A program made the translations under genes and the position numbers. Shown here one piece after another: positions 1-64,000 of a DNA stretch of 64,000 bases (positions are counted from its first letter, which is position 1; the number at the start of each line of letters is the position of its first letter). The stretch is from IMG/VR virus record IMGVR_UViG_3300006040_000001, positions 36,695-100,694 of that record; one strand, given 5' to 3'. Under the pieces are notes generated by a model. The model ran no database searches. It saw only the letters and a program-made list of their open reading frames with translations, and was not told the DNA's origin. The DNA comes from a virus.

Positions 1-2
1 TG

Positions 3-2474
3 GTGGCTCTAGAGTCCGTAGAGCCTGGTATGTTGTTACGGGATATACCCTCTACTGCCTTTACTATCGACCCTAGTGATGTACGCCAGTCTATCAGTTT
101 AGAACGTATCGGGTATTTAAAAGCAGGTATCATAGGCGGGTTACTCGCCGCGCTGATCGCTTTTTTAGTTAAGTTGTTTCGAGGACGTACTGCAAACAAA
201 CATCACGCCCGCGATATGCAAAATGCTAAAGAAGAAGCGACTGAAGCCGACGATCAGTTTAGCGAAGTCCGTGAAGCCGCTGCTGAGGAAACCCAAAACA
301 CCTCCACTACTTTAACCCGCGATGAGTTAAAAAAGCTCTATAACCATCTTATTAAGATTGGCTTAGAAGAAGCAGACGCGCGTAAATGGACAGCTGATAC
401 CCACGCCGTCCGCGATTATTTTTTTCATTCAAAAACCTATCGTGACGACATCCTGTCATACGCGATGGATAAATGCTGTTTCCCAATATTGCTAGCCGAC
501 GATTACTTACAGCTACAAGACGAGTTACGTAACGTGGTAACTGCTATATTGCCTGAAGCACCAAACCGTATAGCCTATCTAGGGCAGCTTGCTGCCTATG
601 CCCGTATGCTGTATGATACACAAAACATCTTCATCCGCAACCACGAATTCGATCCAGTACCGACGTACACCGCAGACATTGGCATGATGCGGCTATACAC
701 CAGTACCACGGGTGATACCACGCGCGGCGTATCGCCTATCGTAGATGACTTTAATGGCAAAGTAGCCCAGTTATTTACGCCAATGAAAGCACCCGGTAAA
801 CAGTTACTATCCCCGTTATTGGTAGACGAGCGATATACGACTGTATTGAAAGATACCGTAACAGCTGCGATTGAATACGAGGATTACTACATCAGTAAAG
901 GCGTAAAAGGTATTGAAGGACTCAGTATATACGTAGAAGAACTTGAACGTGCTATGAAAGATAAACACAGCATTGATTCACAGCGCGAGAAAGTATTCAT
1001 CCTTTATGATATTGTAAAGGATGAACTGCGTGCCACCGCTCGGATTGCTTCTACGATGATCATGATCCGCGAACGCAGTGAACGTATCGTATCTGTATTA
1101 CAGAATGCTACTACCACGCTGACCACTGCTCGTGAGTTAATTGAGTCACTACGTAAACAACTGAAGATCAGTAAGTACTACTCTAACGAATCACTCGAAC
1201 CCGTAGCTGAGACGAATCCTATCGCCGCCCTAGAAATGGATGATGAAGTTATCGTAGCGTTACTAGGCCAGGCCGATGCATTAGAGTCTATCCATAACCA
1301 GATCACTTATGCAGGTACCATTAGTCGTAGAGATGCTGCCACTATCAATACAATTGGACGCTGTGAGGCACTACGTGTAACAGACTATACGCAGCATGCT
1401 TCTAAAGTGGGTTTACAGCCCGCACTAGAGTCAATGTCTGATCTTATCCAGAAAGCTGCCCGTGCAATTATTGAGTTTATAAGCAATACGCTTAAACGAC
1501 TTATCAGTTGGCTACGCGGTACGTCTAATGAGGACAACCTATCCACGCGTAAAGCAAACCTAGCTAAGACTTTTAAAACGTTTGTAGCGAGGCAGGAGTT
1601 ATCATTACGGTTAGTAGATCAGGCGATGGCTGCCGGTGGTCTCAAACCAATTAGTGAAGCCGTAGATATCTACCATACCAAAGGTAAATTATCACCACAG
1701 TTTCCAACGGTACGTGGGGCGCATCCTAATGCCGTGCAGGATATGTTATTCAAAGCGTTGGCATCGGAACCCAATAATCGAATCAACGCACTCACGATGG
1801 ATATTATCGATGGTAAGTTCCATACTCGTACAGCTATCGAGTTAACGACAGCTGAACTAGCTATTGCTATCCCTCGACTAACGGCTAGTATCCAGCAGTT
1901 AGCAGCTAGTCCTGATGCTCCCTTAGACCACACTGGCGACATAGCCAGACTCAAAACCTACGCTGAGAAGATGTACACCGCTATTAAAGATAGACCCACG
2001 GGTTTACCTACAGGCGGCTTTAAAGCAGCTGTGGGGGAGGTGGTCGATATACATACTCGACTGTCGGCTGCCCGTGCTGCTACCCCGGAGATCGTGCTAG
2101 ATGCATCGTGGCTTACTAAAGTAAATATGGATAGTTACTTTAGTTTACTAACGGAGCATAAAGCTGAGCTACATTTATTGGAGCAGGCTGATAAAGCATT
2201 GGCAGCGCTTCGTAAGAACACTAATAACACACCTGAGTTTAAGGCCGGGTTAGAAGAACTTACGGACTACCTAGCCGTGGTGACTAAGTTGACAGTCATG
2301 ATGCGTAATATACGCAGTGCCGCACGTGTGTTCCTAAAAGTAAGCGAGCGCATTACCGGTACGTTAATAGGAATCTTTATCATAGCTCACCAGAACGTAT
2401 GTAAAGGAACGGCACCCGCTATCTTACGTAAGGAAGCTAGAGTATTGGAACGTGCTGCTAACACACTACTTTAA
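3..2474 (+). CDS. Internal head (ejection) protein, phiKZ gp83-86-like paralog family; 5'-truncated by the window edge; two tandem units
   Basis: Repeated x-L-E prohead protease sites (ALES, SLER, SLEP, ALEM, ALES) and two copies of the family motif LES...FT/YT...LE followed by an amphipathic helix. The motif is shared with the next three ORFs, and the gene sits upstream of a gp87-like gene. Confidence 0.65.
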   Translation: MALESVEPGMLLRDIPSTAFTIDPSDVRQSISLERIGYLKAGIIGGLLAALIAFLVKLFRGRTANKHHARDMQNAKEEATEADDQFSEVREAAAEETQNTSTTLTRDELKKLYNHLIKIGLEEADARKWTADTHAVRDYFFHSKTYRDDILSYAMDKCCFPILLADDYLQLQDELRNVVTAILPEAPNRIAYLGQLAAYARMLYDTQNIFIRNHEFDPVPTYTADIGMMRLYTSTTGDTTRGVSPIVDDFNGKVAQLFTPMKAPGKQLLSPLLVDERYTTVLKDTVTAAIEYEDYYISKGVKGIEGLSIYVEELERAMKDKHSIDSQREKVFILYDIVKDELRATARIASTMIMIRERSERIVSVLQNATTTLTTARELIESLRKQLKISKYYSNESLEPVAETNPIAALEMDDEVIVALLGQADALESIHNQITYAGTISRRDAATINTIGRCEALRVTDYTQHASKVGLQPALESMSDLIQKAARAIIEFISNTLKRLISWLRGTSNEDNLSTRKANLAKTFKTFVARQELSLRLVDQAMAAGGLKPISEAVDIYHTKGKLSPQFPTVRGAHPNAVQDMLFKALASEPNNRINALTMDIIDGKFHTRTAIELTTAELAIAIPRLTASIQQLAASPDAPLDHTGDIARLKTYAEKMYTAIKDRPTGLPTGGFKAAVGEVVDIHTRLSAARAATPEIVLDASWLTKVNMDSYFSLLTEHKAELHLLEQADKALAALRKNTNNTPEFKAGLEELTDYLAVVTKLTVMMRNIRSAARVFLKVSERITGTLIGIFIIAHQNVCKGTAPAILRKEARVLERAANTLL

Positions 2475-2478
2475 TCAC

Positions 2479-2498
2479 TAGGCGGGGTACCCCGCCTA
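2479..2498. repeat. Perfect 20-bp palindrome / intergenic hairpin
   Basis: TAGGCGGGGT|ACCCCGCCTA, no U-tract, between co-directional genes. Confidence 0.8.
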
Positions 2499-2509
2499 AG
2501 GGAGGCCTA

Positions 2510-3970
2510 ATGTCTAGCACATCACCTGCTATAGACTATACAGAGGTTATTCAGCTCTTAGAACAAGCTGAAACCTTAGAGTCCATTTACAACACGCTAG
2601 TATGGCGTAACAACATTGACCGCACGGTAGCGACTACCTTAGCCAAACACGGGTTAGCAATACCCACGTTGTCTATAGAGTCGTACACCGCACAACCTAC
2701 TACAGTAAATTTACAACTTACGTTAGAGGGTCTCCGTGAGCGAGCCGTAGCTATATTCAAAGCGATCATTGAATATTTGGATAAACAGATTCGTCGATTC
2801 GTAGCATGGCTAAAAAGTAAATTTAGTGCCGCCGAGTCCAAAGAACGTAGCGAGACGTTAAACCAGTTCGATAGATATCTGCGTATTTATAAAACTACCA
2901 TTGCTTTACAGCGTGACTTCATCGGTGAGGTGTTTGCTTTAGCGTCCGCTGATGCAGGAGCTATTACGCTAATACGTAAAACCATGGATAACGTCATTAT
3001 GGATAACGTAAGAGACCCGAATGACTTACCTAAGAATCCGATAGACATCGGTAGTTCTAATCATACACGCGCACCGACAGAACCCCCTAAAGCGGGCGGA
3101 GCATTTAGCTATAGTTCAGTTGGTTTGTATGATCACGTGTTGAGTTTAGTAAGTTCCTCACGTATTCATCGATTCGTGTATGAATGCATGGAGTCGGTTC
3201 AATCGGATTCCCGTAAATACATCGATGTGTTATTAGATGAAGTGGAGCGCCGGGTTACCGATATTATCAGTGACTGTAAAGCAGCAGTCATCGCTATTAA
3301 AAACGATGCGGAACCAACTGTAACTGTAAACGATGAGGCGGATAATGCATTTGTGGAACTCGCCTTAAAATACCTACGCGGTGTGACTACGGATGCAGTC
3401 TATGATGCGCAACAAGGGGTGTGGGAGGCTAAAACAAAAGTAGTAGCCGCTATTACTAACCGTTTAAGTGATCTGTGCCGAAAAGACCCTGATCTGTTTT
3501 TGACCACTGAATTTATCCAAGCTATAGATGGTAAAGGATTCGCTAAGCTATCCGATACTAATCAGGATATGTATCAGACGATAGACCAGGTAGCTGGCGC
3601 GATAGCTGAACTCAAACGTGCCACAGGCGGCACTAAACTAAACCCTACGCAACAGCAAACCGAGCAGCTAAAAGCGATCAATGCAAAGTCTAATGCATTT
3701 ATGAGTCTAACCGTGCAGATCGATATGATTGCCCAATCAGTATCTAGCGTGCATCCCCAGTTAGCTAAAATAACCGGCCTCATGCACGGCGCATTCTACG
3801 CCTTTACTAAAGGAATCGTGGAGCAGCGATTACTATCGCCAGAAGCTTTGGTTACATTGACTGAGCGGCATAAGGCCTACACCACGGCCTATGAGCACGG
3901 GTTTGAAGATATGAAATTTAAGTTCATCAAGTTTCCGGATATTGTAATAGATACCCGAGCAACTTCCTAA
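2510..3970 (+). CDS. Internal head protein paralog
   Basis: GGAGG RBS. Propeptide ETLES...SIESYTAQPTTVNLQLTLEG followed by helix IEYLDKQIRRFVAWLKSKF, matching neighbours. Confidence 0.65.
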   Translation: MSSTSPAIDYTEVIQLLEQAETLESIYNTLVWRNNIDRTVATTLAKHGLAIPTLSIESYTAQPTTVNLQLTLEGLRERAVAIFKAIIEYLDKQIRRFVAWLKSKFSAAESKERSETLNQFDRYLRIYKTTIALQRDFIGEVFALASADAGAITLIRKTMDNVIMDNVRDPNDLPKNPIDIGSSNHTRAPTEPPKAGGAFSYSSVGLYDHVLSLVSSSRIHRFVYECMESVQSDSRKYIDVLLDEVERRVTDIISDCKAAVIAIKNDAEPTVTVNDEADNAFVELALKYLRGVTTDAVYDAQQGVWEAKTKVVAAITNRLSDLCRKDPDLFLTTEFIQAIDGKGFAKLSDTNQDMYQTIDQVAGAIAELKRATGGTKLNPTQQQTEQLKAINAKSNAFMSLTVQIDMIAQSVSSVHPQLAKITGLMHGAFYAFTKGIVEQRLLSPEALVTLTERHKAYTTAYEHGFEDMKFKFIKFPDIVIDTRATS

Positions 3971-3990
3971 TTAATCACGAGGCTATGCAT

Positions 3991-5454
3991 ATGTCTGATT
4001 TATACGCTAAGAAAGTAGCGGAAGCTACTGTTGGCTTAGAGCAGGTCGCTCTTAAGCTAGAGCATTTGTTTAACGCTAACCAAGATATCAAACAACGCGG
4101 CGGTATCAACCGCGAGTTAGCCATTGGTTTAGAGTCACTCCAGCCCGGTATGGTATCTCGTGTGATGCCCATCATGGGCTATACCGAGGGACTGACCACA
4201 ACTAACTACACTGCTACGTTGGAATCTGTCAGTGATACTATCCGTAAGATGCGCGATGCTGTAATGACCGCGTTGAAGACCTTAGTGAAACGCATTACGG
4301 ATTGGTTCTATGCAACGTTCCGCGACTCTAAGAAAAACACGGATACGGCTAAACAGGACTTAAAAGCAGCTAAGCATAAATACCAGGCGTTACAAGCAGT
4401 AGAAGAAAAAGTACTGCATGCCTTACAGACGCACTACGCCCAAGCTAGTAATGCCAAAGGTGGCCGCGCGCCAACGGTAGATGATTTACTTATCGCACTG
4501 CACACTGAAGCGATTGAGCGTTTAGAAACCAAAGTGACGAAGAACATATTCGTTATTGGTCGGGGTGTAGGCTGGTTGAATCTGTTTAAGCATATGCATG
4601 GCATTGGTGAAGTCTTAAACAACATGGAGACTCAACAAGCTAAATTAACGAAAGACGTTAATGTTGGCGCTACGCTAAACCCAGCTGACTACAACGTGTC
4701 GTTGAACTCTATCGTAGGTATTATCGATAAGGCTAGTCAACCTTTAGAGACCTCACTGGCGAATGCCCGTACGATGCAGGACTATTGTGTAAAAGCCTCA
4801 GTACCTGCATTTGAACGTGGCGAAATAAAAACACTGAAAGATCCTAAGATCGCCCAGTTCTTTACTAATGAAGCTCACGTCTATAGCGTGCTAGATAGCT
4901 TAGCCTCCGTAGCAGCGACAGGTGATGCCTTAGCTAAAATCAACACAGGCCTAGACAAACTAGAGTCTTCGATCAAATCGATTGAGAACTCAGAGCACGC
5001 CCGGCAGGTCAACGAGATCATCCGTGATTTCAAACACACGTTCGCTATTGTAAACACGGTTTACGATGTTACAGCTAAACTCCAAAAACAGATCTTTGAT
5101 TACGCAGGCGCCATGAACAAATCCATGGATACGCGTAAGAAGCATTTAACCGATGCTATTAAAGAACTACCAGAGGACTTACGTAAACCACTCTTAGCCG
5201 AGCTAGAGGCACTTAAAACAGCGACTATGGAATCTATCGGTGATTTCACACAAGCTGAGATCGATGAGCGTCGAGCTAACGATTTAGCAGAAGCAGAAGC
5301 GGCTGCCTCTAAAGAGCAGGAGTTATTAGCTAAAGCAGAATCTGACCCCGAGGCTAATGTAGAATTAGCATTAGGGCTTAAAGCAACGCTTGAGAAACTA
5401 GGCATTAAAACCTCAGCGGAGATCGCTGCACGTTTAGCTACAGTAACCCCGTAA
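3991..5454 (+). CDS. Internal head protein paralog
   Basis: GLESLQPG...MPIMGYTEGLTTTNYTATLES then helix VKRITDWF. GAGG RBS favours ATG at 3991. Confidence 0.65.
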   Translation: MSDLYAKKVAEATVGLEQVALKLEHLFNANQDIKQRGGINRELAIGLESLQPGMVSRVMPIMGYTEGLTTTNYTATLESVSDTIRKMRDAVMTALKTLVKRITDWFYATFRDSKKNTDTAKQDLKAAKHKYQALQAVEEKVLHALQTHYAQASNAKGGRAPTVDDLLIALHTEAIERLETKVTKNIFVIGRGVGWLNLFKHMHGIGEVLNNMETQQAKLTKDVNVGATLNPADYNVSLNSIVGIIDKASQPLETSLANARTMQDYCVKASVPAFERGEIKTLKDPKIAQFFTNEAHVYSVLDSLASVAATGDALAKINTGLDKLESSIKSIENSEHARQVNEIIRDFKHTFAIVNTVYDVTAKLQKQIFDYAGAMNKSMDTRKKHLTDAIKELPEDLRKPLLAELEALKTATMESIGDFTQAEIDERRANDLAEAEAAASKEQELLAKAESDPEANVELALGLKATLEKLGIKTSAEIAARLATVTP

Positions 5455-5461
5455 CCTAATC

Positions 5462-5491
5462 GTACTGAGAGTTGCTAGCAACTCTCAGTAC
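5462..5491. repeat. Perfect 30-bp palindrome / hairpin
   Basis: GTACTGAGAGTTGCT|AGCAACTCTCAGTAC. Confidence 0.85.
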
Positions 5492-5502
5492 TAGGAGTCT
5501 TT

Positions 5503-6738
5503 ATGTTAATTGCTTTAGAAGATATTGTCGATATCGACGATGACCTAGATGTGTTGGAAAAACTAGACGATCAATTTGCTATCGTAGGCGATGCCTTTAC
5601 TGACTTAGTCACAAGTGACGGCACAACGATGGAGATAGCCGCTACGCTAGAAGCATTATTACCCGGCGTTATTACTGAAAGTATGCCGATCAACAGCTTT
5701 ACTAAAGATCCATCGCAGACGAACTACGCGTTAACTATGGAAGGGATTGGCGCTACGATAAAAAACTTAATTAAAGCAGCCAGTGCAGCGATTGCTAAAT
5801 TAGCTAAGCGTATGTACGAGTGGCTAAAAAAGCTTTTCGGTAAAGGCTCTACTGCTGAACAAGGTAAAGAGAATGCCCGTAAGGCTGAGCGCAGTGGCGA
5901 AGAGCGTAGTAAAGCCGAGGATGACTTAGAGAAAGCCAAAGCCGAGGTACCTGACGAGCACAAGCACGCAGTAGATGACAAACTCAAAACGGATTTAGAT
6001 GTAGGGCTGCACAACGTAGGCGATGTTAGTCAGAACGCAGCACTAGCGAAGATGGCCGGTATGGTATCTATGTTTACGCATAATTACGCGACTAATTCAG
6101 TCTGGCTTAATGCTATTGATAAGTTCACTACTACAGCGATACGTGATAGTAATCTACAGCTAGCTGCTATTATGGCAGCAACCTCTAGCATAGGTCAGCT
6201 CAAAGATGCTAGTGAGCTAGATAGTATCCTAGCGAAACTACAAAAACCAGCCATCGGTATGTTAGATGATTTACTAGGTATCCCTGAGCTTAAGCAAGCT
6301 GTCTCTACAGCAGAATCTGATACAGATAAAGCTCGGGCTATCTATACGTTCCTACGCGACTCTACGACACTCGATCCTAAGTACGACTTTAAAAAGGTGC
6401 CTGAGTTTGATTATACAGCAGCTACGGATGTATTCGACCGTATTATGCAATATCAGCAAGGTCGCTTCTTAAGTCGCCTAGAGTTGTTCACTGAGTTGTG
6501 GGAATCCACTATTACGGAAATGGAAGCAGGAGTATCTGAGAAAACCGTATTAGATCCGGAGGCTACGCGTAAAATGATGTATACGTTCCGTGAGCTATTA
6601 AACGAACTATTAATGGTGAATCAGATCTTGCATATCCTGGTGGTCGCTATTAACCACTATTCTATAATGTTTATCGAAGCTGATATGAGTGCTATTTATA
6701 GCATTAAGAAAGCTGAAACAATCATCGGGACGGCATAA
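5503..6738 (+). CDS. Internal head protein paralog
   Basis: AGGAG RBS. ALED, TLEALLPG...MPINSFTKDPSQTNYALTMEG, then helix KRMYEWLKKLF. Confidence 0.65.
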   Translation: MLIALEDIVDIDDDLDVLEKLDDQFAIVGDAFTDLVTSDGTTMEIAATLEALLPGVITESMPINSFTKDPSQTNYALTMEGIGATIKNLIKAASAAIAKLAKRMYEWLKKLFGKGSTAEQGKENARKAERSGEERSKAEDDLEKAKAEVPDEHKHAVDDKLKTDLDVGLHNVGDVSQNAALAKMAGMVSMFTHNYATNSVWLNAIDKFTTTAIRDSNLQLAAIMAATSSIGQLKDASELDSILAKLQKPAIGMLDDLLGIPELKQAVSTAESDTDKARAIYTFLRDSTTLDPKYDFKKVPEFDYTAATDVFDRIMQYQQGRFLSRLELFTELWESTITEMEAGVSEKTVLDPEATRKMMYTFRELLNELLMVNQILHILVVAINHYSIMFIEADMSAIYSIKKAETIIGTA

Positions 6739-6775
6739 CCACTAAGGGAGGCCGTAGCCTCCCTTAGCCTATGCC
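6732..6775. terminator. Bidirectional hairpin terminator flanked on both strands by TATGCC
   Basis: CTAAGGGAGGC-CGTA-GCCTCCCTTAG (6742-6767) between convergent genes, with GGCATA at 6732 and TATGCC at 6770. Confidence 0.7.
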
Positions 6776-9724
6776 CTAAAATGATTTAGGTAAGTGGTTT
6801 ATGAATGTATTAACGACAGCGTCCTGCACCGCTAATGTTTGGTTAGAGAGAGATACTAGGCGTTTACCTACCACTGGCTGCATAGACGGATCTTTTAAAG
6901 TCACCGTTGGATACAGATCATTAGCAAATCCAGATACGTTGACTGACAGAACCTCGTCACCTAATGCTGCTTTCAACGTAGCCGTAATATCAGTAACACT
7001 AATGGTACTACGCTCCATAGCCGCTGCTAAGATATCTGCCGTACGTTCCGACAATGCCTCACGGATCGGTTGGTTTTCATAGATGTCTTGACGGACGTAA
7101 TAAGTAACACGGAATGTCTGTGCGGCAGGTATCTGTGCGTGCTGTTGATCATTAACAATAACATCCAGTAATCCGGTCGTCGTTTTCGGATAGTAGTAAA
7201 TCTCACTACGTTCCAATAAATTACCGGCAATAGTCTCCAGATCTACAACACACCAGTTAGTGATTAAATCGATCATCTCCTGTTTATAAGCTAACGTTGT
7301 CTCATTCGTAGCAAAATAATACCGCCCGTCAATTAAACATAAATCTAACTGACGTAACATACCCTGTACACCGCCTGCTAATACAGGATCGCCATTAGCA
7401 TCCATGACTACGTCACCGGCTTTATATTTATACACAGGATCGCCCAAACTATCCATTACTGGCGCACCCTTAGCGTGCAATACGGTAAAACCAAACTCAC
7501 CGGTATCGTTGTTATACGTCATGTTGATAGCACCCGTTAGCGGGTCACGCGCATAAACAGTCTCCGTATAGATAGCCGGAACGTCTACTGTATGTTTTAA
7601 ATACGTCAGAGCTCCTACAGCGCTCCTAGACCGCGTCCAGAGATGTTTTAGGTGCTCACCTACCTTAATGGTAATACGCTCTTGTGTAGCGCCTAAATAA
7701 ACGGATGACGGGGTGTAGCCTGGAAGTATGGTTTTATCTACAATAGCGTCGATGTCCGAAATACCTGCTCCACTGGGTTGGTGATCGCGGACTATGTAGA
7801 CTAAATCAAACTCTGTAGACAACGCCATCGGTGCCTGTGGTCCTGTGAGTGTAAGTTGATGCGCCTGATTTACATCATACGTCGTGTCTAAGTCAAACGA
7901 ATAGATGTAGCGTTTACCCACTGGCTTACCCGTACTACCATCAATAGGACTACGCAACACCCCATTAAAATAGACCCGTGTTTGCGTACCGGGTGGCACG
8001 TAACTTAACTGCAAAAATACCTGGTCTAACGCTAGGGCACTATACACATCGCTGACAGCTGCTTCGATTAATAACCGATAGCCACTACCAGTGGAGTTTA
8101 CTTCTACGCCGTAAGACAACGTACTAGCATCTACTAATAGTGCTGTGTTCGTCTGGAAAAAATACTTCGATGTAATGGATGGTTTATCTAAACGATAGAC
8201 ACGAGTAGTAAACTGGTTGTTAGCTACATCTAGTACGTAATAGAACGGCGTAAAATAATAATTACCGTCGTTGACCTGGTTAGCTAGTACATCCGGCGGC
8301 GTAACCAGCGGATCCAGTAAACGTAACCGCTCTGTATCAGTTACCACGCTTAACACACCATCTATTGATTTGAACAGAGTATTCGGTTTAATAGTCACCC
8401 GCTCACCATGGTTCTCAATCGTACCATATTGCACCAGGTCGGTTAGTTTGGATTCCAATAACCGGATAGCGCATCCAGCTCCTGATACCGTACTACTGTT
8501 AGTTGGCGCTGGTAAGGCACGCACCGCAATAAACTGACGGTCAGTAATATTATCCAGGTTAGTCACTACGTCATAACCTAGTGAACTGAGTACCGTAGAG
8601 AGCTGCGCCTGTGTGATAGGTAGTGTAGGGTTATTTAAACCATTCGTGATGACGCGTTTACGCAGCGTATCAAAACTGACGGCATTGCTACCCCCGGTAA
8701 TAGCCCCTTCCATAAACAGCGACACACCCGAGAACGTGCTTAATGGTGCGCTGTAAGCATTATCATTAACGGCATCATGATCTAACCACCGGGCACTGTA
8801 ACTAGTCGCCGGGTAACTCGATAGGTTAAGCTCCAGTGGCCCTTTAGTAGTATAGATATCGATCCGTAACGAGTCTTTAATACTACCGTTATTAAAATAG
8901 ATCTGTGGTACTTTTACAGCCAGTCGGGAATTTAACACTCGTAACACCACGGTAGGTGTGTTAGGGTCGTAGACTTGTTCCGTGTGCGTCGTACGGATCT
9001 CTGTCCAGTTCGAGTCAGCTGTCAGTTTAATAAAGGCGCGGCAATAATAGTATTGATCAGTGAAATCATATTCCTTATATAGCCCTGTGATGTTGTTTAA
9101 CTGTGCGACCTGCGTGGTAATCAACATTTGGCTGACAGGCATCGTGATCCGTAGAAACTTAGAACCACCGTGTGAACCCATACCCCAGTCTACGCGGTTA
9201 GACTCTAAAGACACAATCGGTGATTTACGACTGACATCGTAATAGAGACTTACCCCACCGCTCGGCAGTATCCGTATATCCAGTGGGTACTGCATCGTAA
9301 AGATCAGCCCAGCAATAATATACTCCGAGTGTCGAGGGATCGTGAGTTTATACGTACCGTCACCTACAGCTACGGCCTTAGCACGTATCTCATCCAAGGA
9401 CAACAACAACGTAAAACTCGTACGCGCCGGTGTAGAGAAACGATTCAAGAAATCGTCATCCGACATATGCAGATAGACGTCTTCATCACTACGGGCATTA
9501 GAGGCATAGAGTCGACGGACTAGAGTCTCGTCCTGCAACATCCCTGCACTGGCTACACTACAGGCAGCCTCCATTAAAAATGTAAACGGACTAGTAGGGT
9601 TAACAATCACCCGCGCTCCTAAGGATACATCTTCTAATGTATTTAGCATCAGGCGCTGCATGGCGACAGGATTACCGCGCAGCATATCAAATTTAGTAGT
9701 TAGATCAGCTATGGTAATAGCCAT
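6776..9724 (-). CDS. Virion structural (baseplate-type) protein, phiKZ gp87-like
   Basis: 982 aa. N-terminus NPVAMQR...NPTSPFTFLMEA...RRLY, size, minus orientation and synteny match the gp87-like gene as recalled. Confidence 0.65.
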   Translation of the reverse strand: MAITIADLTTKFDMLRGNPVAMQRLMLNTLEDVSLGARVIVNPTSPFTFLMEAACSVASAGMLQDETLVRRLYASNARSDEDVYLHMSDDDFLNRFSTPARTSFTLLLSLDEIRAKAVAVGDGTYKLTIPRHSEYIIAGLIFTMQYPLDIRILPSGGVSLYYDVSRKSPIVSLESNRVDWGMGSHGGSKFLRITMPVSQMLITTQVAQLNNITGLYKEYDFTDQYYYCRAFIKLTADSNWTEIRTTHTEQVYDPNTPTVVLRVLNSRLAVKVPQIYFNNGSIKDSLRIDIYTTKGPLELNLSSYPATSYSARWLDHDAVNDNAYSAPLSTFSGVSLFMEGAITGGSNAVSFDTLRKRVITNGLNNPTLPITQAQLSTVLSSLGYDVVTNLDNITDRQFIAVRALPAPTNSSTVSGAGCAIRLLESKLTDLVQYGTIENHGERVTIKPNTLFKSIDGVLSVVTDTERLRLLDPLVTPPDVLANQVNDGNYYFTPFYYVLDVANNQFTTRVYRLDKPSITSKYFFQTNTALLVDASTLSYGVEVNSTGSGYRLLIEAAVSDVYSALALDQVFLQLSYVPPGTQTRVYFNGVLRSPIDGSTGKPVGKRYIYSFDLDTTYDVNQAHQLTLTGPQAPMALSTEFDLVYIVRDHQPSGAGISDIDAIVDKTILPGYTPSSVYLGATQERITIKVGEHLKHLWTRSRSAVGALTYLKHTVDVPAIYTETVYARDPLTGAINMTYNNDTGEFGFTVLHAKGAPVMDSLGDPVYKYKAGDVVMDANGDPVLAGGVQGMLRQLDLCLIDGRYYFATNETTLAYKQEMIDLITNWCVVDLETIAGNLLERSEIYYYPKTTTGLLDVIVNDQQHAQIPAAQTFRVTYYVRQDIYENQPIREALSERTADILAAAMERSTISVTDITATLKAALGDEVLSVNVSGFANDLYPTVTLKDPSMQPVVGKRLVSLSNQTLAVQDAVVNTFINHLPKSF

Positions 9725-9726
9725 GG

Positions 9727-10875
9727 TTATCTCCGAATAGGGCTAATAGAAGAGACATCGTCCATACCTGGATATTTCTGTACGTTGCGTATGACTGCTT
9801 TAATAGCGTCCTTAGCAACCCACCATTCTAATTCCGAGGTATAAGGATTAATACGTGGGTAGCCTACGTTAACAAAAATAGGTTTATACGCAGCGCTGAT
9901 TGGGCTATAGACTTTTTCACGTACGCCGTCAAACATGTTAGGGTTAAACATACAGACGCAGTCGTTGAACTCCTGTATTAATATAGGGTCGTGATAGATC
10001 ATACCCATTGCCTGAAACTCACAGGACACTTGATCGACTTCACGTGATATCGGCTTATCTTCGTTGTAGTTAAAGATAGCCCCCGTAGAATCCGACTTTG
10101 GAAACGCAGCAATAGGCGCAGCGATATGTTCCACATACTGCCGTGTAGGATCTAGCGTCAATCTATAAGGACGTGTGTTGTAATCTATTTCATTCTCTAA
10201 TATCGAGTCTGGTCTAGGGTCAATCCGTCCTTCGTGTACGTAAGCCGCATAGCGAGTCCATATGTGAAATAAATACGTGATCGGATCTTTAGGCAAGTTC
10301 CTAAAATTAGCCGTCAAGCTTAACACCCCATTGATGTCAGCAAACCCATCAACCATCGACCACTGCTCTTTATAAAGCCCTTCTTTACTAGTGTACGTGT
10401 CTACGTACGGATCAGGCCATCCGGTTACGGTAATGACGTTGTTGTCGAGTAACGGAATGAATGCATTCAATGGATCAACGAGTCGGCTAGGATAGTAAAG
10501 CCGCGATCCATCGGGGTCTAGGTATGCGCGGAGTGCCCGTGCTATGGAATCTTGGTTGTCCGTTAGCAGCGGCGTGAACTTACGAATGTGTTTTATATTA
10601 TCGTATGAAAGATTTAGGCGCGGGCGTGTAAAAAACGTCATACCGTATTGTTCGTTGTTCATCGGGATCGGGTTACCCGGACCGCGGTGGTTGTGACCCA
10701 AGAACATCGCTGTCATAGCGGTTTTTATGTCACCGTAACCACTGGACTGTGCGATAGCCCGTAAGGCGTCCTCAGCGCCTAATATGCTACCGGTAGTCGC
10801 GACTAAATCATTGTCTTGTTGCTGTTTGATCTCTAATGGATCAGTTGGTTTGATCCCTAGTAAGTCATCGGCCAT
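9727..10875 (-). CDS. Virion structural protein, phiKZ gp88-like
   Basis: GMTFFTRPRLNLSYDN, FIPLLDN, GWPD and ENEIDYNTR motifs; synteny. Confidence 0.65.
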   Translation of the reverse strand: MADDLLGIKPTDPLEIKQQQDNDLVATTGSILGAEDALRAIAQSSGYGDIKTAMTAMFLGHNHRGPGNPIPMNNEQYGMTFFTRPRLNLSYDNIKHIRKFTPLLTDNQDSIARALRAYLDPDGSRLYYPSRLVDPLNAFIPLLDNNVITVTGWPDPYVDTYTSKEGLYKEQWSMVDGFADINGVLSLTANFRNLPKDPITYLFHIWTRYAAYVHEGRIDPRPDSILENEIDYNTRPYRLTLDPTRQYVEHIAAPIAAFPKSDSTGAIFNYNEDKPISREVDQVSCEFQAMGMIYHDPILIQEFNDCVCMFNPNMFDGVREKVYSPISAAYKPIFVNVGYPRINPYTSELEWWVAKDAIKAVIRNVQKYPGMDDVSSISPIRR

Positions 10876-10902
10876 TATCGTACTCCAGAAGGAACATTCA
10901 TT

Positions 10903-12144
10903 ATGTTAGATAAGATTATTTTAACACCTTTAAAGCTGCTCAGCGCAGCAATTGGTATTGCCAACAACACCGAAAACTTTACGGCTAGTGGCGGTTCATT
11001 AATCGGCTATACGCGTTCCACACGTGTAGAACCCATCGTGATGTTGGACCAGTCTATTCAACACCTACCATATACTGAAGAAGTATTAAAAGCACTACTC
11101 GCTATATTCTCTGCCTATTATTTACAGGCTGTCGCCATTAGTGTGAATGTCGGTAAGATCAACACCATTAAGCTCTTCGATCACTTAAACCCGGATCGTA
11201 TTGCTGACGATGGGTTTCAAGGTTCTGCTCTTAATTTGTTCAAAGGTATGGGTGCCGGTCTAGAATCAATCGCACTTACTGATGAATCCACCTATGCCAA
11301 CGGATTACCGGCTATCCGACATAACCGCGAACGCCTAACCTTAGAGGCGGTTAATATCAACATTCCTCTACCACAGCAAGGTTCTAATAATGAACGCGGC
11401 TTTATCCACCGTAGCGATGCAGACAGCGCAACTATTGATAGTAGCTGGGTTAGCGCAGGCGTAGCACCCGGTGCTAAAGTAGGTAAATCATTAAATGATG
11501 GCGCAGAGGCCGGTAATTTAGTGGTCGGTAATTTGTTAGAGGTTAACATAGAATCAGAAGGTCATAAGGCAACCATTCCGGTGATGGTACGTTTACTGGC
11601 CTCACCCATCCGTAACGATGTGTTGGTTCATATTTTATCCAAGAACGAACGGGATCTATCTATCCGTGAACGTTGGCACGATCTGATGTCTGGTCAGATT
11701 GCGTTTTTCAAAGATTTCATGTTCTGTCAAGATTTGATCGACGAACATCAAGCCACCTTAATGAAAGACGGTACCGATCAGTACGCCGAGATCCTTAAGC
11801 GCCGCCAGAAAAACCGTAATGCAGCCTGGGTAACTAAAAAGCCGTCAGCAGCAGATGCCTCTAACATTATCGTTATGTCTGAAACCACACGCAACGCAGT
11901 AGAAGCGGCCTGCGGTGGACGCCTGAAAGATTACAAAACCCGTCAGCGTATATTTGATGCGACTTATTTAATGTTGTTAGTCGTAGTAGACGTGCAGTGG
12001 GAAACCGTTACTATTTACCATCGTGGTATTGCGCTGCCTACCGTAGTTAGTGTTAAAGCTATGAAACTCGGTAATAAGAAAGGCGGTACGGATATCGGTG
12101 AGATCCTCAAAGCCTACCAATTAGGTAATGCACCTACTTACTAA
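10903..12144 (+). CDS. Inner-body/head protein, phiKZ gp89-like
   Basis: SLIGYTRSTRVEPIVMLD...YYLQAV, MFCQDLIDEH, internal GLES/TLEA sites; divergent from the gp88-like gene. Confidence 0.65.
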   Translation: MLDKIILTPLKLLSAAIGIANNTENFTASGGSLIGYTRSTRVEPIVMLDQSIQHLPYTEEVLKALLAIFSAYYLQAVAISVNVGKINTIKLFDHLNPDRIADDGFQGSALNLFKGMGAGLESIALTDESTYANGLPAIRHNRERLTLEAVNINIPLPQQGSNNERGFIHRSDADSATIDSSWVSAGVAPGAKVGKSLNDGAEAGNLVVGNLLEVNIESEGHKATIPVMVRLLASPIRNDVLVHILSKNERDLSIRERWHDLMSGQIAFFKDFMFCQDLIDEHQATLMKDGTDQYAEILKRRQKNRNAAWVTKKPSAADASNIIVMSETTRNAVEAACGGRLKDYKTRQRIFDATYLMLLVVVDVQWETVTIYHRGIALPTVVSVKAMKLGNKKGGTDIGEILKAYQLGNAPTY

Positions 12145-12162
12145 GTCATCTATGTCATCCTT

Positions 12163-12192
12163 CGGTAGGGCTTAGGGCCCTAAGCCCTACCG
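12163..12192. repeat. Perfect 30-bp palindrome / hairpin
   Basis: CGGTAGGGCTTAGGG|CCCTAAGCCCTACCG. Confidence 0.85.
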
Positions 12193-12211
12193 TCACTAGA
12201 GGTAATACCCA

Positions 12212-13105
12212 ATGAAACTAGCCGCTTATTTGCATTCGTTACTACCTAATTTTGGTAAGTCACGTTTATTATCGGATATTGACTGTATTCGTAAAGAACT
12301 AAAAGAACAAACCCTCCCGCCGTTGGTTAGTTTATCAGAAGCCTTCGGTAAACGTAAGTTTAAAAACCAGTGGGTTAATGATTTTAACCAAACCTTTATG
12401 CGTGAGGTGCCTATCAAAGTCACAGGTAACTATCTAAATGGTGTTCGTACTATCTTAGAAACAGTTGCTGAAAACTTAGATATCATCGAGCGTTTAGTTG
12501 ATGAGTATTATGCCGATGACGTGGTGCGTGACGGCATGACTTTAATCCGCGTAAATATTCTACAGTATTTAGAAACCATGTCTTTCGCTACAGCGTTCAC
12601 TCGTCGTTTGCTGGTACTCACGATGGGTCTGGAAGAAATGGAGTTTGCTCAACCTGACGAAGATCTCCCTTATACTCAAGGCGAGTTCTCTTATATCAAC
12701 GAACATCTAACGGACTACCTAACTGCGTTAACGATTTTATCGGGTAACAAACAAGCGTTGGATGAACGGTTCAAAGCAATGCCTGATATGACCGTAAATG
12801 AACATAACGTAGCTTCTACCGCTGCGGTGATTGGCCCTGTTAAAATGGATCCGTTCGGCTTTGGTTTCATAGGCGTTTCAATGAACCCTATTTACCACAT
12901 CCGCATTATGTACGCCGAGCATCAAGTACTCCAATACAAACGTGCTAAAGAACAGCGCCAACTCCTAGAGTTTAAATTACTGCGTTTGAAGCAGTTAGAC
13001 ACTGGTAAAACGGACGCTCGTTTAGAGCAACAGATCGCGTATACTCAAGCCCGTGTGGATAAGCTTACCAGCGAAATCCGCGAGATGGAGGATCAATATG
13101 CCTAG
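12212..13105 (+). CDS. Inner-body/head protein, phiKZ gp90-like
   Basis: LLPNFGKS N-terminus, NPIYHIR followed by a C-terminal coiled coil; synteny. Confidence 0.6.
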   Translation: MKLAAYLHSLLPNFGKSRLLSDIDCIRKELKEQTLPPLVSLSEAFGKRKFKNQWVNDFNQTFMREVPIKVTGNYLNGVRTILETVAENLDIIERLVDEYYADDVVRDGMTLIRVNILQYLETMSFATAFTRRLLVLTMGLEEMEFAQPDEDLPYTQGEFSYINEHLTDYLTALTILSGNKQALDERFKAMPDMTVNEHNVASTAAVIGPVKMDPFGFGFIGVSMNPIYHIRIMYAEHQVLQYKRAKEQRQLLEFKLLRLKQLDTGKTDARLEQQIAYTQARVDKLTSEIREMEDQYA

Positions 13106-13649
13106 GTTAAACCGCTACCCGCGTGGGTACGTTAGACAGCTAGAAGGTACTGCTATTGGTAGTGATGCAGCAGGCGTTACTGTTAATGAAGTGACTTCAG
13201 ACCCTACTATCGAGAACTTATATAAATTATATATGGGTGGTAGTGTTAATCGTAATAGCTGGGATTTTCGCGCTTTAGTCATTAAACGGTGTGCCCAGTT
13301 ACTGGGCGGATTCCGTCAATGGTTGTTTTTGCAGATCACGGCGAATGATTGTATCTATGACTTAAACCTTAAGTTTCTCGAAGACACGTTATTATTTATT
13401 CGTACAGGCCGCCGTGATATGGCGATTGAAAACTGGATAGAGCTATTATTAGAACATCCAGAAGAAAATCATGGCGTTGCATCCATGGCTCGTGCGGGTA
13501 GTTTTAATCTACGCGATCCAAAAGAATTCGATAACGTGATCGGACAATGGTGCGCTCACCCTGGTGGGTTCGACGATATGTTATGTACAGCACACGTGCT
13601 GTTTGGGGTATCGAAGAAACCAATGTTCGTAGCCCCTAATACAGTTTGA
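13098..13649 (+). CDS. Conserved jumbo-phage protein (gp91-like position)
   Basis: ATG at 13098 with GGAGG RBS overlapping the upstream stop; C-terminal WCAHPGGFDDML...LFG. Confidence 0.5.
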   Translation: MPRLNRYPRGYVRQLEGTAIGSDAAGVTVNEVTSDPTIENLYKLYMGGSVNRNSWDFRALVIKRCAQLLGGFRQWLFLQITANDCIYDLNLKFLEDTLLFIRTGRRDMAIENWIELLLEHPEENHGVASMARAGSFNLRDPKEFDNVIGQWCAHPGGFDDMLCTAHVLFGVSKKPMFVAPNTV

Positions 13650-13678
13650 TTGCAATCAAAACTCCGGAGTTTTAAAAT

Positions 13679-15106
13679 ATGTCACAATTTACACAATTGC
13701 TAGGCGCACGCTTAGGCTTAGAAGATTTAGTCGACGAAGTCGCACCAGAAGAAACCGTTGAATTAGACGGTAGCGAAACCGTCGAAGGCGCAAATGGCGA
13801 AGTATTAGAAGCTGAAGCTGAAGTCGAACAGTCTGAAGACTTGGTCGATGAGTTGCAGGAAGGCGGCGATACTTTAACTGAAGTGGCTGCTGTTTTGGAA
13901 TCCGCTATTAAGATGAACGGTGGCTTGGATCCAATCGCTGCTAAGTTCTGTAAAATCGCTATTGAGTCCGCTACCCGTAAAATCGGTATTGGTTCGACTA
14001 TGACTGCGTCGTTGGAAAACATTGGCGTAGGCAGTGCTAAACTCCAAGCTACGCGTGTTACCTTGGAAAACATCCAAGAAAAACTCAAAGGCTGGTGGCG
14101 TGCGCTGGTATCGGCAATGGTTAGCCTCTACAACAAAGTAAAAGCAATGGTATTATCGTTGTTTGATTTGTTACCTAAAATCAAAGAACGTGCAGCAGCT
14201 ATGGTAAAAACAGCTGCCGATACCAAAGGTACTGCTAAAGAAGCCAAATTCAAATCTGGCTTAGTCGGCGCATTACGCGTGGCTAACACTGTACCTACTG
14301 GCGCCGATGTCGTTAAAGGTATTGATGATTTAGCATTTGACGCGTTGTCCGTTATTGGTGGTAAAACAGCGTCTAGCGATGCAGCTATTTTAGCAGACTT
14401 GAGTGCGGTAGTGGCCGGTTTAGGTGATAAATTAGACCAAACTAAAATCGATGGTTTGTGCAAAGCTATTTTCGATAAATTAGCGGCGCGTGCTAAATCA
14501 TACGGCGCTGTTATTGATGGCGATGCCAAAAAATACGGTAGCGACGATGCTAATGTCAAAATTAGTAAAATGCTATTAGGTGGTGTAGTCATCGCTGTTA
14601 AAGTACCTAAGTCATTGACCGACAGCGAAGGCAAAGCGTTTCCAGCTAACCGTCTCGTACGTCAATCAGGTGCTAGCATCGAAGATGCGTTCAAAGGCGA
14701 CAAAGGCGTTACTGAAGGCGAGTTGACCACGTTGACGTTGGATGAGGTTTCTACATTAGCGAAGAAAGTAATTAGCTTATGTGATACTAGTATTCAATAC
14801 AAAGCAACCTTCACTAACCGCGATGGCGAACGTTCTAAGTTAACAGCTGTAGTTGACAAAGCTATTGACATCGCCTCTAAAGGTACTGAAGGCGAAGGTA
14901 GCGCCGAGTTGATTAAAGCCGTGCAGTCCGGTGGCGATGCGTTACAGGCATACTGGTCTAAAGGCATTAGCTTTGAGTCCAAGTTCCTTAGCTACGTGAC
15001 TAAAGCCATGCAGGCGTGTTTGGGTTACGGTGCCGCTTCGTTGAAGCAGTACGGTGCTGAAGCCGTTAAAACAGAAGAGCCTAAGAAAGAAGAGCCCGCT
15101 GCTTAA
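13679..15106 (+). CDS. Abundant internal head protein, phiKZ gp93-like (phiKZ_IP-type) family
   Basis: Acidic propeptide with GLED, VLES, AIES, SLEN, TLEN, then helix KLKGWWRAL; high-expression codon usage. Confidence 0.7.
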   Translation: MSQFTQLLGARLGLEDLVDEVAPEETVELDGSETVEGANGEVLEAEAEVEQSEDLVDELQEGGDTLTEVAAVLESAIKMNGGLDPIAAKFCKIAIESATRKIGIGSTMTASLENIGVGSAKLQATRVTLENIQEKLKGWWRALVSAMVSLYNKVKAMVLSLFDLLPKIKERAAAMVKTAADTKGTAKEAKFKSGLVGALRVANTVPTGADVVKGIDDLAFDALSVIGGKTASSDAAILADLSAVVAGLGDKLDQTKIDGLCKAIFDKLAARAKSYGAVIDGDAKKYGSDDANVKISKMLLGGVVIAVKVPKSLTDSEGKAFPANRLVRQSGASIEDAFKGDKGVTEGELTTLTLDEVSTLAKKVISLCDTSIQYKATFTNRDGERSKLTAVVDKAIDIASKGTEGEGSAELIKAVQSGGDALQAYWSKGISFESKFLSYVTKAMQACLGYGAASLKQYGAEAVKTEEPKKEEPAA

Positions 15107-15126
15107 TTCTTTGGTTTAGTTAATAC

Positions 15127-15158
15127 AGTGGTCTCCTTACGCGCGTAAGGAGACCACT
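15127..15158. repeat. Perfect 32-bp palindrome / hairpin
   Basis: AGTGGTCTCCTTACGC|GCGTAAGGAGACCACT. Confidence 0.85.
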
Positions 15159-15159
15159 C

Positions 15160-15199
15160 TCCTTTTATGCAGGAATTTGATCATGTCACAATTTACACA
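15160..15199 (+). repeat. 40-bp leader/start repeat copy A (TATG, RBS, first codons)
   Basis: TCCTTTTATGCAGGAATTTGATCATGTCACAATTTACACA, identical to 35985-36024. TATG is the phiKZ late-promoter motif. Confidence 0.85.
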
Positions 15200-16652
15200 G
15201 ATGCTTGGCATCCGCTTAGGTTTAGAAGATTTAGTCGACGAAGTCGCACCAGTGCCGACTCCGGGTGATGGTATTGATAGTGAAGTTACGGAATCGTTTA
15301 TCGCCACCGACAGCGCTGAATCTGAGGTAGAAGATACAGCGAGTAATATTGCTAAGTTAGAAGACACTACAGCATCCTTAGAGCGTATTGCATTTGCTCT
15401 TGAATCAATGAGTGGTCGTCAGCTTAGCGATGATGCGTTGGTGTTTTTAAATATCGGTATGGAAAATGCGATGCAGCCGTTTAGACCTGCTGCCGATCAA
15501 TCTACCGGATCCGGTGATTCTAAAGAAGCCAAAAAAGGCATCGTTGCTAAATTGATCGCTGCCTGGGATGCCTTCGTACAAATGATGAAGAAACTATGGG
15601 ATAGTATCTCCGGTTACTTCCAACGTTTGTTCAGCACAGCCGCCAGCATGCGTAAAAAAGCAGCAGCTATTTTAGCCAGTGCCCGTAGTGTTAAAGACAC
15701 CGCCGGCGGTAAAAAGTTCGAGATGAACGCTAACGAAATTCAATGTGACGGCAAGATCCCAGCTCCGGCTGAGTTCGTATCCAAGCTTACCGAGTTAGCT
15801 AAATCCACTACCGATGGTTTAGTCGGCCAATATTCATTAGCAGGCCGCGGTTACATCGAGGATCTTATTGCCAAAGTAAAATCTATTGGAGACTCAGTAC
15901 CCGACGATGCAACCTTTGATTCACACGGCGATAAAAAGGCAGCGTTCTTCGCTATGAAGGATGTAACTAACCTAAAAGAAGCTATGGTTAACGGCGCTAT
16001 TAAGATCTCCTACGGTCTTGGTATTACTGCCGATGCCAGTGCCGATGTCAAAAAAGACGCCGGTGAGGCTACTTACGTTAAAATGTCTAAATCACCGTTT
16101 ATTGGTGATCGTGTGTTTGTATTTACTTGCATAAAAGACGCAAAGCCTTTGGACGGCGGTAAGCATAGTGACTTCGTAGCCTGGTGCCGCAGTATTAAGT
16201 TCAGTGTGGTAGACAGCGGTGCAACGCGTATAGAGCGCGGTGAAGTTGAGGCATTGTCTGTGGAGCAACTTGCCACAGTTTGCGGCGACGTAATGAATAC
16301 CTGCGACGCTATCCTTAAGTTCAAAGACATCTGGTTCAAAGAATATAAAACGTTCTCTGACTACAACGATGCCTTCCGCGACCAGATGAAAAAGATAACC
16401 AACATTTATTTAACGGATACCGAAAAGCAAAAGCTCAATAATAACGGTGGTAAGATGTCATTTATGGATCTTATGGGTCTGGATTTTATCCAGGCTCTTA
16501 AAGCTCTTAACAGTGGCGTAGCTACTACTATTAGCGGGTTTGGTCGTTTTGAAAACGAACTATGCAAACAAGCAATGCGTAATTCCCACGCAGCGTTAAC
16601 GTATGCTGAACGTTCGTTGAAAGAACATACTACACCAGCTAAAGCTGAGTAA
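15183..16652 (+). CDS. Internal head protein, gp93-like paralog
   Basis: N-terminus MSQFTQMLGIRLGLEDLVDE shared with 13679 and 36008; SLER, ALES and GMEN sites. Confidence 0.7.
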   Translation: MSQFTQMLGIRLGLEDLVDEVAPVPTPGDGIDSEVTESFIATDSAESEVEDTASNIAKLEDTTASLERIAFALESMSGRQLSDDALVFLNIGMENAMQPFRPAADQSTGSGDSKEAKKGIVAKLIAAWDAFVQMMKKLWDSISGYFQRLFSTAASMRKKAAAILASARSVKDTAGGKKFEMNANEIQCDGKIPAPAEFVSKLTELAKSTTDGLVGQYSLAGRGYIEDLIAKVKSIGDSVPDDATFDSHGDKKAAFFAMKDVTNLKEAMVNGAIKISYGLGITADASADVKKDAGEATYVKMSKSPFIGDRVFVFTCIKDAKPLDGGKHSDFVAWCRSIKFSVVDSGATRIERGEVEALSVEQLATVCGDVMNTCDAILKFKDIWFKEYKTFSDYNDAFRDQMKKITNIYLTDTEKQKLNNNGGKMSFMDLMGLDFIQALKALNSGVATTISGFGRFENELCKQAMRNSHAALTYAERSLKEHTTPAKAE

Positions 16653-16657
16653 CACAT

Positions 16658-16697
16658 TACTCATTACAGCGACCTAGGTCGCTGTAATGAGTATGCC
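16658..16697 (+). terminator. Perfect 36-bp palindrome overlapping TATGCC at operon end
   Basis: TACTCATTACAGCGACCT|AGGTCGCTGTAATGAGTA (16658-16693), TATGCC at 16692-16697. Confidence 0.7.
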
Positions 16698-16748
16698 GTA
16701 ATTATAAACTAATCGATATTATACTACGATTCCAACTACTCTGAATGA

Positions 16749-16756
16749 TATATTAT
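16749..16756 (+). promoter_or_regulatory. Putative early (virion RNAP) promoter
   Basis: TATATTAT, one mismatch to the phiKZ early consensus TATATTAC, in AT-rich intergenic DNA ahead of an accessory cluster. Confidence 0.5.
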
Positions 16757-16814
16757 TAATTCGGTAGTAATTACTACAATGGTTTACGACCACTAACTTT
16801 AGCCGAGTACCAGT

Positions 16815-17330
16815 ATGTATTTAATTAAACCTTTATTAGAGCCACAGTTAATTAATGTGACCTTAATGGAAGCCAACGACGGCGTTTGGATGCAAGGACG
16901 TTATCAATCTGATGACTTACTCGACGGAGTCTCTTATATCAGTTTTAACGGACTACCCTCTACGTTATCAATGTCACTAATAACCCCAGTAGTCGCAGCA
17001 CTGCTTAGTGGCGTTACGGTTGATGCCATGTTAGTACAGCAGCAGATATACGCGCAAGCCAGTGGTCTGTGCTATAGCCTACTCCGTGAGCTACACCACC
17101 ATACGCAGTTAGGTGCTGTGGTTGACTACGGGAATGATATATGCATAATGGTCAACCTACAGCTCGCCGATAACTACCTTAAAGGCGAGGTAATGTTAAT
17201 CGCAGGTATAGAGTTTATACCGGCTAAGCTAGAGTTCGAACGCTCAGTAACACAACTAACATTACCAACTGAAGCAACACCGACACCCCCGTTGGTAGCC
17301 CCTAACCCTAATCGGCATAAACTCCATTAA
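16815..17330 (+). CDS. Hypothetical protein (accessory array member)
   Basis: 171-aa ORF downstream of the putative early promoter. Confidence 0.6.
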   Translation: MYLIKPLLEPQLINVTLMEANDGVWMQGRYQSDDLLDGVSYISFNGLPSTLSMSLITPVVAALLSGVTVDAMLVQQQIYAQASGLCYSLLRELHHHTQLGAVVDYGNDICIMVNLQLADNYLKGEVMLIAGIEFIPAKLEFERSVTQLTLPTEATPTPPLVAPNPNRHKLH

Positions 17331-17343
17331 CAGGATAACCGTT

Positions 17344-19290
17344 ATGATTAACACCTTAGATAAAACATTCACTTTAGCTAAACCCCCTTTACTAGAACGT
17401 TACCCTGAGTTAGATGGCGCTGAAGTAAGCGTAGGTATGGGGTTGCGCGGATACGTCTTAGATGGCGATGACAACGGCAGTGTTACTTACTATAAAGGCA
17501 CCGACGTTAGCGGTAAACAGCTCTTAGATATGTTAGGTATTATGTTAGATGTAATACCGAATCGGTTTGCTGAGAAAGCTTCGCTGATCGTACATGTACT
17601 CACTAACGTCCGACGTAACACTAAGTCCCGTATTAGCTTCAATACCGTGTATGGCATCTCCTTAGGCGCTATCGACGCTGCCCCGGAGTGCGTGACGTTA
17701 GAGATCTATGTAAGTCCCTATAGAACATCTAACACCGGGATCTTTAACACAGAGGTTATACTTTATATAGGTGCCACTGATACCGAAATGTTAGATAAGC
17801 TCTGGACTGACGTAGTCCCACCTACTCCAGGTAGTTACTATAGGCGTACCTTAAGCGTCGATGCACGCTATCCTGAGTTAGCAGGTAATGAAACAGGTGG
17901 GTGTAATTGGCATGACGGACATCTAACCGAGTACGAGTTAGATACTAATACGGTATGGGTATACCAGGCGGATGACGTAAATGAAAATACATTGCGCGAC
18001 GTATGGAATTCATTTATAAAGTTACTACGCCATGTAGAGTTTACCAAAATAGCCTATCGATTTATCGCTGAGTTTCCAGCCTTAGCTGACGCAGATGGCG
18101 TTATCGATAAATCATACTACCACCAAGGCATTGATAGTTCGGTAGCGGTTCGATACCACATACCTGTTTCTACCAATGGCCGCTATAACCCGGAGATTAT
18201 TGTGTATAAAGGCGACCCCAATACTGAGACTTACCGTACGATGACCCATAATCCTAAACCCTATACCCCACCAGAACCGCCTGTAAACCAACTAACATAC
18301 GAGGTTACTGATGTCAGCAACATATCGATTAAACCGCCTCGCCGTTTCGCGCGGTATTTTGGTCGTATAGTCGAGAATAGACTAATGGATGCTTTGTCAC
18401 CTGATGTAAATAGCATTATGTGCACAGGTAACCAAGCCTATCCTGGTACGGTCGAAGATCGTTTTTTAGAAATAATCGAGCAATTACAACTAGTCGAACC
18501 AGATGAAGTCCCGGTCGATGCGTTGATCCAGGTACAGAAATTCGTAAATGATGCCGTACCTAACTCGGTTATGGATTTTAACTACACGGCATTGACGCCA
18601 CAGCGTGCCATCAGTTTTAATGTCTTCGTGTATTATGCGGGAGCCGGCATTACCTATTGCGTTACAGGTTATACAGGCTCGTCTGAACGTGACTTCATAT
18701 TAGAATCAACCGACCTAGTGTTAGATATGGATGTAGCTAAATCAGCTAACGATACATTAACTACTAAACGCGTGCCATGGAATACACCGGTCCCTGCTAT
18801 TTTAGGTACTGATGTATTGAAGGCGGATTGTATCAAACATCTACCCAATCGATTGTTCCACCGTGTGTTGATTAGTTATGCTGGTACGGCTATGTCTGAA
18901 ACGATACTGGGTGACAGTATGCTAAAACAAGCGATTACAGCAGCTAAGTCTATTAAGACTCACTACGGTAATCGTCAGTATAATTTCGTGATCGAACTAC
19001 CCGAAGTCGAAGGTATTGCTACGATCTGGTTTTATACAGGGTTTAATGCTACGGAGGTAGATGACCTAGCCAATGAGTTCTTAGACAAAGTTCACGATCT
19101 GGTTAGACAGCTCCCTAGTGATATGGCGCCTGATGGGGTGGTGGCGTCGATGCTGCGTTTACTTGATGGGGGTCACCGCGGGTTAGGTTATATACTGACC
19201 CCGCGTGAATCTAACGTCAAAGCTCGCAGCTTACCTGACAACCTATCGCGTCGTTGGGTTGATCGTATCCTACGCCACGATCCGAAATAA
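17344..19290 (+). CDS. Hypothetical protein with 3-4 internal ~140-aa repeats
   Basis: RYPELDGAE / RYPELAGNE and GIFNTEVILYIG / GRYNPEIIVYKG repeats; AGGA RBS. Confidence 0.7.
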   Translation: MINTLDKTFTLAKPPLLERYPELDGAEVSVGMGLRGYVLDGDDNGSVTYYKGTDVSGKQLLDMLGIMLDVIPNRFAEKASLIVHVLTNVRRNTKSRISFNTVYGISLGAIDAAPECVTLEIYVSPYRTSNTGIFNTEVILYIGATDTEMLDKLWTDVVPPTPGSYYRRTLSVDARYPELAGNETGGCNWHDGHLTEYELDTNTVWVYQADDVNENTLRDVWNSFIKLLRHVEFTKIAYRFIAEFPALADADGVIDKSYYHQGIDSSVAVRYHIPVSTNGRYNPEIIVYKGDPNTETYRTMTHNPKPYTPPEPPVNQLTYEVTDVSNISIKPPRRFARYFGRIVENRLMDALSPDVNSIMCTGNQAYPGTVEDRFLEIIEQLQLVEPDEVPVDALIQVQKFVNDAVPNSVMDFNYTALTPQRAISFNVFVYYAGAGITYCVTGYTGSSERDFILESTDLVLDMDVAKSANDTLTTKRVPWNTPVPAILGTDVLKADCIKHLPNRLFHRVLISYAGTAMSETILGDSMLKQAITAAKSIKTHYGNRQYNFVIELPEVEGIATIWFYTGFNATEVDDLANEFLDKVHDLVRQLPSDMAPDGVVASMLRLLDGGHRGLGYILTPRESNVKARSLPDNLSRRWVDRILRHDPK

Positions 19291-19311
19291 AGTCAGTTAT
19301 ACATTATTAAC

Positions 19312-19334
19312 AGGAGTAAGTTACCCTTACTCCT
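19312..19334 (+). terminator. Intergenic hairpin
   Basis: AGGAGTAAG-TTACC-CTTACTCCT. Confidence 0.45.
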
Positions 19335-19365
19335 ATCAACCACTATCATTCATGGAAATACTACT

Positions 19366-20244
19366 ATGCGTTCGTTAAAAGACTTAGCTTTATCGTACGA
19401 GCATGCCAAATTGAAAACGGGCATCTTCGACATGTATTTTAAATATATGTTACCAGTAGAAGGTACACCGGTTGACGGTATCTCGATGTCAACCACACCA
19501 GCGCGTGATATGACTTTGGTACATATCCCGAACATTGGTCTGGATATTTTACATTGCCTCTACCCCGGTTTAATCCGTAAGTCCGGCCTGATGCCTCAGC
19601 ATTTCGGCATTAACTGTTACTCAGCTTTACTCCGCTATAATGGCTTATGGACGCATTTTGGTATTAGTCTAGATGATGAGAACCTCTGTACGCTCACACT
19701 GGTACAGGCTAACGGCGCATCGGGAATCGCTAAGCTCCGCCGTGCGCTGAACGAGCAGTTTGATTATGCTCAGCGTAACATGGTCTATAATTTCCGCAAC
19801 CGATCAATCGTCAGTAACGCTCGCCGTATGGCATTACCGATTACTAAGACTGGTCAATGTCACAACACTGAAGTATCGACCCTGCTCTACGGTGATACAC
19901 CATTGACGTTAGTGGTTATCCGTGATTACGAATTTTCATTTAATCAACAACAGCGTGAGCTGATCACACCGGTGTTTGCATTACTGGATAGCGATAAACT
20001 TAAACGCTACTTAGATAATACGGAATCGTACGATACATCCGATGCATACGAATATGCAGCTGGTGCTATACATGGCCGCTATGCCTATTTCACTAATGCC
20101 CAGCGTGGTATGGATGGCGTAGGCGCGCTAGTAAGTGTATTTACTAATCCGTGTACCGGGATGGTTGCATGCGAATTCTTAATCGGACCGGGGGTAGCAT
20201 GCCATGCGTTCATGGGTAATGTAATGCCGATCATTAGCGAATAA
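19366..20244 (+). CDS. Hypothetical protein
   Basis: 292-aa ORF in a co-directional cluster. Confidence 0.6.
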   Translation: MRSLKDLALSYEHAKLKTGIFDMYFKYMLPVEGTPVDGISMSTTPARDMTLVHIPNIGLDILHCLYPGLIRKSGLMPQHFGINCYSALLRYNGLWTHFGISLDDENLCTLTLVQANGASGIAKLRRALNEQFDYAQRNMVYNFRNRSIVSNARRMALPITKTGQCHNTEVSTLLYGDTPLTLVVIRDYEFSFNQQQRELITPVFALLDSDKLKRYLDNTESYDTSDAYEYAAGAIHGRYAYFTNAQRGMDGVGALVSVFTNPCTGMVACEFLIGPGVACHAFMGNVMPIISE

Positions 20245-20255
20245 ACTATCAACTC

Positions 20256-20280
20256 ATACGGGCACACTACGTGCCCGTAT
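20256..20280 (+). terminator. Intergenic hairpin
   Basis: ATACGGGCAC-ACTAC-GTGCCCGTAT. Confidence 0.45.
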
Positions 20281-20303
20281 TACTATTATTAACGAGGATT
20301 ATC

Positions 20304-20732
20304 ATGACTATACCAAAAGGTCTTTTAAATATTAAGTCAGCATTAGGGTTGGAAGGCATACACTTAGATCATTGTGTAGGTCAGCACCTCTATACAGGTA
20401 CTAACCCTTCCATAGCCGATACCAAACTATGGGTGTACAGCGCTGAGCGGGTAGTTAATACGCAGCAAGCGATCAATGCAATCTTTGAACGGTTTAGAAT
20501 CCCGTTAGGAACGTACCGTGAATTCATGAAGCAGTATTTTCAGATCTTAGCGTCTGATGATATGGAAGGGTATTTCTGGGTAAAGACCATCAAAGGACCC
20601 ACGCAGTATTTACACGTGTATCTCTGCTTACACAGCGACTATAAAGTTGCTGATATGCAATTTGCTATAGCAGGACCTATCGGTCATGCTACTATTAGCC
20701 AGGCCTATAAGTCGCTAGCTAACGCCTCGTAA
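20304..20732 (+). CDS. Hypothetical protein
   Basis: GAGGA RBS before ATG at 20304. Confidence 0.6.
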   Translation: MTIPKGLLNIKSALGLEGIHLDHCVGQHLYTGTNPSIADTKLWVYSAERVVNTQQAINAIFERFRIPLGTYREFMKQYFQILASDDMEGYFWVKTIKGPTQYLHVYLCLHSDYKVADMQFAIAGPIGHATISQAYKSLANAS

Positions 20733-20770
20733 CACTAACACCATACTACTAACTTTCAGGAATTACTACA

Positions 20771-21241
20771 ATGAACTTCGCTCCTTTATCTGCTGTATAT
20801 GGCAGCCTAATTACCCCTCGCCGCGATCCTATTAAGTTCGCAGGTGGTTTGTTGCATACGCAAACGGCTATGGATATGAAACCACGCGGATTGTGTGTGG
20901 TATACAGTTTATCCAGAGTTGGTTTTTGGGACTTAGGCACAGCGGTAGTTGTGTTGTTAGCGGGATTCGAACCCAAGACAGCGCAGCGTATATCGGATAC
21001 CGTAGCCGAGGCTATCGGTAAATTACAACTCCAGGATTCCGTTGATATCGAACGGGATTGTACCGTGTCACAATCGACAGCCATACACGTACGCATTACG
21101 CGCGAACGTGGGTTTATCGAAAGATGTACATTGGAGTTAATGGTTGCAACGCATGAGCTAGTAGCGGTGGCACAGTCAGCTGGTATAGCCAGACGGACTG
21201 AGACGAGTGATGTGGATTTATTAAACCTTAGACCGATCTAA
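20771..21241 (+). CDS. Hypothetical protein
   Basis: AGGA RBS, 156 aa. Confidence 0.6.
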   Translation: MNFAPLSAVYGSLITPRRDPIKFAGGLLHTQTAMDMKPRGLCVVYSLSRVGFWDLGTAVVVLLAGFEPKTAQRISDTVAEAIGKLQLQDSVDIERDCTVSQSTAIHVRITRERGFIERCTLELMVATHELVAVAQSAGIARRTETSDVDLLNLRPI

Positions 21242-21257
21242 ACTGGTCTAACTGAGT

Positions 21258-21277
21258 CGCGGCTTCGGCCGCGTTTT
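21258..21277 (+). terminator. Classical intrinsic terminator with cUUCGg tetraloop
   Basis: CGCGGC-TTCG-GCCGCG-TTTT. Confidence 0.65.
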
Positions 21278-21318
21278 AAATAATTTCTTTTTTGTCCTTT
21301 TACACAGAGAGCATTGAT

Positions 21319-21747
21319 ATGTTAGCAGCTACTTACGATGAACACAAAGCCCTGTTAGTTGCCTTAATTAATAATACATCCATAATCACACACTGGCACG
21401 AAGAACGTGACCAAGATCGTGGATTACGCATTATGCGTTTAAAGGGTATACCTGCCGATGAAGCCGTGGATGTATTAATGCTCCATTTAAATGACGGTAT
21501 CGTTAAGCGTGGTAATATCGTAGAGATCGTTAATGAAATGGCCAGTTACACGCAAGACGGACTATGGGGTTACGTAAAAGCACCAGAGGCTACCCTCGCT
21601 GCAATGGCGTTAATCTTACCAAACCCGGCCAGTAACCGCCGCTGTGTAGATTTAAAATTAGTGATGGCCTTAAGCCAAGAGCACGTATTACGCACAGCAG
21701 ATATTATCCGTCATCGTTACGGCATTAATGCGCTATTAAGTTTCTAG
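21319..21747 (+). CDS. Hypothetical protein
   Basis: First in-frame ATG at 21319; ~142 aa. Confidence 0.55.
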   Translation: MLAATYDEHKALLVALINNTSIITHWHEERDQDRGLRIMRLKGIPADEAVDVLMLHLNDGIVKRGNIVEIVNEMASYTQDGLWGYVKAPEATLAAMALILPNPASNRRCVDLKLVMALSQEHVLRTADIIRHRYGINALLSF

Positions 21748-21756
21748 GAGGCTATA

Positions 21757-23331
21757 ATGCCACAGGTAATATTAGAAATACCTAACATTGAAGAGAACAT
21801 AGCTCGACCAGTCGTACACCAAGTTATCCGGGAGCTAGCTACGCGCTTAGGCATGCCCGTAGAGACCCGTATACGTCAATTAGGCAGTGGTAAAGCGTTA
21901 CCGGTAGTAGGCAGTACCATGGACGACAAACACGCCGTAAATCGCCTCCCTGGAGATCAATACATCGAGATCAAACCGGATGAGACGTATGACGAGAACT
22001 ATGCGATGTCTGTAGCAGTTACCTACCCTGAACATCTCGCTGTGTTTAATGAACCGAAGCTCGGTATATTGATGCGACCTGTGTATCAGCGTATTAACGT
22101 AAGTGTAGATGTCAAATGCGTAGCGACGGATAAAACCACAGCAGATAACTGGGTGTCTACCATTAAGCGGCGTTTCAGCCAACGGGTCGTAGAGAACAGA
22201 CATTCCCTAAATTACACCTACCCTATACCCGTTCAATACATGGCCATCCTCATGGAGCTACATCGGTTACGTGAAGCCAATCACGGGTATGGCGAGTCTA
22301 TAGGTCAGTGGCTAGCTAATCACTACACGATCTTAGATACAGCGGTTACTGACCAAGCTGGACATAACCCATTACTGGTTATTAAAGAAGCCCAACTCGA
22401 TGTATTAGGCTGGTTTGATTTTACCGATAGCCCGCCTAAGGTAGAGCGTGAAACAGACTCAGGTGCGTGGAGTATATCGTTTGGTTATACGTTTGGTTAC
22501 GATCGTGTAGAATCCGTTATGTTACGTTACCCGCTAATGGTGCACAACCAAATGCTAGATAACCGGTACTATGATGACATTCCGCTAGATCTCTTAACTA
22601 ATTACATGCAGCAACGTAATGTGTCAGCAGCAGCCATGTACGATGCTACTTATCGTGATACGCCCATCCGTAGTATATTCGCAAACCCCGGCATCTCTAT
22701 TCCGCTGTTCGATGACTGGCTACCGAGTTATAAACACGCCGGTTATTTTACGTTGTTGCGTATTATGCTACAGGTAGATCCTACTAGCCCTAATGCGCTA
22801 CTATCACTCGGCCTGTTAGGTGACTGGTCTATAGATCCGGCGGCGTTGGCTTATATGTCCAGTAATCCGTTAGCTATCACTAGACCTTACGAATCTGTGT
22901 TTAATATACAGCTCCACCGTGGTACGGATTATTTAGCCAGTGATAAGTTTATAGTATCTAATACGCTGGATCTACATTACGCTGAGTCTTTAGATGAGCG
23001 GTGTTGCTATCACCTTACGCTCAGTATGCTAGCTAATGTACGTCAACTTAGCTACACGGCTATACTAGCTTTATGCGAGCACGGTCAGTTTACAATAGAT
23101 TATTTAACTGCTACTGTACCCGAGCTAGTAAGTAGTGGTAGTCGCCAGGTCATATTACCTGATGGTACTATACGCTACACGGATTTACCTACGCTGTTAC
23201 CCGATGGGACTATCATGCCACGGGACTTACAACGCACGATCGATAAAATATCTATTCGCCCCAGTAGTAATATTAATGATTACTCATGGCGTCTAGTAAA
23301 TGAATTCATTGTATCAGCCCATCGGAGCTAA
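21757..23331 (+). CDS. Virion structural protein, phiKZ gp98-like
   Basis: AGGAGG RBS; RPVV, YPLMVHNQ and GISIPLFDDWLP motifs; synteny. Confidence 0.55.
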   Translation: MPQVILEIPNIEENIARPVVHQVIRELATRLGMPVETRIRQLGSGKALPVVGSTMDDKHAVNRLPGDQYIEIKPDETYDENYAMSVAVTYPEHLAVFNEPKLGILMRPVYQRINVSVDVKCVATDKTTADNWVSTIKRRFSQRVVENRHSLNYTYPIPVQYMAILMELHRLREANHGYGESIGQWLANHYTILDTAVTDQAGHNPLLVIKEAQLDVLGWFDFTDSPPKVERETDSGAWSISFGYTFGYDRVESVMLRYPLMVHNQMLDNRYYDDIPLDLLTNYMQQRNVSAAAMYDATYRDTPIRSIFANPGISIPLFDDWLPSYKHAGYFTLLRIMLQVDPTSPNALLSLGLLGDWSIDPAALAYMSSNPLAITRPYESVFNIQLHRGTDYLASDKFIVSNTLDLHYAESLDERCCYHLTLSMLANVRQLSYTAILALCEHGQFTIDYLTATVPELVSSGSRQVILPDGTIRYTDLPTLLPDGTIMPRDLQRTIDKISIRPSSNINDYSWRLVNEFIVSAHRS

Positions 23332-23333
23332 TC

Positions 23334-24740
23334 ATGCCTATCGTGAATCTACCGCCCAATCCGCCTAAAGCGAGTCAGGCTACCCCTAAACCGATTACTA
23401 TAACGACTCCTGATTATCGTCACGGAGTTGTAGACAGTCGAGTGACCCCTAGCAGTGCGTTACTAACACACATCGAAGGGATGAGTTGGATAGTAGATTA
23501 CTATTCACAGGTACTAGGCGGTGATGAGGAATTATCAGAATTCCAACCGAATCAGATTGCCCCCTATCAGCAATATCATTTAATCCATCGGTACGAGCTA
23601 AAGCTACAAGACTCACTCAACACCAGTATTAACGAAGAGACTGGCGTAGCGTCTATTACGGGCACTGCGGTAATCTATCCATTCATGACCCCTAATACAG
23701 GCGATCCGTTTATAGCAGATGTCGGCGATGGCCGTGCTGGTCAGTTTACGATCACATCCGTTACGCCTAAATCGATATTCAAACAAACGTGCTACGAGAT
23801 TAATTTCGAACTATCGCGTTTTGTAGATGAGGCTTTAGTAGGCGTACTAGCGACACACGTAGTGCAGACCAGTTACTACGATCGTGATTTTATACTCTAT
23901 GGCCAAAACCCCGTTATTACTAGCGAGGAGTTGGCTGCTAAAACCACGTTACAGACACACCACAGTAACTTAATGACGCAGTGGATGGTTATGTTCTACA
24001 GTCAGGAGTTCAGGACATTCCTAGTACCCGGCCAGGTAGGTGCGACATATGATCCTTACGTCGTACGCGCGATGTTTAGAATGTATAATCAGGCCGAACA
24101 TCCGTTACTGCAACGTGCCCGTGAGCTGAATGTCGATGGTTCGCCTCACGTGTTTCAGCATTCGTTCTGGGATGCTTTATTGGACATGAACCCTAATCTA
24201 CTATTCGATGCGTTTCACGATAGTCAATTAATACCCATTGGCGTATGGTTGCCACATGCATATTTTGATAGTATACGGTTCAGCGGTGTACAATACGTGG
24301 TCGGTGCTAAAACGTTAGTTAATTCAGTGGATCGCGATTATGCTTACGAGCAAACACCAATGGGTACAGAATTACGTGACCTAGGTGATTTCGCTGTAGA
24401 CCTAGCCTCGTTGTTGTACAACAACGTATTAGGTGAGTTTACCTATCCAGGCGATCCACCGTTAACACCCGGTAATGCATTCCTCTCCACTGAGATACCT
24501 GCGGTACACGCTGTAGCACTTAGCGAAGGTTATTTCTTATCAGCGCATTACTACGCCGATAACGCAGCGGGTATGTCCAAGCTGGAATTAATGTTAAAAG
24601 ATTTCTTTAATACAGGATACCCTAACCGCACAGCACTCTATGGGTTCTGCGAGTCAGCACGTAGTTGGGGGCGTTTAGAGAAGTTTTATTATATCCCGGT
24701 ACTGCTAGCCTTATTAAAGATATCGTTGAGGTCGATATGA
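23334..24740 (+). CDS. Virion structural protein, phiKZ gp99-like
   Basis: LLTHIEGMSWIVDYYSQ, PNTGDPFIADVGDGRAGQF, C-terminal WGRLEKFYYIPVL. Confidence 0.6.
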   Translation: MPIVNLPPNPPKASQATPKPITITTPDYRHGVVDSRVTPSSALLTHIEGMSWIVDYYSQVLGGDEELSEFQPNQIAPYQQYHLIHRYELKLQDSLNTSINEETGVASITGTAVIYPFMTPNTGDPFIADVGDGRAGQFTITSVTPKSIFKQTCYEINFELSRFVDEALVGVLATHVVQTSYYDRDFILYGQNPVITSEELAAKTTLQTHHSNLMTQWMVMFYSQEFRTFLVPGQVGATYDPYVVRAMFRMYNQAEHPLLQRARELNVDGSPHVFQHSFWDALLDMNPNLLFDAFHDSQLIPIGVWLPHAYFDSIRFSGVQYVVGAKTLVNSVDRDYAYEQTPMGTELRDLGDFAVDLASLLYNNVLGEFTYPGDPPLTPGNAFLSTEIPAVHAVALSEGYFLSAHYYADNAAGMSKLELMLKDFFNTGYPNRTALYGFCESARSWGRLEKFYYIPVLLALLKISLRSI

Positions 24741-25306
24741 GCGATCCTAGTTATCAGATATTCCATAGCCATTGGCTATGTGAGGTACCCGATATATTCT
24801 GCTACAGTGATGCCTACGTACGCGAGATCGGGTTTATTACATCCGGCGATAAAAAGATAGATGCTGCGTTAAGATCAGCTCCGCGTGATATCTACTTAAC
24901 GATTGCTGCCATGATCACGTATTACGAAGAAGGCGCTCCTATTCGGTTTAAATCGCTAGACGATGTAAAGTCCATACATCGTCTTATTATCGAGCACTTA
25001 CGTAACTGGTTATTTATCGTGCAGACAGTGATAGATGCCGAAGCCCCGCCTATCGAGGACTTCTACCGGATGGATGAGTTTGCCCAAGCAATATTCCCAG
25101 CGACCATAGGTACCTCGGATACCGTCGTAAAATCTGAACTATCCGCGCGTATATCTGTTACGCAGCGCGGGTTTAAAGGATTAGGAGGTCGCTTACCTAT
25201 ACGTACTACCACAGCCGGGCTATCTGACGCAGAACTGGCTAAGCCGCGACATCAGTCCTGTATTAATGAGCTCGCTACGTTGCTGACTCCGATGGAGGAA
25301 CTATGA
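24737..25306 (+). CDS. Conserved protein, phiKZ gp100-like
   Basis: ATGA overlap with the upstream gene; TIAAMITYYEEG and PPIEDFYRMDEFA motifs; synteny. Confidence 0.5.
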   Translation: MSDPSYQIFHSHWLCEVPDIFCYSDAYVREIGFITSGDKKIDAALRSAPRDIYLTIAAMITYYEEGAPIRFKSLDDVKSIHRLIIEHLRNWLFIVQTVIDAEAPPIEDFYRMDEFAQAIFPATIGTSDTVVKSELSARISVTQRGFKGLGGRLPIRTTTAGLSDAELAKPRHQSCINELATLLTPMEEL

Positions 25307-26661
25307 ACATACAGCAATCCGTTGTCCAGCGCGAAATAGAAGCCATTATTAATAGTGGCTCTAAACCCGTCGTGTGTCGATGGGATATACAGATCCACGC
25401 CAACGGCAAAGTAATTGTGCCATTGGTCGTAATGAACGTAGAGTGTGAATCTAATTTCATACTAAACTACGCTGATCTGTTATCGATAGAGGTAGGCTTA
25501 TTAGAAGGGGATTTAAACTACGATATCATACCACATAAAGCAGCGTTAGAGGTGACCATACGCCGGATACCTTTAACGGATGCTGTGATGCCAGTCGTAG
25601 ATGACTATAGCGGTGTAGAGACATTTCGCTATAGCGCCACACTGTACGATAATCAGTCTGGCATCTTAGAAGGAAACGCCCCTAACCTACACGACCAGCA
25701 GACCGCTAACCGCGGGAGTTATCTACCCGTTAAGTTACAACTAGTAGACCCTGTGATTGAACAGCTCCGTATGCAGACAGTGGGGGGTATATTTAGAAAC
25801 ATGACGGCTTTAGACCTCGTGATCTATCTACTAACCAAATACAGTGTGACGGGTATCCGTGAGTCTGGCGTAAAGGTAAAAGGAGTTACTGTCTTAAGTC
25901 AGTCTACCGGCATTGTGCGTAAACATATTGCTATCCCGCACCTAACCCCAGTTATGAGCGTACCTGATATCGTGCATCAACAACACGGCGGGATATTCGC
26001 AGGTGGATTTCATTACTACCTGCGGCGGCAGCAATGGTATATATACGCACCGTATGATATTAAAGCATACGCTAGATCTAAACGTAGCCTAACCCTGATC
26101 ACCGTACCAGCTAATCGATTCCCATCGCCTGAGCGATCCTACCGAGAAACCCCTACCCAGTTGTTTGTTATGGCAACCGGGGATTCCAAACACATAGACT
26201 TGTCCGAGCAAGCCCAGTTAAATGAAGGCAACGGGGTTCGGTTTATCGATGCGGATAAGGTATTCGAGGATTGGGGTAAGGTAGATAACAACCGACTAAT
26301 AGTTACTAGGGGCGATAACGTAAACGAAATTATATCGGAATCGCGTCCTAATAAACTGAACTATGTAAAAGAATCTAAGCAACGTATTACTACTAACTAC
26401 ATGCGTGAGTACGGTGAGCTAGCTCGCCGGTCGGGTAGCTTCATACACCACGTATGGGAAAACGCTAACCCGGATCTATTATACCCGGGCATGCCTGTTA
26501 AGTTAATGTACTTACAAAACAACTCTGCGGAGGAAATATATGGCATACTGGTTGGGGTTCATGCGTTTAATACAGCCGAAACTAAAGGGATGGCCAATCG
26601 TCGATTCATCACCAATGCCACCCTCACTGTGTTCATCAACCGACATCTCACAACTACCTGA
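25303..26661 (+). CDS. Virion structural protein (baseplate-hub type), phiKZ gp101-like
   Basis: WYIYAPYD, WENANPDLLYPGMPVK; synteny. Confidence 0.55.
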   Translation: MNIQQSVVQREIEAIINSGSKPVVCRWDIQIHANGKVIVPLVVMNVECESNFILNYADLLSIEVGLLEGDLNYDIIPHKAALEVTIRRIPLTDAVMPVVDDYSGVETFRYSATLYDNQSGILEGNAPNLHDQQTANRGSYLPVKLQLVDPVIEQLRMQTVGGIFRNMTALDLVIYLLTKYSVTGIRESGVKVKGVTVLSQSTGIVRKHIAIPHLTPVMSVPDIVHQQHGGIFAGGFHYYLRRQQWYIYAPYDIKAYARSKRSLTLITVPANRFPSPERSYRETPTQLFVMATGDSKHIDLSEQAQLNEGNGVRFIDADKVFEDWGKVDNNRLIVTRGDNVNEIISESRPNKLNYVKESKQRITTNYMREYGELARRSGSFIHHVWENANPDLLYPGMPVKLMYLQNNSAEEIYGILVGVHAFNTAETKGMANRRFITNATLTVFINRHLTTT

Positions 26662-26668
26662 GCCGAGC

Positions 26669-26965
26669 GTGACTGAACCATTAGATCACATCACCGTAAC
26701 AGTCGAGGCTACGGATTTAACGACTCAATGGCGTATCGCTCTAAACGGCGATACCGTAGGCTACCGTTACCAACTACGATTGATACTTACATCCGGTAAG
26801 TTAAAGTATATGGCAGTAGCTGTAGATACCGATACTAACCTAGCTGACCTAACCCCTCATGCATTAGTAGAAATATTAACAGCACTTACTGCCATAATGC
26901 AGCACCAACTACAGTCAACCAGCTTTTTTATTTTAGGTATAGAACCACACGGAGTTAAGAAATGA
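26669..26965 (+). CDS. Hypothetical protein
   Basis: GTG start just after the upstream stop; ATGA coupling to tmk. Confidence 0.4.
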   Translation: MTEPLDHITVTVEATDLTTQWRIALNGDTVGYRYQLRLILTSGKLKYMAVAVDTDTNLADLTPHALVEILTALTAIMQHQLQSTSFFILGIEPHGVKK

Positions 26966-27606
26966 TTCATAAGAGCGGATATTTTATTACGGTAGAAGGC
27001 GTTGACGGCTCGGGTAAAACCGGTGTAGTCGTACCGGCTCTCTGTGAGTTTTTAAACCAGCATCTTATTAAACCCGTAGTAACACGCGAACCCGGTGGAA
27101 CGCCGTTCGCAGAGGCTATACGTACTTTGTTTAAAAGCGATGTATGTAATGATGTAGATCACACAGCGCTTGCGTTATTAGTCAGTGCCGCTAGACGCGA
27201 CCATGTTACACGTGTAATCATGCCGGCCTTAGCTAATGGATCTGTAGTAGTTAGTGACCGCTACATAGCGACCACCGTAATGTATCAGTATAACGCTAAA
27301 GACCTAAGCCGTATTATCGAAACAGGATGTGCTGGGTTGTTGCCAGACTTAGTAATCCTACTAGATATTCCTTACGATGTATACTGCGCTAGACTAGCGG
27401 AACGCGTGGCTCTAGATGCGTCTGAGGAAGCCCACAACCACTTAGACATTATGGACGCCGAGTTGTTTAATCGACGTAGGGCTGCGCTAATACAGTTTCA
27501 TAACTTGTATCCTGTGCACAGCGTATTAGTGGATGCTACGGCTAGTAAAGAGGACGTGGTTAAAATCGTTAACCAACATGTACAGCGTGCTATGGGATTC
27601 ACTTAA
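26962..27606 (+). CDS. tmk: Thymidylate kinase
   Basis: P-loop EGVDGSGKT, TREPGGT, SDRY and PDLVILLD motifs. Confidence 0.92.
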   Translation: MIHKSGYFITVEGVDGSGKTGVVVPALCEFLNQHLIKPVVTREPGGTPFAEAIRTLFKSDVCNDVDHTALALLVSAARRDHVTRVIMPALANGSVVVSDRYIATTVMYQYNAKDLSRIIETGCAGLLPDLVILLDIPYDVYCARLAERVALDASEEAHNHLDIMDAELFNRRRAALIQFHNLYPVHSVLVDATASKEDVVKIVNQHVQRAMGFT

Positions 27607-27608
27607 TA

Positions 27609-27640
27609 CTAGGGGCTACCAAGCCCCTAGACCTTATGCC
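27609..27640 (+). terminator. Hairpin followed by TATGCC
   Basis: CTAGGGGCT-ACCA-AGCCCCTAG, then ACCTTATGCC. Confidence 0.6.
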
Positions 27641-27724
27641 GCGATTCTAAATAATTATAAACCTAAATTACACACGAACGCCTACTATAGCGTTCTACTA
27701 ACAACCTATACAGAGATCACTAGC

Positions 27725-27988
27725 ATGTCTAAACGTATTAAGACCTACAAACACACTACCGCTCTAAACGCCGATACCTCACCTTCCACTGGTAGCGTTA
27801 CAGCCTATTGCGGTAAATCTCCGTGGCCTAAGTACTTTAAAGAGTATATGTTCTTAGAGGTATCAGACTGTCACTCCAAGGTACGCCTACATACGTCCCA
27901 GTTAGACACCAAACAGGACTTCATCAAGAAGATGCGTAAACTACACAAAGCCATAGGTCAGTTTATCGAGCACCTTGAATCCAATTAA
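27725..27988 (+). CDS. Small phage hypothetical protein
   Basis: 87 aa from ATG 27725; FLEVSDCHSKVRLH...FIEHLE resembles small conserved phage proteins. Confidence 0.55.
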   Translation: MSKRIKTYKHTTALNADTSPSTGSVTAYCGKSPWPKYFKEYMFLEVSDCHSKVRLHTSQLDTKQDFIKKMRKLHKAIGQFIEHLESN

Positions 27989-28071
27989 TCTCAGATACAT
28001 ATTACCTAAGTGAGAGAAGAACTAAGCCTATCTTTACTCACTTATCTTTAACTAGGCTTTGGAGCTACACC
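27980..28071 (+). promoter_or_regulatory. Early promoter plus pseudoknotted 5' leader, copy 1
   Basis: CATATTAC at 27998-28005. 27980-28028 is identical to 49308-49356. Stem 28007-28044; loop AAGCCTA pairs with TAGGCTT at 28053-28059; GGAG SD at 28061. Confidence 0.75.
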
Positions 28072-28704
28072 ATGTTTGCACAATACATTCGTAACACAGT
28101 ACGCAGCACATTGACCACTACACGCTCGGTGGTGTTGGATAGCGACTGTAACCCAATCTGCGCAGAGATTGTAGGTAACTTGAAATGCACTCGCCAGCTA
28201 GCCACTAACGGCGACTTGGTCGTCAAACGTACATACTCGGCTGAAGGCGTAACCACGCTGTTCTTCCGTGTGGAGTGGGCAGAACTAGTGCCTACCACTG
28301 AAGGCACTACTCAGCTGAAAGATGCTATCGAGATGCATCCTGCCTTAGCAGCATTCATGGATCTCAAAGGTCCGGATCTGTTACCAGAGCGCTTCGTCAA
28401 GGCAAACTCGATCGCTGATTATGTAGCCGCCACCAGCCGCCGTAGTGAGCGCGACGCACTGATCCGCAGTGATTTGAACGTTGCGGTACGCAGCAGTATC
28501 CGCGATCTGGCGCATATTGCGTTAGAGTCAGCTGATGCGCTGGTAGCAGCAGTGGAGGGCGAGTTGATTAAAGGTCACCTCCCAGTGGGTTCGATCAACT
28601 CACCTTACGAAGCCGTAGGTGCTGAAGCAGCACGTCGAATGATCGGAGCGGGTGTGCGGTTCGCACGCGGTCTAACCACCGTAGCGCGGATGCACATCAA
28701 GTAA
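28072..28704 (+). CDS. Hypothetical early protein
   Basis: GGAG RBS, 210 aa, with its own promoter and terminator. Confidence 0.7.
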   Translation: MFAQYIRNTVRSTLTTTRSVVLDSDCNPICAEIVGNLKCTRQLATNGDLVVKRTYSAEGVTTLFFRVEWAELVPTTEGTTQLKDAIEMHPALAAFMDLKGPDLLPERFVKANSIADYVAATSRRSERDALIRSDLNVAVRSSIRDLAHIALESADALVAAVEGELIKGHLPVGSINSPYEAVGAEAARRMIGAGVRFARGLTTVARMHIK

Positions 28705-28705
28705 G

Positions 28706-28756
28706 GGCATAATATCCAGAGCGCCCTAGGGCGCTCTGGATACACTCTTTTTTTTT
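28706..28756. terminator. Bidirectional terminator: perfect 30-bp palindrome, T9 tract on +, TATGCC on -
   Basis: TATCCAGAGCGCCCT|AGGGCGCTCTGGATA at 28713-28742, between convergent genes. Confidence 0.75.
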
Positions 28757-28762
28757 GGTTTA

Positions 28763-30070
28763 TTATGGCCTACGTAGCGCTATACTTACCAAACTTACAG
28801 ACTGGCCACCGTCAGCATTACGCACCGCCGTAGGTGCGTTTGCCGTAGATTCAAAATGGTATTGCCCTGGCGCGTCAATACAGTTTAAATCCGTACCCGC
28901 CGGTAGTGTATCACCCACAGGTAAAAAAGGCGCGTCATCCATCATCACCATGCAGTGTGTATTACCCCGTATTCTACGATACTCTACCAGAGCGGCTTCT
29001 ACCGTAGCTGATGGGTCTTCGTCATTAGGATCCAAACCAATATAGATACCGTGTTGTGTCTCCGTAGGTGACTGTATAACCATCACGTTTAGCTCATCCG
29101 ACGTAGAACGTAACTCCTTACACCAGGCGGTCGCTTCGGTTAAATCGTCAGCATATACTACCGGTGCCGTAACGATGCTATCTGCAATAACCGCTAAATT
29201 AGCCATGTCGTTGCTTAAGTGACGCGTCTTAAGATCAGCTAACTGATACGCTACGTCTAATGCCACACAGAACCGTGATGCGTGCTCTAACCCTACGTTG
29301 TATTCCTTACGCAATACGCGGTTAGCGCCGCGTACTTTAGGGTCTATAACAAAGTTGCTGTAGGTTATAACTCCGTCGGCTGCTATGTCAACATTTAAAC
29401 CACACCGCGTACAATGCATAGATCGGTTGCTATGCTCAGTAGCCGGTGATACCGCACCTAAGTTAACACATTGGAAATCGTTGTCCAGTACAGGCTTAAT
29501 CAGGCTACCATCCGCTTCATGTGTTTCCGTACCATCTGCATCAGTATACCTTACCGGCACTAATAAACCACGACCTACACTGGCCGTAACGTATGGATTA
29601 GGTGCTGCATTAGCCTTCTCTAAGATAGCTTGCTTTAGCTCTAGTGCCACTGCCGGATTATTCCGAGCATAAAGTGGCGGGCCTATCTGTACTGCCCCGT
29701 CTACGATGTATTCACGTTGGATAAATGCATCAGGGTCTAACACTATCGAATCGATAGTAAGTAGTGTTTTAGTAGCCTCACCGTGATCCATCCCCCGGCC
29801 TAATAACGGCTCATCCATAATAAGGTCGTGGTGACCGGCACTGTGACTATCAGGGGCAAAAACAGACGGTGTGATCGCTGCTAACTCACCCCATGCAGCT
29901 ACATCATCAGGTGATAAACCTTTGGGCTCATCGATCAATCCCGGCACTACATTAATAGTACGCGGTCGATCACCATCACAGGCATCAACACCCATCCAAT
30001 CTTTAGCGCCGCATTTAGTACAGCGATCATCATCCCAGTCATGTCCTGGGGTAGGTTTATGTGGTTGCAT
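28763..30070 (-). CDS. Mosaic hypothetical protein with two CxxC knuckles
   Basis: HDW...CTKCG and MHCTRCG; 435 aa. Confidence 0.55.
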   Translation of the reverse strand: MQPHKPTPGHDWDDDRCTKCGAKDWMGVDACDGDRPRTINVVPGLIDEPKGLSPDDVAAWGELAAITPSVFAPDSHSAGHHDLIMDEPLLGRGMDHGEATKTLLTIDSIVLDPDAFIQREYIVDGAVQIGPPLYARNNPAVALELKQAILEKANAAPNPYVTASVGRGLLVPVRYTDADGTETHEADGSLIKPVLDNDFQCVNLGAVSPATEHSNRSMHCTRCGLNVDIAADGVITYSNFVIDPKVRGANRVLRKEYNVGLEHASRFCVALDVAYQLADLKTRHLSNDMANLAVIADSIVTAPVVYADDLTEATAWCKELRSTSDELNVMVIQSPTETQHGIYIGLDPNDEDPSATVEAALVEYRRIRGNTHCMVMMDDAPFLPVGDTLPAGTDLNCIDAPGQYHFESTANAPTAVRNADGGQSVSLVSIALRRP

Positions 30071-30251
30071 AGTTGTTACTCTTAATACGTTGTGTGTGGT
30101 TACTAATATGCGCAGTTCTAATAATATCTAGCTCTGCGGCAAATGTCTGTAATATGGACTCTGTGTTGTTCATTCTAGCTTGAGTTGAGGTATGACACGG
30201 TCTACCGCACCGCGTCGTCGTTAACCCAGCGCCTTTACGCTCTTTAGTCAC
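30057..30251 (-). CDS. Possible small hypothetical protein
   Basis: Fills the gap and overlaps both neighbours; no other support. Confidence 0.25.
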   Translation of the reverse strand: MTKERKGAGLTTTRCGRPCHTSTQARMNNTESILQTFAAELDIIRTAHISNHTQRIKSNNYATT

Positions 30252-30613
30252 GTTAACTCTCCTAAGTATTCGAATTCGATAGCGTGCCTAGCGGCTACCA
30301 TCGCTAGGCACCGCGTCAGTATATACCGGTGACAGAATTTACCGTTACCGCAATAACACGCTATAACGGCAGTAGGTTGTCGTAAGAACTCCAACCACTC
30401 CTCACGTCGGTTTATATAAGAGCGACGCATTAGGTGTAGGTATGCTGTGGTATATTGACATTCGGTAATAACTCCGGCTTTCACATCGCGTACAATATCC
30501 CACGTAGGTTTAAAGGGGCTATCACCACCAGACTTTACCGTAGTATCAGTTATGGTATACCCTTGTGCCGTCGCTATTCGATACTTACCCATCTGTATGG
30601 TGTATAGCCGCAT
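30248..30613 (-). CDS. DUF488-like small protein
   Basis: DTTVKSG...PTWDIV...Y...MRRSY...ACYC...FCHRYIL pattern typical of jumbo-phage DUF488-related proteins. Confidence 0.6.
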   Translation of the reverse strand: MRLYTIQMGKYRIATAQGYTITDTTVKSGGDSPFKPTWDIVRDVKAGVITECQYTTAYLHLMRRSYINRREEWLEFLRQPTAVIACYCGNGKFCHRYILTRCLAMVAARHAIEFEYLGELT

Positions 30614-30681
30614 TCTAGTACCTCAATTTATAATAAACATATACTATCTGACTGAATACAATACACAGTGAGATAATCGTT

Positions 30682-31335
30682 ATGCAGTCAAATGAATGGG
30701 TACCGTATACACGTTTCATTAATCCCGTGCAGGGATCACCCAACCCAATGCACGGTCAAGCCGGTGCGTATGTCATAACACATACTCCTACGATGATGTT
30801 TTATATTGGCAGTACGCGGAATGTGTCTAAAAGGATCACTATGCACATCCACCAACTAAATACAGTGAAACACGCTAATGTACGCTTACAGCAGCTATAT
30901 CGTACACCGGATGATCTAGAAGTAGATGTATTACCGTGTGTAGATATAGCGTCCGCTTTAGCCATAGAGCAGCAGCTACTAGACCGCTATATAGGTACTT
31001 ACTTCTGCTGTAATGTCAGTACCGACGTAAGTGCGCCAGCCACTGGGTTAAAGCAATCCGATGAAGCTAAGCTAAAGAATAAGCTTAGTAACACTGGTCG
31101 AGTCGTAAGCGAGTCTACCAAACTAAAGATGGCCGAGAGTCGTAACACTTGGAAGACCTCTGAATCAGCCAAAGCCCATTTGGATGCTATGAACGCCTCC
31201 AAACGCCGTGCGCTAACCATAGACGGTATTTACTATAACTCAGTTGCAGCTGCTGCAAAAGAACTACAACTGACTACAGGTAATATCGGTCATCGCGCTA
31301 GAAGCAAAAACTATCCAAACTACGTTTATGCGTAG
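30682..31335 (+). CDS. Free-standing GIY-YIG homing endonuclease with NUMOD3-like repeats and C-terminal HTH
   Basis: GAYVITH...FYIGST...R...H, IEQQLLD, CCN; basic repeats; IDGIYYNSVAAAAKEL. Confidence 0.85.
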   Translation: MQSNEWVPYTRFINPVQGSPNPMHGQAGAYVITHTPTMMFYIGSTRNVSKRITMHIHQLNTVKHANVRLQQLYRTPDDLEVDVLPCVDIASALAIEQQLLDRYIGTYFCCNVSTDVSAPATGLKQSDEAKLKNKLSNTGRVVSESTKLKMAESRNTWKTSESAKAHLDAMNASKRRALTIDGIYYNSVAAAAKELQLTTGNIGHRARSKNYPNYVYA

Positions 31336-31338
31336 TTT

Positions 31339-31371
31339 AAAAACAGTGTAGCCGGCACTGTTTTTTTTTTT
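31339..31371. terminator. Bidirectional intrinsic terminator
   Basis: AAAAACAGTG-loop-CACTG plus T11, between convergent genes. Confidence 0.6.
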
Positions 31372-31373
31372 GG

Positions 31374-32909
31374 TTAGACACTACTCCACCAGGCGCCTTC
31401 GCCGCCATCTGATACGGTCTTACCGCCGACGCTGCGGCGGGAGCAATCTACACCTAATATGTCGTCGGGGATGGTGCCTACTTGCTGAAATTTGTAGACG
31501 AAATATAAGTCGCGCTCGGGTGTTATCGTGGCTTTGCGATGCTTGCCTCTCTGGAATGTTAAATAAGACTCACCGTTGACTTTGACAATATGCTGATATA
31601 TTTCTAAGTCAACTTCCTGATCGATCGTTTTGCATGAGTCCCAATATCCGCGGTTAGCGATTTCTTGTACGAAGTTATCCACACCCACACGCGTTAACTG
31701 TTTAGCTTCGGTGGATAATTGATGTGGTGTAATACAGATGATGCCTTTCTTGCTAGTAAAGTTACGCACACGACGGTATAGGTCGCGGAACTCCACGCCA
31801 GCGGGACCTGTAGCACAGCCGCGTTTCGACATCATGGGTAGATAATCGATGTTGAGCATAATAACTTCATAGCCTTGTGCTTCAAATCGTTCTACACGGT
31901 CGAACAAATCACGGAACGTAAACTCCGATGGATCAATGTGACACATGTTGATGTGGAACCCAGTAGCCTGTAACCGATCCGTTACATAACGCGTGGCTTC
32001 GTCGATGTCAATCATTTTAGGATCGGTATACACCCCTGTTTCATTTTCTACTAAGGAACGATACAGATACGTCATATCGAGTTCAATAGGGTTTTCAAAA
32101 CTAATACGCATTAATAGCGGTTTCTTAGTAGGGTCGCGTAGCATAGGAATGTTATATAAAGCAGCGCTCTTAAACATCTCTAAAGTTGTGCCAGATTTAA
32201 AGTTGTGCTGTAATGCACCCACTACAATCATCTCACCTCGTCTAGCGCCCATACTGGCACCAAACATTCGATTTAGACCCTGCCATCCAAACTGGATAAT
32301 CCCGCGTGTATCTAGTTCGTTAACACCACGCTGGAATACGTTCTTAACAGCTGCTGTGTCACCGAACATCACATCGCTTACTACGCTAGGGTGGGCTGCT
32401 TCAATACAGTCATTATTAGAGTAGGGTGTAAGAGCTTCAGTTAGCTCTTTAATATAGTGTCGCCAGTCAATAGTGCTAGACTGGAACCACGTCTTAGTAT
32501 AGGCCTCCTTGAGCAGCTCCTTGACTTTGGATTGATTTATGTATTGTCTTAGCACATGCTTATAGCTAATAACAATTTCTTTCAGTGCCTCTGGCTCAAA
32601 ATCAGGCGCTATACCCGATACCAGTGAGTCATATAGACCGTTATCATTACCGCAGTTTACACGCAGTTGTTGTAGCAACTCATGTTTATCGTAATGATGG
32701 TCCTGTGGGTTAGCGTTCATCCACCGCGCTGTTTCACGCAGACTAATTAAAGGATCTTTACCGAACTCATTAGTAGCGTAAGATTCTGGCAATTTAATAT
32801 GAGTCAAGATTGATGTGATTAGCTCTGTAGAGCCATTACTACGTTCGTCTAACTTGGATTCCAAGTAGATCAGGGTAATAAGCTTGACCAGTAGTAGTTT
32901 CGTATCCAT
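31374..32909 (-). CDS. dnaB: DnaB-like replicative helicase, phiKZ gp118-like
   Basis: GWQGLNRM, variant Walker A GALQHNFKSG, ISFEN, IDYL, TPHQLS, QEVDLE, RGKHR; divergent from the capsid operon. Confidence 0.8.
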   Translation of the reverse strand: MDTKLLLVKLITLIYLESKLDERSNGSTELITSILTHIKLPESYATNEFGKDPLISLRETARWMNANPQDHHYDKHELLQQLRVNCGNDNGLYDSLVSGIAPDFEPEALKEIVISYKHVLRQYINQSKVKELLKEAYTKTWFQSSTIDWRHYIKELTEALTPYSNNDCIEAAHPSVVSDVMFGDTAAVKNVFQRGVNELDTRGIIQFGWQGLNRMFGASMGARRGEMIVVGALQHNFKSGTTLEMFKSAALYNIPMLRDPTKKPLLMRISFENPIELDMTYLYRSLVENETGVYTDPKMIDIDEATRYVTDRLQATGFHINMCHIDPSEFTFRDLFDRVERFEAQGYEVIMLNIDYLPMMSKRGCATGPAGVEFRDLYRRVRNFTSKKGIICITPHQLSTEAKQLTRVGVDNFVQEIANRGYWDSCKTIDQEVDLEIYQHIVKVNGESYLTFQRGKHRKATITPERDLYFVYKFQQVGTIPDDILGVDCSRRSVGGKTVSDGGEGAWWSSV

Positions 32910-32940
32910 AGTGCATTCCACCTTTATAAAGAGCATTTTT

Positions 32941-33567
32941 ATGTACCCACGTATCTCCCTAGTGATTATACCGCACTGGTTAGTAAAGGTATTAGAATCC
33001 CACGGTTTAACAATGAGTCATGCGTTAGATATCGTTTCGCTATCGCGCATACTATGCCATGATGACGTAGGTTTTTATGTAGCGATCAATCGTTATCTGT
33101 TTGACAAAATACATAAGTCCCTACGCGAGACGTTTACGTGTTTCGATTTAACGAATGCTAAATCCAGCGTGTTGCCTGATGCAGATGGTTTTTATCCTAG
33201 TGATGCAGACGTTAGTCGCATTACGCAGATCGTATCCGATAAGCTATGGAATCAGTTTGCCACACCGGATCGCATGCCAGACGCTGAACATCTCTTAGAC
33301 GTGATGCCTCATAACGAGTCTACGAGTGGTTTAGCTAATCCTATTGATGTAGAGCAACAGTTAAACTTTACAGTGTTCAGTATTAAGGATGATGTATTCG
33401 GTATTACCTTTAGCCCCAAAGAGACTAATATCTCCCCATTAGTGCAAACAATACAATCTTATGACGCAGTACTATCGCTATTATCTGGATTGTATGGGTT
33501 TGAAGCCACTGCGCAGTTGCCGTTATTTAACGCGTACAGTCTAGCGTGCCGTTATATTACCGCATAA
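32941..33567 (+). CDS. Conserved hypothetical protein (gp119 position)
   Basis: ATG at 32941; lies between helicase and capsid genes. Confidence 0.5.
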   Translation: MYPRISLVIIPHWLVKVLESHGLTMSHALDIVSLSRILCHDDVGFYVAINRYLFDKIHKSLRETFTCFDLTNAKSSVLPDADGFYPSDADVSRITQIVSDKLWNQFATPDRMPDAEHLLDVMPHNESTSGLANPIDVEQQLNFTVFSIKDDVFGITFSPKETNISPLVQTIQSYDAVLSLLSGLYGFEATAQLPLFNAYSLACRYITA

Positions 33568-33720
33568 TAGCGATAGATGCTAAATATATAGGGTAGAAAT
33601 ACTCTTTTTTACCACCGTGTCTATAGCACTGAGATTACCCTTTTAAAATACGTATTTATATGGGGCTTTCCGTGTGTAAATACGCACTCATCAATACTTC
33701 CGTCAGAAGGATTTAGAAAT

Positions 33721-35922
33721 ATGTCTAAACTTACCGCACGTTCAACACCTAATCGCGATTTACGCGAAGTGGTTAATACGTTAAAAACCAAAATTGCACA
33801 GGGCGGCTCGGCCTTTGTTTCAGCTGACGATACGAAGAATGTATTGTCGTTAGAATCATTGACACCGGGTCAGTTAGAAAACTCTGCTTATAAACACAAC
33901 GAGTTAGTTACCGTTGTTAAAGAAGCGTTTAAAGCTCAAGGCTTCGGCATCGAAGACATTAAAGCCTTTACGCCACAACAATGGGAAGCGGGTGCTATTG
34001 CATTGGCTGCTTGTGGTAATCCATTGGCATACGCTCATAAAGCGATGACCATGGAAAACTTGAGTGCGTTGGCGAATGAAAACACGCAGATTATTGACCA
34101 CGGCATGGAATCAGGTTTTGACTATCGCGCCGAGCACAAAATTGCGTTAGAAGCATTTGATGATCGTAACTTGGTAGACAACTTAGCGTTCAACGTTATG
34201 TTCAACGTTGCTGCTGCACGTCAAGACGAATTCGGCGAAGCGTTTTTCCCAACCACGGTAGTTACGCCTGACCAATCCGGTGTAGCGGTAAGCGTTCGTA
34301 AAATTCAGGTTTACAACGAAGTTCGCCATAGTTTGTCCGGCAAACCTACTGACTTTAACATGATGAATTTGTTAGATGCGGTGGTTGATGCTAGTATTTT
34401 GGCTAACACATCTACAGATGCTGTGCCATACTACGTTACTGGTAATGCCGAAAACAACGCTAACTTCTGCGCAGTAGTAACACCGCACGACGTTACTGTT
34501 AACGGTGCTACATTTAAAACCGCACCGTTGTTGCCGAACATTGATATTGGTTTGTTAGGCTTAGCGCAAAACCCAGGCGTAACACCTGCTGGTCAGTTCG
34601 ATAGTTTCGATGCGTTGGATCACCGTATTACGTTGAACCAACTCTACATCTCTGTTACTAGTACTGCTGCTGCCGTTACCAGCATTATTCCGGTGGTGAC
34701 TGAGTCCTTACCGCGTACGCAATACCACAAGTCCAATGAAGGACAAGAACGTGAGATGCAGTTAAACTTCATCACCACGGACATTCCTTTAACTGGCTTG
34801 ACCAAAAACACAGCTAATGTTGCTGCTCCTGCATTGGTGTATTTAGCCGATCCGTTGCGTGCTGATTGGATTGTGCGTTTGAAGATCTCTGTTAGTGGTC
34901 GTGCTAATTTGCAATACGGTACAGTTTCTGCTACTCCAGCATTAGTTGTTATCGATAGCGCATGGGTTGCACACGGTGACGGTACGTTTGATCCAGTTAC
35001 ACCAGCCGAACTCACCGCGTTGAAAGCTGAACTCGTTAGTATGACTGTGGTTGGTTACGACTTAGGCGCTAAGCGTTCTAACACTAACCGTCGCACATTA
35101 GGTTTGTTGGTTAACTCCATCGAGCAAAATGAAATCCATTCGATTCCATTAGGCGCACCGATTACTGCTAACAACCCAGCAACGCAAACCAAAACCAACA
35201 CGGATATTACTGCGCCTATTACAGCCGCACGTATTCGTAACTCTAACAACGCGGTATCTAAGTTGTTGCAGTACGCTGCTCAGCTCAGTGCGTTGAAAGT
35301 GTCTTACGACCGTAAAACTCCAGTACCTTCTATCCAAGGTATTGCGCGTCACGTGTTGCGTCCGTTCTACGAGCATAGCGCCTTCGATGCTGTTAACACT
35401 GTTAACTCGATCAAATCACAAGACCGTGCATTGGATTTATCCGCTGCAATGATTAACCGTCTCCGTGAAATGATTTACCGCATGTACCGTGACTCCGGTT
35501 ACCAAATTGCGTTAGATGCACACACAGGCCACACAGGCGAGCGTCCAATTGTATTGATCGGTACAGATCCAGTGATTCAACGTCACTTGATCATTCCTGG
35601 TGACACACGTTTGGCTTCTATTGGTTTCGAGCATCAAGTCGTTACCACTATGGACCAACGTATGTATGGTAAGATCTTCGTTACCTTAACACGTGCCAAT
35701 CAGAAAGGCGTAGATCCATTAAGCTTCGGCTTCATGGCTTGGATGCCAGAGCTTGCTACTAGCTTACAGATTACACGTAACAATTCTACAACGATTGAAT
35801 CCATGGTTCAACCACGTTCTGTACACGTTAACACATTGCCTTTGTTGTTGGAAATCGATGTGACTAACTTGGAAGAAGCGATCGGTGATCGTGTTTCCAT
35901 TCCGTTCAAAACTGTTCCTTAA
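33721..35922 (+). CDS. Major capsid protein, phiKZ gp120-like
   Basis: 733 aa. Propeptide ending IALE|AFD, then AARQDEFGEAFFPT, RSNTNRR.LG, VLIGTD and QPRSVHVNTLP; strong codon bias. Confidence 0.88.
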   Translation: MSKLTARSTPNRDLREVVNTLKTKIAQGGSAFVSADDTKNVLSLESLTPGQLENSAYKHNELVTVVKEAFKAQGFGIEDIKAFTPQQWEAGAIALAACGNPLAYAHKAMTMENLSALANENTQIIDHGMESGFDYRAEHKIALEAFDDRNLVDNLAFNVMFNVAAARQDEFGEAFFPTTVVTPDQSGVAVSVRKIQVYNEVRHSLSGKPTDFNMMNLLDAVVDASILANTSTDAVPYYVTGNAENNANFCAVVTPHDVTVNGATFKTAPLLPNIDIGLLGLAQNPGVTPAGQFDSFDALDHRITLNQLYISVTSTAAAVTSIIPVVTESLPRTQYHKSNEGQEREMQLNFITTDIPLTGLTKNTANVAAPALVYLADPLRADWIVRLKISVSGRANLQYGTVSATPALVVIDSAWVAHGDGTFDPVTPAELTALKAELVSMTVVGYDLGAKRSNTNRRTLGLLVNSIEQNEIHSIPLGAPITANNPATQTKTNTDITAPITAARIRNSNNAVSKLLQYAAQLSALKVSYDRKTPVPSIQGIARHVLRPFYEHSAFDAVNTVNSIKSQDRALDLSAAMINRLREMIYRMYRDSGYQIALDAHTGHTGERPIVLIGTDPVIQRHLIIPGDTRLASIGFEHQVVTTMDQRMYGKIFVTLTRANQKGVDPLSFGFMAWMPELATSLQITRNNSTTIESMVQPRSVHVNTLPLLLEIDVTNLEEAIGDRVSIPFKTVP

Positions 35923-35948
35923 TCCTACGCTCCACTGACGGTAGTTAG

Positions 35949-35980
35949 TTACGCGACTGTACTAATGTACAGTCGCGTAA
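35949..35980 (+). terminator. 14-bp stem hairpin after the capsid gene
   Basis: TTACGCGACTGTAC-TAAT-GTACAGTCGCGTAA. Confidence 0.6.
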
Positions 35981-35984
35981 TCTA

Positions 35985-36024
35985 TCCTTTTATGCAGGAA
36001 TTTGATCATGTCACAATTTACACA
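35985..36024 (+). repeat. 40-bp leader/start repeat copy B
   Basis: Identical to 15160-15199. Confidence 0.85.
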
Positions 36025-37351
36025 ATTACTGGGCTCTCGCTTAGGTTTAGAAGATTTAGTCGAAGATGCTGATTTATCAGCGGTAGTAACTGATGGCGAT
36101 GATACCGTAGAGGCCGCTGTAAGCGCTGCACAAACTGACGAAGCAGCCGTAGTAGACGCAGAAGCTCAGTCCGATACTCTAATGAATGACGTAGTGGCTC
36201 TAGAGTCTATTGCGTTTATCTTAGAGCATTCATTAGCCACAGGCGGTATGAATAAACACGGCATGGCGTTAACTAAGGTTACGTTACGTGGTATTGGTAG
36301 TCGTATGGGTTTAGAGCACGCCGTAGTAGCATCGCTAGAATCTATCGCAGCTAGTAAAGATAATGTCGCTATCACTACAGCTACTTTAGAATCCGTTAAA
36401 GATATGCTTAAAGGCTGGTGGGCTAGTTTTAAATCCATGGTCGAAAAGCTATTCAAACGTATCCGTGATTGGGTTAACAGTTTATTAGATGTTGTCCCGC
36501 GTATTAAAAAGCGTGCCGAAGCCATTAAAGCCAAAGCCAAGACCTCAGGTAAACCGTTTGGCGCCAAGACTGTAAAATACGGTAGCATCTCACGTATATC
36601 GATCGGTAACGAGAAACCAAAGCCGAACGATCTATGTCGCACGTTAGGTCAGCTACGTGATTATACACGCGATATGCTTAGCAGCGATCACTTAGGTGAA
36701 ACAGAGAAAGCATTAACTGCGTTGTTTAATCGTGGTGCGTCAGACAAAGTAACCGCTGCCGATATTAGCGAGTTAAACAAGAAGTTTAACGACGTAGTAA
36801 AAGCACTACCAGCTAAATATAAAGCTACTATCAAAGATACGTCTGGTCTTAATGGCGTGCTGTCGTATCATACGCAGACATTCCCAGGTGATTGTGCTGT
36901 CTCGATTGCTAGTGGCGGTGCAATGGATAAAAACGCTACTGACAAATGGTCCGTCAGTGAAGTTAAGATGCAGGTGATTGATCTCTACGCAGGTAAAACG
37001 CGTGTTACCAATTCCGGCGAGTTAGATATGATGGAGTCGAATCACGTAGAGGATACACTCAATGCCGTATTAGCGCTGTGTGATATTATCTCCGGGTATA
37101 AGAAGGGCTTGGATGCGCGTGACAAATCGAAGCAGTCGTTAATGGCCGCTATCGAGAAAGCTGTCAACGGCGCTAATAAAGCTGCGGAAGGGTCAGCTAA
37201 TGATACAGAGCTTGCTAAGACGTATCGCGATGCTGCCAAAGCAGCTAGCACACTCTGGAACAAAAGCCTTAGCCTAGATGCTAAATTCATATCTTACTTA
37301 ACGACCACTATGATGGCATGCCTAAGTTACGCCGATAAATGCGTTGCTTAA
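36008..37351 (+). CDS. Internal head protein, gp93-like paralog
   Basis: MSQFTQLLGSRLGLEDLV; ALES, GLEH, SLES, TLES; aligns along its length with 13679 (KGWW...PRIKKRA). Confidence 0.7.
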   Translation: MSQFTQLLGSRLGLEDLVEDADLSAVVTDGDDTVEAAVSAAQTDEAAVVDAEAQSDTLMNDVVALESIAFILEHSLATGGMNKHGMALTKVTLRGIGSRMGLEHAVVASLESIAASKDNVAITTATLESVKDMLKGWWASFKSMVEKLFKRIRDWVNSLLDVVPRIKKRAEAIKAKAKTSGKPFGAKTVKYGSISRISIGNEKPKPNDLCRTLGQLRDYTRDMLSSDHLGETEKALTALFNRGASDKVTAADISELNKKFNDVVKALPAKYKATIKDTSGLNGVLSYHTQTFPGDCAVSIASGGAMDKNATDKWSVSEVKMQVIDLYAGKTRVTNSGELDMMESNHVEDTLNAVLALCDIISGYKKGLDARDKSKQSLMAAIEKAVNGANKAAEGSANDTELAKTYRDAAKAASTLWNKSLSLDAKFISYLTTTMMACLSYADKCVA

Positions 37352-37372
37352 AGTAATATAAAACCATACCAC

Positions 37373-37414
37373 TTACTAGACGGCAGACATCGGTCTGCCG
37401 TCTAGTAATATGCC
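37373..37414 (+). terminator. 16-bp stem hairpin plus TATGCC
   Basis: TTACTAGACGGCAGAC-ATCG-GTCTGCCGTCTAGTAA-TATGCC. Confidence 0.7.
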
Positions 37415-37436
37415 GTATCGTACTAATATTTAGGTA

Positions 37437-37444
37437 TATATTAT
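37437..37444 (+). promoter_or_regulatory. Putative early promoter
   Basis: TATATTAT ahead of the operon carrying the nvRNAP subunit. Confidence 0.55.
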
Positions 37445-37475
37445 CTAAAGGATCCCTACCCATAAGGAATTGTGC

Positions 37476-38654
37476 ATGACTATAGAGTACACTATCCCAA
37501 CCACTGTAGCAGCGCCCATGGTAGCGGCGCATCACAGTAATTTAGACTCCAGTGAGGAGCGCGAGCGTGGTGCAGGCTATGCCCGTACCATTACATACAC
37601 TAACGGCACACCGTACATAATCAACGTCACGGAACGAGAGGGCATATCTGTTAGTATACCTAGTAACAACGGCGGTTTTAATGCAGGCGAGTTTTGTGTC
37701 TACGTAAGGTATCGAATCGGACCTAATGTAAATATTAATGCGACATCCTTATTAAATGCTGCTGAGTCAGATCTCACAGATGATCTACGTGCTATAAACG
37801 TCGCTATTCAACGTGAACGCGCTGTAGACCGACGTCAGCTAGCCGAAGGCGCTATTACATTCCAATTGATCTACCGCATACCAGCGGATATTATCAGTTT
37901 GTATAATGGCGCTATACACTTAAGTCAATTAGGCATAACACTGTCTACCCATCGTAAAGATGCGATCGTGGTGAATCCAGATTCTGAACACGGCGTATTA
38001 CTCATGGCTGGTAGCAGTGAAGATATAGCTGGACTACGAGTACGTATAGAGATCAATGACCCTGAACGTACCTATGGTAGCCGGTACGTAAACTTACATA
38101 ACCGTATTTATCGAATAGATACTACGATAGATAAAACCAAACGTGAAGGAGTATACCTGTATTCCACTAATCCGGAATTTAGGCCAGTAGGTAAAGTAAA
38201 AGATCGTTACGAGTTTTATGAAGCCGATGATGCATTAGGGCTATATAAAACGTATGACGACGCCAGATGTCACGGCGACGTAGTAGCAGAACGTAATCGT
38301 GAATATGAACGAACCAAACACGATGTCCGTATGGAATCGCTAGAGCAGGATCGAATCAAACAAGACTCTGCTGCTCAAGCATTATACATGAAATCATTTT
38401 TTGAGAAATTAGCGGCTTTAGAAGATTCGGCTAAGAAGAGCCATGAAACTTTTATAGAAATGCAAGTACGTCTAGAAAAAGAGCGTGCGGATGAACGCCG
38501 GCGACATCAAGAAGATGAAGCTAATAAACGTAAGGAAGAACAAGAACACCGATCAAACGATAGAAAAGAACGTCTAGAGTTTATTAAATGGTTTACAGCC
38601 ACTATAGTTGCAGTTACCGCATTAGCGACTGCATACTCCAAGATGTCCAATTAA
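37476..38654 (+). CDS. Coiled-coil protein with C-terminal transmembrane segment, phiKZ gp122-like
   Basis: AAGGA RBS; charged coiled coil then FIKWFTATIVAVTALATAY; upstream of the gp123-like gene. Confidence 0.55.
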   Translation: MTIEYTIPTTVAAPMVAAHHSNLDSSEERERGAGYARTITYTNGTPYIINVTEREGISVSIPSNNGGFNAGEFCVYVRYRIGPNVNINATSLLNAAESDLTDDLRAINVAIQRERAVDRRQLAEGAITFQLIYRIPADIISLYNGAIHLSQLGITLSTHRKDAIVVNPDSEHGVLLMAGSSEDIAGLRVRIEINDPERTYGSRYVNLHNRIYRIDTTIDKTKREGVYLYSTNPEFRPVGKVKDRYEFYEADDALGLYKTYDDARCHGDVVAERNREYERTKHDVRMESLEQDRIKQDSAAQALYMKSFFEKLAALEDSAKKSHETFIEMQVRLEKERADERRRHQEDEANKRKEEQEHRSNDRKERLEFIKWFTATIVAVTALATAYSKMSN

Positions 38655-38664
38655 CGAGGTTATT

Positions 38665-40272
38665 ATGGATACCGCTCTCTTCGCCGAAATACAGCGTTCC
38701 CTGCCGAAGTTTAATAGACGCATTACACGAGGGTTTGCTACCGAAGAGCTAAAAGGTGTGGAAGATTATATACAGCGTTTGATACGCTGTGCCGAGTTGA
38801 GATTCCCGCCAGGGTTAACGTATATGCGCTGTGAGCGCTGTACGCCTACTGAAGAATACAACTTCGCTACTGCTAAGAAAACTACTAAGCAGTATTACGA
38901 ATACAGTCAAACCGATGTGTATTTGATGAAGTACTACTTTGAATACAAAGGCGTGCCATTACGGCCGCGTTATCTCTATTTACCGTTTGTAGATGACGGC
39001 GGCATTATTCGTATCATGGGTAACCGGTTTAGCATTAGTCCCGTACTAGCTGATATCGCCGTGAGCGCGGGTGATGATAACGTATTCATACCGCTGAACC
39101 TAGACAAACTAACCTTTAGACGGGTACTACACCACTATGTCGTCGATGGCAAACGTGTAGGCGTAAGCGTGGTGCATAGTGAGGTATATCATCGATCCAA
39201 GAAATCTCGTGTAGGGCAGAAACGTACCATTAATGCCCTCTCCACGCTAGCGCATTATCAATTCGCTAAGTGGGGGTTACAGCAAACCTTTGCCCGATAT
39301 TTAAACACGGAGATAATGGTAGGTAACCCTGAGTACATCAACCACATTAATTTCCCTATAGACGAATGGGTTGTGTGTGAATCCACGCAGGTGAAACCCT
39401 ACGGTAACAAAAATAAATTTTACGTAGGTACTGATATCCGCATCGCTATTAGGCGTGAGCACTATAGCGCTAGCGCTTCGGGATTAATCGCAGGCTTTTT
39501 CTATATCGCCGATAGATTCCCTGAGCAAATGAATCCAGAATACGTAAACAACGAACGGTTCTGGCGTGAGCTATTAGGGCATGTTATTTTCGCTAGCGAA
39601 GAATCGGTAGGTAAGCTACTTAACAAAGTAGACGGACACATCGAATCACTCGATGGATACATCGATGCGATGTCGCAGGAATGGCTAAAAGAAGATAATG
39701 TTTTCGTGAACGATCTATACGAGTTATTCCAACACGTCATAGACACGTATAGTGAACGCACAGCCAACGCCGCTGCGACTAGCTCTACAATGTACGGTAA
39801 ACGTCTCATGGTGTTACGATACGTAATGATCGATGTGATCAAAGCGATCTTTAACATGATGTTCGGATTACAGACAGCCGCTAAGAAAGGGCTTACTGAG
39901 AACGACATCAACAAAATCATGGATACGCATTTTAAACCGCATATCATCCACCGTATTAACCACCGCCACGGCGAAGTATCTAGCGTATCTAATCCATCGC
40001 CCTGCATGAGTTTCAAAGTCACAAGTAACATCGTACTGCAAACGAATATTACTAGCGGTGCTAGCGCCGCTAAAACCAATACGATTACCTCAGCTAATAT
40101 ACTGCACTCTAGTATTGCTGAGATTGGTCAATTTAACAACCTACCCAAAGGAGAACCCACCGGCCGTAAACGGTTTAACCCTTACGGCGAAATTGATGAG
40201 CGTAACATTACTGTACAGCGTGAGCGTACGGCTGCTCTATTAAACCGCGTACAAGCGGACATTGAACGTTAA
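38665..40272 (+). CDS. Non-virion RNA polymerase beta-subunit N-terminal fragment, phiKZ gp123-like
   Basis: YLYLPFV...G..FSISPVLAD, MYGKRLMVLRYV, LHSSIAEIG...LPKGEPTGR..FNPY; size and synteny. Confidence 0.75.
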   Translation: MDTALFAEIQRSLPKFNRRITRGFATEELKGVEDYIQRLIRCAELRFPPGLTYMRCERCTPTEEYNFATAKKTTKQYYEYSQTDVYLMKYYFEYKGVPLRPRYLYLPFVDDGGIIRIMGNRFSISPVLADIAVSAGDDNVFIPLNLDKLTFRRVLHHYVVDGKRVGVSVVHSEVYHRSKKSRVGQKRTINALSTLAHYQFAKWGLQQTFARYLNTEIMVGNPEYINHINFPIDEWVVCESTQVKPYGNKNKFYVGTDIRIAIRREHYSASASGLIAGFFYIADRFPEQMNPEYVNNERFWRELLGHVIFASEESVGKLLNKVDGHIESLDGYIDAMSQEWLKEDNVFVNDLYELFQHVIDTYSERTANAAATSSTMYGKRLMVLRYVMIDVIKAIFNMMFGLQTAAKKGLTENDINKIMDTHFKPHIIHRINHRHGEVSSVSNPSPCMSFKVTSNIVLQTNITSGASAAKTNTITSANILHSSIAEIGQFNNLPKGEPTGRKRFNPYGEIDERNITVQRERTAALLNRVQADIER

Positions 40273-40292
40273 CCTAACCGGACACTAAAAAC

Positions 40293-41150
40293 ATGGCAAA
40301 CTACATCCTGAACAGATATGAGACGTTAGACGCGATGGCGGCTCAATACTTATTAGCATTGGCTCTGCGCTGGAAAAAGCTAGAGGTCTGCATATTAACA
40401 CCGGAACTGCTACGCAGCGGATGTGAGATTGCATCTGCTGGTAACACAATCACTTATTTTACCCGTGACCCGATAGATCCAGCCAAACTACCAGCACATG
40501 AAGTTGCTATTAGCGTGCCGGAGAACGAGCATTTTCTCTGGGAGGTACTAGAGTATCCCGCCGTACAGGAATACATGGAGTGCGTCGAAATCCCAATCGC
40601 GTTACGGTACGTTATTGATTACGTATCAGGCAATCGCTATGCCGCTGATATTGATGCAATTGCGGCGTATATGACCAGCGGTCTACCCATGGAAAAACGC
40701 TCATGGGATTTGCTAGTGCAGTGCAATGATTTTGGTTTACGTCAGCACATTCCTACCGGCCTTAATCTGCTGCGATTAGAAAGACTGATTGCTAAACACT
40801 ATATGCCTACCATACGTACAGGTATTACGATAGATACCCCTGGGTTGCGTGTGGGTAGCGATACCGTAGAGATCTACTTAGTAGAAGCAGACCCTATTAC
40901 ACGTGAATATATCGTAAACCATATCAATGATACACAGCCAGATGCGGTAGCCGGTTATGTGGTTTACGAATCACAGACTGTTGCGGGTAAGCCTACACTC
41001 CCTGAAGGTGTTGAAGTGCCTTTAGAACCTTCAGTGCTGGCTATCTATTACTTTAAGTTCAGCACGCAAGCTGAAACGATCGCATTCGCTGCGCGTAATG
41101 GCCTACGTATGAACTTCGCAGGTTATATCACGTACACTAAGCTCAACTAA
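40293..41150 (+). CDS. Degenerate DHH/DHHA1-like protein (paralog 1)
   Basis: Distant similarity to 42107 (LWE...PIALRYVIDY...WDLL...G..L); no DHH motif. Confidence 0.45.
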   Translation: MANYILNRYETLDAMAAQYLLALALRWKKLEVCILTPELLRSGCEIASAGNTITYFTRDPIDPAKLPAHEVAISVPENEHFLWEVLEYPAVQEYMECVEIPIALRYVIDYVSGNRYAADIDAIAAYMTSGLPMEKRSWDLLVQCNDFGLRQHIPTGLNLLRLERLIAKHYMPTIRTGITIDTPGLRVGSDTVEIYLVEADPITREYIVNHINDTQPDAVAGYVVYESQTVAGKPTLPEGVEVPLEPSVLAIYYFKFSTQAETIAFAARNGLRMNFAGYITYTKLN

Positions 41151-41209
41151 TACAACAACACTAGAGTGTGCTAACCGCACACTCTACTAAACTACGAGGT
41201 TTAAAAAGA

Positions 41210-42097
41210 ATGTTACATCCCGTTGTTTTTCATAATGGCCGATCCGTACAGTTTATTGCTGCCTGGTTACTGGCCAATGTGTTACCTGAGTCCCCAGTGG
41301 AACTAGTAGAGTTAAAAGAACTAGTAAATAGCCCGGATGGCTATTTAGATGGCCGCACCGTGTATTTCGTAGGCGACGCACCTACGCCACAGCAACTAAC
41401 AAAATACTGTCAACTCACCGAACACACAGTACTAATAGGCTACGATACATACGGCGCACGGGGTAAGATTCATCCGATCCTAAAGCGTGTAACCCATGGT
41501 AGTGTGTACCCAGCCACTAACCGTGACATACTCAAAGGTGTGCTTAGCTACCTGCGTTCGACTAATCAAATCACAGACCAATGGCCAATCCCGGCGTTAG
41601 TCGCTGAACTAATACGCGACGATAACGAACTACGTGCCAGTTATATCTATCGCACTCTAGCCTGTGAGAAATTAACAGTAGATGCAGTAGCTGAGTTGAT
41701 GTCTTATACGGATCAGAATATCGAGTTGTTAATAGCCCCCGGTAAGGCACTTATGGCGCGCCACCGTGATTTCATCAGACGTACGTTAGAGAACGATGTC
41801 AGACCTCTAGATCTAGAGTCCATGGTGGTGTTAGGGTGTGGTACATCGCATATCTACGCGAGTTGTTTGGCGGAAGAGTTGGCACTGCGTAACATCGTAG
41901 GCGTCGCTTATTACGATACAGCGCAGTACCGTCATTATGAGATTCGTTTACAGGCAGTAGATGAGCATACTAATCTAGCTACGCATACAGCCACGATGCA
42001 GTCTTTAATTGCACTTAAGCTAAAGCATTCGGGTGTTGGTACTAACCACACGATGCGATTCCGCGTACCACGTACGCATAAACTAGCAACTATCTGA
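41210..42097 (+). CDS. Degenerate DHH/DHHA1-like protein (paralog 2)
   Basis: PVVFHNG..FIAAW, GRTVYFVG, GKALMARH, YAS.LAEELA, VAYYDT..RHYEIR; no DHH motif. Confidence 0.6.
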   Translation: MLHPVVFHNGRSVQFIAAWLLANVLPESPVELVELKELVNSPDGYLDGRTVYFVGDAPTPQQLTKYCQLTEHTVLIGYDTYGARGKIHPILKRVTHGSVYPATNRDILKGVLSYLRSTNQITDQWPIPALVAELIRDDNELRASYIYRTLACEKLTVDAVAELMSYTDQNIELLIAPGKALMARHRDFIRRTLENDVRPLDLESMVVLGCGTSHIYASCLAEELALRNIVGVAYYDTAQYRHYEIRLQAVDEHTNLATHTATMQSLIALKLKHSGVGTNHTMRFRVPRTHKLATI

Positions 42098-42106
42098 GTA
42101 ACTACC

Positions 42107-42943
42107 ATGTCTGAGAAAATGTTAATCTTATATCGCGGTAACCGTTTAGACCATATGTACGGTGCCGCTATTGTAGCTTCATGGACTAATAATAACCATG
42201 AGATAGTCCGTCTAGAGCACGGTGAACCATTACCTGACGTGACAGGTCGCGACGTGTTCCTAATCAACGTCGTGGTAGACCCTGACGATATCACACGCAT
42301 GGTTGCTACTGCCCGTGTTGTACTGTTCGCCGGTAACTCCGTGCGCGCCTTAGCTAATTTAGCTGAGCACGATACTGAAAACAAAGTACACGTACAGACG
42401 GATCCATCACACTCAACCGCGGTTATGCTCTGGACTAAACTCTACGGGCACAACTACCCTACGGTACTGACTTACTTAGATGAATATTACTTCAATCGCA
42501 GTGAGTTACCTAACAGCACGCACATGCTAGCAGCGCTACGCCACGAACCATGCACGGTCGAGAACGTAGAGCGGTTGATGGCGTTAGATGAGGACGGCTT
42601 AGATTCGTTGCGATACTTAGGGCGAATTGCTTATGAAGCGCACGTACGGGCATGTAGCTCTATTACGCATACCAACCTACGTTACGCTACCGTAGAAGGT
42701 CAGTTAGTGCCGGTGTGTAACGCTCCAGCACACTGTGCTACTGAGATATCACGTCTTATTTTAGGTAACTACCCGTTCTCTGTGGTGTATTACGATACGG
42801 TACGGGGACGTCGTTATTTATTACGTAAGGGTCAACGTAGTGACGTGGACATCTGCGCTGTGGCAGCTCGCCACGGAGGTAAAGGTAATCTTAACACGGC
42901 TACTTTTACCACTGAATTAAATAGCCCATTTGGCATCAACTAA
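42107..42943 (+). CDS. Degenerate DHH/DHHA1 phosphoesterase-like protein (paralog 3)
   Basis: LILYRGNRLDHMYGAA, PDVTGRDVFLI, VPVCNAP, PFSVVYYDT..GRRYLLR, DVDICAVAARHGGKGNLNTATF; collinear with phage DHH-DHHA1 enzymes. Confidence 0.75.
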   Translation: MSEKMLILYRGNRLDHMYGAAIVASWTNNNHEIVRLEHGEPLPDVTGRDVFLINVVVDPDDITRMVATARVVLFAGNSVRALANLAEHDTENKVHVQTDPSHSTAVMLWTKLYGHNYPTVLTYLDEYYFNRSELPNSTHMLAALRHEPCTVENVERLMALDEDGLDSLRYLGRIAYEAHVRACSSITHTNLRYATVEGQLVPVCNAPAHCATEISRLILGNYPFSVVYYDTVRGRRYLLRKGQRSDVDICAVAARHGGKGNLNTATFTTELNSPFGIN

Positions 42944-42957
42944 AAGCGTTACAGATA

Positions 42958-42965
42958 TATATTAC
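42958..42965 (+). promoter_or_regulatory. Early promoter
   Basis: Exact phiKZ early consensus TATATTAC, in the context AGATATATATTAC. Confidence 0.65.
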
Positions 42966-43005
42966 TAACCAGTAACACTGTGCTATACTCATTACAGGAG
43001 ACGCT

Positions 43006-44850
43006 ATGAATAGCCCTTACGATCCGATCAGTAACCAACCGCAGTTTCGCGGCGCACCGGGTAATATTCCGTTTACGCCAAATATCCAGTGTTCGCCGAA
43101 CATGGTCAGCTATGTTGCACCGGTCATGGGTAATTTAATTAGCATCATCCAGCGCGAAGGTGATGCTAACTTACTCAGACAGACGTTGTTCTACGAATGC
43201 CGGGGCTTAGATACATACCAGATGTACAACACGCCGTTTTTCTTAGACTTACTCGGTAAGACCGTGGATATCTTAGAAATGCGTTTGGCTTATCAACCAA
43301 ACGTAGACGTCGGACGTGCATTAGTGGATACCTGCACTGAAATGTGTGCATACCATGCCGCGATGATGTTAACGCATAACACGCCGCATGGTTATTTAAC
43401 GCAAGAACAGATTAATAACTGTCAGCAAGCCGTAAACGAATATCGCCAACTAGAGCAACAAGCAGCGATTTACTTTACACCACAACAACAACAATATCCG
43501 CAGCAGCAACAGCAATCGCTATATCGCACCAGCGCGCCTATGGGCAACGGTAGTGGTGGGTATGTACCGCCGTATAACCCAGGCGGGCAACAACAGCCTG
43601 TACGGCAGTCTGGGCTAGGTTCAGGCGGGCCAGTATCGCCATTAGCCCAAGTGCAAGCTATTCCAGTGGTAGCGCCTGCGCCAGCTGCTCGTCAGCAGAC
43701 CGTAGTAGTGCCATTAGCTACCGCTCCATCAGTAGTAGTGCCTATGGCTGAACGACCTGTAGTGGTACAGGCTTTACGTGAATCCGGCGGTCTACATGAC
43801 TACATCGGGTACGCACTACCTGCTGCGTTTAGCGCAGACTATCAAATCGCCGTTTATCGCCGTTCGGGTACTACGTATCGGATGCAGGTGATTAACATAG
43901 AGGACGTGACCATGGACTATAAACTCCACTGTACCGAACATTTGTTGAAGAACCGCACTACTCATTACGAAACTGCTGACTTTACAGCTATCCGGCAGGA
44001 AGCAGCCTACCGCGCATCTATCGAAGCAATGTTAGCCGAGATGTCCGCTAAGTCTGTGGTAGGTGGTATCGACAGTACGCATCAATATGAAATCGTACGT
44101 TTCTACGATCCCGTATTGATTGAACGCGGTAAGCAACCGCACGATATGGTGCGTGATGAGTTAGCTGTCCGCGATGTTAATATTGATTTTGCAGCACAGG
44201 CCGTAGTATTTACCGTAGTAAGTTTTAACAGCGACTTTTATACTGATGAGGCAGCCAATGCATTATTAAGTATCAACAAAGCCGTAGACTTTATAGACTT
44301 AAAACGATTAGTGATGCAAGCCAAACCGCTAATGAATCCGCATGCATTCGGATTATTGAATCGTGAGCTAACCAATCACGTAAACGAGTTACTGGCGTGT
44401 TCTATGAACGACCCGGCTACGATCAACTCATACGTGGATGATATTGTCGATTTACACGATTACCTCACTACAGATTATCCAGAGGTGATGGATAAACTGA
44501 ATGCGGTGGGGCTAACGCGTATATTAGATACTACAGCTAATGTAGAGTCTGGTGTGCTTTATAGCGAGTTCTACGAAGGCGGTAATACCAATCCCCGCTT
44601 TAGTGAGTTCGAAACCTGGATCTTTATTCCGTTACCGGCAGCTGCTATCTCGCTATCGGGCTACAACGAAACAGTCGAAGCCAATCGCTCTAATACCCCA
44701 GAGCTATTTGATCTGCTGGAGAACACTCGTGCGTTATCCTCGCCGAATATTCGCCGCACTCGACTCATTACGCTGGATGGCGAAACGCTATGGGTATTCC
44801 GTAGCACTGACTCACAGCGTTATGTAGTATCGACGCATAAAGACTTTTAA
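43006..44850 (+). CDS. Hypothetical protein with central Q/P/G-rich disordered linker
   Basis: AGGAG RBS; 614 aa; PQQQQYPQQQQQ...PGGQQQP. Confidence 0.7.
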   Translation: MNSPYDPISNQPQFRGAPGNIPFTPNIQCSPNMVSYVAPVMGNLISIIQREGDANLLRQTLFYECRGLDTYQMYNTPFFLDLLGKTVDILEMRLAYQPNVDVGRALVDTCTEMCAYHAAMMLTHNTPHGYLTQEQINNCQQAVNEYRQLEQQAAIYFTPQQQQYPQQQQQSLYRTSAPMGNGSGGYVPPYNPGGQQQPVRQSGLGSGGPVSPLAQVQAIPVVAPAPAARQQTVVVPLATAPSVVVPMAERPVVVQALRESGGLHDYIGYALPAAFSADYQIAVYRRSGTTYRMQVINIEDVTMDYKLHCTEHLLKNRTTHYETADFTAIRQEAAYRASIEAMLAEMSAKSVVGGIDSTHQYEIVRFYDPVLIERGKQPHDMVRDELAVRDVNIDFAAQAVVFTVVSFNSDFYTDEAANALLSINKAVDFIDLKRLVMQAKPLMNPHAFGLLNRELTNHVNELLACSMNDPATINSYVDDIVDLHDYLTTDYPEVMDKLNAVGLTRILDTTANVESGVLYSEFYEGGNTNPRFSEFETWIFIPLPAAAISLSGYNETVEANRSNTPELFDLLENTRALSSPNIRRTRLITLDGETLWVFRSTDSQRYVVSTHKDF

Positions 44851-44858
44851 TAGTTCGG

Positions 44859-44887
44859 TAGTAACGGAGCGTAACGCTCCGTTACTA
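44859..44887. repeat. Palindrome with 1-nt spacer
   Basis: TAGTAACGGAGCGT-A-ACGCTCCGTTACTA. Confidence 0.8.
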
Positions 44888-44900
44888 GTAGGGTATTAAG

Positions 44901-45065
44901 ATGGAAACCGTAAACAGATTTAAAAACTCAAAGGCCGTAAAGGCGCTAGAGCGACTAGCCCGTGAAGAATCGTTACACCAACCCACCGGGTATCCAGTCG
45001 CTAAAGCCATGGCTGATTTACTTAAAAGACAGATGAGTAAATCTACTCAAGCACCAACTACTTAA
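44901..45065 (+). CDS. Small basic hypothetical protein (54 aa, not in the ORF track)
   Basis: METVNRFKNSKAVKALERLAREE...; fills the intergenic gap. Confidence 0.45.
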   Translation: METVNRFKNSKAVKALERLAREESLHQPTGYPVAKAMADLLKRQMSKSTQAPTT

Positions 45066-45096
45066 ACACTCATTAACTTAATAGGACACTCCCCCT

Positions 45097-45996
45097 ATGC
45101 GTAACATCGTTTTAAAATCTAATGGCGCTAGCGTATTACTAGCCACAGCAATCATCTTACGCGCAGCCGATCTGTATAGTGACCTACCTGCTGAGGTCAT
45201 GACTCATAGCGAAATCTGTAACTTACATGCGCCTGCGCGGGTTTACTGTTTTGGAACCACCCAACCAGCTGTACGTGCACTGCTATCAGCTAAACACACC
45301 GTAGTGTGCTTTAATGTAGAAGATACCTTCGTCACCACCGATATACTTAATCATCCTAATTGCCGTCGCGTTACGCGCTCTGATACAGAGCTACTACCCA
45401 CCTGCGTGTGGCAGTATATGTTCAAAGAACCACTACCCTGGGTGGTTAAGTTACTGCAATCGGTAGATAAAGATGATCGTGAGTCAGATGCCTCTCGTGC
45501 CTTTACAGCAATCATTGCCGATCTGGAATGTAATGCTTCGGTACGTTACGCCGATACGCTATTGGATCTTGATGCTAGTGCGTTAGATAAATATGTGTTT
45601 GCTGGTCAACTAGTGAAATACAAATCTAATAAACAGTTACGGACGTACGCGCGCTTTACAGAGCGTACGATGCAGTTGGGGTCATTAACGTTTGGTATTG
45701 TACAACGCGGTTTATACCCAGACCGCACGCTAGTACGCGTATATGCTCAGCACGGGCTTACTAAACCCAACCTAGCTGGTACGATCGTACGCACCAATCG
45801 GCCAACAGATGATCCTGACGTTAACCCAGCACATCATGCACGGTTTACGATTACGCTAAAGCCACAGCCGAACGGCGATGATCTAAGTGTGATCCATGCA
45901 GCGTGTTTAGCGATTAATCCAAAGACCGTTATCGACCCGACTTCAGATCAGATCATTTTACGCGTACCACCTACACATCCATTATTTAATGCATAA
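45097..45996 (+). CDS. Degenerate DHH/DHHA1-like protein (paralog 4)
   Basis: IVLKSNG..LLATA, RVYCFG, VWQYMFKEPLPWVVKLL, LLDLDASALDKY..AG; no DHH motif. Confidence 0.5.
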   Translation: MRNIVLKSNGASVLLATAIILRAADLYSDLPAEVMTHSEICNLHAPARVYCFGTTQPAVRALLSAKHTVVCFNVEDTFVTTDILNHPNCRRVTRSDTELLPTCVWQYMFKEPLPWVVKLLQSVDKDDRESDASRAFTAIIADLECNASVRYADTLLDLDASALDKYVFAGQLVKYKSNKQLRTYARFTERTMQLGSLTFGIVQRGLYPDRTLVRVYAQHGLTKPNLAGTIVRTNRPTDDPDVNPAHHARFTITLKPQPNGDDLSVIHAACLAINPKTVIDPTSDQIILRVPPTHPLFNA

Positions 45997-46012
45997 CTCT
46001 TAAGGAACTATT

Positions 46013-46207
46013 ATGGCCGTACTAAAGGATCTATACCGTCGCGGTATTTTAGTCAAACGCAGTCCATGTAGTAATGCGTCGCTGTATCCGTTTAAGATAA
46101 CCTACACTGAACGGGTTGGCACACCTTATGCTAAACTGATGGATGATTGGGTATCGCTATCTGTGATAAAACCCTATAACAACGATTTCACACTACAGGA
46201 ATTATAA
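46013..46207 (+). CDS. Small hypothetical protein
   Basis: AAGGA RBS. Confidence 0.45.
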   Translation: MAVLKDLYRRGILVKRSPCSNASLYPFKITYTERVGTPYAKLMDDWVSLSVIKPYNNDFTLQEL

Positions 46208-46209
46208 CT

Positions 46210-46482
46210 ATGCCATCTATTGATACTAATACACTCGCCGCGACTATCCCGACATCGCTATCAGGTGCTGCTATCGATGTGCTATATAAATTAGCATTAC
46301 ACGGCGGTCAGAATGACGGTGATCTACCGTCTAAATCAGGCATGACTGAACTAATCCAGCGCGGTCTCGCTTACAAAGACTATGCTGAAAGTATTACAGG
46401 GCATAGTAACTTCATTACTGAAGCCGGTGCCGCGTATTATAAACATCTGATCAATCAGAAGATTGCTGCTCAACTGAGTTAA
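46210..46482 (+). CDS. Small winged-helix-like phage protein
   Basis: LSGAAIDVLYKL...DGDLPSKSG..ELIQRGLA...ITEAG pattern. Confidence 0.5.
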   Translation: MPSIDTNTLAATIPTSLSGAAIDVLYKLALHGGQNDGDLPSKSGMTELIQRGLAYKDYAESITGHSNFITEAGAAYYKHLINQKIAAQLS

Positions 46483-46489
46483 TACCCAC

Positions 46490-46512
46490 TGCTAGGCGTA
46501 TTACGCCTAGCA
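46490..46512. repeat. Palindrome with 1-nt spacer
   Basis: TGCTAGGCGTA-T-TACGCCTAGCA. Confidence 0.75.
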
Positions 46513-46530
46513 TCATTTAAGGATACCTAC

Positions 46531-47220
46531 ATGAGTTTAATGTCAGATCGTCAAATAGCCCGCGCATGTAATTTTAACTATACTCAAGATGGCTTTAAGC
46601 CGTCGTCAGAACTAGTCCCTAAGGGCGCGCTAGTTAAACAATCCGCACCTATGATTACGCCATTCGTACCTATGCAGGTGCGTGCGATAACCACACACCG
46701 TGTAACAGAACCGAGCTCGATACGTAAGATCGTTAGCTTCGGGTTAAGTTCCTACGGATACGATGTTAGACTAGGCGATAAGTTTAAAATGTTTGCCTTA
46801 GTGAACCAAGACGGCTATGGTCTACAGCACGTACCGCTCGACCCGCTCGATACACAAGAACGTGACTATATCGATGTTAAACCAGATGCCGAAGGCGCCG
46901 TTACAATACCTCCAGGCGGTATATTATTGGGACATACCTTGGAATATTTTAATATGCCGAATGATGTACTAGCCGTGTGTATGGGTAAGTCCACGTATGC
47001 CCGTTTGGGAATAAACGTACTGGTTACCCCGCTCGAACCGGGATGGTGTGGTAGTTTGGTGGTCGAAATGCATAATGGAAACACACGCCCTGTTAAAGTA
47101 TACGCCGGTATGGGTATTGCACAGTTGGTATTTATGCGTGGCGAACCTCCAACGGTTACCTACGCTGACCGTGACGGAAAATATCAGGCGCAAACGGGGG
47201 TTACCTTAGCCAAATGTTAA
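46531..47220 (+). CDS. dcd: dCTP deaminase
   Basis: SFGLSSYGYDVRL, GKSTYARLG, TPLEPGW.G, GIAQL, YADRDGKYQ.Q.GVT. Confidence 0.93.
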   Translation: MSLMSDRQIARACNFNYTQDGFKPSSELVPKGALVKQSAPMITPFVPMQVRAITTHRVTEPSSIRKIVSFGLSSYGYDVRLGDKFKMFALVNQDGYGLQHVPLDPLDTQERDYIDVKPDAEGAVTIPPGGILLGHTLEYFNMPNDVLAVCMGKSTYARLGINVLVTPLEPGWCGSLVVEMHNGNTRPVKVYAGMGIAQLVFMRGEPPTVTYADRDGKYQAQTGVTLAKC

Positions 47221-47232
47221 TAAGGTGGAAAT

Positions 47233-47961
47233 ATGAAATGGGAATTATACGTACCGTTTTCAAAAGGCGGTAGATTTATAAATCCATTCAAAGATGTGGC
47301 GGGGTGTTATATATTAACGCACCTCCCCACTGGTCGTTTTTACGTAGGCAGTACTGACAATTTACCTAGGCGTGTATCGCAGCATATTACCACGCTTAAA
47401 TATAGAACACATACTAATCGTAAGCTATTGGAAGTATATGTTTTAGGAGATAAACTTCAAATTGAGGTATCTCGGTGCGTGGGCATAAGTGAAGCAGCTA
47501 AACTAGAGCAATGTGTTGTAGACAAACACGTAGATGATCCATTACTTTGTAATATCGCTATTAAGGACGTTACTAAATCTAGTTACGGATTGCCGGTTAC
47601 ACAGGAGAGGCGAGCACACCTACGGAAGTTAAATCTAGGCAATGTAGTTACTTCTGAGACTCGTGAGAAATTACGTTTAGCCAATATTGGTAAAACACTT
47701 ACACCGGAGCATAGGGTAAAAATAGGAGATAGTAATAAGCTACGGTACACTACGCCGGACGGTAAACGCACTATAGCAGTTGCGCAGCGCATAGCTACAG
47801 AGGCGACTTTAAAGCCAATTCAGATAGGCGAGGATATCTATCTAAGTGGCTGTGACGCCGCCAGAGCCCTTAACGTATCGTCTACAACGATATATTATCG
47901 TCTGAACAGGCCAAAACAATACCCGGATTATAGACGCATAATCCAAAATACCGAGGTGTAA
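47233..47961 (+). CDS. Free-standing GIY-YIG homing endonuclease with NUMOD3 repeats
   Basis: GCYILTH...FYVGST..L.RR..H; SETREKLRLANIGKTLTPEHRVKIG; C-terminal HTH. Confidence 0.85.
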   Translation: MKWELYVPFSKGGRFINPFKDVAGCYILTHLPTGRFYVGSTDNLPRRVSQHITTLKYRTHTNRKLLEVYVLGDKLQIEVSRCVGISEAAKLEQCVVDKHVDDPLLCNIAIKDVTKSSYGLPVTQERRAHLRKLNLGNVVTSETREKLRLANIGKTLTPEHRVKIGDSNKLRYTTPDGKRTIAVAQRIATEATLKPIQIGEDIYLSGCDAARALNVSSTTIYYRLNRPKQYPDYRRIIQNTEV

Positions 47962-47964
47962 GTC

Positions 47965-48162
47965 ATGATGCGGTCATATATCGAAGCGCAGTATCGCGCG
48001 TGGATGTTTTTAATACGGTGGGTAATACTACCCACCGTATGGATTTTAATATTAACGCTAGTCTGGATTATCTGGGTAACCTATAATTCAGGCACTGATA
48101 CTTTTACCGATGTGTTAGGTTATTATATAACACGACTATTATCATTTATGTTAGAGCATTAG
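47965..48162 (+). CDS. Small membrane protein
   Basis: Hydrophobic WVILPTVWILILTLVWIIWV. Confidence 0.5.
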   Translation: MMRSYIEAQYRAWMFLIRWVILPTVWILILTLVWIIWVTYNSGTDTFTDVLGYYITRLLSFMLEH

Positions 48163-48176
48163 CAAAGGAGCTACAC

Positions 48177-48509
48177 ATGGACATAGTAACCGTTGTATTA
48201 CTATTGGCGTTGGCTGTAGTGGCGTATCGCCAACACATCGTAGCGCTATTGGACGAGTTTGAGTTAATCAACGGACCAGTCATCTACTTAAATACGGAGG
48301 CTATAGCTACTTATAGACATCGTGAGTTAAGAGACGTATTGATTCGCGTAGAATTAGGCAAAGGGTCTAAGCTGTCCGTGGTTTATTTTAAGGCACCGCT
48401 TTACTTTAAAGAAGTAACGCCTAATAAACAACAACGCTTATTAAAGCGTACAGCCCGTATTTCTGGGATGCGTGTAAAGACCATTAACCAAATTGACTAC
48501 GTTAGATAG
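48177..48509 (+). CDS. Small protein with N-terminal membrane anchor
   Basis: AAGGAG RBS; IVTVVLLLALAVVAY. Confidence 0.6.
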   Translation: MDIVTVVLLLALAVVAYRQHIVALLDEFELINGPVIYLNTEAIATYRHRELRDVLIRVELGKGSKLSVVYFKAPLYFKEVTPNKQQRLLKRTARISGMRVKTINQIDYVR

Positions 48510-48519
48510 TCCACCGTAC

Positions 48520-48551
48520 GCCAGTGCTCCTAGGAGCACTGGCACTATGCC
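48520..48551 (+). terminator. Perfect 24-bp palindrome plus TATGCC
   Basis: GCCAGTGCTCCT|AGGAGCACTGGC-AC-TATGCC. Confidence 0.65.
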
Positions 48552-48578
48552 CTCATTATAAACCCACTGGAATCAATC

Positions 48579-49304
48579 ATGTCTAAGCCTTACACTAAAG
48601 CACAACTGTTCTTGTTACAATCCGCAGATTGGCCACGTATCGTGTTACAGCAAACCAATATACTGGCCACTCATATGCAAGCCTCGGTAGCCTACCCAGG
48701 CGCTCTACGGTCTGCGCCTACGCCCTATATCTCCGTGCTATACGATACAGGGTTAGCCATATTAGCAAACACCGGTATCCGTAGTTATGCCCACGGACTA
48801 TACCAAGGTCAAGAACTGCATTGGGATACGGCCGAACAGCTACATCTTTGGCTATATCCGCATTTAGCGCATTTACGCCCGCCACTATCGGCCGAATCGC
48901 ATGACTGTTTCTATAAGCCATTAACTCTGCTGATGTATCCAGGTATGTTGTCGTATGAAGCAGTGATTGCTGACCTACCGTATCCGTTAGGTAATGTGCG
49001 CGTATCTAATATCGCTACGTTGCGGAAACGATACCAGTCAGCTTATCTACAGCTATGCTATTTTACTAAGCGCGGCATTATTAATACCGCTGATATGCTG
49101 ATAGACCATGAAGATGTATATGCGTGTATGTACGCGTTAACATCTACTTCGGTGCGTGGCAGCTATATCGTCTATAAGGACAATCGTTTCGTTAACGACT
49201 GCCTAAACGACATCTATGGTATCGATGGTAAAGAACTTAACGTAGGGGTACGCCGCCGCACCCTAGCGGAGCTGAAAGCATATCTAGGGCTACCTAATAT
49301 CTGA
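48579..49304 (+). CDS. Hypothetical protein
   Basis: 241-aa ORF with GGA RBS. Confidence 0.55.
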   Translation: MSKPYTKAQLFLLQSADWPRIVLQQTNILATHMQASVAYPGALRSAPTPYISVLYDTGLAILANTGIRSYAHGLYQGQELHWDTAEQLHLWLYPHLAHLRPPLSAESHDCFYKPLTLLMYPGMLSYEAVIADLPYPLGNVRVSNIATLRKRYQSAYLQLCYFTKRGIINTADMLIDHEDVYACMYALTSTSVRGSYIVYKDNRFVNDCLNDIYGIDGKELNVGVRRRTLAELKAYLGLPNI

Positions 49305-49307
49305 GAC

Positions 49308-49398
49308 TCCAATTAATCTCAGATACATATTACCTAAGTGAGAGAAGAACTAAGCCCATCTTCCCTCACCTCACTTTAACTGGGCTGGAGTTACAATC
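49308..49398 (+). promoter_or_regulatory. Early promoter plus pseudoknotted 5' leader, copy 2
   Basis: CATATTAC at 49326-49333; loop AGCCCA pairs with TGGGCT at 49381-49386; GGAG SD at 49387. Confidence 0.75.
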
Positions 49399-49668
49399 AT
49401 GTCAAATTCAATCATTGTTATGGTCTATCAAGATATTAGCGTATTAGAAGAAGCGTTAAAGCAGTTTAAAGTAGTAACCACGCGCAGCGGCTATACATGG
49501 CTCACTGTGCCAGTGGGTGAACGCACACGCGCTGAGGTTGAGCAAATTGCTGCTAAGCATTGTTTGCCTACTAGCAGTCATCAAGCTGCGTTCGTGCTTA
49601 ACGGCAAAGAAGAGCCATGGACGTTTACAACGCCTACGGCTGCTATCTTAGAGCTAGCTCAGGCATAA
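49399..49668 (+). CDS. Small hypothetical early protein
   Basis: GGAG RBS, 89 aa. Confidence 0.65.
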   Translation: MSNSIIVMVYQDISVLEEALKQFKVVTTRSGYTWLTVPVGERTRAEVEQIAAKHCLPTSSHQAAFVLNGKEEPWTFTTPTAAILELAQA

Positions 49669-49707
49669 TGGCATAGTACTCCACTCCCGTTAGGGAGTGG
49701 GGTACTA
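49662..49707. terminator. Hairpin between convergent genes with tandem TATGCC on the minus strand
   Basis: TAGTACTCCACTCCC-GTTA-GGGAGTGGGGTACTA at 49674-49707; GGCATA at 49662 and 49670. Confidence 0.65.
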
Positions 49708-49712
49708 ACCTA

Positions 49713-52436
49713 TTACTGTTCTTTTTTGGTATCGTCCTTAGCGTCCTTATCCTCAGGTTCTTCCTTAGCGGGCTCTTCCTTAGATTTATCCTCCGGCTCC
49801 TCTTTAGCTGGCTTTTCGTCCTTAGGTGCTTCCTCAGCCTCCGGCTCCACAACTACGGGTTCCTCCTCAGTTATATCATCCTCCCCACCACCAGTATCAC
49901 CAAAGTCGAAATCATCACTTTCACCACCACCCGTACCATCACCACCCCCACCGTCATCGGGTGGTGTTTCAACAGGCGGTGCCTCTTCAGTAACGCCTGT
50001 AGCTTCCTTAACTTTATTTAACGCAGCATCGCGACGTACTACTGCCGGTAATGCGTGTTTCATAAAGTCTACTAAAGCTTTACCGATGTTGTCCATATAG
50101 GCTTCGTGGTTCTTCAGCAGATCAAACGTAGGTTTGCCATCTTTGTCTTGCTCTAGGATCTCAAACACTTCTGGCAACATATCGTTGTTCTGCATCCAGC
50201 GCCGTTGGTAATGTGCTTTAATAATAGCAATCGTCATATCCACACTAGAGCTTAGTTCACCAAACACACTACTGTCGAATAACTCACTGCTAACGAATGC
50301 AGGTAACACGGCATCCAATGCTTCGCTATAGGCATCATAGGCAGTTTTCTGCATTTCGATGCGACTTAAGTCAGGCTCAGGTAAATTAGTTTCAACTGTC
50401 CTTAAGAAATACAACACGATAGCATCCACGCCTAATTTGCTATCCTTAGGCAGTTGCATACTCGCTTTGTTAGCTTCTACAGTAGCGCGGAGTCTATCCA
50501 TTAATACGGCTGAGTTCTGCGTGAATTTGTGTATAAAATCAGACAGGTGTTTGGTAAACATTTTCTGATACACTAAAGCACGCTTAGCTAACAATATATT
50601 CGAGTTAATGACGGACTGAGCGAAGTCAACGTTCATTGATAGATCTACAGTCTCGGGAGCAATACCAATAGCCATTAAATGTCGTTTCTTTAAGGTCTCG
50701 TCCAGCTCAGTATCAATCACTGCACGGTTAGACTGTCTGTCCTCTACCGATAGTTTGGTTTCAGGGTAGTTAGGATTACCCTGGGTCGTAACCCCGATAC
50801 CGGCGTTCTGGATATAGTTAACGATATCCAGCGGATTAGACGCACCAATAGGATAAGCTGACTGACGTGCCTTAGCAAACTCATGTACTAATACCTCGAC
50901 TGTACGCGATGGATCTGGATCTTCTGGATCTAGGTCAATCGTTAACTCCACGTGGTTAGTCGAGTTCTTAATGGCTGCCATGGTATTAGCGAACAACATC
51001 ATTGCACGAATAGAGCCTAAGATCTTAGTCGTTTCTAAAAGCGACTTACCTACGCCGTAATGGTTATAATCAAATGCCATATAGGTCATTAACTGTGTAG
51101 GGATAAACAGTAACTGAGTTTGCATCTTAGCGCAAGCACGAGCAAACATGATCCGGTAAATCTCAGTAGGTTTAGATACCTCTACGTTCTCGCCATATAG
51201 ACCATTCACTAACCGCGATCTTAACTCACGCTCCATGACCTCAGCGTACATTACCATGGTCTCGTTAATCATTAATTCCATGTTATCGGCACGACCTTCA
51301 GAAGCTCGACGAGTCTGAGCTAATAACTGCGTGGACATATCCTTTAACATGTCAGTGTTCTGTGAGAAATCAGCAAAATAATCGGCACTGATATTCGCAC
51401 GGATCGGATTACCGTGTCGATCAACCGCTACGTAATAACCGATATGGTGTCTAGGTTCTGACGGTACGTGTACCGGGATAATCGACTCAGCAGGAAACAA
51501 CAACACCAACGGATGACCTACCGTGGGTTTTTCGAGTTCTGCTAATGTACGCATCGCTACTACAGGCGTATAGCCAAATGCTTTATACTGATAGAGACTA
51601 GCTGTAGAGCCATCAGTCATCATTTGGTCACCGCGTGCTTCTAACCCCATCTCACGGCGGCTATAGGCTGCCTGTACCCGATCATAAACCATTTTGTCAT
51701 GTGCTTTTGGGAACTTGAGCAGATTGATGTTATCAGTGATGATGACAGTTTCCGAACCTACTCTAGTGACCGGATCATAGGTAGCTTGATGCTCTCCGAT
51801 AGACTCCATACCAAAGCCATAGAACGTGTCAGAGGATGCTTGATTAGCCAAAATACCCATACTGGTTAATTTGTTATCTTTAATATCCAGTTTAAATGAT
51901 TCCGTAGTCATACGTGACTGACCATTAATAGCCTCGTCAATACTGGACTCCGGTAATACCGCTAGCGGGTAGCTGCCTTTCTTAAATAAAATATCTTCTA
52001 GCATTTCTGGTAGAAATGAATTTATTTTATAGGTGTCTATAAAGTAGGCGCGAATCGTTTCTAACAAATGTGCCTTGGCATCGCCTAGATCATCTGCTGT
52101 ACTAGTAAAGGCTAGTTCACATGACATCAAGTTATTGGGCGATAGGATACTACTAATTAAAACCTGCATGGCTAATTCCATGTCAGGTAATAACTGTAAC
52201 ATGTTTTCATTATCAATAATGTTAGCAGCTGTTTTATTGACTACGTGCTGCGCTAGCATCGAGGGTGGTTGCATTTTACCATCACGTGCGCGCGACGTCG
52301 GGATAACCGATGACACTAACTTAGAATTAATGGATTCGTTCACTGCGTTATGTTTAAACGCAGGCAACCGGGGATGAGCATTACCGATAGCGGTAGGTAG
52401 CGGCCCCATGGACTGACCAAATGGTTTCTTATTCAA
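49713..52436 (-). CDS. Portal protein, phiKZ gp129-like
   Basis: 907 aa. LQLLPDMELAMQVLISSILSPN, GHPLV..P.ES.IPVHVP, EIYRIMFARA, GVGKSLLE, acidic C-terminal tail. TTG start with AAGGAG RBS. Confidence 0.75.
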   Translation of the reverse strand: MNKKPFGQSMGPLPTAIGNAHPRLPAFKHNAVNESINSKLVSSVIPTSRARDGKMQPPSMLAQHVVNKTAANIIDNENMLQLLPDMELAMQVLISSILSPNNLMSCELAFTSTADDLGDAKAHLLETIRAYFIDTYKINSFLPEMLEDILFKKGSYPLAVLPESSIDEAINGQSRMTTESFKLDIKDNKLTSMGILANQASSDTFYGFGMESIGEHQATYDPVTRVGSETVIITDNINLLKFPKAHDKMVYDRVQAAYSRREMGLEARGDQMMTDGSTASLYQYKAFGYTPVVAMRTLAELEKPTVGHPLVLLFPAESIIPVHVPSEPRHHIGYYVAVDRHGNPIRANISADYFADFSQNTDMLKDMSTQLLAQTRRASEGRADNMELMINETMVMYAEVMERELRSRLVNGLYGENVEVSKPTEIYRIMFARACAKMQTQLLFIPTQLMTYMAFDYNHYGVGKSLLETTKILGSIRAMMLFANTMAAIKNSTNHVELTIDLDPEDPDPSRTVEVLVHEFAKARQSAYPIGASNPLDIVNYIQNAGIGVTTQGNPNYPETKLSVEDRQSNRAVIDTELDETLKKRHLMAIGIAPETVDLSMNVDFAQSVINSNILLAKRALVYQKMFTKHLSDFIHKFTQNSAVLMDRLRATVEANKASMQLPKDSKLGVDAIVLYFLRTVETNLPEPDLSRIEMQKTAYDAYSEALDAVLPAFVSSELFDSSVFGELSSSVDMTIAIIKAHYQRRWMQNNDMLPEVFEILEQDKDGKPTFDLLKNHEAYMDNIGKALVDFMKHALPAVVRRDAALNKVKEATGVTEEAPPVETPPDDGGGGDGTGGGESDDFDFGDTGGGEDDITEEEPVVVEPEAEEAPKDEKPAKEEPEDKSKEEPAKEEPEDKDAKDDTKKEQ

Positions 52437-52469
52437 TTTAGATGCTCCTTAGCATACAGAGGAATACAC

Positions 52470-54584
52470 ATGATATCTACTGCTTATCGATTATATCGAA
52501 ACGATATATTTACTACCGCTAAAACATTAGTGGTTCGTCATCTAGAAGCAGCGATTATAATGAATCATATTTTAATTGCGAAAGGCTACACGGTTAATCC
52601 TTACGACATGACTACATGGAAATATTTCCTTAATATGGCGGGTGAGTATCACGAGTCAGATCTAGATGATATCTACGCACTTAATAAAGGTGCGAGTGAA
52701 TTTATGCAGATTAAGGTATCCTCTAATACGGGTCCTGTGGATGCTAATTTTACTAAAGCACAAATAGATCCAGTGACTGGTGACGTTAGCCTCGCTAATG
52801 AATACCGGTACGGGACGGATTACTATAATGAATTACTGACACGATACCCTGACCACGAATCGTTGATACTCGGTATCTTAAATCCGGTAGATACAGCGAT
52901 ATCCGTTGCAGCTGAAGACGGTGATATACTGTACTGCGGCGGGTATCACCGCAGTACAGTCATCGACAGTTTAGGTACCCGAGTAGTTTATGTAAAACGT
53001 ACAGATGCAGGATACTTGGATTTAAATCTGATAGAGGCACATGAGTTATCCATTATTCCTAAACTAGAGCAATGGATTAAAGGTTTCTTGGTTAGATGGC
53101 ATAACCGTGATTACAGTGCCCCGAATATCAAATACGACGATATGTACTTAGCCTCGATGCTAGGGATCCTATACCTTAATATCCCTAAGCAACTCTTAAA
53201 CTTACGGTTAGCTAACTGCCATACCGCTGAGGCTCATCGTTTCCATATACGCGAGTTCTTAGATAGCCACGGGTTCTTAGGCCGGTACGTAGATGCGCTC
53301 CCTTTAAAGCAGCTGCTTTACCTATACCGTAATGTGTGTTGGATTGAATCTAACGCCGGTAAACAGCAGGTATTTCAATCCATGGTAGATAACCTAGCGA
53401 CACCGTCTAACGTACCGTTAGCTGGATATAAGCTACGTCATAATTTATCACAGCAACCTGAAAATATACTACCGGATACCATAGCGCAGCGAGAGGTCAT
53501 TAACTTTATTCATACGGGCTCCATTTATAAACAGATGACCATAGCACAAGTATTAGGTCGAGAACAAGACTTAGCCCGTGAGAACGCCCGGGCTATAGAT
53601 CAGCAGGCGCTTACGATTAATGCACGTACCCAGATTGCTTGGGACAACGAAGTCCCAACTAAGTTAATAGAGTCGGATATGATCGACCCTACGGATCAGC
53701 TACCGTTTCCGCTAGCGCCAGTCTTAATGAACCTATGGATTTATAAAGCATCACTGGGTACATACCGTGCTAATATTTTTGTTACTAATCCGGTCACTGC
53801 CGATAGGCTGTTGTTGTCGCCATTAAACGCACTAATACTCGCTATCTACTGTTTAAACAAAGGCTATACCAACACAGTACCTGACTATGTGCCCACTTTA
53901 GTAACGCATAACATCCCACGTGCAGTTCAACCTACGTTAGCAGAGCTCAAACAAACCATTGAGCCTAAACGGATTACGGATGCGACATTAACTACGTTAA
54001 AGGGTAGCGGGTTCCCGTCGATAGAAACCGACATAATAGGATCTACCGATGGTTTCTATCGCTACGCGCAATCTATACAGCGTGAGCTGATGCGTCAGTA
54101 TTACGTATTAGCAGACGAGCCGTTCGCTACCGCCCGTGGGCAGTTAGAGTTCACTATGTCTAGGCTCTATCATTATGAGTTACCCTGCGCGTTATTACCG
54201 ACCAACACGCTATACAGCCAGTGGTTAAGTAGTAATGGGTACGTGGTAGATACATTAACTAGTGACGATCTCATTGCGTTAGGCTTAGAGCTCGTGCGTC
54301 AGGCAACGGGTAATGCCGTGAGCTCAGTCCAATCGAAAGCAGCCTTACAGCAAGCAGTCATTGAGATTATGCGTCAGTTCAGTAGCTATAACGTACAGTT
54401 TGTGTATTCTATTAACCAGTCTGACACACTGTTGCTGAACACGAAAACGATACGACCAGATAACATAACGACTAAAGCCCGATCTAGATTACGGATCCCC
54501 TTTAATTTGTTACAGATTCGCGGGCTAAGTTTTAGAACGGCTCTCACTGTTATACCGGTTACTACTATCCCCGTTGTTTTATAA
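52470..54584 (+). CDS. Virion structural protein, phiKZ gp128-like
   Basis: TWKYFLNMAGEYH, NCHTAEAHRFHI..FL.SHG, LYLYRN, FSSYNVQF; head-to-head with the portal gene. Confidence 0.65.
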   Translation: MISTAYRLYRNDIFTTAKTLVVRHLEAAIIMNHILIAKGYTVNPYDMTTWKYFLNMAGEYHESDLDDIYALNKGASEFMQIKVSSNTGPVDANFTKAQIDPVTGDVSLANEYRYGTDYYNELLTRYPDHESLILGILNPVDTAISVAAEDGDILYCGGYHRSTVIDSLGTRVVYVKRTDAGYLDLNLIEAHELSIIPKLEQWIKGFLVRWHNRDYSAPNIKYDDMYLASMLGILYLNIPKQLLNLRLANCHTAEAHRFHIREFLDSHGFLGRYVDALPLKQLLYLYRNVCWIESNAGKQQVFQSMVDNLATPSNVPLAGYKLRHNLSQQPENILPDTIAQREVINFIHTGSIYKQMTIAQVLGREQDLARENARAIDQQALTINARTQIAWDNEVPTKLIESDMIDPTDQLPFPLAPVLMNLWIYKASLGTYRANIFVTNPVTADRLLLSPLNALILAIYCLNKGYTNTVPDYVPTLVTHNIPRAVQPTLAELKQTIEPKRITDATLTTLKGSGFPSIETDIIGSTDGFYRYAQSIQRELMRQYYVLADEPFATARGQLEFTMSRLYHYELPCALLPTNTLYSQWLSSNGYVVDTLTSDDLIALGLELVRQATGNAVSSVQSKAALQQAVIEIMRQFSSYNVQFVYSINQSDTLLLNTKTIRPDNITTKARSRLRIPFNLLQIRGLSFRTALTVIPVTTIPVVL

Positions 54585-54594
54585 TGAGGTTTTT

Positions 54595-55101
54595 ATGGAT
54601 CCTGATTTCACGCTAACGTCACGCACGCGGCTAATCAATGAAATTATCGGCTCGGAGATGCAGGCTGAGTTAGCAACCAACGACATTATACTCTATCCAC
54701 CTGAGGTTAGTGAGGCTTATAACCGCAACACGCGTATACCTGTGAAAGTATATAAGACTGCGGTTTTAGTTAATTCATTCGTTGCCTATATCACACGACT
54801 GAGTCTTAACGATGTGTTGTCTCCACTGAATATCCCAAAAGAGATACTCCTAGGTCTAACGACTACACATGAGGTATTACCGTTAATACGCGACCAGTAC
54901 GGTATTTACCTGACTACGGAAGATATTGTATTAGAGCTATTAGCGGATAATGATAATACGATTACGGCAGCGGCCGGCAGTTTCGGTTTTATCGGTACTT
55001 ATGACTTCAATAAGCCGATCATCTTACGTACGCTAAATGAGTACTTATACCAGGTAGACGGTCTATATTTAGCCATTACCCCAGGCAGCATCAGTGTATA
55101 A
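54595..55101 (+). CDS. Tail-fibre attachment (gp131-family N-terminal-like) adaptor 1
   Basis: RNTRI...Y.TRL.L...HEVLPLI..QYGI.L..EDIV...AAGSFGFIG; paralog of 57411. Confidence 0.55.
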   Translation: MDPDFTLTSRTRLINEIIGSEMQAELATNDIILYPPEVSEAYNRNTRIPVKVYKTAVLVNSFVAYITRLSLNDVLSPLNIPKEILLGLTTTHEVLPLIRDQYGIYLTTEDIVLELLADNDNTITAAAGSFGFIGTYDFNKPIILRTLNEYLYQVDGLYLAITPGSISV

Positions 55102-55142
55102 CTGATCATATGTGCTACCCCTAACTTACCTTCGAGGTTACC

Positions 55143-56072
55143 ATGACCGATACTATTCCTATAGCCCAAACGCGTACCGTACCACAGTTGACGGCTGCCA
55201 CGTTTCCGCTAGCATTAACAGACCTATTGATTTTACATTTACCCGTAGCGCATGATGGCGCTACCTTAGGCGATTTCAAACTAGAGCTAGAAGCTTTACG
55301 TAACTGGCTATTAGCTAACGCACAGTTAACTGGCACAGCCACAGCACCCGATCCTGGTAATGAACCGGATAGTGATGTTATCGTCACGGTAGGTTGGATA
55401 AACAGTATCCTTACCACCATGAACAACGTTATAGACGGTAAGTTAGACACAAGTGCCTATAACGACCATTACCGTGGCGCGTATGTAGACCTTCCTGCAT
55501 TAGCTACCGCTATACCAGCAGGTAATGTAGGCGACTACGCGACCGTGGACGCGGGCAACGGCGAGAATGCACGTGCTGCAATCTGGGATGATAACGACGC
55601 TGTATGGGTAGATGTGGGTAGTATTAGTCTCACCACCACTGATGCGTTACCAGAAGGTAATAGTAATTTCTACGTTACGCAACAACACGTATTAGATACC
55701 TTTACCCGTCAAACCGTAACGATCAACGTTGACGCCGCTATCCCAGCGGGTGATAGCTGGACAGGTAATGTTGTAATGTCACCGCAATACCGCATATTAC
55801 AGGTAGAAATGTTCTCAGTGATGCGTTTACGTATCTATACCAACGCGGCTAAACGCGATGCTGATTTAGCCCGCGGCGTAGGCGTAGCCGTACCCGAAGG
55901 CAGTGGCCTTATGTTTGAGTTCGTGTCAGCCCCTGGTTTAATGGCTGCTGATTTAACCCCGCTAGTAGACGGGTTTGCAGCTACAGCCAGTATCCCATAT
56001 AGTTTAGTAGCCCATACCGCTAATGAGGCTAATCCTCATTTCAGCCTTACCTTTGTTAAAACCGGAGTATAA
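55143..56072 (+). CDS. Tail fibre / appendage protein
   Basis: N-terminal VPQLTAAT..L..TDLL, fibre motif TTDALPEGNSNFY, C-terminal RLRIYT...RDAD..R...GSGLMFEFV domain. Confidence 0.55.
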   Translation: MTDTIPIAQTRTVPQLTAATFPLALTDLLILHLPVAHDGATLGDFKLELEALRNWLLANAQLTGTATAPDPGNEPDSDVIVTVGWINSILTTMNNVIDGKLDTSAYNDHYRGAYVDLPALATAIPAGNVGDYATVDAGNGENARAAIWDDNDAVWVDVGSISLTTTDALPEGNSNFYVTQQHVLDTFTRQTVTINVDAAIPAGDSWTGNVVMSPQYRILQVEMFSVMRLRIYTNAAKRDADLARGVGVAVPEGSGLMFEFVSAPGLMAADLTPLVDGFAATASIPYSLVAHTANEANPHFSLTFVKTGV

Positions 56073-56080
56073 ACAACATC

Positions 56081-56947
56081 ATGACTACCCAAATCTTTGC
56101 AACTATTTTAGATCCTACGTTATTAGCTAATTTTAAAGCGACAGGTCAGGCATTAGGCGCGGCATTAGCCGCTACGATGACCCGCGTTACTACGTCGGCT
56201 GATATCGATTGGAACACGGTGGTGGCACCGACGGCTGTAGGTAGCTACCGTGGGTTCGAAGTATACCATGTCAACGATTCGCTACATGCTACGCATCCGC
56301 TATACCTTAAGTTTGAATACGGTACCAGTAATCAGTCTAGTAACTCCTATGGTCTACGACTAACGATTGCTAAAGCTGTAGACGGCGCTGGTACAATGTC
56401 GTCGATCGTGTTTGGCCCTACTGAAATCTGTGGAGCAGCGTTCAACGTTACGCCGGCTAACTCCTACGCTACTAATGGCGCGAATAGCGGGTTAGGCTTA
56501 GTTATTGCACCCTCCATTAGTTCAGGTGGCTCGGTGTTATTATTAGAGCGCGCCCGCGATGCAGTAGGTAATATTATTGGCGATGCGTTCTATGTTGGGT
56601 ATAAAACTACATTCGGTGGATCATGGACTAATCGTTTCTACGATTATACATTAGGCACCTATAATAACATCGCAGGTGGTATTGGCTGCGTGCCATTAAA
56701 TCTATCCTCTGACATCAGTTTAGCTAACGCGACCATCACGCCGTATTTCCCAGTAGCGTGTATTAGCCCAGGCGGTACGTATTGGATTCCGCGTATGGTG
56801 CTGGTAGGTGCCCGTGCTGATTGCGCATTAGCCTCGGTCATTACCTCGTTGTTTGATTCGGCTAACTTTATAGGTTTAGGTGCAGCCGGACAGAACTACG
56901 ACCAGCGCGGTAGTGCCTATAGCTCTATTATGTTACGCTGGGATTAA
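56081..56947 (+). CDS. Putative tail tip / receptor-binding accessory protein
   Basis: Beta-rich; GFEVYHVNDSLHATHPLYLKFEYG motif resembles phage minor tail proteins. Confidence 0.45.
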   Translation: MTTQIFATILDPTLLANFKATGQALGAALAATMTRVTTSADIDWNTVVAPTAVGSYRGFEVYHVNDSLHATHPLYLKFEYGTSNQSSNSYGLRLTIAKAVDGAGTMSSIVFGPTEICGAAFNVTPANSYATNGANSGLGLVIAPSISSGGSVLLLERARDAVGNIIGDAFYVGYKTTFGGSWTNRFYDYTLGTYNNIAGGIGCVPLNLSSDISLANATITPYFPVACISPGGTYWIPRMVLVGARADCALASVITSLFDSANFIGLGAAGQNYDQRGSAYSSIMLRWD

Positions 56948-56958
56948 GGAGCCGCTAA

Positions 56959-57153
56959 ATGCCCACGCCAACAGTTGTACAGTGGATGCCTAGTAATCCG
57001 TTTGGCTTTACTAGGCATACACTGGCCTGGGTAGCCGCTACGCCGGTTAACCCGTTCCTACACCTTAAGCGTGCGAACATCTGGAACAAAGTGTTACCAG
57101 TAGATCGTACTATCCTTACTCAAGGCCAGCTGTATCCTAGAGGTCAAGAATAA
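56959..57153 (+). CDS. Small tail-associated protein (GQLYP motif)
   Basis: AAGGAG RBS; 64 aa. Confidence 0.55.
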   Translation: MPTPTVVQWMPSNPFGFTRHTLAWVAATPVNPFLHLKRANIWNKVLPVDRTILTQGQLYPRGQE

Positions 57154-57155
57154 TC

Positions 57156-57352
57156 ATGTCTAAAGTTATTAGTTCACTCATCCCTGACAACACGACGGAT
57201 GCCGCATCCCGGGCATGCGTGTTAAGCACGGCGCAGCGTACGGTAATTTTACGCTAAAAGGATACGTGGTCAGACAGTCTGTTATCCAGACGCCACGGGT
57301 GCCGACTAAAGACTCGCTAATAGGTCAGTTATGGCCTGTTGCACGCGGGTAA
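57156..57352 (+). pseudogene. Deletion remnant of a second 56081+56959-like gene pair
   Basis: MSKVISSLIPDNTTDAASRACV (frame from 57156) overlaps a second frame, 57215-57352, ending SLIGQLWPVARG*. Confidence 0.45.
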
Positions 57353-57366
57353 CTAACCCATAACCC

Positions 57367-57397
57367 GTAGCCAGTGTCCGTTACGGACACTGGCTAC
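57367..57397. repeat. Palindrome with 1-nt spacer, followed by TATG and an RBS
   Basis: GTAGCCAGTGTCCGT-T-ACGGACACTGGCTAC-TATGAGGA. Confidence 0.8.
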
Positions 57398-57410
57398 TAT
57401 GAGGATAGCT

Positions 57411-57935
57411 ATGACTATTGATTTTAGACTCAGCGCTAGAGAGCGATTTATAGCAGCCCTAGATAAACATCCTAAACATCCGATTACAGCAGCTGACGTG
57501 CAACTAGGCGCACCCGTCGTTAGCATAGCCAACAGCCGTAATACGCGTATTACGGTTACTGCCCTAAATCCGAAACTAACCGCTAGTCGAACCATTTATT
57601 ATAATCGACTAAACCCCCAACTACTGATCGGCCTAGGAATCGTATTACCATTAACAGTTACGCTACCTACGGATAGCCACGGCTTATTAGAAGCGTTGGA
57701 GTTACAGTATCACATTAAGCTGGTACCTGAAGACGTATTACTAGAGCCAGTTACAGCAGGCACGTATAACATTAAGATTGCTCCCGGCAGTATAGGCTGG
57801 ATAGGTACGTTAGATGTTGCGGTAGGGACTATCCCCGTAGACTATACACATTACGTAATGTGCTTAGATGATGGTTCAATGCAGATGTTGGATAACGATT
57901 TTATTTTACTAGACGATAGAGATATCGCGGAGTAG
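57411..57935 (+). CDS. Tail-fibre attachment adaptor 2
   Basis: Paralog of 54595 (RNTRI, YYNRL, QYHIKL..EDV, PGSIGWIG); GAGGA RBS. Confidence 0.55.
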   Translation: MTIDFRLSARERFIAALDKHPKHPITAADVQLGAPVVSIANSRNTRITVTALNPKLTASRTIYYNRLNPQLLIGLGIVLPLTVTLPTDSHGLLEALELQYHIKLVPEDVLLEPVTAGTYNIKIAPGSIGWIGTLDVAVGTIPVDYTHYVMCLDDGSMQMLDNDFILLDDRDIAE

Positions 57936-57939
57936 TACC

Positions 57940-60900
57940 ATGCCTTTACAATTCGTTAAAACAGGCGGTCTTACAGCAGCCGACTATAAAGACAGCCTAG
58001 AGATAACGGTATCAGATCCGTTATTAGCCGCGTTACCGGATGGAGATCCTTTAAAGGTATCTAAAAAGCTAGCGCTCGGCGCATTACCCACTAAGTTTAC
58101 AGACTGGGACGTAACACCTTCTGTCGCTACTGACGTAGCTACGCTCGCGATAGTAAGTAACGACCACATGACTGTGTCTAATACCGGCGCCCTATCAGTA
58201 GACTACACAGGGGCTCCGGTATTTATGGGATCGCAGCCTGTGTTATGGGGTGGTGCTGTTAAAACCAACATTGATTTATCTAAACTAACTGTAGGCACGG
58301 CAATCCATATAGGTTACGAGATCAGCAGCGTAGCGCCAACATATGCTCCGTTTCTCTTAGGCTTTATGTTAGCAGATCCAACCGCTACGCCTACAGATGT
58401 ATTAAATAGCTTATTAGCTCAATTTGGACAAGGTACGATACCAACTATTACGCATGCAAATCTGTCATCGATGGTAACGATGTACGGCGTCCAAAAACAA
58501 ACGAATATTAGTTGGGTTATCCCTAACGATATTAATCCACTGTTTCAGGGTGCCGATGGCATGCTGGTGCTTAAGAACCAGCCATTTATCTCACCGTTAG
58601 ATTTAGGTTCTAAAGTTATTATGGCATTAGGCCGCGAGTCTGATCGTATATCCGTAGCGAATATTAATGTAGCCCCTAATGGGACGACTTACGATGTTAT
58701 TGATGCAGCTGCAATCACCAATAACCCCGTATTACCAGCTGATACTACGCTGTTTTATTTTATCATAGGTTTAGACTTTGGGCAGGGATATCCTGTTATT
58801 AGTATCACCCCTACAATTACAGCAGCGCCACCGTCATACGACGTTACCGGTACCACGTACGGTACTGCACACGCGGGTACCAACGGTACGTGGGCTGGGT
58901 TGTTCCCTAACCCGATCACCACACCCACTAGTACCGTTGTTACACAGGCTACGTTTCCGGCAGGTGCAGCTGTAGGCCGTGGCTTAAGAGCAATGATTGA
59001 TCCAGGTTATACGGCTGGGTTTCCAGTAGCTCCTTACGGACATACAGTGAGTCACGGTACTAAATGTATCGTAGATTCAGTGACCACGGGTAGCGAAGAC
59101 TTTACGCCACTACTAGCTATGGATGATCTTGTTGGTATTAACGCGGCTTTAGTCGCTAGCCAAACGCAGTTAACTACCTTAACTCAAGCTGTAGCTGCCG
59201 CTGCGAAAAATAGCACAATGGGTGAGATCGTTATTTACGTACGGGCAGATCCAGTGCAGAGCCAAGAAATCCCTATCCCTAGCGGCCCTACAGTGTTCGA
59301 TACGTTTGATCTCGCCTATACGTATGCAGTAGGCTTACCTAAGTATTTACGTAAACGCATTGTGCTAGATGACCGGGTTAATGTTATATTTAGAGGCGTT
59401 GAGCAAGCGGCCGTTAATAACAGCTCACCTACTACGTTTAAGCTCTACGCGTTACTGGCTAACAACATCACGTTATCGTGCTATTCCGTGTTTACGTCGT
59501 CAGTAGTAGCACTACCCTATAACCCACGGATCACTCTTTATTTTGCCTGCGATGGGTTACGGTTAGAGGATTTTTCGGGGTACTCAGGTACGTTAGTAGA
59601 TAGCTTAGGCGGTCAGCAGCCAATGTTTGATATATTTACAGGAGTAATTAGTCCAAACGGGGTAACCTCGGAGGAAAATCTAATCATTGGTACTAATTCA
59701 GTTTTGGTCTCTACTAGTGCCGATATTGGTATCGAGCAAGGCGGTACAGTAGTTATTGATAATGACGGTCACTGGATGATCAACGCATACGCGATTAATC
59801 AGTCTCAGTTCGGTCACTCTGTAATAATTGCGAAAGCTCGGTTTGGTAAGCTAAATATCCACGGTGGTGTATACCCGCAGGCCTACGATGGCAACTCGGC
59901 GTTTACTATTATCATGGAGCACAGCGGTATCGCGCCTAATACGGCTGGACTCAGTGACCCAGCAGCTGTTTATATTACCTATACCGATGCAGCGCCACGG
60001 ATACCGTTTACCTACGGTATTAACTACGTGGTAGTAGAGTCTGTAAATGACTTAATACGCGTGGGAGGATTTAATGGCGGTAGTATCACGGAACTTAACA
60101 TCAGTACCCAGTACATGTATTTCGTGGTGGGTGATGTAGATCTCGGTGACGTATCGATAAACGTCTACGATAACACCAACGGTAAGCCTATTAAGTTCAT
60201 TGGCTTACCTGGCTCTAAACTGACTTCGACTGGTGTCGTGTTCCAAGGTATCTACCCGCCGCCTATATACAATCCTACTTTGGATATTACCGGAGTAGAC
60301 ATTGCTACCACTAACCCTGGCATCCCAGCGATAAATGTGTTTGGCAGTTTGATTCTAAAAGGATCCACAGTGTATTCCAATAAAGTCATCATGGCACGGG
60401 ATATACTAGGGTATCAGGCTCAGCACAACGTAGAACTCAGAAACGTAGTGTTCCTAAGCACCGGTGGTGGGTTTATCGATGCAATGGGTGTTATCGATGT
60501 ACGTGGCCGCGTGATAATTGATGGGGTTTTCGCAAAAGTCAATACAGGCGTACAGGTGCTTAGTATAGACATCAAGCCTGTTACGAACCCATTTGGCCTA
60601 GAACAGATGCCCAATAGTCTATGCACTATAGACAACGTAACCGTGCTGTACTCAGAAGCCGTCGCGTTGCGTAGCTGTGTTTTTGACCTAGGCAAATACA
60701 AAACGGGTACAGCCGGATATGTTGGTACTTATCCGCCTGGACAGATTTCCGTTAACAACGTTTCGGTGCAGTTCGTAGGTAGTAACAACAATGGGCGTTA
60801 TGAGTTATTTGCCAGCGGTGGTAATGTATATGACCACCATACCGATGAATCTATCCGTATTGAAGGCAGCCATAGTTACGCGTATGTAGATGGTAGCGGT

Positions 60901-61287
60901 GGGTATTATATTGGACTAGATCCTTCCGCACAGGTATATGCGTTCTTAGATCCCATCATGTTACGTGAATTTGAAATCTTAGGATACCCCGCTAATACTC
61001 TTAAATACAATGGCAAAACATCCAAGGTATTTGAGTTATTCGTGAAATATACGGTAGCAGCTAACACGGCATCAGTCGGGTTGACTATGGATGTTCGACA
61101 TAACGCCCTGAACGTTAATCACGGTAGTGTACAAACAGCACTAGGTACCGCTAACGAACCCTATAGTGATGGGATTGTTATCCCGATACTACTGGCCCCA
61201 GAAGACAGTGTACATTTAGTTTTCCGTACCACTGTAAACTGTAATCTAAACTTCGGTAACTTTAGAATATCGCTAAAGGAAGCCTAA
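57940..61287 (+). CDS. Large tail fibre / tailspike (receptor-binding protein)
   Basis: 1115 aa, rich in V/I/G/T/N beta-strands, short central coiled coil, beta-helix-like C-terminal half; follows an adaptor gene. Confidence 0.55.
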   Translation: MPLQFVKTGGLTAADYKDSLEITVSDPLLAALPDGDPLKVSKKLALGALPTKFTDWDVTPSVATDVATLAIVSNDHMTVSNTGALSVDYTGAPVFMGSQPVLWGGAVKTNIDLSKLTVGTAIHIGYEISSVAPTYAPFLLGFMLADPTATPTDVLNSLLAQFGQGTIPTITHANLSSMVTMYGVQKQTNISWVIPNDINPLFQGADGMLVLKNQPFISPLDLGSKVIMALGRESDRISVANINVAPNGTTYDVIDAAAITNNPVLPADTTLFYFIIGLDFGQGYPVISITPTITAAPPSYDVTGTTYGTAHAGTNGTWAGLFPNPITTPTSTVVTQATFPAGAAVGRGLRAMIDPGYTAGFPVAPYGHTVSHGTKCIVDSVTTGSEDFTPLLAMDDLVGINAALVASQTQLTTLTQAVAAAAKNSTMGEIVIYVRADPVQSQEIPIPSGPTVFDTFDLAYTYAVGLPKYLRKRIVLDDRVNVIFRGVEQAAVNNSSPTTFKLYALLANNITLSCYSVFTSSVVALPYNPRITLYFACDGLRLEDFSGYSGTLVDSLGGQQPMFDIFTGVISPNGVTSEENLIIGTNSVLVSTSADIGIEQGGTVVIDNDGHWMINAYAINQSQFGHSVIIAKARFGKLNIHGGVYPQAYDGNSAFTIIMEHSGIAPNTAGLSDPAAVYITYTDAAPRIPFTYGINYVVVESVNDLIRVGGFNGGSITELNISTQYMYFVVGDVDLGDVSINVYDNTNGKPIKFIGLPGSKLTSTGVVFQGIYPPPIYNPTLDITGVDIATTNPGIPAINVFGSLILKGSTVYSNKVIMARDILGYQAQHNVELRNVVFLSTGGGFIDAMGVIDVRGRVIIDGVFAKVNTGVQVLSIDIKPVTNPFGLEQMPNSLCTIDNVTVLYSEAVALRSCVFDLGKYKTGTAGYVGTYPPGQISVNNVSVQFVGSNNNGRYELFASGGNVYDHHTDESIRIEGSHSYAYVDGSGGYYIGLDPSAQVYAFLDPIMLREFEILGYPANTLKYNGKTSKVFELFVKYTVAANTASVGLTMDVRHNALNVNHGSVQTALGTANEPYSDGIVIPILLAPEDSVHLVFRTTVNCNLNFGNFRISLKEA

Positions 61288-61297
61288 TCTAATCACT

Positions 61298-61315
61298 AGG
61301 GCGGGTACCCGCCCT
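61298..61315. repeat. Perfect 18-bp palindrome
   Basis: AGGGCGGGT|ACCCGCCCT; the context TAATCACTAGG resembles 2472-2498. Confidence 0.75.
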
Positions 61316-61326
61316 CACGAGGAACT

Positions 61327-61668
61327 ATGAAACTTAATACCTGGCCTATTATTACACAGGCTATCCAACTCCTGAAGTTTTTCATCGGCGACCTACGGTT
61401 ACTGTGTTTAATCATCCCGGCGTTGATGTATATGTACGCTAACCCGCACGACTGGCCACAGTCTAATACGATTATGTATTTTACATCAGTCACGATATTC
61501 CTGGCCGGTGTCTCGCACATTACCCGTAAGATCTATTTCCCTTACGTAGATATGCGGCTATATGCAAACGAGGCACTTAAGACACCCACGGGCGCTGCTA
61601 CCGTGTTTTTATCGGTCTCTATCGTGTTGTGTATGCTGCTCTATACGTTGGCTATCTGGGCTAAATAA
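61327..61668 (+). CDS. Putative holin (about 3 TM segments)
   Basis: Three hydrophobic segments, HITRKIYFPYVD..PTGAATVF; immediately upstream of the endolysin. Confidence 0.55.
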   Translation: MKLNTWPIITQAIQLLKFFIGDLRLLCLIIPALMYMYANPHDWPQSNTIMYFTSVTIFLAGVSHITRKIYFPYVDMRLYANEALKTPTGAATVFLSVSIVLCMLLYTLAIWAK

Positions 61669-61679
61669 GGAGGGACGTT

Positions 61680-62399
61680 ATGCGTACCCTTTTCAATATA
61701 GTATTGTTTATAGGACTAGTCCTATATCTATCAATGATATTAATCGGTGGGGCGTTCGGTGCCTCGATTACTAAACCGGTTTATATACCGCCTTTGGCGC
61801 TGCAATACATGCCAATCCTTAAGGAAGAGATTGCTACGCACTGGCCAGTGTTACCCACCTCATCTATGTTAGCTGCGCAGGTAGAGACAGAGTCGTGCGT
61901 ATCGATTAAGTCTAAGCGATGTTGGAACACACGGGCTGAGCTTAAAACGGATCGTGAGTACGGATTCGGGTTGGGTCAGATTACCATAACCAAACGGTTT
62001 AATGTATTCGAGGAGGTTAAGGCTTCCGATAAGTCATTAAGTCATTGGCAGTGGGATAATCGATTCGATCCGCGTATGCAGTTACGGGCTATCGTCATTA
62101 AAGATCGCAATGACTTTAATCGACTTAGGTGGGCCGCTACTGTAAACGATAGGTTAGCAATGACCTTTAGCGCTTACAACGGCGGCCTAGGCGGCCTATT
62201 AAAGGATCGTACACTGTGTAGTCGTACAGCTAAATGTGATCCCACTAGATGGTTTGGACATATAGAACTAACCTCCTATAAGTCTAAGACAGTCGTAAAG
62301 GGCTATGGTAAGTCGTTCTACGCGATTAACCGTGAATACCCTAAGCAGATTATGGATTTACAACCACGGCGTGCTAAATACGTGCCGTACATGGATTGA
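61680..62399 (+). CDS. Lytic transglycosylase (SLT) endolysin with N-terminal hydrophobic signal/SAR segment
   Basis: AAQVETESC (catalytic Glu), GFGLGQIT, SAYNGGLG, INREYP. Confidence 0.85.
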   Translation: MRTLFNIVLFIGLVLYLSMILIGGAFGASITKPVYIPPLALQYMPILKEEIATHWPVLPTSSMLAAQVETESCVSIKSKRCWNTRAELKTDREYGFGLGQITITKRFNVFEEVKASDKSLSHWQWDNRFDPRMQLRAIVIKDRNDFNRLRWAATVNDRLAMTFSAYNGGLGGLLKDRTLCSRTAKCDPTRWFGHIELTSYKSKTVVKGYGKSFYAINREYPKQIMDLQPRRAKYVPYMD

Positions 62400-62406
62400 C
62401 GTTATG

Positions 62407-62440
62407 CTAGAGTAGAGAGCCTATAGGCTCTCTACTCTAG
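62407..62440 (+). terminator. Perfect 34-bp palindrome with downstream T-rich tract
   Basis: CTAGAGTAGAGAGCCTA|TAGGCTCTCTACTCTAG-TCTTTT. Confidence 0.7.
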
Positions 62441-62502
62441 TCTTTTATTATGACGTAATATTATACCATGTACATACTTACTTTTACCCAAGGATTTCTA
62501 TT

Positions 62503-63414
62503 ATGCAATTAGTTACACGTACCGCGTATGGTTCAGCCGTGCAAACCGCGAAATACATCGGATCACCACACTATCTATTACCTAACTCTACGATTAACGA
62601 AACGCTGACTGATCCATTAGTGGTGCCGTTTCAGCCCACGGTGATTACACAAGGGATGGAGGTAGTCGATCCGTACGATCCAGTTAATGACGTTAGCAGT
62701 CTAAGTCTGCGCTTAATGGTAATCGGTAATAAAGGTCATCGTTTCGTGACAGGCGTTAGTGTGCCGTATACTACAGAAGTTCCACACAAAGCTACGGATA
62801 GTGGTATCTACGGTTTAATCCCGTTCGTAGTAAGGCCAGTGACTAATGACCTTACGGTAGTAGAACGTCAGATATATCGTTTACGTAAAACGATGTTAAT
62901 AGACGGTGTGCTATACGCCGCTTATTATGCGCGTGTATTTGATATTAGTGGCGTAGCGCCTTCACTGATGCTGACTACAATAGTTGATGATACGCCGGTT
63001 ACGACAGCCTTTACACCTACGATTAATAATCTTCGCCCGCCTATCCCAGCTATTGGTATTGGTAACGATGGTAGTTACCTAAATATTTCTAGTCCGTTGA
63101 CTATTGCTTTTACGGATACTGAGACGGCTGCACTGAAAGATGCCTGCGCTCGACTCTACGGGGATGAGAACTTCGCTATCGTGTCTGAGATTGGGTTCTG
63201 TACAGGCGTGGATAAAGATGTCTTAGAGCGTTATCCTGACTCAGGCACTCAAACTCCAGTAGCCGTAGCATCGGGTACCTATAGTGAGTCCGTAGGCGTA
63301 CAGGTAAATATGATCGCTTCGGTCTATTACCCAGTCGCTACGACTAATGCTGGCTTTGATTTCGGATTTGAGCTAGGAGCCACAGAGCCGCTGTTTGGCG
63401 TGCAGTTAGCCTAA
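62503..63414 (+). CDS. Virion structural protein, phiKZ gp139-like
   Basis: TRTAYG, NSTINE, IGNKGH, IPFVVRPVTNDL...YRLR, AYY, SEIGFCTGVD, GATEPL; synteny with ruvC. Confidence 0.65.
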   Translation: MQLVTRTAYGSAVQTAKYIGSPHYLLPNSTINETLTDPLVVPFQPTVITQGMEVVDPYDPVNDVSSLSLRLMVIGNKGHRFVTGVSVPYTTEVPHKATDSGIYGLIPFVVRPVTNDLTVVERQIYRLRKTMLIDGVLYAAYYARVFDISGVAPSLMLTTIVDDTPVTTAFTPTINNLRPPIPAIGIGNDGSYLNISSPLTIAFTDTETAALKDACARLYGDENFAIVSEIGFCTGVDKDVLERYPDSGTQTPVAVASGTYSESVGVQVNMIASVYYPVATTNAGFDFGFELGATEPLFGVQLA

Positions 63415-63424
63415 AGAGGTAGAT

Positions 63425-63997
63425 ATGTACTACGATACTGATAGCGTGCCGTTAAGGATCGTTGGAATCGATCAGGGCACGGATAAATTAGGTATAAGCG
63501 TGTCTGAGTACGATTACGGGTGTAAACAGCTACGAATCGTAGATGCTACCACTATTCGTAGTGATATTTTGGTAAGTCGGTACTACACTGAGCTAGTTGC
63601 TACGCGTGGGGATCGATTAGCTAAAATGCATGCTATCCGTAAAGCGGTGACTAAGTATCTCTACGCATGGAACCCTACGATAGTAGGCAGTGAGGGACCC
63701 TACATGGCGCGTAAGACCGTTACTGCCTATGGATCAGGAATCGAGATACTCTCAGTATTAAGACACGCGTTACATGACTATAATCCGTATATGCCTTTGC
63801 ACGTGATTGATCCAGCGCGGGTAAAGGTAGCAGTAGGTGTAGACGGGCGCTCTAAGGATAAGGAAGATATGCGGCGTGCTATTCGTAAGCATCCACTACT
63901 ATCGTTAGAGTTAGATATTGATGCTATAGGGCCTGACGCGGTAGACGCCATCGCGGTAGGTACTTTTTTCTATAGGCAGTGTGTTTTGGGGGAATAA
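63425..63997 (+). CDS. ruvC: RuvC-like Holliday junction resolvase
   Basis: IVGIDQGT, SEGPY, P..VK.AVG...K..M, DAVDAIAVG catalytic acidic residues. Confidence 0.85.
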   Translation: MYYDTDSVPLRIVGIDQGTDKLGISVSEYDYGCKQLRIVDATTIRSDILVSRYYTELVATRGDRLAKMHAIRKAVTKYLYAWNPTIVGSEGPYMARKTVTAYGSGIEILSVLRHALHDYNPYMPLHVIDPARVKVAVGVDGRSKDKEDMRRAIRKHPLLSLELDIDAIGPDAVDAIAVGTFFYRQCVLGE

Positions 63998-64000
63998 TGA

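Follow-up and report, generated by a model that had tools for sequence, protein, structure and literature searches.

Hairpins with a U-poor TATGCC tail as probable transcription terminators in an uncultivated phiKZ-like giant phage

Introduction

In phiKZ, mapping of RNA 3' ends identified a conserved terminator motif, 5'-BCCYCCCCHWWDGGGRRGGBYTTATKYYGT-3', at 61 of 133 terminators (Putzeys et al. 2024, PMC10914365). Terminator motif A of 201phi2-1 resembles the phiKZ motif, and eight 201phi2-1 terminators, several of them with motifs of this family, terminate in uninfected cells with the host RNA polymerase (RNAP) (Poppeliers et al. 2024, PMC11512511). In the published description, the element consists of a stem-loop and a TTAT region behind it. 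At phiKZ late promoters, which have the core T(-3)ATG(+1), a pocket in the lobe of gp123 binds TATG on the non-template strand (Yakunina et al. 2015, PMC4666361; IUCrJ 2026, PMC12809450). It is a puzzle that the stop signal bears the same TATG as the start signal of the phage polymerase.

Here we analyze a window of 64,000 nt (positions 36,695-100,694) of IMG/VR record IMGVR_UViG_3300006040_000001, a 100.7-kb contig of an uncultivated giant phage; feature coordinates are window positions. The phage is phiKZ-like and of the type with split multisubunit RNAPs, based on a PhiKZ_MCP Pfam match (E=2e-183), virion-protein homologues in PhiPA3, RTH11 and others, and a homologue of gp123. We conclude, with a probability of roughly three in four, that its hairpins followed by TATGCC are phage transcription terminators of a conserved Chimalliviridae type, in which a sequence-specific tail begins within about 0-5 nt of a stable GC-rich, often perfectly palindromic hairpin. 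The element as such is already published: it is a U-poor version of the stop signal mapped experimentally in phiKZ and 201phi2-1.

Results

A TATGCC tail at hairpin 3' ends

A preliminary description of this DNA had placed TATGCC at hairpin 3' ends on both strands, and all of its coordinates were confirmed (Table 1). At the nine named sites, the stem is perfect and 8-16 bp long, and TATGCC is offset by -2 to +5 nt from its last paired base. The stems are GC-rich, with RNA dG values of -14.5 to -27.8 kcal/mol, and all are positioned just past a stop codon on the same strand. Many of the hairpins are perfect loop-less DNA palindromes centred on CTAG, GTAC, GGCC or GCGC. Six hairpins located inside operons (2479, 5462, 12163, 44859, 46490 and 61298) are without TATGCC, as had been described.

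Across the contig, TATGCC was present on 11 of 118 hairpin sides against 0.44 expected (Poisson P=2e-12), and there is a twelfth copy outside the window at an imperfect hairpin. The tail is extended to TATGCC(G/C)(T/C) at 11-12 sites and is conserved in the manner of phiKZ-type terminators. By contrast, TATGCC is not enriched in the window overall (37 copies vs 40.7 expected). Five hairpins that had not been listed previously carry TATG without CC, namely 15127 and 35949 (both TTTTATGCAGG), 57367 (TATGAGG), 48013 (TATGG) and 62407 (TATGAC). The same 25-nt module follows hairpins 15127-15158 and 35949 because the genes downstream of them are paralogues. The tail of hairpin 35949 runs into the ribosome-binding site (RBS) and the start of gene 36002, and the position of this hairpin is conserved in relatives.

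Table 1. Candidate terminators, related hairpins and the gp123 homologue in the window
Feature	Position	Strand	Hairpin	TATGCC	Layout	Context
Putative bidirectional terminator	6732..6777	both	6742-6767	- 6732; + 6770	GGCATA 6732-6737 (TATGCC on -); 11 bp, loop cgta, dG -19.6/-21.4; TATGCCCT 6770-6777	Convergent junction of gene 5503-6738 (+) and virion-protein gene 6776-9724 (-)
Putative terminator	16658..16699	+	16658-16693	+ 16692	16-bp perfect palindrome, CTAG centre; TATGCCGT 16692-16699 overlaps stem end by 2 nt	After gene 15177-16652; promoter-like ATTATAAAC 16701, early-like TATATTATTAA 16749, next gene 16815
Putative terminator	27609..27642	+	27609-27630	+ 27635	9-bp hairpin, acct, TATGCCGC 27635-27642	After gene 26962-27606; ATTATAAAC 27654, early-type promoter 27998, next gene 28072
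Putative convergent-junction terminator	28704..28758	both	28713-28742	- 28706	13-bp palindrome; - side TATGCCCT 28711-28704; + side cactc, T9 28748-28756	End of gene 28763-30070 (-) and of small early-promoter-driven gene 28072-28704 (+)
Hairpin directly after capsid gene	35949..35998	+			Followed by tctatccTTTTATGCAGG; family-type TTTATGC tail without second C	After gene 33721-35922
Putative terminator	37373..37416	+	37373-37408	+ 37409	16-bp hairpin; TATGCCGT 37409-37416 directly adjoining	After gene 36002-37351 (next after capsid gene); early-type promoter GTATATATTATCTAA 37437, next gene 37470
phiKZ gp123 homologue, nvRNAP beta-like core subunit	38665..40272	+				30% identity over full length, E=7e-89
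Putative terminator	48520..48553	+	48520-48543	+ 48546	10-bp palindrome, CTAG centre, ac, TATGCCCT 48546-48553	After gene 48177-48509; ATTATAAAC 48555, next gene 48579
Putative terminator	49660..49705	-	49681-49700	- 49670, 49662	Hairpin extendable to 49676-49705 with one mismatch; doubled TATGCC-AT-TATGCC 49675-49662 on -; + side without TATG, only distant T6	After 907-aa gene 49713-52436 (-)
Hairpin with TATG	57367..57404	+			14-bp hairpin, directly TATGAGGA	Start codon 57399-57401

The tail in relatives and controls

Enrichment 3' of hairpins had been proposed as a check, and it was found in relatives as well as contig-wide. In 79 loci from relatives (1.54 Mb, GC content 30-70%, 586 hairpin sides), TATG was the top 4-mer 3' of hairpins (239 of 586 sides vs 28.9 expected) and TATGCC the top 6-mer (84 vs 1.7 expected). 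No GC bin between 30 and 70% was without the tail, which occurred in 64 of the 79 loci and in most cases started -4 to +4 nt from the stem. Its logo, GGnTT-TATG-CCGT-T, was also seen in the phiKZ genome; the family consensus is TT-TATG-CC-GT, and that of this phage is TATGCC(G/C)T. Doubled tails like that at 49660..49705 are present in relatives L046, L034 and L038. In a T4 control, 0 of 16 hairpin sides had a TATG tail. Chance or base composition was rejected as an explanation on the basis of the contig P value, the independence of the motif from GC content and its absence in T4. Among viral and genome contigs, we found no relative with more than 44% capsid identity for nucleotide alignment or covariation analysis, so that only positional conservation could be compared.

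U content of the tails

The preliminary description had characterized these sites as lacking a U-tract, and this holds in this phage. Whereas canonical intrinsic terminators typically have at least 5-6 U in the 8 nt directly after the hairpin, all TATGCC tails fall below this, with 2-4 U in the first 8 nt, compared with 6-7 U at the T-tract sites of the contig. Examples of an ordinary hairpin with a T-tract are 31339-31365 and the + side of hairpin 28713, where the T9 reported earlier is indeed present opposite a - side with TATGCC. The predicted RNA:DNA hybrid at TATGCC sites is not weak, with 3-5 G/C in 8 bp. The sites share with bacterial intrinsic (Rho-independent) terminators a stable GC-rich hairpin and a short element behind it, with release predicted 5-9 nt past the stem, but the place of the U-tract is taken by a sequence-specific tail whose distal part is rich in G/C.

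Position and orientation of the tails

The tails are restricted to the ends of transcription units. At the convergent junction 6742-6767, the motif is present on both sides, as had been noted, and the spacers of 4 and 2 nt are unequal, so that this is not a simple extension of the palindrome. At the co-directional sites of the window, TATGCC is on the sense side only in four of four cases. An extension of the palindrome by pairing of CATA with TATG was rejected as the main cause, given that these four sites are one-sided, that the spacers on the two sides differ and that the correlation of the offsets is only mild (17 equal vs 9.6 expected).

In phiKZ, a strong hairpin is present at 18 of 26 convergent junctions vs 1 of 25 divergent junctions. 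TATG was found on 55% of convergent sides in the pooled loci. Orientation is certain after the capsid gene, and there the tail was on the sense side of 33 of 52 hairpins and on the antisense side of 13; the stems at this position are unrelated in sequence and the tail is conserved. Together, the excess at convergent over divergent junctions, the sense bias after the capsid gene and the fixed distance from the stem fit a stop signal.

TATG also occurs frequently on the antisense side of co-directional junctions, at 33% of them in the pooled loci, for which gene calls are crude (longest open reading frame) and about 20% of strands may be misassigned as judged from T-runs, and in phiKZ TATG is on the sense and the antisense side 19 times each. 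A purely directional tail does not predict this, and antisense-side TATG requires a bidirectional design, an extension of the stem by CAUA/UAUG pairing, or another role.

Discussion

Comparison with phiKZ and 201phi2-1

The tail TTATKYYGT of the phiKZ motif reads TTATGCCGT when K is G and YY is CC, and the element of this phage is identical with the motif at mapped RNA 3' ends of phiKZ and 201phi2-1 in its arrangement of a GC-rich hairpin at the gene end and (T)TATG-YY-GT within a few nt. Further shared properties are bidirectionality at convergent genes, the same position after the capsid gene, membership in the same virus family and the same split multisubunit RNAPs. There are also differences. 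In this phage the Ts before TATG are mostly missing and YY is fixed as CC. The stems are unrelated sequences, often perfect palindromes, and not of the CCCTCC/GGGAGG type. The element is described here from the DNA sequence, and in the two other phages from mapped RNA 3' ends. Since the Ts before TATG are mostly missing, predictors based on U-tracts would not call the sites intrinsic terminators. Hairpin + TATGCC(G/C)T would provide a reliable marker of unit ends and their strand in uncultivated phiKZ-like phages in which such predictors fail.

Beyond the published description, we find that the tail is retained whatever the GC content, that it is poor in U in this phage, that its context differs from that of the promoter and that it is present at convergent junctions. 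Together, these four properties suggest that the conserved determinant is TATG-YY-GT rather than U-richness. According to the terminator model that we favor, RNA polymerase entering the hairpin would stop, and the RNA would be released about 5-9 nt past the stem, at the G-CC of the tail. The conserved tail would provide the determinant of pausing and release in place of a U-tract, and two-sided GGCATA-hairpin-TATGCC copies would stop transcription from both directions between convergent genes.

Late promoters, RNA processing and DNA-level elements

Given that phiKZ late promoters require a TATG core with the transcription start site (TSS) at G (PMC4666361), TATG(CC) could be a late promoter placed right after a plain hairpin terminator, restarting transcription for the next gene or driving antisense RNAs at convergent junctions. 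The tail shares the four nucleotides of this core, and the homologue of the subunit that reads it is encoded in the window with its pocket kept. At 57367, 15127 and 35949 and at phiKZ gp96, hairpin + TATG precedes an RBS and a start codon, the latter 13-20 nt away; 57367..57404 may serve both as a terminator and as a late promoter. TATG alone is known to be insufficient, and an adjacent palindrome that melts easily might in principle contribute. We nevertheless consider a late promoter an unlikely explanation of the tails. The modules are concentrated at convergent junctions, where seven of the sites of this phage face antisense DNA, and are almost absent at divergent ones. The tail carries a CCGT extension that is absent from hairpin-free TATGs upstream of genes, and late promoters show no conservation downstream of TATG (PMC4666361); the validated promoter P119L, which reads TATGTAGA, has neither an upstream hairpin nor CCGT. 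Each of the co-directional sites in the window also has a separate promoter-like motif, positioned past TATGCC and ahead of the next gene. Systematic antisense late promoters, which the preliminary description had put forward as the alternative, are disfavored by phiKZ, in which 45 antisense-pointing hairpin + TATG sides compare with only 4 reported antisense RNAs with a defined TSS (PMC10914365).

The RNA 3' ends of phiKZ could also be processing products. In that case the tail would direct cleavage, at or past UAUG|CC, by an endoribonuclease that is either encoded by the phage or an RNase E-like enzyme of the host, and the hairpin would protect the new 3' end. Neither ONT-cappable-seq 3' ends nor reporter-based terminator traps can distinguish termination from cleavage plus decay (PMC10914365, PMC11512511), and a host nuclease would also fit the activity seen in uninfected cells with the host RNAP. 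However, no nuclease of such specificity is known, and a reader encoded by the phage would account better than a variety of host nucleases for a tail conserved among phages whose hosts and GC contents differ widely. The fixed distance between tail and stem also matches the termination geometry of multisubunit RNAPs, and we regard processing as quite improbable.

It is highly improbable that the palindromes with CATA/TATG flanks are DNA-level elements, that is, sites of binding or cleavage by a phage protein in genome organization or replication or as a homing or spreading repeat, with a merely secondary association with gene ends. Perfect loop-less palindromes and frequent two-sided CATA...TATG arrangements would suit such a role, but only the tail is conserved and the stems share no sequence, one-sided tails follow gene polarity, and in two phages the motif coincides with mapped RNA 3' ends.

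Which polymerase reads the tail

The distribution of T-tracts and TATGCC had earlier been taken to suggest two terminator grammars, one per polymerase. This is not supported in phiKZ, where, with early units defined by TATATTAC early-promoter sites across the whole genome, TATG was found on 12 of 21 hairpin sides of early units and on 59 of 143 others (P=0.40). In the contig analyzed here, a trend in this direction exists, with TATGCC at 0 early-unit ends, a count based on a handful of sites classified partly by eye. Because terminators of this kind work with the host RNAP (PMC11512511), specificity of the tail for the phage polymerase is hypothetical.

Our preferred mechanism, in which we have lower confidence than in the terminator function, is sequence-specific pausing as the non-template TATG moves past the pocket in the beta-lobe of the gp123-like subunit; the generic pyrimidine-G pause signal of multisubunit RNA polymerases may contribute to it. 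The gp123 homologue is a candidate reader of the tail: residues S144, F151, K158, K190, H331, S334 and Q466 of the pocket are identical to gp123, and positions 185 and 406 are aromatic. Tentatively, and with more doubt than belief, we suggest that terminator tail and late promoter share TATG because one pocket reads both, so that the start signal of the polymerase doubles as a stop signal. The hairpin would form in the RNA exit channel while the non-template TATG is captured under the gp123-like beta-lobe, and this capture would stall the polymerase 4-8 nt past the stem, replacing the U-tract. As a core subunit, the gp123-like protein, unlike a sigma factor, would never leave the enzyme. If true, this would explain the survival of the tail at 30-70% GC while the flanking Ts are lost.

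Sequence-specific pause or termination signals are known elsewhere, for example, the class II signal ATCTGTT of T7 RNAP, sigma70-dependent pauses at -10-like elements and the G-10/Y-1/G+1 elemental pause. In all of these, a short DNA or RNA sequence that is not a U-tract stalls the polymerase, and in sigma-dependent pauses a promoter-like non-template element is read again during elongation. The polymerases and sequences are different, however, and a link between TATG and pausing in these phages is hypothetical. The sites described here raise the testable question of how sigma-embedded, split multisubunit phage polymerases terminate and whether the promoter-reading pocket is involved. In a comparison of tail and gp123 pocket for co-evolution among the relatives, one clade with T-tracts only (L065-L067) has S334D and Y406L in the pocket, and two other such clades (L083, L086) keep the pocket.

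The TATGCC Tail on the Contig

A preliminary description had placed TATGCC at, or within ~5 nt of, the 3' end of hairpins at eight operon ends of the window, and all of its coordinates were correct on re-examination. As a word, TATGCC is not enriched (37 copies in the window, 40.7 expected). In a catalogue of every perfect hairpin of the contig with a stem of at least 8 bp (59 hairpins, 118 sides), 11 of 118 sides have a TATGCC whose first base falls from -4 to +8 relative to the stem end, with 0.44 expected (P = 2e-12); a twelfth hairpin-linked copy lies outside the window, behind an imperfect hairpin. The motif extends beyond six bases, to TATGCCGT in six cases and TATGCCCT in four, in addition to GC and AT variants. 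Stem RNA ΔG at these sites ranges from -14.5 to -27.8 kcal/mol. The tails indeed lack a U-tract: their first eight bases contain 2-4 U, compared with 6-7 at the ordinary T-tract sites of the contig. TATGCC is absent from all six hairpins described earlier as lying inside operons, and five further hairpins, not listed there, bear TATG without CC.

TATG tails and T-tracts are both missing from the six in-operon hairpins, which have an RBS and start codon within 10-25 nt downstream; these hairpins may be attenuators or RNA-stabilizing or processing structures. In many of the intergenic hairpins the 4-nt "loop" is itself self-complementary, which makes the DNA a perfect palindrome with no true loop. 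A variant tail, TGTGCCCTATTTTT, with A changed to G in the TATG core and accompanied by a T-run, follows a hairpin that closes an early-promoter-driven unit at window coordinate -14613 (genome about 22081-22125).

Coordinates of features in the window
Feature	Position	Strand	Detail
Hairpin-linked TATGCC	6770, 16692, 27635, 37409, 48546	+	
Hairpin-linked TATGCC	6732, 28706, 49670	-	49670 copy doubled at 49662
TATG without CC	15127, 35949		TTTTATGCAGG
TATG without CC	57367		TATGAGG
TATG without CC	48013, 62407		
In-operon hairpins	2479, 5462, 12163, 44859, 46490, 61298		
Palindrome center CTAG	5462, 16658, 28713, 48520		commonest
Palindrome center GTAC	2479		
Palindrome center GGCC	12163		
Palindrome center GCGC	15127		
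Palindrome center TATA	62407		
Element between tail and next gene	16701, 27654, 48555		promoter-like, ATTATAAAC
Element between tail and next gene	37437		promoter-like, early-type GTATATATTATCTAA
Early-promoter-like motif	27998, 49326, 37437, 42958, 16749	+	further copies on contig outside window
PhiKZ-type major capsid protein	33721-35922		Pfam PF25620, E = 2e-183
982-aa protein	6776-9724	-	35-38% identity to virion proteins of Xanthomonas phages RTH11 and LucasX, PhiPA3 and phiKZ-like phages
phiKZ gp123 homologue, full length	38665-40272	+	30% identity, E = 7e-89
Paralogous gene pair	15177-16652, 36002-37351		N termini near-identical (Q-M/L-LG-x-RLGLEDLV)

Relationship to Published Terminators

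Mapping of 133 phiKZ RNA 3' ends by ONT-cappable-seq revealed 5'-BCCYCCCCHWWDGGGRRGGBYTTATKYYGT-3' as common to 61 terminators, described as a stem-loop "followed by a TTAT region" (Putzeys et al. 2024, PMC10914365), and motif A of the 201phi2-1 terminators strongly resembles it (Poppeliers et al. 2024, PMC11512511). Setting K to G and YY to CC turns the published phiKZ tail into TTATGCCGT, the motif of this phage. By direct inspection of phiKZ (95-145 kb), TATG is present on 17 of 30 hairpin sides (2.3 expected), for example after the capsid gene gp120 and at the convergent junctions gp125/126 and gp129/130. The main difference is that the tails described here lack a U-tract, whereas the corresponding sites of AT-rich phiKZ pass a U-tract-based predictor. 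As the tail persists where the U residues are lost, we infer that the conserved determinant is the tail and not U-richness. The hairpin + TATGCC element adds a new, U-poor member to the known family of phiKZ-type terminators.

For the 586 sides of strong hairpins in 79 loci (1.54 Mb) around the capsid genes of diverse relatives, none of which exceeded 44% capsid identity, word enrichment was examined without prior assumptions over the 20 nt that surround the hairpin's 3' end. The top words were TATG (239 of 586 sides, 28.9 expected), TATGC (134, 6.3 expected) and TATGCC (84, 1.7 expected), the last ahead of TTTTTT (54, 4.9 expected). Aligned on TATG, the logo reads GG-n-TT-TATG-C-C-G-T-T. The tail was found in 64 of 79 loci. 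No GC bin between 30 and 70% is without it, and in the most GC-rich one it occupies 52% of sides; in a T4 control it was present on 0 of 16 hairpin sides. A few of the most distant clades (loci L065-L067, L083 and L086; 25-32% capsid identity) have no TATG tails. They possess classical hairpin + T-tract terminators strictly on the sense side, which validates the strand calls of our analysis.

Terminator or Late Promoter

In phiKZ late promoters TATG is the necessary core and its G the start site (PMC4666361), so that the interpretation of the tails as promoters required a real test. Five results argue for the end of a unit. In the pooled loci, TATG occupies 55% of hairpin sides at convergent junctions, 47% of co-directional sense, 33% of co-directional antisense and 23% of intragenic sides. 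In phiKZ, 18 of 26 convergent junctions contain a strong hairpin (14 with TATG), compared with 1 of 25 divergent junctions. Capsid genes, whose orientation is certain, are followed by a hairpin within 260 nt in 52 of 73 distinct loci, with TATG on the sense side in 33 and on the antisense side in 13 of these; the stems are unrelated in sequence, and the tails are TTTATGCCGT, TTTATGCTGT or TTTATGTCGT. In most cases the first base of the tail falls at -4 to +4 nt relative to the stem, which positions the G 4-8 nt past it; RNA release by multisubunit polymerases at intrinsic terminators occurs at this distance.

Sequence context also distinguishes these sites from promoters. The two positions after hairpin-linked TATG are C in 54% and 63%, and G and T come next, whereas after hairpin-free TATG 8-60 nt upstream of genes these positions are C in 13% and 24%, with no GT. 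No hairpin accompanies the validated promoter P119L, whose sequence is TATGTAGA, and Yakunina et al. reported late promoters without conservation downstream of TATG (PMC4666361). Systematic antisense late promoters, the alternative raised earlier, are unlikely: in phiKZ 45 hairpin + TATG sides point antisense into a gene, but only four antisense RNAs with a defined TSS were detected (PMC10914365). At the four co-directional sites of the window, TATGCC is confined to the sense side, and each has a separate promoter-like element between tail and next gene. These results establish a conserved, position-fixed and strand-aware tail at transcription-unit ends that corresponds to the motif of mapped 3' ends, and support the reading of hairpin + TATGCC as a terminator.

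Polymerase Specificity

The preliminary description had proposed one terminator grammar per polymerase. Across the whole phiKZ genome, TATG was present on 12 of 21 hairpin sides at ends of early units, defined as those driven by TATATTAC early promoters, and on 59 of 143 others (Fisher P = 0.40), which does not bear this out. Early-promoter-driven small genes of the contig (28072-28704, 49399-49668 and others outside the window) have T-rich ends and never TATGCC, in numbers too small for a claim. Eight 201phi2-1 terminators, five with combined motifs, are strong in uninfected Pseudomonas chlororaphis (PMC11512511), where host RNAP or nucleases of the host would be at work. Specificity of the element for the phage RNAP is hypothetical. 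A polymerase-specific terminator code is not supported.

Antisense Sides and Possible Mechanism

A purely directional tail does not account for all observations. TATG is far above chance also on co-directional antisense sides, with 19 sense and 19 antisense in phiKZ, unlike T-runs, which are sense-biased 41:10. Part of this excess is a two-sided design, with TATG on both flanks of 28 co-directional hairpins, and crude gene calls may account for another part. In 201phi2-1, a second, stem-lengthening motif accompanies stronger termination (PMC11512511). CAUA on the 5' side of the stem may have a separate function. At 57367, 15127, 35949 and phiKZ gp96, the tail merges directly into an RBS and start codon, and a dual terminator/promoter role is possible there. 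An identical 25-nt module, CCTTTTATGCAGGAATTTGATCATG, follows the two different hairpins at 15127 and 35949 (15159-15185 and 35981-36010), because the downstream genes are paralogous.

In phiKZ, gp123 rather than the sigma-like gp68 binds TATG of the non-template strand; gp123 is a core subunit, and the binding pocket lies beneath its lobe (PMC12809450). As a core subunit, gp123 travels with the elongating polymerase, and TATG past a fresh hairpin could therefore be captured: once the hairpin forms, TATG in the bubble would enter a gp123-type pocket and the polymerase would stall. We regard this mechanism as rather doubtful; if true, it would explain the coincidence of the stop tail with the promoter core. 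The pocket is kept in the gp123 homologue of this phage, with Ser144, Phe151, Lys158, Lys190, His331, Ser334 and Gln466 identical and positions 185 and 406 aromatic. A first comparison for co-evolution of tail and pocket gave a mixed picture: among clades with T-tracts only, L065-L067 have lost two pocket residues (S334D, Y406L), and L083 and L086 have not.

Genes and Promoter-Like Motifs

The 64-kb window forms the right-hand part of a 100.7-kb IMG/VR viral contig (~36% complete, CheckV) from a phiKZ-like (Chimalliviridae) jumbo phage. Protein databases contain capsid relatives at 59-68% identity. The homologue of gp123, which in phiKZ is the beta-like, TATG-binding subunit of the non-virion RNA polymerase, is syntenic with phiKZ, a few genes 3' of the capsid gene, and the products of the paralogous pair look like internal head proteins.

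A recurrent motif, (A/G)TA(C/T)ATATTA(C/T)(C/T)TAA, resembles the phiKZ early promoter core TATATTAC; two copies are part of an identical ~49-bp leader (27980-28028, 49308-49356) before small genes ending at bidirectional terminators. Another, (A/C)T(T)ATAAAC(C), is found in intergenic DNA a short distance ahead of start codons, and at 16701, 27654 and 48555 it separates a TATGCC tail from the gene that follows; contig copies are 13-52 nt upstream of several gene starts. It may represent a second, perhaps middle, promoter class of this phage.

Follow-up and report, generated by a model that had tools for sequence, protein, structure and literature searches.

The window analysed here, a 64,000 nt stretch of viral DNA, corresponds to bases 36695-100694 of a 100,694-bp IMG/VR virus record. 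Two + strand ORFs within it, of 210 aa (28072-28704) and 89 aa (49399-49668), are directly preceded by the two copies of a repeat that spans 82 nt (27977-28058 and 49305-49386) and displays 90 % identity. An earlier, sequence-only reading had described a duplicated leader at these sites, and the duplication is real, with 27980-28028 identical to 49308-49356; the positions it had assigned to a first stem, a second stem and a GGAG motif are likewise all correct. Both units (cassettes 1 and 2) are monocistronic, and each is closed by a strong palindromic terminator hairpin (28713-28742 and 49676-49706, respectively) that abuts a convergent operon. On the minus strand at approximately 28713-28790 (L001 2234-2294) there are sub-threshold Rfam matches to the DnaX frameshift element (23.6 bits) and to sraL (26.8 bits); these fall on the A-run and palindromic terminator following the 210-aa gene, and most likely reflect a plain terminator. 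The gene upstream of cassette 1 probably begins at the ATG at 27725 (87 aa; 27725-27988) rather than at 27533, and its stop codon falls inside the conserved promoter block of copy 1. A hairpin followed by TATGCC is also found at 27610-27640, behind the stop codon of the ORF at 26962-27606.

The record is metagenomic, derives from an uncultured phage and is estimated to be 36 % complete, with approximately 64 % of the phage genome therefore absent from it. Amongst its genes are those for chimallin (phrog_4795) and RNAP beta-like proteins, and its 907-aa virion protein matches phiKZ-like jumbo phages only, at 31–38 % identity, with Xanthomonas phages LucasX and RTH11 as the best matches. Taken together, these features identify the source as an uncultured chimallivirus without close sequenced relatives, and the virion protein matches and chimallin gene agree with the initial assignment to a jumbo phage, here of the phiKZ-like, nucleus-forming kind.

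When copy 1 was used to search the whole record, a check that had been proposed from the sequence, two additional copies of greater divergence came to light, both lying before the start of the window. Copy 3 occupies record bases 22743-22815 (locus L003), and copy 4 lies at 29809-29854 onward (locus L004). With a covariance model built on just the leader, these four copies are recovered from the 100.7 kb at 56–68 bits, the next best match scoring 9.9 bits, and no diverged fifth copy was found with this model in the same sequence. Across 50,697 phage records, neither megablast nor blastn returned an orthologous leader; only the promoter was shared. Pattern scans of IMG/VR and JGI metagenomes similarly detected nothing past the promoter, one IMG/VR pattern giving random matches only, and in a more distant relative, a 194,866-bp contig, the promoter motif is absent. 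The evidence base for the leader is thus four sequences, all paralogues of one incomplete metagenomic genome. No known RNA family fits it: Rfam 15 gives no match at gathering score in the window, and none on the four leaders at E ≤ 10. A literature search found no account of pseudoknot leaders in jumbo phages.

Copies 3 and 4 precede ORFs of 178 and 74 aa. The downstream genes of the two window copies had been described as unrelated, which BLASTP of their proteins bears out, and this extends to all four, as the cargo proteins are mutually unrelated by BLASTP and a family of related cargo genes can be rejected. Searches of Pfam and PHROG with the four proteins, including those of 210 and 89 aa, assign no family, save for one marginal PHROG match of the 178-aa protein, and tblastn of three of them, amongst which is the 210-aa protein, yields no convincing homologues in phages. 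The latter is alone with itself among 5.8 billion protein clusters and returns nothing from the ESM Atlas; it is also encoded on a 107-kb contig. Cassettes 3 and 4 contain two genes each and lie just before a strand switch. What recurs, therefore, is a four-copy unit in which an early promoter and a structured leader of ~60 nt stand before unrelated orphan genes. Given orphan cargo with terminators behind it, the four units are early expression cassettes resembling the PeSLs of T4-type phages. Immediately upstream of cassette 4, a perfect 12-bp hairpin (L004 1464-1492; record ~29772-29800) has the appearance of a terminator for the preceding gene; in cassettes 1–3 the stretch from the preceding stop codon to the promoter contains no such hairpin. 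In copy 3, a three-codon mini-ORF (AUG UUA UUA UGA; L003 1581-1592) overlaps the start of the 178-aa cargo via AUGA, possibly by coincidence.

The promoter block occupies 27985-28011 in copy 1 and 49313-49339 in copy 2, both on the + strand. It is identical in copies 1–3, with its CATATTAC core (27998-28005 in copy 1) placed 6 nt before the end of the block, whilst the core of copy 4 reads TATATTAC. Every copy has a G after the 6 nt that follow its core. This matches the AR9 early consensus, TATATTAT-(6N)-G(+1) (PMC5312081), and early transcription of phiKZ and phiR1-37 likewise starts 6 nt past the consensus (PMC5312081; reviewed in PMC7598289). By this 6N rule, the predicted +1 falls at G28012 in copy 1, G49340 in copy 2, G1531 of L003 and G1532 of L004, and we infer by analogy that transcription begins at the G of GAG, so that each RNA would start with this trinucleotide. 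When the whole record was scanned for TAYATTAY-(6N)-G/A within 150 nt upstream of ORFs, 18 sites were recovered, all on the + strand, and they include one before chimallin and one before an RNAP beta-like gene. The phiKZ chimallin, PHIKZ054, is itself driven by an early promoter (PMC8244752). Assignment to the virion-RNAP early class is consequently well supported at the level of motif, in agreement with the early-promoter call made at the outset. SPN3US-like jumbo phages (224–245 kb) and Aeromonas phage LAh10 carry the motif as well, in the extended version CAGATA-N-ATATTAC-CTARGT-GA. A sigma-70-like promoter was sought in the leader regions of both window copies; neither contains such a site, and this candidate was rejected. 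Across the whole record approximately 13 further early-type promoters (TAYATTAY-6N-G/A) can be recognized, all on the + strand, with examples at window positions 16763, 19314, 37451 and 42972 and at record bases 188, 2385, 11359 and 16210 (L151); behind several of these a hairpin begins exactly at +1.

From the predicted +1, the four leaders each build a hairpin, S1, composed of a GAG/CUC helix, an internal loop and an inner helix of 4–5 bp, with 7–9 bp in total and a loop of 9–12 nt. In copy 1 it spans 28012-28039, with arms at 28012-28020 and 28031-28039 and a 10-nt loop at 28021-28030, and in copy 2 49340-49367, with arms at 49340-49348 and 49359-49367. The S1 helix is 87 % paired overall, and its outer GAG/CUC pairs are invariant in all four copies, although the hairpin is weak in copies 3 and 4. 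As first drawn for copy 1, this stem joined 28010-28020 to 28031-28041, with G28016.U28035 becoming G-C in copy 2; the G.U pair fits an RNA of the + strand. The suggestion that the stem lies near the 5′ end of the transcript stands in that S1 starts exactly at the predicted +1, but the (TAA)GT extension at its base would lie outside the RNA if transcription begins, as predicted, at the G 6 nt after the TATTAC core. At the base of the stem GAG/CUC alone is conserved, and pairing upstream of it varies, with 5, 2, 1 and 1 extra bp in copies 1–4, respectively.

A hairpin at +1 is common among the early leaders of this phage, of SPN3US-like phages and of LAh10. Of 21 control early leaders with a 5′ hairpin, 16 begin it at +1 and all 21 do so within +1 to +4, which lends support to the predicted TSS. 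The loops of S1, at 9–12 nt, are larger than those of most control leaders, at 4–7 nt. SPN3US-like early leaders (L140-L150, at approximately position 1501) display a fixed order of promoter, G(+1)A, hairpin of 5–8 bp, CTTTTAA-like U-run and a conserved CGACTATCAAGGAG-like ribosome-site context, an architecture of which we know of no prior description. The LAh10 leader (L153 1501-1570; MK838116.1 ~194797-194866) is approximately 83 % identical to copy 1 through stem 1 and is without the second helix described below; it contains an 8-bp perfect complement between CCTAAGTG, most of which precedes the predicted +1, and the SD-overlapping CACTTAGG.

The second helix, S2, joins the 3′ part of the S1 loop to the 6–7 nt just 5′ of the SD, with 7, 6, 6 and 6 bp in copies 1–4. 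In copy 1 the arm within the loop (28024-28030) pairs with 28053-28059, and in copy 2 49353-49358 pairs with 49381-49386. Both the pairing and the U-A to C-G double change that distinguishes these two copies are as originally proposed, and so is the close approach to the ribosome-binding site: GGAG follows S2 after 1 nt in copy 1 (28061-28064, with the ATG at 28072-28074) and directly in copy 2 (49387-49390). From the end of S2 to the AUG there are 12–13 nt in all four copies.

Since the original proposal drew on copies 1 and 2, the pairing is tested independently by copies 3 and 4. Each of the latter retains S2 through a different compensatory change, which takes the repeat of this pairing beyond chance. 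When the four copies are aligned over the stretch between +1 and the SD, 24 of 24 S2 cells are paired, without a single broken pair. Compensatory double changes occur at three of the six S2 pairs, all by transitions: C-G to U-A in copy 1, G-C to A-U in copy 3 and C-G to U-A in copy 4. By a rough estimate (~1/18 per copy), three matched double changes would arise through independent substitution with a probability of ~1 × 10−3 to 1 × 10−4. The covariation score of the whole structure is 0.333, compared to 0.177 ± 0.048 for shuffled alignments, none of 500 of which reach this value, and slid controls score no higher than 0.119. RNAalifold predicts S2 unprompted, and a loop-to-downstream helix at least as long as that observed is infrequent in shuffled sequences (p = 0.006, 0.021, 0.048 and 0.023 for copies 1–4, respectively). 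A loop-to-pre-SD helix of at least 6 bp is absent from all 21 control early leaders that possess a 5′ hairpin, such that this pairing can be rejected as a general property of related early leaders. S1 is hence a general trait of early leaders in this phage group, and S2 alone is special to the four-copy family. The compensating mutations indicate that the fold of this leader is under selection.

Whether both helices could exist in one molecule can be judged from the intervening lengths. L1 is 3, 4, 3 and 5 nt in copies 1–4 and crosses the 6–7 bp of S2; L3 is 13 nt in every copy and crosses the 7–9 bp of S1; the junction between S1 and S2 is 0 nt in copies 1–3 and 1 nt in copy 4. Assessed by general pseudoknot rules, these loop lengths would allow the helices to coexist in a classical H-type pseudoknot. 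With covarying pairing between loop and downstream strand at the SD and a compatible geometry, the H-type reading advanced from the window copies is supported; S1 and S2 are predicted to fold simultaneously, and the ~60-nt leader RNA is probably knotted. The L3 linker (28040-28052 in copy 1, 49368-49380 in copy 2) ends in CTTTAAC (28046-28052 and 49374-49380, respectively), a motif that recurs in copies 1–3 and in the chimallin leader (record 2385-2435), where it lies behind the +1 hairpin. CTTTTAA-like runs are also found behind the hairpins of SPN3US-like leaders.

By estimate, the pseudoknot and the best nested fold have comparable energies. A crude Dirks–Pierce-style calculation gives −9.8, −13.2, −5.8 and −4.5 kcal/mol for the pseudoknots of copies 1–4, compared to nested minimum free energies (MFEs) of −7.9, −11.8, −7.8 and −7.0 kcal/mol, and for copies 3 and 4 the nested fold comes out as the more stable of the two. 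The nested folds of single copies are no more stable than those of shuffled sequences (z-scores of −0.2 to +0.9). In all four copies, the nested MFE and the RNAalifold consensus contain S2 lengthened by 2 bp, in which a CU (or UC) of the loop pairs with the first GG of the SD; a CU-to-UC swap in copy 3 retains the pairing. Accessibility of the SD in the nested ensemble is 0.38–0.46, only mildly below the control-leader median of ~0.5, which does not support strong masking of the SD.

The reading we favour, at a probability of roughly one half, is that the leader is a constitutive, cis-acting module for protection of the message and presentation of the ribosome site, a function that we infer from its form and position. 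The RNA would start at the G of GAG and fold at once into the 5′-terminal S1, the enlarged loop of which would then pair with the 6–7 nt 5′ of the SD to create a compact H-type pseudoknot ending 12–13 nt before the AUG. Its base-paired 5′ end may shield the message from 5′-end-dependent decay. That 5′-terminal stem-loops stabilize mRNA is established for the E. coli ompA leader; both RNase E and RppH require that the 5′ end be single-stranded. The knot would also tie up the pyrimidine-rich leader, leaving both the SD and the start codon unpaired, with a set spacing between them and a helix, and S2 could possibly stack on the SD:anti-SD duplex. Other early genes of the phage, including chimallin, lack S2, and thus the knot is not required for early expression as such.

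That restriction to a few genes also bears on a different proposal, namely that a phage or host RNA-binding protein binds the knot beside the SD and co-regulates, for example by shutting off, a subset of early genes. Pseudoknot operators near ribosome-binding sites are familiar from T4 gene 32, rpsO/S15 of E. coli and the alpha operon/S4, and the presence of one leader on four unrelated genes, when different leaders precede other early genes of this phage, would suit such an operator, as would the position of the structure against the SD and the preservation of its shape more than its sequence. However, the analysis yielded no candidate for the binding protein, conservation of the single-stranded loops is just partial, and Pfam and PHROG reveal no recognizable RNA- or DNA-binding autoregulator amongst the cargo; an operator is accordingly regarded as unlikely, though not implausible. 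It is highly doubtful that the knotted leader serves instead as a recognition signal for a subset of virion-RNAP transcripts, tagging them for export out of the phage nucleus or early-infection vesicle, for loading onto ribosomes in preference to others, or for shielding by a phage factor. The 2-bp extension of S2 in the nested folds raises the further prospect that S1 and S2 alternate, with extended S2 masking the ribosome site through its two CU:GG pairs and S1, or the pseudoknot, representing an open state, in the manner of a switch or folding timer. Conservation of the extension in all four nested folds, including through the swap in copy 3, is in keeping with this, but at 2 bp it leaves the SD barely less accessible than in the control leaders and no trigger is evident, making a switch of this kind rather improbable.

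It could also be argued that there is no function at the RNA level, the copies being PeSL-like promoter cassettes that are alike through duplication or gene conversion, and their complementarity inherited by chance. The 49-nt identical tract of copies 1 and 2 does suggest recent duplication or conversion, and the cassettes precede orphans at transcription-unit junctions, as do the PeSLs of T4-type phages. Nevertheless, the flanking linker has diverged freely whilst the S2 arms have not, and three independent compensatory double changes without a single disruptive one, at the chance estimated above, render this explanation quite improbable. Very unlikely is a role as an attenuator or terminator, or as the source of a short non-coding RNA derived from the 5′UTR. 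Such RNAs are abundant in phiKZ, where they arise via premature termination (PMC10914365), and a U-rich CUUUAA does lie behind S1, with a U-run directly after the hairpin in copy 4 and in SPN3US-like leaders; S1 is, however, AU-rich and weak, six nt separate it from the U-run in copies 1–3, and the terminator-associated TATGCC motif is absent here. A search of both window leaders for an intrinsic terminator, with a GC-rich stem and U-tract, found no such site, and this candidate was rejected. The ligand switch listed amongst the possibilities of the sequence-only reading fares worst and is considered extremely unlikely. Small pseudoknot riboswitches such as preQ1-I do combine a hairpin, an A/U-rich tail and loop–tail pairing next to the SD, a layout that the leader recalls. 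Against this, there is no Rfam match on the leader even at E ≤ 10, the four unrelated orphan cargoes carry no metabolic signature, and the residues of a putative ligand pocket differ between copies.

Almost nothing is known of how the first genes of nucleus-forming jumbo phages are controlled post-transcriptionally. Set against this background, the leader is a concrete, short (~60 nt) and covariation-backed element on a defined early promoter, reused on four orphan genes, and it lends itself to reporter tests of mRNA stability, translation and protein binding. Together with the general +1 hairpin of SPN3US-like and Aeromonas jumbo phages, the four-copy leader suggests that structured leaders serve these phages as modules from which their early messages are assembled. 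If so, such modules would be useful for studies of infection take-over, and as portable expression parts.

With regard to known systems, the promoter shares with the virion-RNAP early promoters of AR9 and phiKZ an AT-rich TATATTAY core ~10 bp upstream of a G start, with 6 nt in between, and its occurrence upstream of chimallin parallels that at PHIKZ054. It differs from them in having an added CAGATA upstream element and a CCTARGT discriminator, both common to SPN3US-like phages and LAh10. In starting at the 5′ end or a few nt from it, the hairpin is akin to 5′-terminal stem-loops of the E. coli ompA type, although here the loop is enlarged and contributes to a second helix, and the stabilizing effect is putative.

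As an H-type structure in the 5′ leader of a phage early mRNA, the complete fold resembles the gene 32 pseudoknot of T2 and T4 and the compact CPK-1 class. CPK-1 pseudoknots have an S2 of 6–7 bp, an L1 of 1–2 nt and 0 nt between their stems (PMC3835772). The leader agrees with these in the length of S2 and in stems that abut (0 nt in copies 1–3, 1 nt in copy 4) and can stack, but its L1 of 3–5 nt falls outside the CPK-1 definition. Whereas the gene 32 knot lies far upstream, with a long unstructured A/U tract leading to the ribosome-binding site, the knot here stops 0–1 nt short of the SD, and its cargo is four unrelated orphans rather than an autoregulating ssDNA-binding protein.

The closest counterpart in overall arrangement is provided by the PeSLs of the T4-type phages RB49 and phi1, in which an early promoter, a stem-loop and an SD precede orphan genes in plastic regions (PMC2839356). 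Again, a repeated intergenic promoter, stem-loop and SD stand right before orphan genes, here in four copies. The PeSL promoter has a sigma-70 consensus, in contrast to the phage virion-RNAP (AR9/phiKZ) type of the present units, and the PeSL stem-loop is a strong, GC-rich terminator, for which the leader has no comparable site; the structure described here instead lies downstream of +1, inside the mRNA, and contains a covarying long-range pairing. PeSL cassettes recombine, forming mini-circles, and the present units too place similar copies before unrelated cargo and are therefore possible recombination substrates.

Follow-up and report, generated by a model that had tools for sequence, protein, structure and literature searches.

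Four DHH/DHHA1-like proteins lacking the DHH triad in an uncultured phiKZ-like jumbo phage

Proteins of the DHH/DHHA1 layout consist of an N-terminal DHH domain, a long linker helix, and a C-terminal DHHA1 domain. Among them are NrnA/NrnB, TM1595, PggH, Rv2837c, and GdpP, which act in bacteria as nano-RNases or as phosphodiesterases for pApA, pGpG or c-di-AMP. Several second messengers of bacteria, some of them used in immune signalling, are broken down by DHH/DHHA1 enzymes. The NrnA-type enzymes are dimers. In these enzymes an arginine motif and the glycines of the GGGH motif touch the substrate (PMC9779919). Cdc45 also has the DHH/DHHA1 fold; it is no longer catalytic and persists as a subunit without enzymatic function (PMC4359367).

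A stand-alone DHH/DHHA1 phosphoesterase is found as a single active copy in many jumbo phages. The phage family PHROG 4771 includes LUCX_130 of LucasX, the RTH11 phosphohydrolase, Noxifer_240, gp070 of CcrColossus, and H20_0021 of a Vibrio phage. These relatives keep the His and Asp of motif I, the Asp of motif II, the DHH triad, the D-R-D of motif IV, and the GGGGH motif. In LucasX, RTH11, and Noxifer the one active copy lies beside genes for dTMP kinase, thymidylate synthase or dCTP deaminase; in Noxifer it is one gene away from the dCTP deaminase. The other relatives, in contrast, occur in replication or other contexts. Literature searches found no paper describing catalytically dead DHH proteins of phages.

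Here we describe four genes for DHH/DHHA1-like proteins that share the length class and, in the case of P0001 only putatively, the two-domain order of PHROG 4771 but not its catalytic motifs. Unlike the single-copy relatives, all four are encoded by one phage. They lie in a stretch of 64,000 nucleotides (the window; positions 36,695 to 100,694 of IMG/VR record IMGVR_UViG_3300006040_000001) that comes from an uncultured jumbo phage, phiKZ-like and of Chimalliviridae type (Table 1). All four ORFs are intact, as the initial annotation had reported, and encode 278-299 aa. Three of them (P0001, P0002, and P0003, the trio) are packed behind the gene for a non-virion RNA polymerase (nvRNAP) subunit, on the same strand and at intervals of 20, 59, and 9 bp. 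This subunit (40% identity with Eowyn gp145) is the conserved flank at the left edge of the insertion. P0005, which stands between the trio and P0004, is weakly homologous to the gene directly after the RNA polymerase subunit in Eowyn and in the IMG/VR contig L004 (BLASTP 1e-5 and 3e-5). Both are related phages, and neither has such genes at the position of the trio. Two conserved core genes flank the trio, which is an insertion specific to this lineage. P0004 is located 0.5 kb upstream of the dCTP deaminase gene, with which it shares one variable island. The early operons predicted in the initial annotation were not reproduced. A shared early-promoter motif did not exceed chance near the genes (13 matches against 11 expected), and a sigma-70 promoter scan gave fewer matches than the shuffle expectation. 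A second contig, of 107 kb, also encodes these DHH-like proteins.

Table 1. Genes of the locus and its surroundings, in window coordinates
Feature	Coordinates	Strand	Length	Description	Evidence
DnaB-like helicase	31374-32936	opposite to trio		7 kb upstream	
nvRNAP subunit	38665..40272	+		RNA polymerase beta/beta' subunit, non-virion, phiKZ gp123-type	PHROG 2943 at 1.4e-153
P0001	40293..41150	+	285 aa	probable, very degenerate DHH/DHHA1-like	hhalign, family HMM
P0002	41210..42097	+	295 aa	DHH/DHHA1 homologue without DHH triad or GGGH His	PHROG 4771, hhalign
P0003	42107..42943	+	278 aa	clear DHH/DHHA1-fold protein	PHROG 4771, AlphaFold2, Foldseek
P0005	43006..44850	+	614 aa		PHROG 15010 at 4e-8
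P0004	45097..45996	+	299 aa	divergent DHH/DHHA1-like, no catalytic motifs	PHROG 4771, family HMM, ESM Atlas model
dCTP deaminase	46531..47220	+			PHROG 1663 at 2.5e-55

P0003, P0002, and P0004 have the DHH/DHHA1 fold or layout. Over its full length P0003 matches PHROG 4771 ('DHH phosphoesterase') at 5.7e-26, and it aligns collinearly with six DHH proteins of phages at 21-26% identity. Its AlphaFold2 model, built from a 41-sequence alignment, has a pLDDT of 92. Foldseek matched this model to TM1595, PggH, NrnA, GdpP, and Rv2837c at about 1e-10 with probability 1.0, and to viral DHH models (BFVD) at TM 0.86. The collinearity and altered motifs first read from the letters are confirmed by alignment, and the fold by structure comparison. 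Identity to NrnA/NrnB, TM1595, PggH, Rv2837c, and the GdpP catalytic domain is only 10-15%, and at the sequence level the L-R-S and glycine motif of DHHA1 lines up with that of the bacterial stand-alone DHH/DHHA1 enzymes. Because the metal site is absent, the window proteins are not classifiable as nano-RNases or phosphodiesterases.

The catalytic motifs of P0003 are altered throughout. In motif I, His10 and Cys13 are both replaced by Arg and Asp15 is retained, the only canonical metal ligand left in the protein. Asp54 of motif II is Asn. The position of the DHH triad holds neither Asp nor His and reads A-G-N or, in another alignment, G-N-S. In motif IV D-R-D has become E-Y-Y, which puts a Glu at the Asp position, and the GGGGH motif reads G-G-K-G-N, with Asn for His. 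A phmmer search against PDB sequences and a scan of IMG/VR gave no match to P0003. A word-indexed search returned a single homologue (P0006, 23% identity).

P0002 matches PHROG 4771 at 1.7e-7 and aligns over its full length with the DHH family in hhalign (probability 96.9, E 1.5e-10). Translation starts at ATG 41210, and the orthologue on the sister contig L011 (2098-2982) begins at the equivalent ATG. A GTG at 41168 was rejected as the start, since it sits within an intergenic hairpin and the orthologue starts at the ATG. P0002 retains the motif I His (His8) and the first motif IV Asp. Missing are the Asp of motif I and that of motif II, the DHH triad, and the His of GGGH. The last is Thr in P0002 and Asn in its orthologue. 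A scan of IMG/VR with the P0002 pair gave no match.

In both P0002 orthologues, Asp residues stand one position off two of the lost ligands, at motif II +1 and at the first triad-His position. The term 'dead' is slightly less sure for P0002 for this reason, and these shifted, conserved Asp residues together with His8 may leave room for a residual metal site. The proteins might then still be enzymes, through substitute ligands (the shifted Asp of P0002, Glu126 of P0003) or metal-independent chemistry. His8 and the first motif IV Asp of P0002 would also fit such an activity. Against it, all four proteins are without the His pair of DHH and the His of GGGH, P0003 has one canonical ligand left, and we know of no DHH enzyme that functions without the triad. 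We give retained catalysis only a slight chance.

The remaining two proteins are more divergent, and neither contains a DHH triad anywhere in its sequence. P0004 is well supported as a homologue of the phage DHH phosphoesterase family. It is borderline against PHROG 4771 (0.004) and reaches 4.9e-6 with the family HMM. Its ESM Atlas model matches viral DHH, NrnB, and RecJ clusters over residues 1-298 at TM 0.54-0.58. A word-indexed search and tblastn against phages found no homologues of P0004.

P0001 is probably a DHH/DHHA1-like protein as well, with the weakest support among the four. It has no match in PHROG or Pfam. Its orthologue P0007 is 67% identical, and was the only protein returned by a word-indexed search with P0001 and again when HMMER was run with the P0001 pair exhaustively over 1.84 billion representatives; tblastn of P0001 against phages gave no match. 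The two-sequence profile of P0001 and P0007 scored 38.8 against the DHH profile in hhalign, compared with a maximum of 26.4 over 206 column shuffles, and the signal is significant over residues 81-180 only. When all ORFs of at least 120 aa in the window and five loci were ranked by the family HMM, P0001 (0.0096) and its orthologue (1.3e-5) came directly behind the other three, with noise starting at E 1.1. A 37-sequence profile of active proteins, which is narrow and drawn from IMG/VR contigs mostly of 40 kb or less, placed P0001 at E 0.037, poorer than a diverse seven-sequence profile. In motif I the His is replaced by Arg and the Asp is retained; at the GGGH position the sequence is G-L-R. 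AlphaFold2 with two sequences gave an unusable model (pLDDT 35) and the ESM Atlas model is poor. The secondary-structure order agrees with that of P0003, the P0001 prediction coming from a low-confidence model. Together these comparisons uphold the proposal that the other three proteins share the P0003 layout without DHH, for P0001 at the level of probable.

Neither the DHH triad nor the GGGH His survives in any of the four proteins, and other residues have taken the place of nearly all metal ligands; Arg or Lys occupies former metal-site positions. None matched Pfam DHH (PF01368) or DHHA1 (PF02272) at E up to 1, and megablast of the region against INPHARED gave no match. Among the 80 columns conserved in at least 90% of 37 active members, P0003 retains 32 and P0002 retains 24. 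The metal ligands in this retained fraction come down to Asp15 for P0003 and, for P0002, His8 plus the first Asp of motif IV. In the DHHA1 domain, Y228, D230, R235, R240, G258, G260, and F267 are common to P0003, P0002, and the P0002 orthologue, and G257 is retained in P0003 only. Retention of binding residues is limited to these two proteins, since P0001 and P0004 are not confidently alignable across the DHHA1 face.

The genes had been called paralogs, and this holds in a loose sense. The four proteins are no closer to each other than to active family members, and direct profile comparisons among them are weak (E 0.06 to 0.8). A tree puts P0003 with P0002 on very long branches; at 4.8 and about 10 substitutions per site these cannot establish local duplication.

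The trio genes are present on L011, a metagenomic contig from a sister phage, in the same order and with the same dead motifs. The RNA polymerase subunit is 93% identical between the window and L011, whereas the three DHH-like proteins are 57-67% identical. The proportions of non-synonymous and synonymous differences (pN/pS, with pS saturated) are 0.202/0.743, 0.270/0.729, and 0.283/0.765 for the trio genes and 0.044/0.677 for the RNA polymerase subunit. The trio thus diverges five to eight times faster than its neighbour, with pN about one third of pS and long blocks that are 85-100% identical. The estimate is coarse, since it comes from a single sister contig with saturated dS. Judged from these substitutions, the trio genes are evidently under purifying selection. 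Because both phages share the dead motifs and synonymous change far exceeds non-synonymous change, they are retained, fast-evolving pseudoenzymes and not decaying genes, as the initial annotation had suggested of the set. Functionless remnants of duplicated enzyme genes on the way to loss, already disfavoured, are a highly improbable explanation. The extreme divergence would fit, as would the lack of database relatives for P0001 and P0004 apart from the one P0001 orthologue. However, ORFs of 278-299 aa are intact in both phages even though the synonymous sites between them are saturated, and both the pN/pS contrast and the conserved blocks speak against decay.

We consider it an even chance that the four genes are non-catalytic descendants of a stand-alone DHH/DHHA1 phosphoesterase (NrnB/NrnA/RecJ-like) that act by binding. 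Because the catalytic residues are lost yet selection persists, the proteins probably bind and do not cut, binding having taken the place of hydrolysis. The likeliest ligand would be a short phosphorylated nucleotide or oligonucleotide on the DHHA1 face, where P0003 and P0002 appear to keep two Arg, Tyr-x-Asp, and three of four Gly (G257 in P0003 only). Arg and Lys in the former metal site could make metal-independent phosphate contacts. The kept DHHA1 residues and the basic metal-site residues are indirect hints of binding, and the DHHA1 residues could be retained for folding alone.

An alternative is that the proteins are scaffolds comparable to Cdc45, that is, structural components of phage machinery for replication, recombination or transcription, whose binding target would be ssDNA, nascent RNA or a partner protein. 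Active relatives do reside in replication modules (in Tiera beside DNA polymerase I and primase, in CcrColossus near RNase H), the trio lies directly behind the nvRNAP subunit gene, and the structure matches of the P0004 ESM Atlas model include archaeal Cdc45/RecJ-type clusters. However, core machine subunits are normally family-wide, and these genes are absent at the locus in Eowyn and L004, have no relative in the INPHARED or IMG/VR searches, and diverge far faster than the RNA polymerase subunit. The DnaB-like helicase gene is 7 kb off on the other strand. Unlike Cdc45, the window genes lack a CID insertion domain, helicase gene linkage, and phage-family-wide conservation, and their proteins have no sequence affinity to Cdc45 or the archaeal RecJ/Cdc45-like inactive proteins beyond the superfamily. 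We regard a scaffold role as rather unlikely.

Dead copies could instead act as decoys or dominant-negative partners that heterodimerise or compete with a DHH enzyme of the host (RecJ or a defence-linked DHH nuclease) or of the phage itself. P0003 and P0002 retain the DHH-domain core, and four diverged, fast-evolving copies could suit different targets. On the other hand, no active DHH gene was found in the 100.7 kb of the record, which is about 36% complete. The probability of this explanation is small.

Returning to binding proper, fast divergence and lineage-specific multiplication would fit a role in phage-host conflict, and signal sequestration or the shielding of short nucleic acids would fit better than housekeeping metabolism. 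The initial annotation named as candidate roles a sponge for CBASS, Thoeris or type III CRISPR-like signals, an RNA-end binder, and a subunit of a hetero-oligomer; the present results do not discriminate among the three. A bolder form of the sponge idea, in our view doubtful, is that the four are the first 'sponges' of the DHH/DHHA1 fold. Basic side chains would replace the metal site, nucleotide-type immune signals would be held uncleaved, and every copy would have a ligand of its own. Candidate ligands, given as examples only, are cyclic di- or oligonucleotides, SAM-AMP-like conjugates, and their linear products. By analogy, such proteins would resemble the sponges Tad1, Tad2, Acb2, and Acb4 in sequestration without cleavage and in their fast-evolving accessory character, whereas the folds of those sponges are unrelated to DHH/DHHA1. 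Literature searches found no DHH-fold sponge.

The genes are short and their products soluble-looking and easily expressed. Four retained, disabled copies in one phage offer a test case for whether signal-degrading enzymes can turn into signal-binding proteins. The alternative question is whether phages reuse the fold as a scaffold, as eukaryotes do with Cdc45.

The four open reading frames that the initial annotation described as catalytically dead DHH/DHHA1 paralogs (P0001 to P0004) are all intact at the positions it gave. They form one set of DHH/DHHA1-derived proteins without a catalytic centre, with P0001 as a probable member, and three of the four are demonstrably kept by selection in two phages. 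The phage is placed among the phiKZ-like jumbo phages because of its gene content, which includes a DnaB-like helicase, a major head protein, an internal head protein, a gp123-type RNA polymerase beta/beta' subunit and virion structural proteins matching PHROG 3004 and 3222. Its RNA polymerase subunit shares no more than 40% identity with the homologues in Klebsiella phage Eowyn and Xanthomonas phages RTH11 and LucasX. The phage is considered new because an INPHARED megablast with the nucleotide sequence gave no match. No further DHH gene, active or inactive, was found in the 100.7 kb of the IMG/VR record (bases 36695-100694 of which are the window), which is estimated to be 36% complete.

Positions in the window of the DHH-derived genes and their surroundings
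Feature	Position	Strand	Remarks
Hairpin	37376-37408		Strong, GC-rich, intergenic, between co-oriented genes; no following U-tract
RNA polymerase subunit gene	38665-40272	+	
P0001	40293-41150	+	
Hairpin	41162-41186		As first hairpin
P0002	41210-42097	+	
P0003	42107-42943	+	
P0005	43006-44850	+	PHROG 15010, 614 aa
Hairpin	44859-44890		As first hairpin
Variable island	44851-49700		Between gp146-like gene and conserved virion structural gene; holds a 54-aa ORF, P0004, a 64-aa ORF, a 90-aa ORF (matches PHROG 4365) and several orphan ORFs
P0004	45097-45996	+	
dCTP deaminase gene	46531-47220		In variable island
HNH homing endonuclease gene	47233-47961		In variable island
Conserved virion structural gene	49713-52436	-	

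The DHH phosphoesterase family PHROG 4771 matches P0003 over its whole length (E 5.7e-26), P0002 (1.7e-7) and P0004 (0.004). Pfam has no match for any of the four proteins, nor PHROG for P0001. P0003 had been proposed to be collinear with phage DHH enzymes, and an alignment with six phage DHH proteins (Vibrio H20, CcrColossus, Tiera, LucasX, Noxifer and one metagenomic protein) is indeed collinear throughout. Its AlphaFold2 model, built on a 41-row alignment of IMG/VR relatives, has a pLDDT of 92 and a pTM of 0.84. With E values near 1e-10, Foldseek matched this model to TM1595, PggH, NrnA, DhhP, GdpP, Rv2837c and RecJ; it also matched viral DHH models, among them the ones from the jumbo phages PaBG, PhiEaH1 and RP12, at TM up to 0.86. 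Residues 5-294 of P0002 align with the family profile (hhalign probability 96.9, E 1.5e-10); its best database matches are the RTH11 and LucasX enzymes. In a maximum-likelihood tree P0003 groups with P0002 and its orthologue (support 98/94) on branches of 4.8 and about 10 substitutions per site, a grouping that may reflect long-branch attraction.

Residues at the catalytic motifs of the DHH/DHHA1 family
Position	P0003	P0002	P0002 orthologue
Motif I His10	Arg	His (kept)	His (kept)
Motif I Cys13	Arg	Arg	Arg
Motif I Asp15	Asp (kept)	Val	Val
Motif II Asp54	Asn	Gly, then Asp one residue on	Gly, then Asp one residue on
DHH triad	No Asp or His	Y-D-T	Y-D-T
Motif IV D-R-D	E-Y-Y	D-D-N	D-N-N
GGGH His	Asn	Thr	Asn

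The losses reported for P0003 in motifs I and II, DHH and GGGH were confirmed, with Asp15 of motif I remaining. The partial P0003 orthologue is dead in motifs I to III in the same way. The other three proteins likewise lack DHH, as the initial annotation stated; no triad is present in the P0001 or P0004 sequences. The HMM alignment of these two spans motif IV only, where P0001 keeps the first Asp and P0004 the second. Of 80 columns at least 90% conserved in 37 active family members, P0003 keeps 32 and P0002 24. Residual catalysis, which would reside mainly in P0002, is improbable. In the DHHA1 domain Y228, D230, R235, L/I239, R240, G258, G260 and F267 are common to P0003, P0002 and the P0002 orthologue; G257 is retained by P0003 only. 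In the family profile the Y228-F267 stretch aligns with the L-R-S ... GGGGH region of DhhP and Rv2837c, and in NrnA-type enzymes the substrate backbone is contacted by the Arg motif and the GGGH glycines (PMC9779919). The cleft has therefore lost its catalytic half, and in two of the four, P0003 and P0002, it retains the substrate-contact half at least in part.

In P0004 the alignment with the family is confined to the linker and the last portion of the DHH domain (hhalign E 0.0006-0.001, HMM 4.9e-6). The ESM Atlas model of the exact protein (pLDDT 0.65) gave, over residues 1-298, TM 0.54-0.58 to viral DHH, NrnB, RecJ and archaeal Cdc45/RecJ clusters, and an Atlas feature search also returned DHH clusters, at 0.90. 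A scaffold role like that of Cdc45 is rather unlikely for the set. For P0001, the weak member of the set, an exhaustive HMMER search returned one orthologue and nothing else, and both the AlphaFold2 (pLDDT 35) and Atlas models are poor. A two-sequence P0001 profile nevertheless scored 38.8 against a seven-sequence DHH profile, with residues 99-180 collinear with P0003 116-196, versus a mean of 15.4 (SD 2.8, maximum 26.4) in 206 column shuffles and 13.5 for the reversed sequence; it still scored 34.1 with P0003 left out. An HMM of the same seven-sequence set was run on all ORFs of at least 120 aa, in six frames, from the window and from five loci related to it. Outside the training sequences the hits ranked P0002, its orthologue, the P0001 orthologue (1.3e-5), P0004 (7e-4) and P0001 (0.0096), and noise started at E 1.1. 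The helix and strand order of the low-confidence P0001 model parallels that of the confident P0003 model, except that a helix-strand unit following the motif III strand is absent. By eye, motif I has Arg for His with Asp kept, as in P0003, and a conserved G-L-R-x-N-x-A-G-aromatic replaces the family G-G-H-x-N-A-A-G-F. P0001 is thus probably a DHH/DHHA1 derivative.

A 3255-bp metagenome contig from a sister phage (Ga0209599_10008577) carries the last part of the gene for the RNA polymerase subunit (93% identical), followed in the same order by orthologues of P0001 (67%), P0002 (57%) and the first 83 residues of P0003 (60%). Nei-Gojobori proportions (pN, pS) between window and contig are 0.044 and 0.677 for the polymerase subunit, 0.202 and 0.743 for P0001, 0.270 and 0.729 for P0002, and 0.283 and 0.765 for the P0003 N-terminus. 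In this comparison with orthologues, proposed as a check, non-synonymous change in the trio P0001 to P0003 is about a third of synonymous change, indicating purifying selection; as synonymous sites are saturated, the dN/dS values are no more than upper-bound-like. The trio evolves five to eight times as fast as the polymerase subunit. Identity varies along the proteins, from 85-100% in the P0002 termini and P0001 residues 120-180 to just 25% in one C-terminal loop region.

In Eowyn and a related IMG/VR contig the polymerase subunit gene is directly followed by a 717-790-aa gene, to which P0005 is weakly homologous; it follows that the trio was inserted between neighbours that are themselves conserved. 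The C-terminal part of P0005 is weakly similar to that gene (E about 1e-5), and its centre, about residues 155-260, is long, of low complexity and rich in Gln, Pro, Gly and Val. P0005 looks like a fast-evolving gene of conserved position. All genes from 37470, where the ORF is preceded by an AT-rich stretch, to 44850 share one orientation, with gaps of 20, 59 and 9 bp around the trio, and co-transcription with the polymerase (nvRNAP) subunit gene is plausible. Promoter scans around the trio gave no signal above chance. P0002 starts at ATG 41210, as the equivalent codon starts its orthologue; an upstream GTG at 41168 falls within an intergenic hairpin and is spurious. The hairpins may be phage-type terminators or elements of RNA processing or stability. 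P0004 lies apart, in a second variable island.

A single active family member is present in each of the phages LucasX, RTH11 and Noxifer, adjoining genes for dTMP kinase, thymidylate synthase or dCTP deaminase, whereas the window phage carries four without a catalytic centre. Active members occur in at least 561 IMG/VR stretches. In 80 such loci most contigs do not exceed 40 kb, so the family is common well outside jumbo phages. Some jumbo phages have active DHH phosphodiesterases, possible counter-signalling enzymes (Iyer et al., PMC7824862); no description of catalytically dead DHH proteins from phages turned up in a literature search. We suggest that the four proteins would act through binding, with a phosphorylated nucleotide or short oligonucleotide on the DHHA1 face as the favoured ligand. 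That they serve as decoys or heterodimer partners has little probability. A role related to conflict is likewise favoured for the four proteins because of their lineage-specific multiplication and fast evolution.
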